From Pseudodesulfovibrio piezophilus C1TLV30 (GTDB taxonomy: Bacteria; Desulfobacterota; Desulfovibrionia; Desulfovibrionales; Desulfovibrionaceae), in the NCBI RefSeq assembly GCF_000341895.1, contig NC_020409.1:1230001-1262000 (forward strand): a stretch of DNA of 32,000 nucleotides, given 5' to 3'. The notes below the pieces were generated by a model. That model saw nothing but the letters and a program-made list of their open reading frames with translations. It was not told where the DNA came from and searched no databases. The translations under genes and the position numbers were made by a program. Below, piece by piece: positions 1-32,000 of the stretch. Numbering within the stretch: position 1 is the first letter of the stretch; each line of letters opens with the position of its first letter.

Positions 1-1
1 C

Positions 2-457
2 ATTCGACTCCGTCTTGAACATGCTGACGAGCTGGCCGAACTCTATGGCAAGGTTTTCACAACCTACCCGTTCCCTGTCAGTGATGCTGCTTTCATTGAA
101 GAATCCATGAAGGAGAACACTGTCTTCTTCGGCATCATCTCACAGGGGCGGCTGGTGGCTGCCGCTTCCATGGAGATTGACACAGAGTGGCAGTGTGCGG
201 AAATGACAGATTTCGCAACGCTCCCGCAACACAGAGGCACAGGAGCAGCGGGGGCACTCTTGCTTGCCATGGAATATGCGGCCAAAGATCTCACCCTCAA
301 AACACTCTTCACCATAGCGAGAGCTGAAAGTTTTGGCATGAACATAGTTTTTGCCCGTGCAGGCTACCTCTTTGGCGGAACCCTGCACAACAACACACAA
401 ATAGCAGGCAAGTTGGAGAGCATGAATGTCTGGCACAAGCAGATCCTACCTCGGTAA
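2..457 (+). CDS. GNAT-family N-acetyltransferase, C-terminal part (5' end outside window); resembles AblB/YodP-type beta-lysine N-acetyltransferases
   Basis: The frame is open from base 2 (IRLRLEHADELAELYGKVFTTYPFPVSDAAFIEESMKEN...), so the listed ATG at 107 is internal. Acetyl-CoA binding motif A is present (LPQHRGTGAAGALL). Stop TAA at 455-457. Confidence 0.7.
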   Translation: MRLRLEHADELAELYGKVFTTYPFPVSDAAFIEESMKENTVFFGIISQGRLVAAASMEIDTEWQCAEMTDFATLPQHRGTGAAGALLLAMEYAAKDLTLKTLFTIARAESFGMNIVFARAGYLFGGTLHNNTQIAGKLESMNVWHKQILPR

Positions 458-1322
458 AGGACCAACCTTTACAGTTAATATAGCATACACTGTCTGGTGG
501 AACCTGTTGCTCATAACCGTAGGTGGCTTCATTGCCACCATCGGTATAAAAAGCATTGCGGTTCCACACGAGCTTGTTCCCGGCGGAATCTTCGGGTTGA
601 GTTCGCTGCTGTATTATACGACCGGGAAACTGAATCCCGGCTGGATAAACCTCTTGTTGAATATTCCACTCTTCCTGTTCGCATGGTTCAAAGTCAGCCG
701 CAGGTTCTTCCTATACAGCCTCTATGCAACACTTATCACCACCCTGTTTTATGAATTCATATCAATTTCTATTCCGATTCAGAACCAACTTTACGCAGCT
801 GTCGCCAGTGGAGTAGTCACGGGATTCGGAGCAGGGATTGTTCTTCGATCCCTCGGCTCCAATGGAGGGTTGGACGTTGTAGCCGTCTACCTCTTCCAAC
901 GATTCAACATGGGAATAGGGAGGGTGTATCTCGTCTTCAACACACTTCTCTATTTCGGCAGCCTCATGCGACTTCAACTTGATGTCATCATCGCTTCACT
1001 CATCATGGTCTTCATTACCGGAATGATCATTGACCAGACCCTCTCCTTGTTCAGCCAACGCAAAGTCGTCTTTATCATTTCGAATTTTGCCAATGAGATA
1101 AGCAACGACATCCTGACTCAACTCAAACAGAGCGCGACATTCCTCAAGGGCTTTGGCGCATATTCGAGAAAGGAAAAAAACGTTCTGATGACAGTTGTCA
1201 ACAACGTCCAGCTCAAAAAATTGGAAGAGATAACATTTACCCATGATGACGAGGCACTCTTCATAGTTGAAAACACCTTCTCTGTTACCGGCTCAAGCTT
1301 CTCGCGCAGAAAGATATACTGA
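426..1322 (+). CDS. YitT-family integral membrane protein with C-terminal DUF2179-like soluble domain
   Basis: 298-aa ORF. Several hydrophobic helices (LLLITVGGFIATIGIKSIAVPHELVPGGIFGLSSLLYY is typical of YitT), followed by a soluble tail (VLMTVVNNVQLKKLEEITFTHDDEALFIVENTFSVTG). RBS GGAGAG lies 5-7 nt upstream of ATG 426. The start overlaps the upstream gene end by 32 nt. Confidence 0.8.
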   Translation: MSGTSRSYLGKGPTFTVNIAYTVWWNLLLITVGGFIATIGIKSIAVPHELVPGGIFGLSSLLYYTTGKLNPGWINLLLNIPLFLFAWFKVSRRFFLYSLYATLITTLFYEFISISIPIQNQLYAAVASGVVTGFGAGIVLRSLGSNGGLDVVAVYLFQRFNMGIGRVYLVFNTLLYFGSLMRLQLDVIIASLIMVFITGMIIDQTLSLFSQRKVVFIISNFANEISNDILTQLKQSATFLKGFGAYSRKEKNVLMTVVNNVQLKKLEEITFTHDDEALFIVENTFSVTGSSFSRRKIY

Positions 1323-1586
1323 GAAACAGACGAATGATTGCAATCAACAAAGATCATCTCACAGAAAGCACCACACACCCGACAAAACATCAACTGACCA
1401 TGCATGTTCCACCAAACTCTCCACATGGACCCCACGGAAGGAGGTGCACGGTAAGAGGTGAGATCCCTGACACCATATGAATGGACAGCGATAATTCGCG
1501 AGAACTTTTATCATCTTTTTTACAGAGCAATATTACCGGGTCGCTGGCAATACACCCAATGCAACTCGTTCCGAATCAGCATTGAC

Positions 1587-1620
1587 AAAAGGGGGAGGAG
1601 CGGATGCCCCCCCCTTTTTT
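1587..1620. terminator. Bidirectional rho-independent terminator between convergent genes
   Basis: AAAA-GGGGGAGG-agcggatg-CCCCCCCC-TTTTTT. On the - strand it forms an 8-bp G/C stem (one G-U pair) followed by TTTT, 18 nt after the dmsC-like stop. On the + strand the stem is followed by T6. Confidence 0.75.
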
Positions 1621-1638
1621 ATGACAGAATTTGAGTCG

Positions 1639-2430
1639 TCAATACAGAGCACCCATGTTGGCCGCAGTATGGATAGTATCGACAAAGAATCCGGCCCGCC
1701 CCGCCAGTTCGCCAAAGAGGACAAGGATAGGGAGCCACACAGGAATGGTTCTGGTTTTCACCATCACGGCAAGAGAAACCACCAGCACACCCACATGGGT
1801 CCAATACAGGCCCGATGCAAACCAGGCCTGCCCGGTCAAACGCATGACTTTTCCACCAGAAAGCCAGACACACGGCGCGACAAGATACAAAACCACCCCG
1901 ACAACAAGCCCTGTCGTAAAAATACGCGCCAGAAGCGGCTGACGCTCTCCCCCGGCAAACCAGCTGGCGAATCCCGCGCCCAGAATTACGGCAGTCGTCA
2001 GGAAAAAGGTGGCAGGTAATGCATTGTTCACTGCGGGATATGCCGGTGGCGCATAGGTCATTCCAGTAGAAAAAATAACCACGAGCCCGAGGACCGCGCC
2101 AAGCAGGGCAAGCACTGGATTTCCTTTTTTGCCAACGCTGAACGCAGCGAGAATAGCCAGACCGACAAACAACCCGGCAGACAGAACCTCCCGGCTCAGC
2201 CACGCCGTGGAAAGATGCTTCAATGCATTGGGAGCACCAGTAGGATGCCCGAGATGAAAGAGTGAAGCGATGAGTCCCACAACCATCAAACCGGCTGTCA
2301 TACGCCACTGGCGCTGGGCATTGTCACTGTCTACTCCGCCTCTCGCACGCACGGCAGCCGTAAGGGCAATTCCTATGGCCGCCTGAGAAAGCACTGTGAA
2401 AAAGACCAAAGGCAATTCAAATGATTGCAT
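1639..2430 (-). CDS. DmsC-type membrane anchor subunit of a DMSO-reductase-family enzyme
   Basis: 263 aa and polytopic. The N-terminus MQSFELPLVFFTVLSQAAIGIAL resembles the E. coli DmsC/YnfH start (WHEWPLxIFTVxGQ). RBS GAGGAG is upstream. The gene lies 2 nt downstream of the Fe-S subunit gene. Confidence 0.8.
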   Translation of the reverse strand: MQSFELPLVFFTVLSQAAIGIALTAAVRARGGVDSDNAQRQWRMTAGLMVVGLIASLFHLGHPTGAPNALKHLSTAWLSREVLSAGLFVGLAILAAFSVGKKGNPVLALLGAVLGLVVIFSTGMTYAPPAYPAVNNALPATFFLTTAVILGAGFASWFAGGERQPLLARIFTTGLVVGVVLYLVAPCVWLSGGKVMRLTGQAWFASGLYWTHVGVLVVSLAVMVKTRTIPVWLPILVLFGELAGRAGFFVDTIHTAANMGALY

Positions 2431-2432
2431 AT

Positions 2433-2999
2433 CTATCTCCTCACCATCTTTGGGAATTTGGGCAATAAGAACCGTGTGGATGGATTCAATTTCGGCATCT
2501 TGGGATACCCGGCCGGGAACTGTACCTGACTGGTCTGTTCCATGGTGGACAGATCAACCAATTGCAAGGCGCCGGTCGGACAAGACTGTGTGCAGGCGGG
2601 CTGCAAGTCCGCGTCCAGGCGTTCATGACACAAACTGCATTTTTCTGCCCGCTTTTCCACCGGATTATACTTGGGCGCTCCATAAGGACAGGAGCGGATA
2701 CAGTTGCCGCAGCCAATGCATTTGTCCTGGTGATGAACGACGACGCCATCACTTTCCCGCTTTGTATAGGCCTCTACCGGGCAGACATTGAGACAGGCCG
2801 GGTTTTCACAATGGTTGCAGGAAAGCGAAAAGAAAGCCCGCTCCCGATGAGGATAAATTTCCTCGTCCAGAGGATAAACCTGACGCCAGACCACACCTTC
2901 TTCCTGATGGTAATAATTCCGGCATGCCATGGCACAGGTAAAGCATCCGATGCACTTTTCGGAATCGACCAAAAAAGCATATTGTTTTTTCATTGTCAT
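2433..2999 (-). CDS. 4Fe-4S ferredoxin-type electron-transfer subunit (DmsB-like)
   Basis: 188 aa with four Cys groups: CIGCFTCAMAC, CNHCENPAC...CP, CIGCGNCIRSCP and CSLC...C...CP. The gene lies between the catalytic and anchor subunit genes. Confidence 0.9.
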   Translation of the reverse strand: MTMKKQYAFLVDSEKCIGCFTCAMACRNYYHQEEGVVWRQVYPLDEEIYPHRERAFFSLSCNHCENPACLNVCPVEAYTKRESDGVVVHHQDKCIGCGNCIRSCPYGAPKYNPVEKRAEKCSLCHERLDADLQPACTQSCPTGALQLVDLSTMEQTSQVQFPAGYPKMPKLNPSTRFLLPKFPKMVRR

Positions 3000-3005
3000 A
3001 ATCCC

Positions 3006-5255
3006 TTAGACTTTTTCAACGTTGGCAAATTGATCATGAATGGCAACGCCGGGCGCGCCTGCCTTGAATGCCCCCATATCAGAGGATTCATCATCAACGA
3101 GATTCTGGACGTTGAAATCCGTTCCCTTGCCGAACCAAGCTTCGTACATGAGGAGACAATCCGCTGCCACATTATCTGTCAGCTTGACCCTGACATGCTG
3201 CTCCCCAACCTTGTTGAACACACGCACCATATCCAAATCATCAATCCCTTTTTCAGCTGCCGCCTTAGGATTCATGTAGAGGTACGGCTCCTTATTGTAT
3301 TCCTTCATCCAGTCCAAATTAACAAACTGGGAGTGAATACCAAATTTTGTGTGAGGAGTGAGCAAGCGAAACTTGTCATAGGCTTTTCGCCCTTCTTTGA
3401 ACTCGGGAAGCGCATCGTGACCATGCTCCTGGCATAGCTCTGACCTGAATTCATACTTTCCAGAAGGTGTACCAAATTTCATATCATGCCAAGCGGCCGA
3501 TGATTTGAGCTTCGCCTTGACCGGGCCATTCCTGAGATCGGTCCAGTCATTGATGCCGAACAAATCGTAAAGCCCCTGATTGAACTCTTTCTCAGTCCAT
3601 TCCTTTGTGTCGATCTCTGTTGGCAAAGTGCAGGATCCGGGTGAAAGTTCATTCATTTTTTTGGAAAGCAATGCTGCGATTTCAAGATTGGACTTGGCCT
3701 CGTGCAAAGGTTTGATTGCCTGTTCATTAATACTGAGCCAATAATGCCAATAGGAAGCATTCACAGACCATTCCTCGAACAGAGTCGTAACCGGCAGGAC
3801 AATGTCCGAGTTGGCCACAGTCTCAGTAAAAAACTGCTCCACGGAGACAACCATCTCAAGAGTATCAAAAGCCTTCTGTAACTTCGGGCGGTCAAAATCT
3901 TGCCCAAAGGGATTCTTACAGGAAACCCAGAGCATCCTGATGGCCGGATCTTTGGTATCAAGAATTTCCTGAGCTGTTTTGTTAATGTTAACGGTGCGAT
4001 CGGAATAGCTTGTCTCCTGATCCTTGGCGAGATGGAACTCTCCTTTGGCCGCAGCACCAACAAACCCCATGGACCCTTCAGGTTGTTTCTGAATGAAAGC
4101 ATTGTAATTGAAGCCCCATGTCTGAAGGTGCCCGTATCTGGCCCCGCCCCCTTCTTTGCCGACATTCCCTGTCATGGCGACCAAGGCATCGATGGAACGA
4201 ACGGTTGCCCCACCATTGGTGTGCCGTTGCAGGCCATATCCAATCCAAATGGTAGCCGGATCGGCAGAAGCGAATTCTTCGGCCACTTCCTTGATATCCT
4301 GAACTGGAATACCGCTCTGCCCAGATGCCCATTCAATGGTGACATTGGCGTTAAGATAGGCAACAAATTCATCAAAACCGATGCTATGTTGGTTCACGAA
4401 CTCCCGATCAACCAACCCCATGTCCAGAATATGTTTTGCCATCCCGAGCGCCAAGGCTCCATCACTTGACGTCTGGGGCTGCCAGTAGACGTCACTTTTG
4501 GCCGCTGTCTGCGTAAAGACCGGATCTATGACTACAACCTTGGCCCCTCGACGCTTGGCCTCCATGATATATTTCATGGAATGCACCGAACACCATGCAG
4601 GGTTGGCTCCCCAGATAATAAGATACTTGGCCTTGACCATATCTTCAGGATCATTACACCACATATTGCCCATATCAAAATTCTGGGCATCAATACCAGC
4701 AGGCCAGCACGGAGTGCCAACAAAACGAGTCGTATAACCAAGCGAAGACATCATGCCTTCGACACCATAATTGGTAATGCCGAAATTTCCTGAATATTTT
4801 GTCAGGCCCAAACCCAAAAGCGAACCATCTTCTTCCTTGAGTTTTATTATCTTCCTGGCGATCATATCCATGGCTTCATCCCAGGAAACACGCCGCCATT
4901 TCCCGGATCGACGACCATCCTGAACCATCGGATATTTGATCCTGTCCGGGCTGTATGGGCGACGTGTGTACGCGTACCCCTTCACACACAGACCGCCGTG
5001 AGTAAAAGTCGATTCCTGTGCTCCTTCGATAAACTGGAGCACGCCGTCTTTTACGTAAGATTTGATACTACATGTATCGTAACAATTTCTGGGGCAGGCA
5101 TTTCTAAAGACCTCATACTCGTTTTCGCTCAAGCCTTCTGCCGCAACAGCACTCCTTGGAATCAGGAACCGACACGGCAGCAGCGATGCCACCCCGGCGG
5201 CCGAGACTCCCTGAATGAACCGTCGCCTGCTAAGTGTCTTTTTCTTTTCAGTCAT
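3006..5255 (-). CDS. Tat-exported bis-MGD molybdopterin oxidoreductase catalytic subunit, DmsA-like; substrate unknown
   Basis: Twin-arginine signal (SRRRFIQGVSAAGVASLL). N-terminal Fe-S motif CPRNCYDTC...GGLCVKG. The C-terminus ...DQFANVEKV ends like E. coli DmsA (...VQVEKV). I prefer ATG 5255 (RBS AGGTGG 6 nt upstream) over the GTG at 5264 used by the ORF track. Confidence 0.88.
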   Translation of the reverse strand: MTEKKKTLSRRRFIQGVSAAGVASLLPCRFLIPRSAVAAEGLSENEYEVFRNACPRNCYDTCSIKSYVKDGVLQFIEGAQESTFTHGGLCVKGYAYTRRPYSPDRIKYPMVQDGRRSGKWRRVSWDEAMDMIARKIIKLKEEDGSLLGLGLTKYSGNFGITNYGVEGMMSSLGYTTRFVGTPCWPAGIDAQNFDMGNMWCNDPEDMVKAKYLIIWGANPAWCSVHSMKYIMEAKRRGAKVVVIDPVFTQTAAKSDVYWQPQTSSDGALALGMAKHILDMGLVDREFVNQHSIGFDEFVAYLNANVTIEWASGQSGIPVQDIKEVAEEFASADPATIWIGYGLQRHTNGGATVRSIDALVAMTGNVGKEGGGARYGHLQTWGFNYNAFIQKQPEGSMGFVGAAAKGEFHLAKDQETSYSDRTVNINKTAQEILDTKDPAIRMLWVSCKNPFGQDFDRPKLQKAFDTLEMVVSVEQFFTETVANSDIVLPVTTLFEEWSVNASYWHYWLSINEQAIKPLHEAKSNLEIAALLSKKMNELSPGSCTLPTEIDTKEWTEKEFNQGLYDLFGINDWTDLRNGPVKAKLKSSAAWHDMKFGTPSGKYEFRSELCQEHGHDALPEFKEGRKAYDKFRLLTPHTKFGIHSQFVNLDWMKEYNKEPYLYMNPKAAAEKGIDDLDMVRVFNKVGEQHVRVKLTDNVAADCLLMYEAWFGKGTDFNVQNLVDDESSDMGAFKAGAPGVAIHDQFANVEKV

Positions 5256-5292
5256 ACAATCCACCTATTTGTCATAATAATATAGTTTCGCA

Positions 5293-5862
5293 TTACACAC
5301 GGGTCGGATCAAATGATTCAACGGCATGCTCAAGCCACATCTCCAATGCAGATGTTGCCATTGACACAGGTGCGCTCACATCATCTTGCCGCCGAGTTGC
5401 CCTGATAAATTCTGGCACCCATTCTCCCATGTGTTCAGAGACAAGCCAGAATCGAAGTGCTTCGACATCATCGCTTCCTTCTCCGCCCCCAATCGTTCCC
5501 AAGGCTTCAAAGGCAATCACTGCATCCAGCTCAAAGGGCAAGAAATCATCCGGAGTAGCCCCTTGGTCCGGGACAGAGAGATTGAGACAACGATAAACGT
5601 GCCTCACCTCCAGGGCTGGCTCGCCCATGAGGGTCGGTCTATCCTGATATGCTGAAGCGTAAGGTGGGGCTGGCACTGCTGCGGGACCGACAAAAAGCCG
5701 ATTAAAATCATACTCAACATCGTTCCAATCGATTCCGGTATCAAGAGTCAGTTGAAAATGACTGGCAATGCTCTGCGATGCAACTCTGATATCAGCAGCA
5801 TCCCGTGCGAAAAAAAAGTCCCGAAGTGCCGTGATTCCCGTACTCGATTTAGTACCGGGCAT
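5293..5862 (-). CDS. TorD/DmsD-family redox enzyme maturation chaperone
   Basis: 189 aa. Carries the family-typical segment DFNRLFVGPAAVPAPPYASAY. Strong RBS AGGAGGTG upstream. It is the first gene of the dms-like operon. Confidence 0.8.
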   Translation of the reverse strand: MPGTKSSTGITALRDFFFARDAADIRVASQSIASHFQLTLDTGIDWNDVEYDFNRLFVGPAAVPAPPYASAYQDRPTLMGEPALEVRHVYRCLNLSVPDQGATPDDFLPFELDAVIAFEALGTIGGGEGSDDVEALRFWLVSEHMGEWVPEFIRATRRQDDVSAPVSMATSALEMWLEHAVESFDPTRV

Positions 5863-5957
5863 AGATTTTCACCTCCTAATAGTAACATCATACGTATTCC
5901 CTATGAGCTACGTATTATAAATTGGAGGAAAGATGACAGACGGGAAAATGGGGATTA

Positions 5958-5981
5958 ATTGGGTATTGATACATACCCAAT
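5958..5981. promoter_or_regulatory. Perfect 9-bp inverted repeat ATTGGGTAT-N6-ATACCCAAT (operator or hairpin)
   Basis: Read directly from the sequence. It abuts the stop codon of the LuxR-type gene and lies about 100-120 nt upstream of the torD-like start. There is no clear T-run after it on the - strand. Confidence 0.5.
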
Positions 5982-7312
5982 CAAGTTGTGGCTCCCATGG
6001 TTTTGAGGTGAGCATAGAGGCTGACACTTTTGCCGTGCAACCCAAGTTTTCGTCGAATATTCTTACGATGAGTCTGGACGGTTTCCAATGAAAGATTCAG
6101 GCTGTGGGCAATGTCCTTTGACGCATGCCCAGCTTGTATGAACTGACTTACTTTGTTCTCCATAGGAGTCAATTTGAGAAGCAAAGGGTCCGAAAGCGCG
6201 TTTCCCGAAGCAAGACGAGCCAACTGATCCCTCACCACTGTGACATATCCTTTTCGAATGGACAGATCATCCTCGAACTCAAGCCGTTCGAGGGCGGGAA
6301 GGACCAGATTGTTGATTTTTAAAGACACACCATCAAAAAACTCACCGCGCTCTCTGTCAATGCTTTGCAAGACATTACGGAGGGTTATATTCATCTCTTC
6401 AAGCTGTTCTTTTTCCTTGCGCAGTTCTTCTGTCCTCTCGGACACGATGCGCTCCAGTGTTTCCCGCTGCATGGCCTGCGCCGTCACATTGATCAACATG
6501 ATCATAAATTCATCACTGGCCAAACTGACACTGCGCATGGGATTGATCTGCAAATGGTAGATATTCTCGTTGTCGAAAGGACTTATCTCAGATGACATTC
6601 CCACAGGATAGAACTTCATGAGCTCCTCTATGGACCGCCCCTCAATGGCAAGCGAATCCCAAATAGGCACGCCGACCACCTCCTCTTCGGGAAGCAATGC
6701 CCTTACCGCCATATTCACGCTGGAAACCAGACCATCACTTCCGACAACAAAGATGAGGTCGGAGGTCGAGTTGAGAATATTCTCGAATCGACACTTCTCA
6801 AAAGTCACGAGCCGATTGGCCTCATCAAGTTTCTTGGCCGTTATATCCGGCAGAGCCCGAGTCCAATCCGCGACAAACAGCACTTCGAGAGCGTCGCCGT
6901 ACAAGCTGATGAGCCGCTGAACAACTCTTATGCTTTTATGGGAACCATTCAATTGTTCGACAACATCCAACAGGCTGTGAACAAATGTTTTGAAGCACCC
7001 CAAAAACAACTCAGCATCAACACCGCGCAGACGATGGCGCCTCGCAGATTCTATCAGAAACCGGCCCCACTCACCTTGATGTTGAATGAGCCACGGAAAG
7101 CCGGGAACCATAGATTCCTGCACGAGATGAACACGGACAGGTTCGAGAAACTCATCCAAGGCCTGAAGACAGTCAAACCTCTTGGCCGTGGTATGCTGAA
7201 GATATCCGGCTTCTTGCATACGAACCGTCCATCGTTCCAAAAAGTATTCCTTTTTATTGACAATGCCTGCCAACAACTCCCAACACATATGCGGACTCAA
7301 CGTTCCCATCAT
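5981..7312 (-). CDS. One-component transcriptional regulator: uncharacterised N-terminal domain, PAS-like domain, coiled coil and LuxR/FixJ-type HTH
   Basis: C-terminal HTH: TPMENKVSQFIQAGHASKDIAHSLNLSLETVQTHRKNIRRKLGL. Coiled-coil stretch: RTEELRKEKEQLEEMNITLRNVLQ. Start chosen at ATGATG 7312 because GAGGAGG lies 5-6 nt upstream; the ORF-track start at 7360 lacks an RBS. Confidence 0.85.
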   Translation of the reverse strand: MMGTLSPHMCWELLAGIVNKKEYFLERWTVRMQEAGYLQHTTAKRFDCLQALDEFLEPVRVHLVQESMVPGFPWLIQHQGEWGRFLIESARRHRLRGVDAELFLGCFKTFVHSLLDVVEQLNGSHKSIRVVQRLISLYGDALEVLFVADWTRALPDITAKKLDEANRLVTFEKCRFENILNSTSDLIFVVGSDGLVSSVNMAVRALLPEEEVVGVPIWDSLAIEGRSIEELMKFYPVGMSSEISPFDNENIYHLQINPMRSVSLASDEFMIMLINVTAQAMQRETLERIVSERTEELRKEKEQLEEMNITLRNVLQSIDRERGEFFDGVSLKINNLVLPALERLEFEDDLSIRKGYVTVVRDQLARLASGNALSDPLLLKLTPMENKVSQFIQAGHASKDIAHSLNLSLETVQTHRKNIRRKLGLHGKSVSLYAHLKTMGATT

Positions 7313-7388
7313 GACATCCTCCTCATAGATATATACCCAGTACCTACCCACCCATTGCAATACTCATGAGAGAGCGTATTATCAAGCT

Positions 7389-7808
7389 ATGAAGAAATAT
7401 GACTGGATTCGACGAATCGCCATGACAAGCGGCCTGCTGTTTCTCCTTTTCCCCCTGCTCATCTCAACCAATAGTTTTGCTCAAGGGGACGAGCAAGCCT
7501 CGCCGCATCCAACCATGGAAATACATGGTGAAATGAAAACACACAGTATAATAACTGTTTTTTTCGATCTGAAAGACTCTCCCATCAGCAACGGCTCCTA
7601 TGCTTCTGTCAACGTCCGAACACTTGAGGGACCTGGAAAATATGAACCGGAAGTCAAAAGAGGATTTCCCAGGACCACACTCATATTCACGGCTCCCGGA
7701 GTGTATAAAATCCGATTCATTCTCAATGAAGTCAGCAAACCGAGTTGCGGCGGAGTGAATGCCAGATTATTACTGGAAACAACCAGAAAGATGACTATTA
7801 CCCCATAA
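7389..7808 (+). CDS. Hypothetical secreted protein (139 aa) with no recognisable family
   Basis: Sec-type signal peptide: MKKYDWIRRIAMTSGLLFLLFPLLISTNSFA/QG. Divergent from the LuxR-type regulator. A terminator follows about 150 nt downstream. Confidence 0.6.
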   Translation: MKKYDWIRRIAMTSGLLFLLFPLLISTNSFAQGDEQASPHPTMEIHGEMKTHSIITVFFDLKDSPISNGSYASVNVRTLEGPGKYEPEVKRGFPRTTLIFTAPGVYKIRFILNEVSKPSCGGVNARLLLETTRKMTITP

Positions 7809-7960
7809 GATATTGGAAGAATGAAAAGGGACAAGGGGAAACCGCCTGTGGCATGATTATACAATGGTTTCATCTCCCACAACTCAAGAGCTACACCCTC
7901 GAAAATCATATTCTCGTCTTTGACTAAAACGAAAGAAAAGACGGAAAAATATTATCCAAT

Positions 7961-7997
7961 AAAAATCCCCCAGAAACCAATGTTTCCGGGGGATTTT
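7961..7997. terminator. Bidirectional rho-independent terminator
   Basis: AAAAATCCCCCAGAAAC-caat-GTTTCCGGGGGATTTT. The 16-bp stem has one mismatch and is flanked by an A-run and a T-run. It serves the + gene ending at 7808 and the - strand permease gene ending at 8114. Confidence 0.8.
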
Positions 7998-8113
7998 GTT
8001 CATTTGCCAGCATCTGAGGAAAACGCCTTGGAACCCGACGCTCTTCCTCTATTTAATAATATTGTCTTGAATTACAGAGAACCCCATAAAGGAATTTCAG
8101 ACGAATCCGCCCC

Positions 8114-9511
8114 TTAGACCATGTCTTCCATCGACCCTGCCGCAGGCTGCTCGTGAAAGCTGCGAGGGAGAATGATATTCAGGAGGATAGCTGTCAGCCC
8201 ACCCGTAGTGATGGCAGAGCTAAAGACCCCCTTAAAGAAGGGAGGGAATGCCTGCAAAACCTGTGGAACGAAGACAACACCAAGCCCCAAGGCAAAGGAT
8301 ATGGCCATTATCAAAACACCCCGCCGATCAATAATGCTGGAAGCAATAATTCTGATACCTGCGGCTGCAACCGTCCCGAACATGATCAGCGTTGCACCAC
8401 CCAGAACCGAACTGGGAATCACGGAAAAAACGCCACCAATGACAGGAAAGATACCAAAGAGAACCAGAAGACCGGCAATCCAATACCCAACATAACGACT
8501 TGCGACACCGGTCATCTGAATAACACCGTTGTTCTGGCTGAAAGTCGTGTTGGGGAAGGTATTGAAAACAGCGGCAAGAGCGGAATTGATTCCATCCCCC
8601 AGAATCCCGCCTGAAATACGCTTCATGTAGAGTTCCCCTTCCACCGGCTCGCCAGAGACCATGGAAGTGGCAGTTAGATCACCCATGGACTCGACGGTCG
8701 TAACCAAAAAAAGCAAAGCCATGGGAATGAGATGAGGCCAACTGATAGCCATGCCAAACTTGAAAGGAATAGGCAGAGCAATCAGTTCGAGCTTGGAGAC
8801 ACTACTGAAATCGACTTTTCCGAGCAACGCTGCCGCCACATAACCGGCTACAAGACCAAAAACAATAGCTCCCATGCGAAGCCACTTGTTGCTGCTTCTA
8901 TTGAAGAGAATAATCACGACCAGCACGATGGCTGCCAGTGTCAGGTTCTGAGCATTGGCAAAACTCTCGGGTTTGTGGGCAAGAAGCCAGGCTCCGCCTC
9001 CCACATCGGTCAGCCCAACCTTGATCAGAGAAAGACCGATGAGCGTGACGACGATGCCACTGACCAGAGGAGTGATTATTTTGTTAAGCAAAGGAACAAA
9101 GCGACTGAAAATCATCTCCACCGGAGAAGCGAGCAGACAGGTTCCGAAAATCGAAGCCAGCATTTCCCCTTCCGACCCGCCAGCCGCTTTAACAGAAAGT
9201 CCGATGCCGATACAAAGAGACAAAAAGGTAAAACTCGTCCCCTGAATACTGAGAATACCGGACCCAATAGGTCCGATTTTACGGCATTGTATAAAAGTGG
9301 CTACTCCGGAGACAAAAAGGGACATGCTGATCAGATAGGAAGACACTTCTGTACTGAACCCAACAGCCCCGGAAATGACGATTGCCGGAGTGACGATACC
9401 AACAAAAATCGCCATTAAGTGTTGAAGGGCGGCGAAAAACGCCTTGGCAGCACTCGGACGATCTTCCAATTTGAAAATCATCTCTGAGACGGCCTGCTGA
9501 TTGTTACTCAT
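8114..9511 (-). CDS. NCS2/NAT-family nucleobase:cation symporter, xanthine/urate type (XanQ/YgfO-like)
   Basis: NAT signature FSQNNGVIQMTGVASR (the Q-N form is typical of xanthine/urate carriers). Xanthine/uracil permease signature IPSSVLGGATLIMFGTVAAAG. Start moved to ATG 9511 (MSNNQQ...) because AAGGAGAGAG lies just upstream; the 29-codon extension in the ORF track has no RBS. Confidence 0.9.
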   Translation of the reverse strand: MSNNQQAVSEMIFKLEDRPSAAKAFFAALQHLMAIFVGIVTPAIVISGAVGFSTEVSSYLISMSLFVSGVATFIQCRKIGPIGSGILSIQGTSFTFLSLCIGIGLSVKAAGGSEGEMLASIFGTCLLASPVEMIFSRFVPLLNKIITPLVSGIVVTLIGLSLIKVGLTDVGGGAWLLAHKPESFANAQNLTLAAIVLVVIILFNRSSNKWLRMGAIVFGLVAGYVAAALLGKVDFSSVSKLELIALPIPFKFGMAISWPHLIPMALLFLVTTVESMGDLTATSMVSGEPVEGELYMKRISGGILGDGINSALAAVFNTFPNTTFSQNNGVIQMTGVASRYVGYWIAGLLVLFGIFPVIGGVFSVIPSSVLGGATLIMFGTVAAAGIRIIASSIIDRRGVLIMAISFALGLGVVFVPQVLQAFPPFFKGVFSSAITTGGLTAILLNIILPRSFHEQPAAGSMEDMV

Positions 9512-9703
9512 AAACTCTCTCTCCTTATACATTAAATCAAAACACTGAATCACGACATTTTTGTAAAACCGCAGCAGCCTCCACCTGAAAAAAGTCACTT
9601 TCAGACATCCAGAAAATACCGACTGATATTAGGGTAATTCGAAGATATGTAAGCAATACAGGCAAGAATCAATCTTTGAAGATATGACCGTTCCGCAGTT
9701 ATC

Positions 9704-9730
9704 AAAAAAACGGAGAGGGGCATCCCCTCT
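9704..9730 (-). terminator. Terminator-like hairpin inside the permease upstream region (candidate attenuator or sRNA 3' end)
   Basis: On the - strand: AGAGGGG-atg-CCCCTCT, then ccg, then T7. It lies about 190 nt upstream of the permease ATG and about 130 nt downstream of the operon terminator. Confidence 0.55.
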
Positions 9731-9860
9731 AATTCTTCAAATTTGCAAGGACCGTACCTATCCCTTCTCGATTTCGAATCATTTTCCCCAAAAAAAAAAG
9801 AATCGATTGACGGGCAGGTTTTCCATTTCAGAGGTGGTGTTACCCCACTTGAATCACAGG

Positions 9861-9888
9861 AAAAAAAAAGACATCTCAAGGATGTCTC
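9861..9888 (-). terminator. Rho-independent terminator of the long catabolic operon
   Basis: On the - strand: AGACATC-cttga-GATGTCT followed by T9. It starts about 18 nt after the stop at 9906. Confidence 0.8.
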
Positions 9889-9905
9889 AAAGCAAGAATG
9901 TTTGA

Positions 9906-10928
9906 CTATTTTCCAAATGGACAATGAGGGTAAAGACACTCGGGACAGTTGAGACAAAGGCCGCCGTGGGCCTTGTTCACTATAAAGTCACCGCTGATCC
10001 TATCTTTGGCAAAGAGACGGGGAAGCACCAAATCAAGCATGGTTGTCTTGTGGAACATCCCACAGGCGGGGACTCCGATAATGGGGAGGCTCTCCCTGTA
10101 TGCCATCATGAACATGGCTCCGGGGAGTACAGGCGACCCATACGTTATTATATCGGTCGCAAAGTGGGCAATAACGGATGGCGTCAAGTCGTCTGGATCG
10201 ACGCTCATACCACCGGCAAAGACCAGAAGGTCAACATCTTCAGCCATAACCATCTCGGCCTTGTCATGAAGAAAATCTCTCTCGTCAGGGGCATAGATTT
10301 TTTTGACAACCTGCCCACCGAGAGAAGCGATCTTCTGTTCAATGACATCGGAAAATGTATCTTTGATACGCCCTTCAAAGACCTCAGATCCCGTCATAAT
10401 CAAGCCAACTTTCAACGGGTGGAAAGGTCTGACCTGCACAAGAGGGGTGCCCTCTCTGACAACACTCCTCTCGATATCCGACAAAACTTCCTTACCGATG
10501 GTCAGGGGGATTATCTTAACGCCAGCCAGCATATCCCCTTTTTGGACAATGGAATCGGTATGCCGGGTGGCAACAATAACTCCTTCCGCTCCATTGACGC
10601 GCTTCAAAAGTTCGACATCAATATCCAGTAATCCAGTGCAGGAGCTGAAAAGGCTGACTTTTCCCTCGGCTGGCTCAGCCCTTTCTACATGGGGTCCTTC
10701 CAGAAGCGTGGCCAGGAAGACGGCTCCATCATTCTCATGCAAAGCGTTGTCGGAAAGCTCAAAAACATAGAGGTGATTTTTCCCCATATCTTTTAAAACA
10801 GGGATATCCGACTCTCCAACAACATGCCCTTTTCTAAAGGCCACTCCTTTGCTCTTCCCCTTAACAATACGGGTAAGGTCATGGGCCAGTACTGAACCGA
10901 CGGCTTTCTCTACTGCTATTTTTTCCAC
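9906..10928 (-). CDS. MoeA-like / MoCF-type molybdopterin-binding domain protein with C-terminal CX2CX2CX4C motif
   Basis: 340 aa. The N-terminus MEKIAVEKAVGSVLAHDLTRIV resembles the MoeA-like proteins found next to xanthine dehydrogenases. The central Gly-rich part (LLVFAGGMSVDPDD) is typical of the MoCF biosynthesis domain. Apparent GTG start lies 7 nt after the upstream stop, with no clear SD sequence. Confidence 0.7.
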   Translation of the reverse strand: MEKIAVEKAVGSVLAHDLTRIVKGKSKGVAFRKGHVVGESDIPVLKDMGKNHLYVFELSDNALHENDGAVFLATLLEGPHVERAEPAEGKVSLFSSCTGLLDIDVELLKRVNGAEGVIVATRHTDSIVQKGDMLAGVKIIPLTIGKEVLSDIERSVVREGTPLVQVRPFHPLKVGLIMTGSEVFEGRIKDTFSDVIEQKIASLGGQVVKKIYAPDERDFLHDKAEMVMAEDVDLLVFAGGMSVDPDDLTPSVIAHFATDIITYGSPVLPGAMFMMAYRESLPIIGVPACGMFHKTTMLDLVLPRLFAKDRISGDFIVNKAHGGLCLNCPECLYPHCPFGK

Positions 10929-10935
10929 GGGAAAT

Positions 10936-11472
10936 CTAAAACAATGGTGGCGTGATGGTTGAGATGAAAACCATCATCTCGGACCCCACGTTTTTTATCT
11001 GGTGGGGGATGCTTCCCTGATAGTAAATGGTATCCCCCTCTTCCAGAGAATATTCGTCTTCGCCGATGCGAATCCACATCTTCCCTTTCAAAACATAAGT
11101 GACCTCTTCACCCGGATGGGGCAGAGGCTCTTCGCACGTCATTGCTCCCGGCTCAAGTTCCCCCATGAACATCTCCATCTGACGATTCAAATCAGGACAA
11201 AGAAGCTCATAGGTCATATGAGAATTATGAAAATTCAGCTTGCGACGCTGATCCTTTTTGACCACAGCCTTTTGATCATCATCTTCCATGAGAAAGTAGA
11301 AAACGGGCACATTCAAGGCTCGAGATATCTTTCGAAGTGAAGTAACCGAAGGTTCAGCCAGATCCCTCTCGATCTGACTCAAAAAGCCTGGTGTCAAATC
11401 CGTCATTTCAGCCAATTTTTTTTGGCTGATACCAAGCTCAATTCTCTTTGCCTTTATTTTCCTACCCAGCAT
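10936..11472 (-). CDS. XRE-family HTH plus cupin-domain transcriptional regulator (PuuR-like architecture)
   Basis: HTH: LGRKIKAKRIELGISQKKLAEMTDLTPGFLSQIERD. C-terminal cupin: HPGEEVTYVLKGKMWIRIGEDEYSLEEGDTIYYQGSIPHQIKN. I prefer ATG 11472 (GGAG 7 nt upstream) over the TTG at 11490. Confidence 0.85.
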   Translation of the reverse strand: MLGRKIKAKRIELGISQKKLAEMTDLTPGFLSQIERDLAEPSVTSLRKISRALNVPVFYFLMEDDDQKAVVKKDQRRKLNFHNSHMTYELLCPDLNRQMEMFMGELEPGAMTCEEPLPHPGEEVTYVLKGKMWIRIGEDEYSLEEGDTIYYQGSIPHQIKNVGSEMMVFISTITPPLF

Positions 11473-11510
11473 AAACTTCTCCAAGGTCAATCAAAATCGA
11501 CTTGCTCATG

Positions 11511-14237
11511 TTATGATTTCAACGCTTTCAAGACCTTCTCAGGTTTCATAGGCAGGTGTGTCAACCTTTTCCCTATAGCATCATAGATGGCATTCGCGAT
11601 GGCCGGAGCCAGAGGATTCAACCCGACCTCGCCCATTCCCTTGGCGCCAAACGGCCCTTTTTCCTGGGCTTCTTCCACATAGCTCGCTACCACGGGAGGC
11701 ATGCTCTCACTCGTCAGAAGTCCGAAGGATTTCAGGTTCTGAGGGAGCATCTTCTCTCCATCCGAGACGAATTCTTCAGTCAATCCAAGTCCGACCCCCA
11801 TGGCGACAGAGCCTTCTATCTGACCGATGACATTCTTGGGATGAATTGCCTTGCCGACGTCCTGAGAGGAATAAACCTTGAGCACTGTGACCTCTCCGGT
11901 CTGGGTGTTCACCTCCAAAGCCACAGCGGATGAAGCAAAACAATACGAATAATGGATATCATAAGTGGAACGGTCTTCCCCTTCCTTGTAGTTGGCATCG
12001 GTTCGATGAGCGTGAGTCTTAGGCGGATAGTAATCATGTTCAACCTTGGTTTCCACCCCATCCTTCCGAGCCTGATTCCAAGCATTTCTCAAGTGCTCGC
12101 ATGAGACGATTCCACTCTCTGCCAGGTAGGGAGCAAGAGTCTTTTTCAATATTTGAGCCGCTTCCTTGACTGCGTTTCCAGTCACAAAAGTCTGCCGAGA
12201 GGCAGTGGTCATACCACCATCAGGACAGGTCAGGGTGTCGCAGGCGACCACGTCAATAAGCTCATAGGGAACGCCAAGGACACTTCCCGCAATCTGGGCA
12301 CTCAAGGTATCCACCCCCTGCCCCATATCGGTCGCTCCAATACTGACCAAAATCCTCCCCTGTTCTGTCATTTCCACATAAGCGCCGGCCTTGTCTGCCA
12401 GACCAGTGCCGATGCCGACATTTTTGTAAGCACTGGCAAGGCCAAATCCCAGCTTGAGATGTCCTGGCCGCTCCACGGAAGAGAACTCTTCTTTCAATGC
12501 CAAAAGTCCCTTGTGGGCATCTTTCAAAGTATCAAGATAGCCGATGCCATCATGCAAAAGTTGGCCTGTACTCGTCTCTACTCCTTTGGTGAACCCGTTG
12601 ATTTCCCGCAATGTAAATGGGTCCATACCGATGGCCTCGGCCAATTGGTCCATCTGACTTTCACAGGCAAAGCTGGCCTGGGTACTGCCGAATCCTCTGA
12701 ATGCTCCATGAGGATTCTTATGAGTATAGACACCATAGGAATCAGCCTCCACATTCTCGACTTTATAGGGACCGGACGCCGTGACTGCGGAACGGAATAT
12801 GACAGGTTTTGTCTGAGAGCTATAGGCTCCGGCATCACCAATGACTCTGGACCGCATGGCAGTGATGCGACCATCCCTGGTCACTCCATGCTTCATCCAT
12901 ATCTTCATGGGATGCCGTTTGGTGCTCATGCGAATGGATTCTTCGCGAGTCATGACCATTTTCACAGGCCTGTTAGTCAAGAATGTCCCCAAAGCTGCCA
13001 AGAGCTGCACAGTGGGTTCTTCCTTGCCTCCGAAACCGCCTCCTGTGGCCGTGAAAACAACCCGCACCTTGTCATCTTCAAGACAAAGATTTTCCTGAAC
13101 CATCTTCTTGAAGGCCAGAGATCCCTGGCTGCCGGAATAGAGCGTCAGCACCCCATCAACCATCTTGGTCAAACAGGATTCCGGCTCTAGATAAGCGTGC
13201 TCCACGGCCTGTGTCTGATAAATATTTTCTATCACAACATCAGCCTGGGCAAACCCTTTCTCCACATCGCCTTTGCGGACACTCACGTGGTGAATGATGT
13301 TGTTATCAGTATCTTCATGGATACAAGGCGCACCATCCTTGATGTTCTCTTCAGCGTCAGTCAAAGGTTTCAAGACCTTATACTTGACAGAAACCCTGGA
13401 AGCTCCAAGCCTGGCTGCCTCGAGAGTCTCTCCATAAACACACGCAACCACATCACCGAAATATTTTACTTTATCCTGACACAACACAGGCTGTTGCGGG
13501 ACAAAAAGTCCAAATTTATTTATACCAGGCACGTCACCAGAGGTCGCGACCCTCGCAATACCGTGGACAGCATCGGCTTCGGCAGTCTCTATGGCAAGAA
13601 TCTCTGCGTGGGCGTGTTCACTAAATACGGGGACCCCGTAAAGCACCTCATCTTCCTTGAGATCTGCAGCAAAGATGGGCGCTCCGACAACCTTGGCAAT
13701 ACCGTCCTTCTTGGGAACATTAGCACCGATATAATCACCCCTATCAAACGTTCCGGAGGTCTGCTGAATATCCCCCCGCATGATGGCGGCAGCCTTGTGT
13801 ATGGCCCTGAAGATCGCACCGTAGCCGGTGCAACGGCAAATATTATGCCGCAGAGCATGTCGCATTTCCTCATCCGAGGGGGAAAGAGTGCGGCCCAGCA
13901 AAGCCTTGGCCGCCATGATCATACCCGGAGTACAAAAACCGCATTGTACGGCACCTTCTTCAATGAAAGTCGCCTGCAAGGGGTGCAGCTTGTCTTCAGT
14001 CCCAAGGGACTCAATGGTTTCGATCGCGCTCTTATCACAAGACCCCATGGTCACAAGACATGAACGCTTGGCTTGCCCATCAATGACCACGGTACAGGTT
14101 CCGCAGTGCCCTTTCCCGCAGCCGTTTTTAGCACCCATAAGCCCCTGCTCCTCACGCAGGAAATCGAGCAGTCGGCGTTTTGGATCAACCAAGGTTTCTA
14201 CTTGTTTACCGTTGATCGTGCATCTGATGGTTTTCAT
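11511..14237 (-). CDS. Fused [2Fe-2S]/molybdopterin xanthine-dehydrogenase-family hydroxylase (XdhD-like, 908 aa, no FAD domain)
   Basis: N-terminal 2x[2Fe-2S] motifs: CGKGHCGTCTV...C and QCGFCTPG...CRCTGY. Moco-domain motifs: GGGFGGKEE, GAFRGFGSTQ, TDMGQGV and catalytic-Glu region GAKGMGEVGLNP. RBS AGGGGG upstream. ATGA overlap with the upstream gene. Confidence 0.88.
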   Translation of the reverse strand: MKTIRCTINGKQVETLVDPKRRLLDFLREEQGLMGAKNGCGKGHCGTCTVVIDGQAKRSCLVTMGSCDKSAIETIESLGTEDKLHPLQATFIEEGAVQCGFCTPGMIMAAKALLGRTLSPSDEEMRHALRHNICRCTGYGAIFRAIHKAAAIMRGDIQQTSGTFDRGDYIGANVPKKDGIAKVVGAPIFAADLKEDEVLYGVPVFSEHAHAEILAIETAEADAVHGIARVATSGDVPGINKFGLFVPQQPVLCQDKVKYFGDVVACVYGETLEAARLGASRVSVKYKVLKPLTDAEENIKDGAPCIHEDTDNNIIHHVSVRKGDVEKGFAQADVVIENIYQTQAVEHAYLEPESCLTKMVDGVLTLYSGSQGSLAFKKMVQENLCLEDDKVRVVFTATGGGFGGKEEPTVQLLAALGTFLTNRPVKMVMTREESIRMSTKRHPMKIWMKHGVTRDGRITAMRSRVIGDAGAYSSQTKPVIFRSAVTASGPYKVENVEADSYGVYTHKNPHGAFRGFGSTQASFACESQMDQLAEAIGMDPFTLREINGFTKGVETSTGQLLHDGIGYLDTLKDAHKGLLALKEEFSSVERPGHLKLGFGLASAYKNVGIGTGLADKAGAYVEMTEQGRILVSIGATDMGQGVDTLSAQIAGSVLGVPYELIDVVACDTLTCPDGGMTTASRQTFVTGNAVKEAAQILKKTLAPYLAESGIVSCEHLRNAWNQARKDGVETKVEHDYYPPKTHAHRTDANYKEGEDRSTYDIHYSYCFASSAVALEVNTQTGEVTVLKVYSSQDVGKAIHPKNVIGQIEGSVAMGVGLGLTEEFVSDGEKMLPQNLKSFGLLTSESMPPVVASYVEEAQEKGPFGAKGMGEVGLNPLAPAIANAIYDAIGKRLTHLPMKPEKVLKALKS

Positions 14238-15100
14238 CTCGCCCCCTTATATTGATCCATATGATTTGTTGTCAGGTAGTGGGATAAAAGATTCAGAGCC
14301 ACTGTTTTTCTGTATTTTGCTGTTGATCGTTGATCGTCGATAGGTGTCAAAAGGGAGAAAAGATTCTCCCTGAGAAGCGTTGTATCCAAATTAGCAAGAG
14401 GAAATTCCTTTCCCAAAATGAGGCTCTTGATTGTATCATTGAGCAGAGTGACTCGAGGGCCCATGGCCCCGAAAGCGGCATCCATGTCGATGACACTCTT
14501 GTCATCGAGGAGAAGCCGCAGGGCAAAGGAAGCTTTTGAAATCGCATCAGCCTTGCGATTCCCCATCTTCTCGAAGACATAAAAATACCTTTTCGACAAA
14601 AAGGCTTCGTTGATCCTGATCATGATCAGCAGTTCGTTTCCCTTGCGCCCGGTTTGACCAGGACCGGTGATAAACTCTTCCAAAGGAAGAACTCGCTCCC
14701 CTTCCTTGGATGCCAGAACGACCTCTGCCTTAAAAAGGAAAAGTAACGGCAGGGCATCTCCCGCAGGAGAAGCATTGCAAATATTGCCCCCGAGGGTTCC
14801 CTGGTTGCGAATGGCCGGAGAGCCGATCTGGGACAGAGCTTTTTTGAAAACCACGGGGACCTCTGCCGCCTTAATGATATTGGCATACGTCTCGCAGGCT
14901 CCGATACAGAGGTATCCCTGTTCTTTCCAAACACCCTTTAATTCCTTGAGATCACCTATGAAAAGTGGTGGCAGAGCATGCTTCATGGCCCCACCCTTGA
15001 AACGAATCATCACATCAGTCCCGCCAGCAACCGGCATGAAGGGCTCCACCTGCGCCAGGCGCAGTGCATGGTCCAGACTGGAAGGGATAGAACCTACCAC
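14234..15100 (-). CDS. FAD-binding subunit of xanthine-dehydrogenase/CO-dehydrogenase family (CoxM/XdhB/YgfM-like)
   Basis: 288 aa. Motifs: PSSLDHALRLA...PVAGGTDVMI and GSPAIRNQGTLGGNICNASPAGD. GTG start overlaps the small-subunit stop by 7 nt. Confidence 0.85.
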   Translation of the reverse strand: MVGSIPSSLDHALRLAQVEPFMPVAGGTDVMIRFKGGAMKHALPPLFIGDLKELKGVWKEQGYLCIGACETYANIIKAAEVPVVFKKALSQIGSPAIRNQGTLGGNICNASPAGDALPLLFLFKAEVVLASKEGERVLPLEEFITGPGQTGRKGNELLIMIRINEAFLSKRYFYVFEKMGNRKADAISKASFALRLLLDDKSVIDMDAAFGAMGPRVTLLNDTIKSLILGKEFPLANLDTTLLRENLFSLLTPIDDQRSTAKYRKTVALNLLSHYLTTNHMDQYKGAR

Positions 15101-15561
15101 AGTCCACCCCCATTTTTCGCAGCCAAAAGAACTGCCTCGAAAATCAAATTATAACCGGTGCAACGGCAGAGATTGCCGGAAAGGGCCTCCTTCACTTCAG
15201 GAAGGGTCGGATCAGGATTTTTCACAAGCAGAGCATGGGAAGCCAAAATCATCCCTGGCGTACAGAACCCACATTGCACCGCACTACAGCGTGCAAAGGC
15301 CTCATCAAGACACTTGAACTGAGGTGTCCCCTTGAATCCTTCTATGGTCAACACAGACTTTCCCGCCACATTGGCCAAAGGATAAATACAGCTAGTATGC
15401 AGTGTGTCATTGATGAGAAGACTACATGCCCCACACTCTCCTTCGCCACACCCCTCCTTGCTGCCCATGAGACCAAATGAACTGCGTAGAACATGTAGAA
15501 GAGGTGTCGAGAGAGGAGAATTCACAGAAACAATTTTATTATTCAATGTAAAAGAGATCAT
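15094..15561 (-). CDS. [2Fe-2S]-binding small subunit of xanthine-dehydrogenase family
   Basis: 155 aa. Motifs: CGEGECGACSLL...C and QCGFCTPG...CRCTGY. Confidence 0.9.
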   Translation of the reverse strand: MISFTLNNKIVSVNSPLSTPLLHVLRSSFGLMGSKEGCGEGECGACSLLINDTLHTSCIYPLANVAGKSVLTIEGFKGTPQFKCLDEAFARCSAVQCGFCTPGMILASHALLVKNPDPTLPEVKEALSGNLCRCTGYNLIFEAVLLAAKNGGGLW

Positions 15562-15564
15562 TAT

Positions 15565-17730
15565 CTATTTTTCCTCTTGATCGCCAAGAACCTCAAGAAC
15601 GTGTTCCGGGGTAAGCGGGAGTCGGTGAAAGACAGCCCCAGTGGCATCCTCGACCGCGTCGTGCAGGGCGGGGCTTCCACCTATAAAAGTCAACTCCCCC
15701 GCGCCCTTGGCTCCAGAGGGTCCATTCTCATAGGGATTATCATAAAGATGACTCTCGATAAGCGGAATATCCATGGCTGTGGGCGGACCATAATCGGAAA
15801 TGGTCCTCTGATACATAACACCATCATGCCGTTCCATATTTTCCATGTACCCCCAGGCAACTCCCTGAGTCACACCGCCGTCGATCTGACCGCGAAGGAC
15901 CCGTTCGTCAATGGCCTTGCCCACATCATAAGAAGCATCAATACGATCCACATCAATATGGCCAGTTAGGATATCCACCGTGACTTCGACCATATTTACT
16001 CCCCACGAATAGGCGGGGTAGGCATCTCCGGTAAGAGCATTTTCATCCCAGGGTATAGTTGATTCATCGTGAATATACTCTTCGGTCACGACCTGTTCCT
16101 CACCTGACACCCATTTATCTTTCAAACGCAGGGCCGCCCTTTCCAGAATTTTTCCCACGATCATGATGGTCCGGGAGGCCACAGTGGGACCGGAATCCGG
16201 CACACAAGCGGTGTCCGGATACGGAAAAGTGATTTTCCGGTAATCAATGTCCAGGGCCTGCCCAACGATCTTACTCATGGTGGTCAGCAACCCCTGCCCC
16301 ATGTCAACATTGGCGATACGAATAGTGACGTCATCAGCACCATTTTTTTCCAGACGAACCACTGATTTGATGTAGTCCCGTTCCCCGCTGCCGGTAAAAC
16401 CACAGCCATGAAGGAAAAGCGAAGTTCCGATGCCCTTACGATAGCGGGGATTGCTCCTATTCAACTCCGTGAAGTGTCTTTTTTTGCCTTCGTAGCCAAA
16501 ACGACTTTTCACATCGTGGATCATGGTGGGCAACAGGACAGGGTCTCTGAAAAGGCCACCTGTCACTGTCGGACTTCCTTGGGCGACGAGATAGTGTTGC
16601 TTGTATTCCAGAGGGTCTATGGAAAAATCACGAGCGATATGGACCATATGCGCTTCCAAGGCAGCAGTACTTTGAGGCGCACCGAATCCGCGAAACGCTC
16701 CATTGGGGACATTGTTGGTAAAAACCACATACCCCTGTACCGAAACATGGGGGATGGCATAGACACCGATGGAATTGATAAGCGCCCGCTGAAGCACCAC
16801 GGAACTCAGTCCCTGATTGGCCCCGCCATCGAAATAAACCTCTATGTTCATGCCCAGAATCTCCCCGTTTTCATCCAGGGATGTCCGATAGCGCACCACG
16901 GCAGGGTGGCGCTTGGTGGTGAACATCATATCTTCATGACGGTCAAAGGTCAGAAGAATGGGCTTTTTGATAATGGAAGCAGCAACCGCAACCTGACACC
17001 CTATGGAACAGGGGAAATCCTCCTTGCCCCCAAAGGCTCCTCCGGTGGGCGACTGGATAATCCGGACCTCATCATCGGATAATGCCAAGGCCGACATGAC
17101 CGCTTTTTTCACATAATAAGGGCACTGCATACTCCCTTCGACAGTCACCCTCCCCTCGGAATCAATGAACCCTTTCACAGTTTGGGGTTCCAGATAGACA
17201 TGTTCCTGCAGGGGAGTCCTGAATTCCTCGACCTTGACTAAGTGGGCACGTTCCTCGACATCAAGAGACTCTTCCCGTGGGCATCCCAGGGAATAACTCA
17301 CCATGTGTTGGATATCAGGAGTACAGCGGCTTTGAAAATCAAACACCGGAGTATGCATTTCATACTCCACCTTGATGGCATCGCTTATACCATGAATAAC
17401 ATCCCGGTCCCTGCCGACGATCAAAAAGATCGGCTCACCGACATAGGTCACAGTTCCGTCCGCAAAGACAGGCTGATCCTCCACCATGAGCTTGACGAAG
17501 TTTTTCCCCTTAATATCCTTGGCACCGATGATGTAATAGCCTTCGGGCAACTCAGGCAAAGAACAGGAGACTATATCAGCAGCAGCCTCCGTAGAGCGAA
17601 AGAGTCGGGCATAGAGAAGTCCCTCTTCCGCAATATCGTTCAGATAAAGCAAGGAGCCATCACATTTCTCACGATGATCCTTTTTTACCACAGAACTGGC
17701 TGTCGATTTCAAATCCAAACATTTTCCCAT
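15565..17730 (-). CDS. Molybdopterin-binding large subunit of xanthine-dehydrogenase family
   Basis: 721 aa. Motifs: TGGAFGGKED, GAFRGFGAPQ, VDMGQGL and GAKGAGELTFIG (catalytic Glu). RBS AGGTGA upstream. Confidence 0.9.
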   Translation of the reverse strand: MGKCLDLKSTASSVVKKDHREKCDGSLLYLNDIAEEGLLYARLFRSTEAAADIVSCSLPELPEGYYIIGAKDIKGKNFVKLMVEDQPVFADGTVTYVGEPIFLIVGRDRDVIHGISDAIKVEYEMHTPVFDFQSRCTPDIQHMVSYSLGCPREESLDVEERAHLVKVEEFRTPLQEHVYLEPQTVKGFIDSEGRVTVEGSMQCPYYVKKAVMSALALSDDEVRIIQSPTGGAFGGKEDFPCSIGCQVAVAASIIKKPILLTFDRHEDMMFTTKRHPAVVRYRTSLDENGEILGMNIEVYFDGGANQGLSSVVLQRALINSIGVYAIPHVSVQGYVVFTNNVPNGAFRGFGAPQSTAALEAHMVHIARDFSIDPLEYKQHYLVAQGSPTVTGGLFRDPVLLPTMIHDVKSRFGYEGKKRHFTELNRSNPRYRKGIGTSLFLHGCGFTGSGERDYIKSVVRLEKNGADDVTIRIANVDMGQGLLTTMSKIVGQALDIDYRKITFPYPDTACVPDSGPTVASRTIMIVGKILERAALRLKDKWVSGEEQVVTEEYIHDESTIPWDENALTGDAYPAYSWGVNMVEVTVDILTGHIDVDRIDASYDVGKAIDERVLRGQIDGGVTQGVAWGYMENMERHDGVMYQRTISDYGPPTAMDIPLIESHLYDNPYENGPSGAKGAGELTFIGGSPALHDAVEDATGAVFHRLPLTPEHVLEVLGDQEEK

Positions 17731-17896
17731 ATATTCACCTGAAGAGTTGGAACCTGATAACTCCAGTATACATCAAAGCTTTTCAAACAAACGGCGAATT
17801 CCGTCACAACTTCGCCCAGTGTTCAATTCCAGTAACAATCCATGTCCTCAAGAGATCGGCAAACCAGATGCCATCAAACCGAAGTGTCCCGAGACT

Positions 17897-18982
17897 CTAG
17901 ACACCATAGGTAATGGCACTCTTCGGGCAAAGGGACCGGCAAAAGCTACAGCCGAAACATTTCTCTTGGTTGACACGAATGCCATCATCCTCGTGGGTCA
18001 GAGCCATGTAAGGGCACGCTTTCACACAACGGTCACAGAGAATACATTTTTCAGCATCAATCCTGGGAAGGCAGACCTCATACGAAACTTGAGGAATGAT
18101 AAGATCCGTCTCTACCACCTCCTGAACAGAGGCGAAGCCATAGTGGACCAGTCTTTCTGGAAGATCGTTCAGTATCGTACGGTAGAGATCCACTCCCTTG
18201 AGCATGGCGGCAGAGAGCATTTGAACGGCGCTTGCTCCGGCCAGCAGAAATTCCAAGACATCATCGGCCGTCGCGACCCCCCCCACACCGATGATCTCAC
18301 ATTCCGGAAGAGCTTTCTTTATGCGGGAGATGAAGGCCAGAGCGAGAGGCTTGATGGCCGGTCCGGACATCCAGACCTCTCCTTGACTATTCCCCATGGA
18401 AGTGGAGCGGCTTTTGAGATCAATGGACATGGCCGGTCCCAGGGAATTGATGGCAACAATACCATTGCCACCGTTTTCCAGCACCATTTCGCAGAAAGCC
18501 ACGGGATCTGGCATATGGGGAGACATCTTCATGAAAAACGGCTTATCCGTCATGGAACGGATTGTCCTGATCGTCTCCCTGATGACTGAAAGATCCTTGC
18601 CAACGTAATGAGTGGATATTTCAAAGGCATCGGCAAAAGGGTCCAGATGAGGAATCAGCCCTTTCATGTCATCCTTTGTATACCCCATGCTGATAAGGAG
18701 AGGGATATCAAGCTTGGGCCTGACCGCCGGAAGGATTTCATCCTTCCACGTATCCAGAGCATACTCGGACCAAAGCTCAGCATTGGTCACATAGTTTTTC
18801 CCGGACTGAATACAGGGACGGGGAACGTGCGCTCCTTGCAGCGAAATGGTCTTACTGACCATCCCCCCTACGCCCCGCTCGTACAGGGCCATCATTTTTT
18901 CCGCATCCCCGACCAGAGGGCCAGAAGCTGGGAGAAGAGGGGTCTTGAACTCCATACCGGCTACGCTTGTCTTCAAATCCAT
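17897..18982 (-). CDS. Dihydroorotate/dihydropyrimidine-dehydrogenase-like (PreA-like) TIM-barrel flavoprotein with C-terminal 2x[4Fe-4S] ferredoxin domain; atypical active-site loop
   Basis: Aligns by eye to class-1 DHOD: FKTPLLPASG, VSKTISL, AINSLGP, SGPAIKPLAL, IIGVGGVATADDVLEFLLAGASAVQ. C-terminal motifs: CILCDRCVKACP and CFGCSFCRSLCP. Confidence 0.8.
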   Translation of the reverse strand: MDLKTSVAGMEFKTPLLPASGPLVGDAEKMMALYERGVGGMVSKTISLQGAHVPRPCIQSGKNYVTNAELWSEYALDTWKDEILPAVRPKLDIPLLISMGYTKDDMKGLIPHLDPFADAFEISTHYVGKDLSVIRETIRTIRSMTDKPFFMKMSPHMPDPVAFCEMVLENGGNGIVAINSLGPAMSIDLKSRSTSMGNSQGEVWMSGPAIKPLALAFISRIKKALPECEIIGVGGVATADDVLEFLLAGASAVQMLSAAMLKGVDLYRTILNDLPERLVHYGFASVQEVVETDLIIPQVSYEVCLPRIDAEKCILCDRCVKACPYMALTHEDDGIRVNQEKCFGCSFCRSLCPKSAITYGV

Positions 18983-18996
18983 TCTACTTTCCCTTC

Positions 18997-20331
18997 TCAG
19001 TTTGAAATTTCATTCCATAATTTCCGGGCACAATTGTGCGCCTCGTCATATTTATAGACATCCTCGTCGGCCAAGCGTCCCTCAGCGACCCGCATCTCTC
19101 CGCGACTCCACACAAAAGAAGGTCTCAAATTATCCAAAAGACCAAAAAAGAAATGCCCAAGCATATTATCTTCACATAACGGGGTAATAGGCTGGTAAGG
19201 GATGATGAAAAAATCAGCATCAAACCCCTTTTGCAAGCGTCCAATTTGACAGCCCAATAAAGTATTCACATACTCATATGTCCAGTTGATGCTCTCTGCC
19301 AGCCAACCAAGCTGAAAGCTACCCGGACCATGGACAAGCTGGTAGGTAAACAACAGATTCTGGTAATCTCTGGTCATGCCGAACCCCAGACCATCATTGC
19401 CGATCATCCAGGGAATACCGAGGTCAACCGTCTGCTTGACAGGGGGAAGACCAACGCCGTTATTCATATTGGACGTGGGGTTGAAAACCAGGAAACAGCC
19501 TCGCTCCTGCAAAATTTCGAATTCCCGCTCCTCCATATGGACCCCATGAGCAATGAGGCTGCCGCTCTGCAACAGCCCGAAATGATCGAAGCGTTCCATG
19601 ATGGTCTTCCCGCACTCTTCTCGAGTCCAATCCACATCTTCCCGGCTTTCGGCAACATGGACATGCACCGGAGCAGAATCGGAAGCGGCTGCGATTCTTT
19701 TCAGGGAATCATCGGACAAACTGAAAGAAGCGTGCATACCGAACAGCCCACCACACAATCCCGTCCCTTCCGCTTTCTGCAAGGTATGAAAAGAAGCATT
19801 CTCTTCCATGCACTCATCCAGATCGAAACGATCACTGGTTTCGAAACAAAAAAGTGCCCGCAAACCGCCTTCGGTAACAGCACCCTGTTTCAGGGCGCTC
19901 AGGCTCCCCTTGATGAGTTTCCCACTGGCATGGTGATCAATAATTGTGGTCACCCCGTTTTTCAGGAATTCCCCTGCACCCACCAGCGCACTCAAAGTGA
20001 CCTCATCTTTCCCAAGAAACCGATCGAGTTTCCACCACAGTTGATCAAGCACATCCTGAAAAGAATGGGGATCGAAGGGAGTCAGCCATCCCCGTGCAAA
20101 AGTGGAATAGAGATGGGTATGCGCCGCCACAAGTCCGGGCAACAGGAAGCCACCCTTTCCATCTGTCTGGTTGCAGTCGTTTCGAGACACCCCCCACTCC
20201 GCGAGAACTCCATCAAGTTCACTCATGCGCCCGGTCGCCAGAATTTTTTCCTCGAACAGAACAAAACAATCTGTTTTCAATTCCTGAAAATCATAGGTGG
20301 AAACATTGATTATGAGATTCTTCATCGGCAC
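18997..20331 (-). CDS. ssnA: SsnA-like amidohydrolase (chlorohydrolase/aminohydrolase superfamily)
   Basis: 444 aa. Metal motif LPGLVAAHTHLYSTFARG. Length and overall layout fit SsnA-type proteins of yge/ygf-type clusters. The start overlaps the upstream stop by 10 nt. Confidence 0.7.
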   Translation of the reverse strand: MPMKNLIINVSTYDFQELKTDCFVLFEEKILATGRMSELDGVLAEWGVSRNDCNQTDGKGGFLLPGLVAAHTHLYSTFARGWLTPFDPHSFQDVLDQLWWKLDRFLGKDEVTLSALVGAGEFLKNGVTTIIDHHASGKLIKGSLSALKQGAVTEGGLRALFCFETSDRFDLDECMEENASFHTLQKAEGTGLCGGLFGMHASFSLSDDSLKRIAAASDSAPVHVHVAESREDVDWTREECGKTIMERFDHFGLLQSGSLIAHGVHMEEREFEILQERGCFLVFNPTSNMNNGVGLPPVKQTVDLGIPWMIGNDGLGFGMTRDYQNLLFTYQLVHGPGSFQLGWLAESINWTYEYVNTLLGCQIGRLQKGFDADFFIIPYQPITPLCEDNMLGHFFFGLLDNLRPSFVWSRGEMRVAEGRLADEDVYKYDEAHNCARKLWNEISN

Positions 20332-21659
20332 TTCCTCCGTATGAATTGACCTGAATTTTCGTGAAAGACTTCATCAATCATGACCGCACTTCCTCGGACA
20401 AATGTTGCGCAGATCACACCTTGCCCCCGGACCCCGAAATAAGGAGAAACAGAGCCATCCCTCTTCAAGTGCTCATGCCAAGGCATATTTGCGCCAAATG
20501 TATAAGATCTTTCAGGATCAAAAATTGCTATATCACCGTCACTTCCTTCCCGTATGGTTCCCTTTCTGGGGTAGAGACCGTGAACCTTGGCACTTTCATG
20601 GGTCATTTTGGAGAGCACTTTTGCCCCAAAGAGATTGAAAAGGACGGGAAGAGTATACGGAATTCCTTCTATTCCATTGGGAATATCATCAAGGCAGGCA
20701 TGATCTTTCTCTTCTTCCCGGTAGGGACAATGATCAGTCGCGAGGGTCGTAATATCATCAATATACGCCCGCAATTTTTCCTTTTCCAGAGCCGGACGCA
20801 AGGGCGGGGTCATCACATATCGATACCCTCGACTGCCCTTATAGACGGCTGAGTCAAACTGGAAATAATGAGGACAACTTTCAAGCAGGAATCGTCCCTC
20901 TCCCAAAAGCTGTGCAAACCCCTCTTGCAACTTCTCAATGGTAGTCCCGCAGTTGGTATGCACTATGTACCCATACCCGCCCGCATATTCGAAGACCTGC
21001 GCCAGCTTCATCACTTCACTTATTTCTGAGAGAGGCGGTCGACGAAAACCATGGGCGGCAACCAGAGCTGCCGGAGATTCGTCTATCATCTCGTTATTTT
21101 CAGCGTGGATGAGGATGGTAAATCCTGATTTCTCAGATTCCCGACACAATTTTGCCAAGAGAATATCTTTGGTCTGCCGCCCCGTGGAGCTATAGGTCGT
21201 GAACAGCTTTATGGACGGCACCCCCTGAGCTATCAGAAAGTCACTCAATTCCTCCAGGGGATCGTCATACCCCTTGATGGTCGGATGAAAGCTGAAATCG
21301 ATATTACAATCGGCAGCATCCAGCATCCTTTGGGCAAGGGCAGCTTTCATCTCATCAAGCCCGGAAGACGGGTTCAAAAAATCGATGACAGTCGTTACTC
21401 CGCCATAGGCAGCCAAAACAGAGCCGGTATAAAAATCATCTCGGGAATACGTTTCTCCAACCCCCAGGTGAAAATGAACATGAGGATCGATAAGCCCAGG
21501 TAAAACCCATTTCCCCTTGGCATCGTAAGTCGTGGCCGCCTTGAAAGGCTCCTTGCCTATTTTTTCAATAATGCCATCTTTTATGAAAACATTGGTTTTC
21601 TCGAACCGGCCTTCCCTGTAGACAAGGCCATTGATGACAACAAGGTCCATACTGTCCAC
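20322..21659 (-). CDS. Cyclic amidohydrolase, dihydropyrimidinase/D-hydantoinase-like (HyuA/YgeZ-like)
   Basis: 445 aa. A full set of expected ligand motifs is present: PGLIDPHVHFH, PSIKLF (carboxylated Lys position), LIHAEN, IVHTN and LATDHCP. The start is either GTG 21659 or ATG 21650. Confidence 0.8.
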   Translation of the reverse strand: MDSMDLVVINGLVYREGRFEKTNVFIKDGIIEKIGKEPFKAATTYDAKGKWVLPGLIDPHVHFHLGVGETYSRDDFYTGSVLAAYGGVTTVIDFLNPSSGLDEMKAALAQRMLDAADCNIDFSFHPTIKGYDDPLEELSDFLIAQGVPSIKLFTTYSSTGRQTKDILLAKLCRESEKSGFTILIHAENNEMIDESPAALVAAHGFRRPPLSEISEVMKLAQVFEYAGGYGYIVHTNCGTTIEKLQEGFAQLLGEGRFLLESCPHYFQFDSAVYKGSRGYRYVMTPPLRPALEKEKLRAYIDDITTLATDHCPYREEEKDHACLDDIPNGIEGIPYTLPVLFNLFGAKVLSKMTHESAKVHGLYPRKGTIREGSDGDIAIFDPERSYTFGANMPWHEHLKRDGSVSPYFGVRGQGVICATFVRGSAVMIDEVFHENSGQFIRRKCR

Positions 21660-21661
21660 AG

Positions 21662-23269
21662 CTATTCCCCTCTCAGCAAGACAGAGCCTTGCCCATTGGG
21701 ATAATAGGACTCACCATCGTAGGCCACCTCGCCATTGACCATGACCAACTCAAGACCGGTAGGGAATTGGTCAGGCTGCATGAAATCACCGACATCCTTG
21801 AAATTTTCAGGATCAAAAATGATCAGATCGGCATAGGCATTTTTTCGAACAACACCCCGATCCGTGAGCCGGTAATTTCTTGCCGGGTTATAAGTCATCC
21901 TTTTCACGGCTTCTTCAAGAGGGAGAATCTTCTTTGTCTTCACAAACTGGGAAATAACGCGGGGGAAAGCGCCGTATGCCCGAGGATGCATCTTGCCACC
22001 GAGCAAACCATCAGTGCAGACAGACATTTCCTCTCGCTGACAGAATACTTCCAGGTGTTCCTCCTTGCCGTAATAATCGATCATCCCCACTCGGTTTTGC
22101 TCCGCTACCAGAAGGTCGAAAAGACCATCCAGAGGATCAACCTGGCGAATCTCCGCTATCTCAGAGAGACTTTTACCAATGGCGAACTGATTTTTCTGCG
22201 TCACGACACTGGTCACGAAAATACCATCAAAACCGGCAAACTCGACAAAGTTATCCCACATGGAATTCTTCTCGAGAATGGCGGCCTTGATCTTGTGTCG
22301 CTCGGCTTCGGATTGAAGCCGTTCCAGCATCTTTGCCGTGCCCCCCACATGGGCCCACGGAGGCAGAAGCGCGCTCAGCATGGTACTGCCTGCGGTATAA
22401 GGGTACATATCGAAAGTGACAGCAATGCCCTCTTCCCTGGCCCGATCAATTTTTCCCAGAACTTCGTCGATCTTCTCCCAATTATTCTTGCCGCAAATCT
22501 TGAAGTGAGAAAAATGCACCCGTACCCCACTCTCGCGACCAATAGTGATGATTTCATCCATGGAAGACAGGATCTGATTGGCCTCGCTCCGCTGGTGTAC
22601 CACAAAAACACCATCATATTCGGCCACCACCCTGCACATTTCGGTCAATTCTTCTGTCGAGCCGTAGGCGCAGGGGATATAGATCAGCCCGGTAGACAGC
22701 CCCACGCATCCGGCTTCCATTCCTTTTCGAACTTCATCACACATGGCCTTGATATTGGCACCTGTGGCCTTTTTTTCGGAAAACCCAAGAACGGACAGAC
22801 GAACATTCCCATGAGGTACCAGGTAGGTGGAGTTGCTGGTTGAGCCGCTGTGCCGGATACGGTCCAAATACCCCTCTATCGTTTCATAGGTCCAATCCAT
22901 TTCGTCACTATCGCCATCTAGACCACCGATATTTTTCCGCCAGTCATCAATAAACGGCCCTGGAAGCGGAGCCATGGCCACGCCATCCTGCCCCAGGACC
23001 TCAGTCGTGATCCCCTGGCGGAGCTTCGGCTTGAGCAGGGGATCAAGCAGAATCTGCAAATCACTGTGGCTATGGGAATCGATAAATCCGGGAGCGACCA
23101 CCTGACCAAGGGCATCGATAACCAGATCCGCCTGGGTACGAAACTCATGAGCTTCCCCTTCCCGCTTGAGAGCAATGATTCTGTCTCCTTCGATGAGGAT
23201 ATCCCCCTTGAACGAAGGGCCTCCCGTACCGTCGACGATGACACCGTTAATGAGAGCTGTTTTTTTCAT
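21662..23269 (-). CDS. N-acyl-D-amino-acid deacylase (D-aminoacylase)-family amidohydrolase
   Basis: 535 aa. N-terminal beta-domain, then PGFIDSHSHSD. Length and C-terminal beta-sandwich tail (ADLIIFDPENF...) are typical of the family. Confidence 0.75.
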   Translation of the reverse strand: MKKTALINGVIVDGTGGPSFKGDILIEGDRIIALKREGEAHEFRTQADLVIDALGQVVAPGFIDSHSHSDLQILLDPLLKPKLRQGITTEVLGQDGVAMAPLPGPFIDDWRKNIGGLDGDSDEMDWTYETIEGYLDRIRHSGSTSNSTYLVPHGNVRLSVLGFSEKKATGANIKAMCDEVRKGMEAGCVGLSTGLIYIPCAYGSTEELTEMCRVVAEYDGVFVVHQRSEANQILSSMDEIITIGRESGVRVHFSHFKICGKNNWEKIDEVLGKIDRAREEGIAVTFDMYPYTAGSTMLSALLPPWAHVGGTAKMLERLQSEAERHKIKAAILEKNSMWDNFVEFAGFDGIFVTSVVTQKNQFAIGKSLSEIAEIRQVDPLDGLFDLLVAEQNRVGMIDYYGKEEHLEVFCQREEMSVCTDGLLGGKMHPRAYGAFPRVISQFVKTKKILPLEEAVKRMTYNPARNYRLTDRGVVRKNAYADLIIFDPENFKDVGDFMQPDQFPTGLELVMVNGEVAYDGESYYPNGQGSVLLRGE

Positions 23270-23285
23270 CGGCTCACTGACTGCC

Positions 23286-24464
23286 CTATAAAACTGCTAA
23301 AGTTTCCATGATGATCTCGTACCCCTTCACAGCCTTGTCCAGCTGATCAATTTCGATATACTCATCGATGGTGTGAGCAAGAAATTCATCGGAAGGTCCA
23401 AAGCCGAGAGTCTTGATGTTGGCCTCGCCTGCATAATGACTGCCATTGGTGCAGAAATCATAATGGGTGAGAACACTGTCAAAACCATCTTTTTTCAAAG
23501 CAGCAAAAACCGAGGCGACAAATTGTTCCTTTTTATCATAATACCAACCGGGGAAAAACCGTTCGTCACCGATTTTTTCACCCGTGTAGCAGATGAGTTC
23601 CGCCTCGCTCAAAGAGACCTTCACGTTGAGATTCGGATGCTCCTCTTTCAGCAATGACACAGTCTCGAAGACCGGCCCGAGCACGCTCTCCTTGGTCTCT
23701 CCGACCAACAGACGCCTATCCCATGTCGTCCTGCAATAGTCAGGGACCACAGAAGCACCGGGATAAGGAGAAGAAATGACATCCACCAAAACAAGAATTC
23801 CCTTGCCTAAATTTTCATCAACCACCGGGGAAATCAGCTTCACGGCATTGATGACTTCAGCCATCTGATAGACTGCATTGACCCCATGTTCAGGGTTGGC
23901 ACTATGAGCGGGTTTACCGAATGTCTCAATGACCACTTCTGCCCGTCCACGCTGACCATGTTTCAAATTCAAATGAGAAGCTTCACCAATAACCACATAA
24001 TCAGGCTTGTGGTTCTTACTGATCTCACGGGCTGCGACACCTTCAAAGCACTCTTCGTGGCAGACTCCTGCCACACAGATCGTCCCTTTGAAATGACGGT
24101 CAGTCTCTTGGGCAAAATTCCTGGCCCCGACCAACATGGCGGCCAAAGCCCCCTTCATGTCCGAAGTCCCACGCCCGAAGACCTTGCCGTCTTCAATCGC
24201 TCCGCCAAAAGGATCATGGGTCCACTTGCTCGCGTCGGGCACTGGCACCGTATCCATATGAGCGTCATAAAGCTGGACTGGCCCATCTTCCTTTCCATAG
24301 ATGGTGCCGACCACATTGCCGTATTTGTCGACATCCACTTGATCAAAACCAAACTCGATCATGGTTTCTTCCAAAACCTTGGCAACCTGCCCTTCTTCAC
24401 CGGAATAGCTTTTGGCCTGGATGAGTCTTTGACAAACCTCAACAACTTCACTGTACGTATTCAT
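23286..24464 (-). CDS. ygeY: YgeY-family M20 metallopeptidase/deacylase ('selenium-metabolism-linked hydrolase')
   Basis: 392 aa. The N-terminus CQRLIQAKSYSGEEGQVAKVLEETMIEFGFD and motifs AHMDTVP, GRGTSDMKG and HEECFEG fit the M20/ArgE-DapE fold and the YgeY subgroup. It lies adjacent to dpaL, as in E. coli ygeX-ygeY. Confidence 0.8.
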   Translation of the reverse strand: MNTYSEVVEVCQRLIQAKSYSGEEGQVAKVLEETMIEFGFDQVDVDKYGNVVGTIYGKEDGPVQLYDAHMDTVPVPDASKWTHDPFGGAIEDGKVFGRGTSDMKGALAAMLVGARNFAQETDRHFKGTICVAGVCHEECFEGVAAREISKNHKPDYVVIGEASHLNLKHGQRGRAEVVIETFGKPAHSANPEHGVNAVYQMAEVINAVKLISPVVDENLGKGILVLVDVISSPYPGASVVPDYCRTTWDRRLLVGETKESVLGPVFETVSLLKEEHPNLNVKVSLSEAELICYTGEKIGDERFFPGWYYDKKEQFVASVFAALKKDGFDSVLTHYDFCTNGSHYAGEANIKTLGFGPSDEFLAHTIDEYIEIDQLDKAVKGYEIIMETLAVL

Positions 24465-24469
24465 ATTAA

Positions 24470-25705
24470 TTATGCCTCGGGTTCATTGTAGCGACCGTAC
24501 CAGACAACGTCCCGATAGACTCCGGGATCAGTATCTCCTTCGGTGCTGAATGCCAGAACAGTTGATTTTTCGTTCAATTCCAGCATGGCCTTGAGGTCCG
24601 CATATTCAGGGCTCTTCATGATCCTTTCGAGCACACCCACGCCAACGGCCCCGGACTCACCGCTGACCACTGCAGTGTCACCGGAAAGAGGATTACCCAG
24701 AATTCGCATACCATTGGCCGTCGCCCACTCCGGGGCACTAATAAACCCATAGGTCAGCTGTTTCAGGATCTTGTTGCCAAGAGGATTTTGCTCACCACAG
24801 GCCAATCCGGCCATAATGGTGATCAGATCGCCTGTCTTGGTCACATCCGCGCCCTTCAAGGCACTCCCGTAATAGCAATCAGCCACATCGGCCTCGACGA
24901 GAATAATCTTAGGGCATTTTTCTTTATAAAGAGTCCGCAGAGATTCAGCGATAACACCGGCAAAAGCACCGACTCCAGCCTGAATAAAAACATGGGTCGG
25001 GATGGTCTCGCCCAGATCGGCACTGAATTCCTGGGCAATGGTGGAATATCCCTGCATGATCCAGCGAGGGACATCCTCGTACCCTTCCCAGGCCGTGTCC
25101 TGAATAACCAGCCAATTTTCCTGTTTGGCCTTGTCCGCCACAAAACGCACGGTTTCATCATAGTTCAGGTCGGTGACAGTGGCCTCAGCTCCCTCAGCCA
25201 GGATATGATCCACCCTGGCCTGTGTCGTTCCCTTGGGCATGAAGATGAAGACAGGCAACCCCAATTGTCGCCCCATCCAGGCGACGCCACGGCCATGGTT
25301 GCCATCGGTTGCTGCTGCCAGTTTGATATGAGGAAGTTCCTTATGCACTCGTTTTTTCATTTCTGGAAAAGGCAAAGAGCAAAGGGGTTCTCCCAACTCG
25401 TTGGCAAGAGCCTTGCCAACAGCATAGGAAGCCCCAAGCACCTTGAAAGAATTCAAGTTGAACCGACTGGATTCATCCTTGACAAAAAGCTGATTCACTC
25501 CAACAAATTCGGCCAGGCCATCAAGCGAATACATCGCGCTTTTCCTGTATTCCAAGAAAGATTCATGAAATGTCTTCACTTCGTTCAAGACATCATCATT
25601 TATCAGTTCAGGCTCATAGGCTTGCAGGACCTGATTTCCGTTTTTCAAAGCTTTTATCTTCATTCTCAATTCTTCCTTGGTAAGATTCTTGATGTCGAAC
25701 ATCAT
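24470..25705 (-). CDS. dpaL: Diaminopropionate ammonia-lyase (PLP-dependent, YgeX/DpaL)
   Basis: 411 aa. PLP-Lys region KDESSRFNLNSFKVLGASYAV, then ATDGNHGRGVAW and a Gly-rich loop GVGAFAG. It is the first gene of the co-directional cluster. Confidence 0.85.
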   Translation of the reverse strand: MMFDIKNLTKEELRMKIKALKNGNQVLQAYEPELINDDVLNEVKTFHESFLEYRKSAMYSLDGLAEFVGVNQLFVKDESSRFNLNSFKVLGASYAVGKALANELGEPLCSLPFPEMKKRVHKELPHIKLAAATDGNHGRGVAWMGRQLGLPVFIFMPKGTTQARVDHILAEGAEATVTDLNYDETVRFVADKAKQENWLVIQDTAWEGYEDVPRWIMQGYSTIAQEFSADLGETIPTHVFIQAGVGAFAGVIAESLRTLYKEKCPKIILVEADVADCYYGSALKGADVTKTGDLITIMAGLACGEQNPLGNKILKQLTYGFISAPEWATANGMRILGNPLSGDTAVVSGESGAVGVGVLERIMKSPEYADLKAMLELNEKSTVLAFSTEGDTDPGVYRDVVWYGRYNEPEA

Positions 25706-25897
25706 TCTTGCAGTATTTCCGGAAACACTCGAAAATTCACTTTATCGAAAATATCCCTTCTCCGACAAGGTGCTCTTCACACCGGCCCACGACAGATATT
25801 CCTTCATCGCACAACAACCACTCTCCGCCATCAGGGACATTGGAATGCCTGTCACTAATGTAGTTTTTCTTCACAGAGAAAGTCACTCTACGAAAGG

Positions 25898-25939
25898 CTG
25901 TCCGATTTCTTAGAAATTAAAAATTCACATTTCGGACAG
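25898..25939. promoter_or_regulatory. Inverted repeat CTGTCCGA-N26-TCGGACAG upstream of dpaL
   Basis: Read directly from the sequence. It lies 193-234 nt upstream of the dpaL ATG. The spacer contains the mini-palindrome TTTCT-T-AGAAA. Confidence 0.45.
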
Positions 25940-26255
25940 ACTTACTTTTGATCAAATTTATTTAACCTGTCTAAAGGCATTAGCCCCCCAAAGTGCTCAC
26001 GTCAATAAAACAGACGTTTAAAATAACATTTCAATTTAATTTATTTACTCAAAGTAAATCTATGAAGCCATGGTTCTCCCCCTCTTTTCGCTCTAAAAAA
26101 AGGGGGATATCTAACCGTACCAAATCGGCACTTGGTGACGCAGAGCACGAATAAGAATAGGAATACTTGATAAGTATGCCGACAGGCGAGGGGCGAGTGC
26201 GCCCTATGAAAAGATGAAATCAAGAAAGACGGGACCCTTGACACAGAACCGCATA

Positions 26256-26282
26256 AGAAAAGCCCACCGAGGCAGTGGGCTT
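26256..26282 (-). terminator. Rho-independent terminator of the PEBP-like gene
   Basis: On the - strand: AAGCCCAC-tgcctcg-GTGGGCTT followed by TTCTTAT. It begins about 19 nt after the stop at 26301. Confidence 0.7.
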
Positions 26283-26300
26283 GAATCGCGAATCCAGTTT

Positions 26301-26717
26301 TTATTTGGGTGGGTACTGCCTCTCGGCTTTTCCCTCTCCCAACAAAATATCACCTTCAGTATTTACAGCCTTGACCGTAAATTCATAGTCATGAGAGCCA
26401 CTAGGGGGACACGGTCCCTTGTAGCTCAATGCTCCTGCCGGAATGAGTTCTTCCCCTACATATTCAACACTCCCTCCACCATGATTGTACGGCGGAACAT
26501 CGAGGTCTTTCATCTTAAAGAGTAACGTCTTGGTTCCTTCCGGGACTCCTTTGATAATGAAAGCAGGAGATTTCGATGAGCACTTATTGACTCCCGATTA
26601 TGAAAAATCAACATCCAATGCGGAATAATTCATTGATTTTTGCATTGTTTTACAACCTGCTGCCAGTACAACAAAGCACACTGAAAATGCGGCAACAATT
26701 GTCAATAATTTGTTCAT
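26301..26717 (-). pseudogene. PEBP/YbhB-like lipoprotein gene interrupted by one in-frame TAA (26598-26600)
   Basis: A single frame reads MNKLLTIVAAFSVCFVVLAAGCKTMQKSMNYSALDVDFS*SGVNKCSSKSPAFIIKGVPEGTKTLLFKMKDLDVPP...GPCPPSGSHDYEFTVKAVN. Strong RBS GGAGGT 5 nt upstream of ATG 26717. Lipobox LAAGC. PEBP-type motifs lie on both sides of the stop. Confidence 0.65.
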
Positions 26718-26821
26718 CTCTACCTCCATGGGAGTATTTTTTTTCGAGGTTTGTTTGGCAGCCTGACTGTACTAGTATGAATAATTACTATCTTTACAAT
26801 TATTTTATGGCAATTAAAATA

Positions 26822-26837
26822 GATAGTTATCACTATC
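26822..26837. promoter_or_regulatory. Palindrome GATAGT-TATC-ACTATC in the divergent intergenic region
   Basis: Read directly from the sequence. It shares the GATAG/CTATC core with the sites at 27148-27191 and 27305-27310. Confidence 0.4.
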
Positions 26838-27147
26838 AACGAATTATTTCCTTCCATATAAACTCTCAGCAGACGGCATTATTACCGCCCCGCAATTCCT
26901 CCTCTTCGCCATAAGAATGCCATGTTGTCGGGGATTGGCCCGCACATGTTTCTGCACTTTCAAACCGCCAGTATCGGGTAAAGAAGAGACTCTCCCACCA
27001 CGACGATCAAAAACTGGAAAGGATTCCCCCTCCCTTCAGCTCCGTCCACGAAAGATACGACACGACATGCGCACGCCATCCTCACATCGTCCTCATTACA
27101 ATGAAACGACACTAAAAAGGCTTTGTTTTTTCAATCTCATTTTTCAC

Positions 27148-27191
27148 ATATGATAGATTTTGTCTATCATATAAATCGATATAATCTATCA
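27148..27191. promoter_or_regulatory. Operator-like perfect palindrome ATATGATAGA-N5-TCTATCATAT plus a third TCTATCA half-site
   Basis: Arms at 27148-27157 and 27163-27172. An extra TCTATCA lies at 27185-27191. The element is about 200-240 nt upstream of the fdhA ATG in AT-rich DNA. Confidence 0.5.
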
Positions 27192-27388
27192 ATAAACTCC
27201 ATAAATAAAATGCGTTAGCACAAAAACCTCCTTTTTTAGGGCGTAATACTTTTTCACTTTTTTTATATGTGCTTATTTTAACATATTGTAATAATTGATT
27301 TTTTTGATAGCCTTACCCAAATACTCAAGATCCATTTCTTAATTTTGCAGTGGCGATCTCGCCCTTGCTCAACCAAGGAGGCCATCTC

Positions 27389-30300
27389 ATGAAATGTGAC
27401 CGCCGAAGATTTTTGAAACTGACTGCCTCGTCGGCAGCGTATCTCTCCCTAGCTCAAATCGGGGTCAGCCTGACACCGATCAAAAGTTACGCTGCGGGAC
27501 TGAAAATTGACGGAGCAAAGGAAATTCTGACTGTCTGTCCATTTTGTTCCGTGAGTTGTTTCGCTATCGGCTACGTAAAGGACGGAAAATTGGTCAGTGT
27601 CGAGGGCGACCCGGACTACCCCATCAACGAAGGCTCTCTTTGCGCCAAGGGTGCGGCCATGTTCACCATGACTACATCCCATCACAGGGTCCAAAAACCC
27701 ATGTATCGAGCACCTTTCAGTGACAAATGGGAAGAAAAAAGCTGGGACTGGATGATCGAGCGCATTGCCCGCAAGGTCAAAGAGACTCGCGATAAGGAAT
27801 TTGTCTCCAAAAATGAAGCGGGCCAGCAAGTCAATCGCCTGGAGTCCATGTTCCTGATGGGAACATCCCACGCCAGCAACGAGGAATGTGCGCTGACGCA
27901 CCAATTTGCCAGAGGGCTCGGCGTGGTCCACATGGACCACCAGGCTCGCGTATGCCACAGTTCCACCGTGGCTGCTCTGGGAGAAAGTTTCGGCCGGGGT
28001 GCCATGACCAATCACTGGATCGACATCAAGAATGCCGACTCCATTCTGATCATGGGGAGCAATGCTGCGGAGCATCACCCGATTTCTTTCAAGTGGGTCC
28101 TCCGAGCCAAAGACAAAGGGGCCACTGTCATGCATGTGGACCCGAAATTCTCACGGACCTCGGCCCGCTCGAACTTTCATGTCCCCCTTCGTTCCGGCAC
28201 GGACATCGCCTTCCTGGGTGGGATGATCAAACATATCATCGACAACGAAAAATACTTCAAGGATTACGTGGTCGAATACACGAATGCTTCACTCATCGTG
28301 GGCAAGGACTTCGATTTCAAGGATGGTCTGTTCTCTGGCTTCGACCCCAAAACTCGTTCCTATGACAAAAGCAAGTGGAACCTAGAGCTTGATTCCCAAG
28401 GCATCCCCAAACGCGATAAATCGCTTCAGAACCCACGTTGCGTCTTCCAGTTGCTCAAAAAACATTACTCCCGCTATTCCCTGGACAAAGTTGCTGCAAC
28501 CACAGGTGTGCCAGAAGAGACTCTGCTCCGGGTATACAAGACCTATACCGCCACCGGGACAGCGACCAAGGCCGGAACAATCCTCTACGCACTTGGTTGG
28601 ACCCAGCATACCGTGGGCGTGCAGAACATCCGTACTTCCGGCATCATTCAGCTCTTGCTGGGCAACATAGGCATTGCCGGGGGCGGTATTAATGCCCTTC
28701 GTGGCGAACCCAACGTCCAAGGGTCCACCGACCATGCTCTACTTTACCACATCCTTCCCGGCTACATGGCCATGCCGTGTGGGGACTGGGACACCTACGA
28801 CACATATAATAAAGCCAACACGCCGATCAGCAACGATCCGGAGTCCGCCAACTGGTGGCAACACAAGCCTCAGTATTTCGCCTCCCTGCTCAAAGGATGG
28901 TTCGGAGAGAACGCAACCAAAGCCAATGGTTTCTGCTATGAACTTCTCCCCAAGGTGGACAAGGGAGGTGACTATTCCTACCTGTTCATGTTTGACCGCA
29001 TGTACCAAGGGAAAATGACAGGCGGTTTCTTCATGGGACTCAATCCCATGAACAGCGTCCCCAACACCAACAAAATCCGCAAGGCCATGGATAACCTCGA
29101 CTGGGTTGTCTGTGCCGAGCTGCATAATTCGGAGACTACCGACAACTGGCATCGCCCCGGTGTCGATCCCAAGGATGTCAAGACCGAGTTCTTCCTGCTG
29201 CCTTCTGCCCACCGTCTGGAAAAAAGCGGCTCCGTGACCAACTCCGGTCGCTGGCTCCTGTGGCACGGCCAAGCTGTTCCTCCTCAGTATGAGGCCCGCC
29301 CATTCGGGGAAATGTACATCCCGATCATGAACAAGGTGCGCGAACTCTATGCCAGGGAAAGCGGTACCTTTCCTGATCCGATACTCAAGCTTGACTGGCC
29401 GGAACGTTATGATCCTGAAGATTTGTGCCAACGTATCAATGGCCGATTTACCCATGACACAGTCGTCAAAGGCAAAAAATACTCCAAAGGACAGCAGGTT
29501 CCATCCTTCGCCTCCCTGGCGGATGACGGCTCAACATCCAGTTTGAACTGGCTCTACTGTGGAAGCTGGACCGAAGAGGGAGGGAACAAATGTCTGCGCC
29601 GTGACCCGAAACAGACCCCGATGCAGAAAAAAATCGGTCTCTATCCCAACTGGTCATGGTGCTGGCCGGTCAACCGCCGCATTCTCTACAATCGTGCTTC
29701 CGTGGACCTTGAAGGGAATCCGTTCAACCCGGAAAAAGCTGTTATCGCATGGAAAGATGGCAAATGGGTTGGAGACGTACCCGACGGCGGATGGCCGCCA
29801 ATGGCAACGGGCAAAGGAAAATATCCCTTCATCATGCATCAGCACGGCTTGGGGCACCTCTTTGGGCCCGGCAGACAGGATGGTCCATTCCCGGAACATT
29901 ACGAACCTGTGGAGACACCAGTAAAGAGCAATTTGTTCTCCAAGCAGCTTAACAGCCCTGTCTACAAGTTCACATCAAGCGCGCCGGATCTTCTCGCCAA
30001 ACCAGCGGACCCGAAGTTCCCCATTGTACTCACTACCTACAGCCTCACCGAACACTGGTGTGGCGGTGGTGAAACCCGCAATGTCCCCAACCTGCTCGAA
30101 GCCGAGCCACAGCTCTACGTGGAAATGAGCCCGGAACTGGCAGAGGAAAAGGACATCAAGAATGGGGAGGTTATCATTGTCGAGAGTATCCGAGGTAAGG
30201 TTGAAGCCGTTGCCATGGTCACTGTCCGCATGCGCCCGTTAAAGGTTCACGGTCGAATCATCCATGAAATAGGTATGCCCTACTGCTTTGGCTGGACCAC

Positions 30301-30433
30301 TCCGGGAAGCGGCGACTCCACTAACAGGCTGACACCTTCAGTGGGTGATCCCAACACGACCATTCCGGAATACAAGGCGAGTTGCGTGAATATTCGCAAG
30401 GCGAAAAAAACCACAGAGCTGGCCACCCCATAA
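27389..30433 (+). CDS. fdhA: Periplasmic formate dehydrogenase catalytic subunit (FdnG/FdhA-like), cysteine variant
   Basis: Tat signal MKCDRRRFLKLTASSAAYL. Fe-S motif CPFCSVSC...C. Active-site stretch HQARVCHSSTVAALGESFGRGAMTNHW. Start placed at ATG 27389 (AAGGAGG upstream) rather than GTG 27350. Confidence 0.9.
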   Translation: MKCDRRRFLKLTASSAAYLSLAQIGVSLTPIKSYAAGLKIDGAKEILTVCPFCSVSCFAIGYVKDGKLVSVEGDPDYPINEGSLCAKGAAMFTMTTSHHRVQKPMYRAPFSDKWEEKSWDWMIERIARKVKETRDKEFVSKNEAGQQVNRLESMFLMGTSHASNEECALTHQFARGLGVVHMDHQARVCHSSTVAALGESFGRGAMTNHWIDIKNADSILIMGSNAAEHHPISFKWVLRAKDKGATVMHVDPKFSRTSARSNFHVPLRSGTDIAFLGGMIKHIIDNEKYFKDYVVEYTNASLIVGKDFDFKDGLFSGFDPKTRSYDKSKWNLELDSQGIPKRDKSLQNPRCVFQLLKKHYSRYSLDKVAATTGVPEETLLRVYKTYTATGTATKAGTILYALGWTQHTVGVQNIRTSGIIQLLLGNIGIAGGGINALRGEPNVQGSTDHALLYHILPGYMAMPCGDWDTYDTYNKANTPISNDPESANWWQHKPQYFASLLKGWFGENATKANGFCYELLPKVDKGGDYSYLFMFDRMYQGKMTGGFFMGLNPMNSVPNTNKIRKAMDNLDWVVCAELHNSETTDNWHRPGVDPKDVKTEFFLLPSAHRLEKSGSVTNSGRWLLWHGQAVPPQYEARPFGEMYIPIMNKVRELYARESGTFPDPILKLDWPERYDPEDLCQRINGRFTHDTVVKGKKYSKGQQVPSFASLADDGSTSSLNWLYCGSWTEEGGNKCLRRDPKQTPMQKKIGLYPNWSWCWPVNRRILYNRASVDLEGNPFNPEKAVIAWKDGKWVGDVPDGGWPPMATGKGKYPFIMHQHGLGHLFGPGRQDGPFPEHYEPVETPVKSNLFSKQLNSPVYKFTSSAPDLLAKPADPKFPIVLTTYSLTEHWCGGGETRNVPNLLEAEPQLYVEMSPELAEEKDIKNGEVIIVESIRGKVEAVAMVTVRMRPLKVHGRIIHEIGMPYCFGWTTPGSGDSTNRLTPSVGDPNTTIPEYKASCVNIRKAKKTTELATP

Positions 30434-30448
30434 GATAAGGAGAACATC

Positions 30449-31183
30449 ATGTCCAAAACAATACTGATAGACACCTCTCGCTGCACGGCATGTCGCGGGT
30501 GTCAGATAGCATGCAAGGAATGGCATGAACTGCCAGCCAACAAAACCTACCAAGTCGGCTGGGGAAGCCATCAAAATCCGCAAGACCTGAACCCCAACAA
30601 CTATAAACTCGTGCGTTTCAGTGAACACCTCGACAACGGCGTGGTCCGCTGGAACTTCTTCCCCGATCAATGCCGCCATTGTGACATCGCACCATGCAAA
30701 GAAACCGGTGATATGTATATTGAGGAAGCCATCGTCCAGGATGAGCAGACTGGAGCCATTGTCTACACTGCCAATACCAAGGGATTCACCAAGGAACAGT
30801 TTGAGGAAATTCGGGAATCGTGCCCATATAATATCCCCAGACGCCATGAAGAAACCGGGATAATGGCCAAGTGTACCATGTGCAATGACCGCATCCATAG
30901 TGGGATGCCGCCGGTTTGCGTCAAGTCCTGCCCGACAGGAGCCATGCAGTTTGGCGACCGGGAAGAAATGCTCAAACTCGCCGAATCTCGCCTGGCCACA
31001 CTCAAAAAGGAATGGCCCGACGCCATGCTGGCTGATCCTGATTCAGTCAACGTCATCTACCTGCTGATAGACACAGCTGAGAATTATCACAAATATGCCG
31101 TGGCACAGGCTGAGATGACTCCCATGTCCAAACAACAATTCCTGGCTACCCTGGCACGCCCCTTCAAGGCAATGAAAGGCTAA
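30449..31183 (+). CDS. fdhB: Formate dehydrogenase Fe-S subunit (FdhB), soluble type with no membrane helix
   Basis: 244 aa. Motifs: CTACRGCQIACKEW, CRHCDIAPC, CTMCNDR and CVKSCPTGA. RBS AAGGAG upstream. It starts 15 nt after fdhA. Confidence 0.88.
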   Translation: MSKTILIDTSRCTACRGCQIACKEWHELPANKTYQVGWGSHQNPQDLNPNNYKLVRFSEHLDNGVVRWNFFPDQCRHCDIAPCKETGDMYIEEAIVQDEQTGAIVYTANTKGFTKEQFEEIRESCPYNIPRRHEETGIMAKCTMCNDRIHSGMPPVCVKSCPTGAMQFGDREEMLKLAESRLATLKKEWPDAMLADPDSVNVIYLLIDTAENYHKYAVAQAEMTPMSKQQFLATLARPFKAMKG

Positions 31184-31200
31184 AACCTCAACTCATCCCA

Positions 31201-31230
31201 GGCGGGACACCTTCCGTATGGTGTCCCGCC
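31201..31230 (+). other. Perfect 11-bp stem-loop between fdhB and fdhE
   Basis: GGCGGGACACC-ttccgtat-GGTGTCCCGCC. It lies 18 nt after the fdhB stop. No T-run follows it. Confidence 0.6.
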
Positions 31231-31252
31231 CATAAAGGTGCGGAGCAATCAT

Positions 31253-32000
31253 ATGGAAACGACATCCCCCATGAAGCAAATTCAATCCACGCTTGAAACC
31301 GTCAGGACGCGTGATTCTGCCTACAGTGAAATGACAAACCACTTTGCATTACTCTTTGAAGAAAAAGAAAAAGTGCGCAATGAACTGCTCGCAACAACTC
31401 TCCAGACGCTTGATATTGGTGATACGGATATGCGGGAAGGAATCCATCTATTGAAGAAGCGCACTCTCAGCCCTTGGACTGATGCGTTCAAATATGCGGC
31501 GAACAGACTGTTACCCGTTCTGGCTGAAGTTCTCCAACAGGAGAAGGAGACTGATAAAAAAATACAAGCCCATCTCATGGACACACAAAACATCCTCAAA
31601 CTCACCCAGGCAAGAGTGAACGATTCCATGAAGGAATTCGAGAACACCGCCGAAGAATTGAGCATCCCTTCTTCTATTCTTTCTTATTATATCGAAAGCA
31701 TTTCTTCTCCTGTTTTTTGTGCCGTTGTCTCCTCTTTGCAGAAATCCCTTTCCACCCAAACGTGGGAATACGGCCACTGTCCCGTCTGCGACTCCTCCCC
31801 AACCATTTCACAACTCAGCCCGAATACCTCATCATCCGAATACTTGGTTGGTGGTGGTGGGAAAAAATACCTGCACTGCTCTCTCTGTGGTCACGATTGG
31901 CATTACAAACGAAACGCCTGCGCAGCCTGTGGCAACGAAGACAGCGAAACCCGTGAAATCCTTTCTCCAGACGAAATGAAACGCGAACGGATTGAAGTCT
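31253..32000 (+). CDS. fdhE: FdhE-like formate dehydrogenase accessory protein (3' end outside window)
   Basis: Open frame from ATG 31253 to the window edge; it is absent from the ORF track because it has no stop in the window. Paired CXXC motifs: GHCPVCDSSP...KKYLHCSLCGHDWHYKRNACAACGNED. GGAG lies 8 nt upstream. Confidence 0.8.
   Translation, partial: METTSPMKQIQSTLETVRTRDSAYSEMTNHFALLFEEKEKVRNELLATTLQTLDIGDTDMREGIHLLKKRTLSPWTDAFKYAANRLLPVLAEVLQQEKETDKKIQAHLMDTQNILKLTQARVNDSMKEFENTAEELSIPSSILSYYIESISSPVFCAVVSSLQKSLSTQTWEYGHCPVCDSSPTISQLSPNTSSSEYLVGGGGKKYLHCSLCGHDWHYKRNACAACGNEDSETREILSPDEMKRERIEV

Follow-up and report, generated by a model that had tools for sequence, protein, structure and literature searches.

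A putative C. difficile-type operon for anaerobic urate degradation in a Desulfovibrionaceae genome

The window, a stretch of 32,000 nucleotides analysed at full length, contains twelve co-directional ORFs packed between positions 9906 and 25705; these and all other features described here lie on the minus strand. Counted from the end of dpaL onward, with starts taken from the longest ORFs, successive genes are spaced by 5, 16, 2, -10, 14, 166, 3, -7, -4, 20, and 7 nt, so that apart from the 166 nt the gaps within the operon are 2-20 nt and the overlaps 4-10 nt. The initial annotation had described the same twelve genes, the same overlaps and exactly this large gap, while its upper bound of 38 nt for the other gaps was not reproduced. 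The 166-nt intergenic spacer (17731-17896) contains no terminator-like and no sigma-70-like site on the minus strand, has no Rfam match, and does not fold better than shuffled sequences (z = +0.52). The corresponding junction spans only about 25 nt in two comparison loci (L005 and L087). Two terminator-like hairpins with T-tracts are found 3' of the last operon gene (9712-9888). One, at 9888-9868, has a stem of 8 bp followed by TTTTTTT, and the other, at 9730-9714, has a stem of 7 bp including five GC pairs, followed by CCGTTTTTTT. They precede a permease gene (8114-9598), which had already been placed after a terminator, and 307 nt separate this gene from the last operon gene. Judged by the spacing the cluster is a real operon, predicted to be co-transcribed and split by the 166-nt gap.

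At the dpaL end the operon encodes YgeX/DpaL (24470-25705, 411 aa), a PLP-dependent 2,3-diaminopropionate ammonia-lyase. Its membership in this family had been set beforehand as a test, and the protein scores 489 bits against NF006058, passing the equivalog cut-off of 276. It shares 48% identity with E. coli YgeX and 50% with its C. difficile orthologue. The M20 hydrolase YgeY (23286-24464, 392 aa) also passes its equivalog model (NF009555, 461 bits, cut-off 321), and shares 59% identity with the YgeY of C. difficile and 31% with that of E. coli. The third gene (21662-23269, 535 aa) encodes an amidohydrolase of the D-aminoacylase family (PF07969), assigned as UacY-type by synteny with C. difficile. 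It is 54% identical to the syntenic C. difficile protein (P0108 in locus L002) over its full length (an alignment of 529 aa), and its PDB matches are the D-aminoacylases 1M7J (237 bits) and 3GIP/3GIQ (229 bits).

The next three genes encode the putative ring-opening and ring-reducing enzymes. A divergent HyuA-like cyclic amidohydrolase of the hydantoinase/dihydropyrimidinase family (20322-21659, 445 aa) has TIGR02033 as its top model, at 249 bits and thus under the cut-off of 393. It shares 30% and 29% identity with the HyuA proteins of E. coli and C. difficile, respectively, and homologues of the same type (41-44% identity) are found in uricolytic clusters of Bacillota. This protein would open a hydantoin ring. 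The divergent SsnA-like aminohydrolase (18997-20331, 444 aa), which would open the reduced pyrimidine ring, scores highest against the two SsnA models, with 333 and 315 bits, below the cut-offs of 444 and 455.5. The next-best family reaches only 114 bits, about three-fold under the SsnA models. With the SsnA proteins of E. coli and C. difficile, which are themselves just 36% identical to each other, the protein shares 34% and 32% identity, respectively. The UacX-type reductase (17897-18982, 361 aa; PF01180 and Fer4 domains) consists of a DHOD/DPD-like FMN domain and a C-terminal 2x[4Fe-4S] ferredoxin domain, without an FAD/NAD(P)H domain. Its full-length identity to the 369-aa C. difficile UacX, which has the identical architecture, is 38%, and homologues from Bacillota clusters reach 59-60%. 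By analogy, the protein is a candidate 2,8-dioxopurine reductase.

Two molybdenum hydroxylases are encoded downstream of the spacer. The three-subunit XdhABC-type enzyme consists of a Moco-binding large subunit (15565-17730, 721 aa), a [2Fe-2S] subunit (15094-15561, 155 aa; PF01799 and PF00111) that is 42% identical to E. coli XdhC, and an FAD-binding subunit (14234-15100, 288 aa; PF00941 and PF03450) that is 28% identical to E. coli XdhB. The large subunit has R. capsulatus XdhB as its top PDB match, and it belongs to a separate clade of its own that recurs in uricolytic clusters. The second hydroxylase (11511-14237, 908 aa) is a fused protein with two [2Fe-2S] clusters and a Moco domain but no FAD domain, resembling XdhAC/DOPDH and the C. 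difficile-type XdhD. It is 34-36% identical to the latter (blastp, 468-526 bits), and reaches 647 bits against a curated cut-off of 830. Both enzymes carry equivalents of the purine-binding bovine residues Q767, E802, R880, F914, and E1261; in the fused enzyme E406, R482, and the catalytic glutamate are present. According to Liu et al. (bioRxiv 10.1101/2025.04.24.650524) the XdhABC architecture denotes a xanthine dehydrogenase (XDH) and the fused XdhAC architecture a DOPDH, and the published DOPDH signature is F1009V and A1078T/S in bovine numbering. The fused enzyme conforms to this signature, carrying Ile and Thr at these positions, while the large subunit of the trio retains Phe1009. In a rough neighbor-joining tree, which lacks bootstrap values and was built without reference sequences from C. 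sporogenes, the DOPDH-type clade is the sister group of the fused enzyme. From these two alignment columns and this tree, the trio is a putative XDH forming urate from hypoxanthine or xanthine, and the fused enzyme a putative DOPDH-like reductase converting urate to 2,8-dioxopurine. In other genomes the trio is accompanied by a fused enzyme either of the type found here (L050) or of the C. difficile type (L048 and L084), which is the pattern expected if the two fused enzymes are functionally equivalent. The approximately 41 kb of the contig examined contained no selD, yqeB, or yqeC that could be found.

The last two operon genes and the permease gene complete the locus. A 184-aa protein (10936-11490) combines an XRE-family HTH domain with a cupin domain (PF01381 and PF07883), an architecture similar to that of PuuR, and is probably a small-molecule-responsive regulator of the operon. 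Homologues with 52-84% identity adjoin ygeX-ygeY-uacY or the full operon in five comparison loci (L004, L008, L010, L072, and L087). The last gene (9906-10928) encodes a conserved 340-aa molybdopterin-binding protein (MoCF340 family) that matches PF00994 only and has an invariant C-terminal Cys4 motif (C325, C328, C331, and C336). The family is large, with members in Gottschalkia purinilytica and P. hydrargyri among others. The gene labels of the initial annotation were each reproduced at family level by profile searches, but "MoeA-like" applies to this protein solely as a remote resemblance of fold: a Foldseek search with its AF2 model (pLDDT 89) matched MoeA, GephE, and Cnx1E at E values around 1e-8 and TM scores of 0.30-0.36. 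Its predicted fold, a truncated one of the MoeA/gephyrin-E type, suggests that it is probably an accessory factor in Moco maturation for both hydroxylases. The NCS2 xanthine/urate permease (PbuX/XanQ-like) scores 432 bits against TIGR03173 (cut-off 414), shares 46% identity with E. coli XanQ and 31% with UacT, and would take up the substrate; its gene is probably transcribed separately from the operon.

The gene order is repeated in a TARA scaffold (77-90% identity) and in the cultured Pseudodesulfovibrio hydrargyri (62-84%), and is largely kept in a Spirochaetia MAG (63-83%); the arrangement is thus not due to chance. The sulfate-reducer-like host suspected from the sequence is indeed a member of the Desulfovibrionaceae, near Pseudodesulfovibrio.

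A reductive urate pathway via 2,8-dioxopurine has been established experimentally (Li et al., 2025, PMC12507026; Liu et al., 2025, bioRxiv 10.1101/2025.04.24.650524), and each step has published biochemistry across E. coli, C. difficile, and C. sporogenes. In the C. difficile variant UacX replaces YgfK, and UacY replaces YgeW/YqeA; that variant has been partly reconstituted, and the available part of the article describes a UacX assay in the Methods and states no result for UacX activity (Li et al., 2025). The pathway logic proposed in the initial annotation agrees step for step with this published route. With all steps assigned by homology to enzymes assayed in other organisms, xanthine or urate would be imported by the permease, and hypoxanthine or xanthine would be oxidized to urate by the trio. 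The fused enzyme would then remove the C6 oxygen, and the resulting 2,8-dioxopurine would be dearomatised by the UacX-like FMN/[4Fe-4S] reductase with electrons from ferredoxin or a similar low-potential donor and not from NAD(P)H. The SsnA-like hydrolase would open the six-membered ring to yield ureidomethyl-hydantoin, which the HyuA-like hydrolase would convert to 2,3-diureidopropionate. UacY is predicted to hydrolyse the 2-ureido group irreversibly, so that, unlike with YgeW/YqeA, no carbamoyl phosphate or ATP would be gained. YgeY would take off the ureido (carbamoyl) group that is left, yielding 2,3-diaminopropionate (DAP), from which YgeX/DpaL would form pyruvate and two NH3. The presence of a bona fide DAP ammonia-lyase calls for a C3 product that contains a CH2-N carbon, and by chemical reasoning and the published pathway such a product implies that the C6 oxygen is removed, as on the 2,8-dioxopurine route. 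The adjoining xanthine permease, which passes its own cut-off, was also counted for a purine route. The operon thus quite probably serves to degrade purines or urate anaerobically to pyruvate and ammonia by the hydrolytic, ferredoxin-type UacX/UacY route.

The late steps could be as described and the diverged upstream module (fused hydroxylase, UacX-like, SsnA-like, and HyuA-like proteins) still differ in entry substrate, ring-opening order or regiochemistry, for instance with the 5-ureido-dihydrouracil branch as main route, or with another oxopurine or N-heterocycle as the start. The SsnA-like, HyuA-like, and fused enzymes fall below curated cut-offs that their C. difficile counterparts clear easily (717, 610, and 1661 bits), so substrate or regiochemistry could differ. 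These upstream enzymes also travel together as a separate set in Desulfovibrionaceae, Spirochaetia, and some Bacillota (L005, L087, L010, and L050), and E. coli SsnA already makes two products, UMH (major) and 5UDU (minor). Such a difference is nevertheless unlikely, as the well conserved lower-half enzymes (50-59%) point to late intermediates that are shared, the SsnA models score about three-fold above any other amidohydrolase family, and the fused enzyme has the DOPDH-type active-site signature; an SsnA identity of about 33% also lies within the known range of the family.

Very little credence can be given to the 908-aa protein being an aldehyde oxidoreductase of the Mop/Mod type typical of Desulfovibrio, with the trio alone carrying out the purine chemistry. 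The solved structures nearest in sequence are indeed Desulfovibrio aldehyde oxidoreductases, the best full-length matches being D. desulfuricans Mod (1DGJ, 425 bits) and D. gigas Mop (1SIJ, 385 bits), with equal length (907-908 aa), an equal FAD-less architecture and a Desulfovibrionaceae host. The score against NF045668 is 593 bits, but this is far under the cut-off of 1100, and like-for-like blastp scores to Mod and Mop (414 and 382 bits) are below those to the C. difficile-type XdhD, with which the tree also groups the protein. Where the 908-aa protein has Gln371 and Glu406, as in XDH/DOPDH, Mop and Mod lack the residues equivalent to 767 and 802 and carry Val or Ile, and Phe, instead. In Spirochaetia and Bacillota, orthologues with 54-86% identity occupy the equivalent place in the operon. 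Active-site residues and tree thus place both hydroxylases outside the aldehyde-oxidoreductase and CO-dehydrogenase clades, whose membership would have contradicted the initial annotation. Most improbable is that the cluster is a composite encoding Pyd-type reductive catabolism of pyrimidines, or that it encodes the Rabinowitz "xanthinase" pathway of purine fermentation, in place of the 2,8-dioxopurine route. The PreA/PydA-like reductase and the dihydropyrimidinase-family and M20 hydrolases superficially resemble PydA, PydB, and PydC, the SsnA-like and HyuA-like amidohydrolases are divergent, and G. purinilytica, an obligate purine fermenter, likewise has a member of the MoCF340 family. Against pyrimidine catabolism stand the two hydroxylases that bear purine-binding residues, the xanthine permease, the bona fide DAP ammonia-lyase and the UacY orthologue, none of which has a role there, and also the YgeY passing its own equivalog cut-off. 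The xanthinase pathway, which leads to glycine via imidazole intermediates, needs a decarboxylase and formimino-group enzymes, which are absent among the protein families found in the window.

The putative 2,8-dioxopurine operon described here differs from that of E. coli in having a PydA/DHOD-like Fe-S flavoprotein (UacX) for YgfK and a D-aminoacylase homologue (UacY) for YgeW/YqeA. Neither YgeW, YqeA (carbamate kinase), YgfK, YqeB, YqeC, nor MocA was found in the window and about 9 kb past its end, in line with the earlier report that YgeW, carbamate kinase, and YgfK are missing. The D-aminoacylase and PreA-like reductase had been taken as signs of a non-standard gene set with likely undescribed chemistry; they correspond instead to the published C. 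difficile UacY and UacX. New are the Desulfovibrionaceae host of a urate operon, shared with P. hydrargyri, the diverged SsnA-like, HyuA-like, and DOPDH-like enzymes below curated family cut-offs, and the conserved MoeA-like accessory protein bearing a Cys4 tail. The gene set itself is a diverged example of the UacX/UacY variant published in 2025 and not new chemistry, and it has its best matches in the biochemically studied C. difficile locus, where the order is largely shared, with identities of 50% for YgeX, 59% for YgeY, 54% for UacY, 38% for UacX, 32% for SsnA, and 34% for the fused molybdenum enzyme.

The anaerobic, reductive degradation of uric acid was shown experimentally by two studies published in 2025 (Li et al., PMC12507026; Liu et al., bioRxiv 10.1101/2025.04.24.650524). 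Urate is converted to 2,8-dioxopurine by XdhD-YgfM in E. coli, or by a fused XdhAC designated 'DOPDH' in C. sporogenes; the ring is reduced by YgfK and opened by SsnA to give ureidomethyl-hydantoin, which HyuA converts to 2,3-diureidopropionate. The ureido groups are removed by YgeW/YqeA and YgeY, and YgeX converts 2,3-diaminopropionate to pyruvate and ammonia (PMC12507026; 10.1101/2025.04.24.650524). [quoted passage not shown] The pathway logic that the initial annotation had read from the sequence alone is correct, and is that of the reductive uric-acid pathway. Its claim of a non-standard and likely undescribed chemistry did not survive, as the two features it singled out are the UacX and UacY substitutions published for C. 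difficile. The novelty claim has been overtaken by the 2025 publications, and the locus is a new, diverged example with no new chemistry. The chemistry of the individual steps has been shown for the enzymes of E. coli, C. difficile or C. sporogenes, and is assigned here from homology and genomic context.

The operon (9906-25705, minus strand) encodes, in order, YgeX, YgeY, UacY, a HyuA-like and an SsnA-like protein, a UacX-like reductase, the three subunits of a molybdenum hydroxylase (721, 155, and 288 aa), a fused 908-aa molybdenum hydroxylase, an XRE-cupin regulator and a 340-aa protein. The 12 co-directional genes of the initial annotation were all recovered as minus-strand ORFs with precisely the same coordinates, and its family-level identities were reproduced using Pfam and NCBIfam. 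With longest-ORF starts, the junctions are in order 5, 16, 2, -10, 14, 166, 3, -7, -4, 20, and 7 nt, and 307 nt separate the last gene from the permease gene (8114-9598, minus strand). The short gaps and overlaps described earlier thus hold, while the upper bound of 38 nt does not, since it depends on the choice of start codon. The 307-nt interval also contains two terminator-like hairpins followed by T-tracts (minus strand, 9888-9868 and 9730-9714), in agreement with the terminator proposed there.

The 166-nt gap (17731-17896) between the genes for the UacX-like protein and the large subunit is peculiar to the window; the same junction spans about 25 nt both in the TARA Oceans scaffold and in P. 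hydrargyri discussed below. Neither a terminator nor a sigma-70-type promoter was found on its coding strand. It contains a single hairpin, whose sequence is unique within the window, and the gap folds no better than shuffled sequence (z = +0.52). Since it shows no structure, repeat, or consensus of a promoter or terminator, the gap is regarded as an ordinary spacer. In the cluster as a whole, the only repeats are short matches at chance level. An Rfam scan of the whole window gave no matches at the gathering score, so no riboswitch was detected, including the xanthine/urate class. The Firmicute clusters are under the control of sigma-54 activators, while no -24/-12 motif was found upstream of the first gene of the present operon. 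The 1.6 kb separating this operon from the divergent formate dehydrogenase operon (25706-27349) has a low G+C content (about 43-47%). Two small ORFs without Pfam matches are all it contains (26214-26525 and 26600-26914), while its minus strand has a strong terminator-like hairpin at 26282-26260. The operon promoter and any operator of the XRE-cupin regulator would be expected in this region, but were not identified there.

The enzymes of the lower half of the pathway are well conserved. The 411-aa YgeX/DpaL protein passes the equivalog cut-off of NF006058 (489 bits, cut-off 276) and falls just under that of TIGR03528 (492, cut-off 532); it is 50% identical to the C. difficile and 48% identical to the E. 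coli enzyme. YgeY passes NF009555 (461 bits, cut-off 321), with 59 and 31% identity, respectively. UacY (PF07969) shares 54% identity over 529 aa with its C. difficile counterpart, which is likewise encoded directly after YgeX-YgeY. It matches D-aminoacylases in the PDB with 229-241 bits, including 3GIP/3GIQ, the structure used for the UacY comparison by Li et al. (PMC12507026), and its nearest relatives among the GTDB species genomes are from Spirochaetia MAGs (73-74%). The UacX-like protein (361 aa) contains PF01180 and two [4Fe-4S] clusters but no FAD/NAD(P)H domain; it has the same architecture as the 369-aa C. difficile UacX and is 38% identical to it over the full length. No curated family model exists for scoring UacX. 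The absence of YgeW, carbamate kinase (YqeA), and YgfK noted in the initial annotation was borne out by tblastn using the E. coli proteins, both for the window and for the related loci. MocA was similarly not found in the window, and YqeB and YqeC, accessory genes expected alongside SelD in a system with selenium-dependent molybdenum hydroxylases, were found neither in the window, nor in about 9 kb beyond its end, nor at the loci of the TARA scaffold and P. hydrargyri.

YgeX-YgeY-UacY also occur on their own within 10 kb in many genomes, mostly of Lachnospiraceae and other Bacillota, but also in a Spirochaetales MAG (L004, L007, L009, L014, L019, L021-L024, L026, L027, L030, L032, L040, L047, and others). 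In these loci the genes are preceded by a sigma-54 activator or, in L004, followed by an XRE-cupin regulator. No molybdenum enzyme, reductase or ring-opening hydrolase was found within 10 kb. Either the upstream genes are located elsewhere in these genomes, or the module is self-standing and may act on substrates such as diureidopropionate, albizziin-like compounds or 2,3-diaminopropionate.

The upstream half of the pathway, in contrast, is diverged throughout. The SsnA-like protein scores highest by a wide margin with the SsnA models, yet stays below their cut-offs (NF005540, 333 against 444; TIGR03314, 315 against 455.5), which C. difficile SsnA exceeds with 717 and 634, respectively. It is 32% identical to the C. 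difficile and 34% identical to the E. coli protein. The HyuA-like protein reaches 249 bits with TIGR02033 (IPR011778; cut-off 393), compared to 610 for C. difficile HyuA, and displays 29% identity to the C. difficile and 30% to the E. coli enzyme. For the 908-aa enzyme TIGR03311 gives 647 against a cut-off of 830, while C. difficile XdhD scores 1661. The window-type set recurs at 41-60% identity in some Bacillota (L010, L050, and partly L048, L073, L083, and L084), and these sets likewise score below the curated cut-offs. The published distribution survey was seeded on IPR017700, that is, SsnA (Li et al., PMC12507026), and may consequently have missed clusters of the window type. It probably under-counts the carriers, as the upstream sub-variant falls beneath the thresholds of surveys using InterPro and NCBIfam. 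In the cluster of Ca. Clostridium helianthi (L010, 5338-19675), YgeX and YgeY are separated by a homologue of guanine deaminase, and a MocA homologue is also encoded. The cluster starts with an XRE-cupin regulator 68% identical to that of the window, suggesting that this regulator travels with the window-type sub-variant across phyla.

The initial annotation had assumed a host resembling sulfate reducers, and three observations support this. The alpha subunit of the neighboring formate dehydrogenase is closest to that of a Pseudodesulfovibrio MAG (79%), followed by Desulfovibrio, Desulfocurvus, and Oceanidesulfovibrio (67-69%). On a TARA Oceans scaffold (L005), the same ten genes are found in identical order (77-90% identity), beside genes for formate dehydrogenase and cytochrome c3. 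In the cultured Pseudodesulfovibrio hydrargyri, the operon is conserved from the HyuA-like to the permease gene, with 62-84% identity. Desulfovibrio is mentioned in neither Li et al. nor Liu et al., and the phylum of the sulfate reducers is not included in the phylum list of Li et al. No literature tying Desulfovibrio or Pseudodesulfovibrio to the pathway was found in main texts or supplements, a result that is weak for the MAG tables, where coverage was possibly incomplete. An operon 63-83% identical to that of the window is found on the near-complete chromosome of a Spirochaetia MAG (OY764216.1, 7529-21070). The HyuA-like, SsnA-like, and 340-aa genes are missing at this locus, and UacX is encoded straight after UacY. 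Its similarity to the window is about the same as that of the P. hydrargyri operon, and this suggests that the operon was recently transferred between phyla.

A periplasmic FDH-N-type formate dehydrogenase operon (27350-31183, plus strand, running past the window end) adjoins the urate operon and is transcribed divergently from it. It encodes the alpha and beta subunits followed by FdhE and FdhD. The alpha subunit carries the Tat motif RRRFLK, and its Sec position is occupied by cysteine rather than selenocysteine (RVCH, residues 200-203). Formate dehydrogenase genes flank the operon in the TARA scaffold too, together with a gene for cytochrome c3; one of the copies seems to be split in the way that a Sec codon would cause. 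Li et al. state that formate stimulates the anaerobic breakdown of urate by E. coli and Enterococcus (PMC12507026), and by analogy it is conceivable that the formate dehydrogenase is linked to the supply of reductant for the urate operon. A DMSO-reductase-family module is located downstream of the operon (1639-7360, minus strand). It is preceded by a gene for a 459-aa protein in which only a C-terminal LuxR/GerE HTH was recognized (5981-7360), and encodes a chaperone resembling TorD (5293-5862), a 752-aa catalytic subunit of the Tat type (3006-5264), and DmsB-like and DmsC-like subunits (2433-2999 and 1639-2430, respectively), all on the minus strand. All NCBIfam matches of this module are far below their cut-offs, and give no substrate assignment.

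The 340-aa protein had been labeled MoeA-like, which holds as a description of its fold but not as membership of the MoeA family. A Foldseek search with the predicted structure (pLDDT 89) retrieved MoeA, gephyrin-E, and Cnx1E as remote, whole-length matches (E about 1e-8, TM 0.30-0.36), while a sequence-only search of the PDB gave only a weak match to CinA. PF00994 (MoCF_biosynth) is the only Pfam match even at E <= 1; neither MoeA_N (PF03453) nor MoeA_C (PF03454) was found, and a full MoeA has about 400 aa. In place of MoeA domain IV the protein has a tail with four cysteines (C325, C328, C331, and C336) in the invariant C-terminal motif H-G-G-x-C-x2-C-x2-C-x4-C-x2-G-K, which is disordered in the model (pLDDT below 50) and may be a metal or Fe-S site. 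The family is large, and Gottschalkia purinilytica, which ferments purines, has a member of it. Some of the proteins carry the annotation of a MocA-type cytidylyltransferase or are fused to one (P0260, 506 aa).

According to Liu et al. (bioRxiv 10.1101/2025.04.24.650524), the XdhABC architecture denotes a true xanthine dehydrogenase and the fused XdhAC a DOPDH, the latter differing from bovine XOR by F1009V and A1078T/S. The window encodes one enzyme of each architecture. The three-subunit enzyme has the complete set of Moco, [2Fe-2S], and FAD subunits, and the equivalents of bovine Glu802, Arg880, Phe914, Phe1009, and Glu1261 are all present; its 721-aa subunit clade keeps Phe1009 and has Val at position 1078. 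None of the XDH equivalog cut-offs is reached (best TIGR03196, 353 against 784), and by its sequence it is a xanthine dehydrogenase of the XdhABC/PucCDE kind outside any curated equivalog. The 908-aa enzyme is fused and FAD-less, with two [2Fe-2S] clusters and Moco. It has Gln371 and Glu406 at the positions of Gln767 and Glu802 in bovine XDH, as well as equivalents of Arg880 (R482), Phe914, and the catalytic Glu1261. Its identity to XdhD is 34% for C. difficile and 27% for E. coli, and a rough NJ tree places its clade as sister to that of the C. difficile-type, or DOPDH-type, enzymes. At bovine positions 1009/1078 its clade has Ile/Thr, where the C. difficile type has Val, Ile or Leu (in one case Cys)/Thr. 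Glu606 of E. coli XdhD was rejected as a marker for DOPDH, being part of an insertion specific to E. coli XdhD that none of the clostridial-type or window-type enzymes has. In other genomes the three-subunit type is accompanied by a fused enzyme of the window type (L050) or of the C. difficile type (L048 and L084), as would be expected if the fused enzymes are equivalents. Residue signature, architecture, tree, and co-occurrence together make it reasonably probable that the three-subunit enzyme oxidizes xanthine or hypoxanthine while the fused enzyme reduces urate to 2,8-dioxopurine.

The ranking of solved structures would rather make the 908-aa protein a Mop-type aldehyde oxidoreductase, since Desulfovibrio Mod and Mop match its sequence best, along the entire length and with about 32% identity. 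Mop and Mod have, however, Ile or Val and Phe at the positions of Gln371 and Glu406, and the protein scores only 593 bits with the Mop/Mod equivalog model NF045668 (cut-off 1100). In a like-for-like blastp comparison it obtains 468-526 bits with C. difficile-type XdhD, against 414 with Mod and 382 with Mop. Together with the genomic context this makes a Mop-type enzyme very improbable, and the possibility raised in the initial annotation, that both hydroxylases belong to clades of aldehyde oxidoreductases, CO dehydrogenases or aromatic-acid hydroxylases, is contradicted by the residues, scores, tree position, and context of the 908-aa enzyme. That the whole cluster encodes a pyrimidine or xanthinase pathway is scarcely credible. 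Chemical reasoning supports the 2,8-dioxopurine route: a genuine 2,3-diaminopropionate ammonia-lyase presupposes a C3 product with a CH2-N carbon as its C3, and to derive such a carbon from a purine the C6 oxygen must be lost, as it is in that route. A third alternative, an upstream module with a different substrate or regiochemistry, is unlikely. Equally unlikely, though more novel, is that the Desulfovibrionaceae have a separately evolved upstream module (the fused molybdenum enzyme with the UacX-like, SsnA-like, and HyuA-like proteins, all outside the curated families) that does what the gut pathway does not. Such a module might start from another oxopurine or open the rings in another order, or the four-electron reduction of urate might serve as an electron sink of the respiratory type, supplied by the periplasmic formate dehydrogenase encoded next to it. 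If either of these were true, the turnover of purines or urate would provide sulfate reducers of marine and sediment habitats with carbon, nitrogen, and an electron acceptor, a resource so far unrecognized that would have spread through transfer between Desulfovibrionaceae and Spirochaetia.

On the preferred reading, the reductive uric-acid pathway in its UacX/UacY form, each urate would bring a sulfate reducer pyruvate and four ammonia and would cost it four reducing equivalents; as UacY is hydrolytic, no ATP would come from carbamoyl phosphate. The pathway was elucidated only in 2025 and is medically relevant, as urate disposal in the gut bears on gout. It is here extended to Desulfovibrionaceae from environmental and marine metagenomes, a lineage and a habitat named in neither Li et al. 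nor Liu et al. The cultured carrier P. hydrargyri offers a test organism for the pathway, and is also suited for asking which electron donors the FAD-less molybdenum enzyme and UacX use physiologically.

The closest known system is that of C. difficile, where the cluster (YgeX-YgeY-UacY-SsnA-permease-UacX-HyuA-XdhD) contains the same enzyme set with the same UacX and UacY substitutions. The two share the YgeX-YgeY-UacY order at the 5' end, a fused, FAD-less molybdenum enzyme, and a UacX of the same architecture with FMN and two [4Fe-4S] clusters. The upstream enzymes of the window are, however, far more diverged (SsnA 32%, HyuA 29%, and molybdenum enzyme 34%), and unlike in C. difficile the operon includes genes for a three-subunit enzyme of the XdhABC type, as well as an additional, conserved gene for the MoeA-like 340-aa protein. 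The regulator is of the XRE-cupin type instead of a sigma-54 activator, the permease is XanQ-like and encoded outside the operon while that of C. difficile is UacT-like, and the host is a Gram-negative sulfate reducer. The E. coli-type system (10.1101/2025.04.24.650524) has the same general pathway logic and the same end product, with identities to the window of 48% for YgeX, 34% for SsnA, 30% for HyuA, 31% for YgeY, and 46% for XanQ, and in both cases an XDH (XdhABC) co-occurs with a fused enzyme of the DOPDH (XdhAC) type. Unlike E. coli, the window lacks YgfK (DOPOR), YgeW, YqeA, YqeB, YqeC, and MocA; without YgfK, YgeW, and YqeA there would be neither a carbamoyl-phosphate/ATP step nor an NAD(P)H-linked reductase. 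Its fused enzyme shares only 27% identity with E. coli XdhD and is without the insertion bearing E606. The 908-aa enzyme resembles Mop of Desulfovibrio gigas (1VLB/1SIJ) and Mod of D. desulfuricans (1DGJ) in length and domain order, but it differs from them in the active site, misses the NF045668 cut-off, and is found in a context of purine catabolism.
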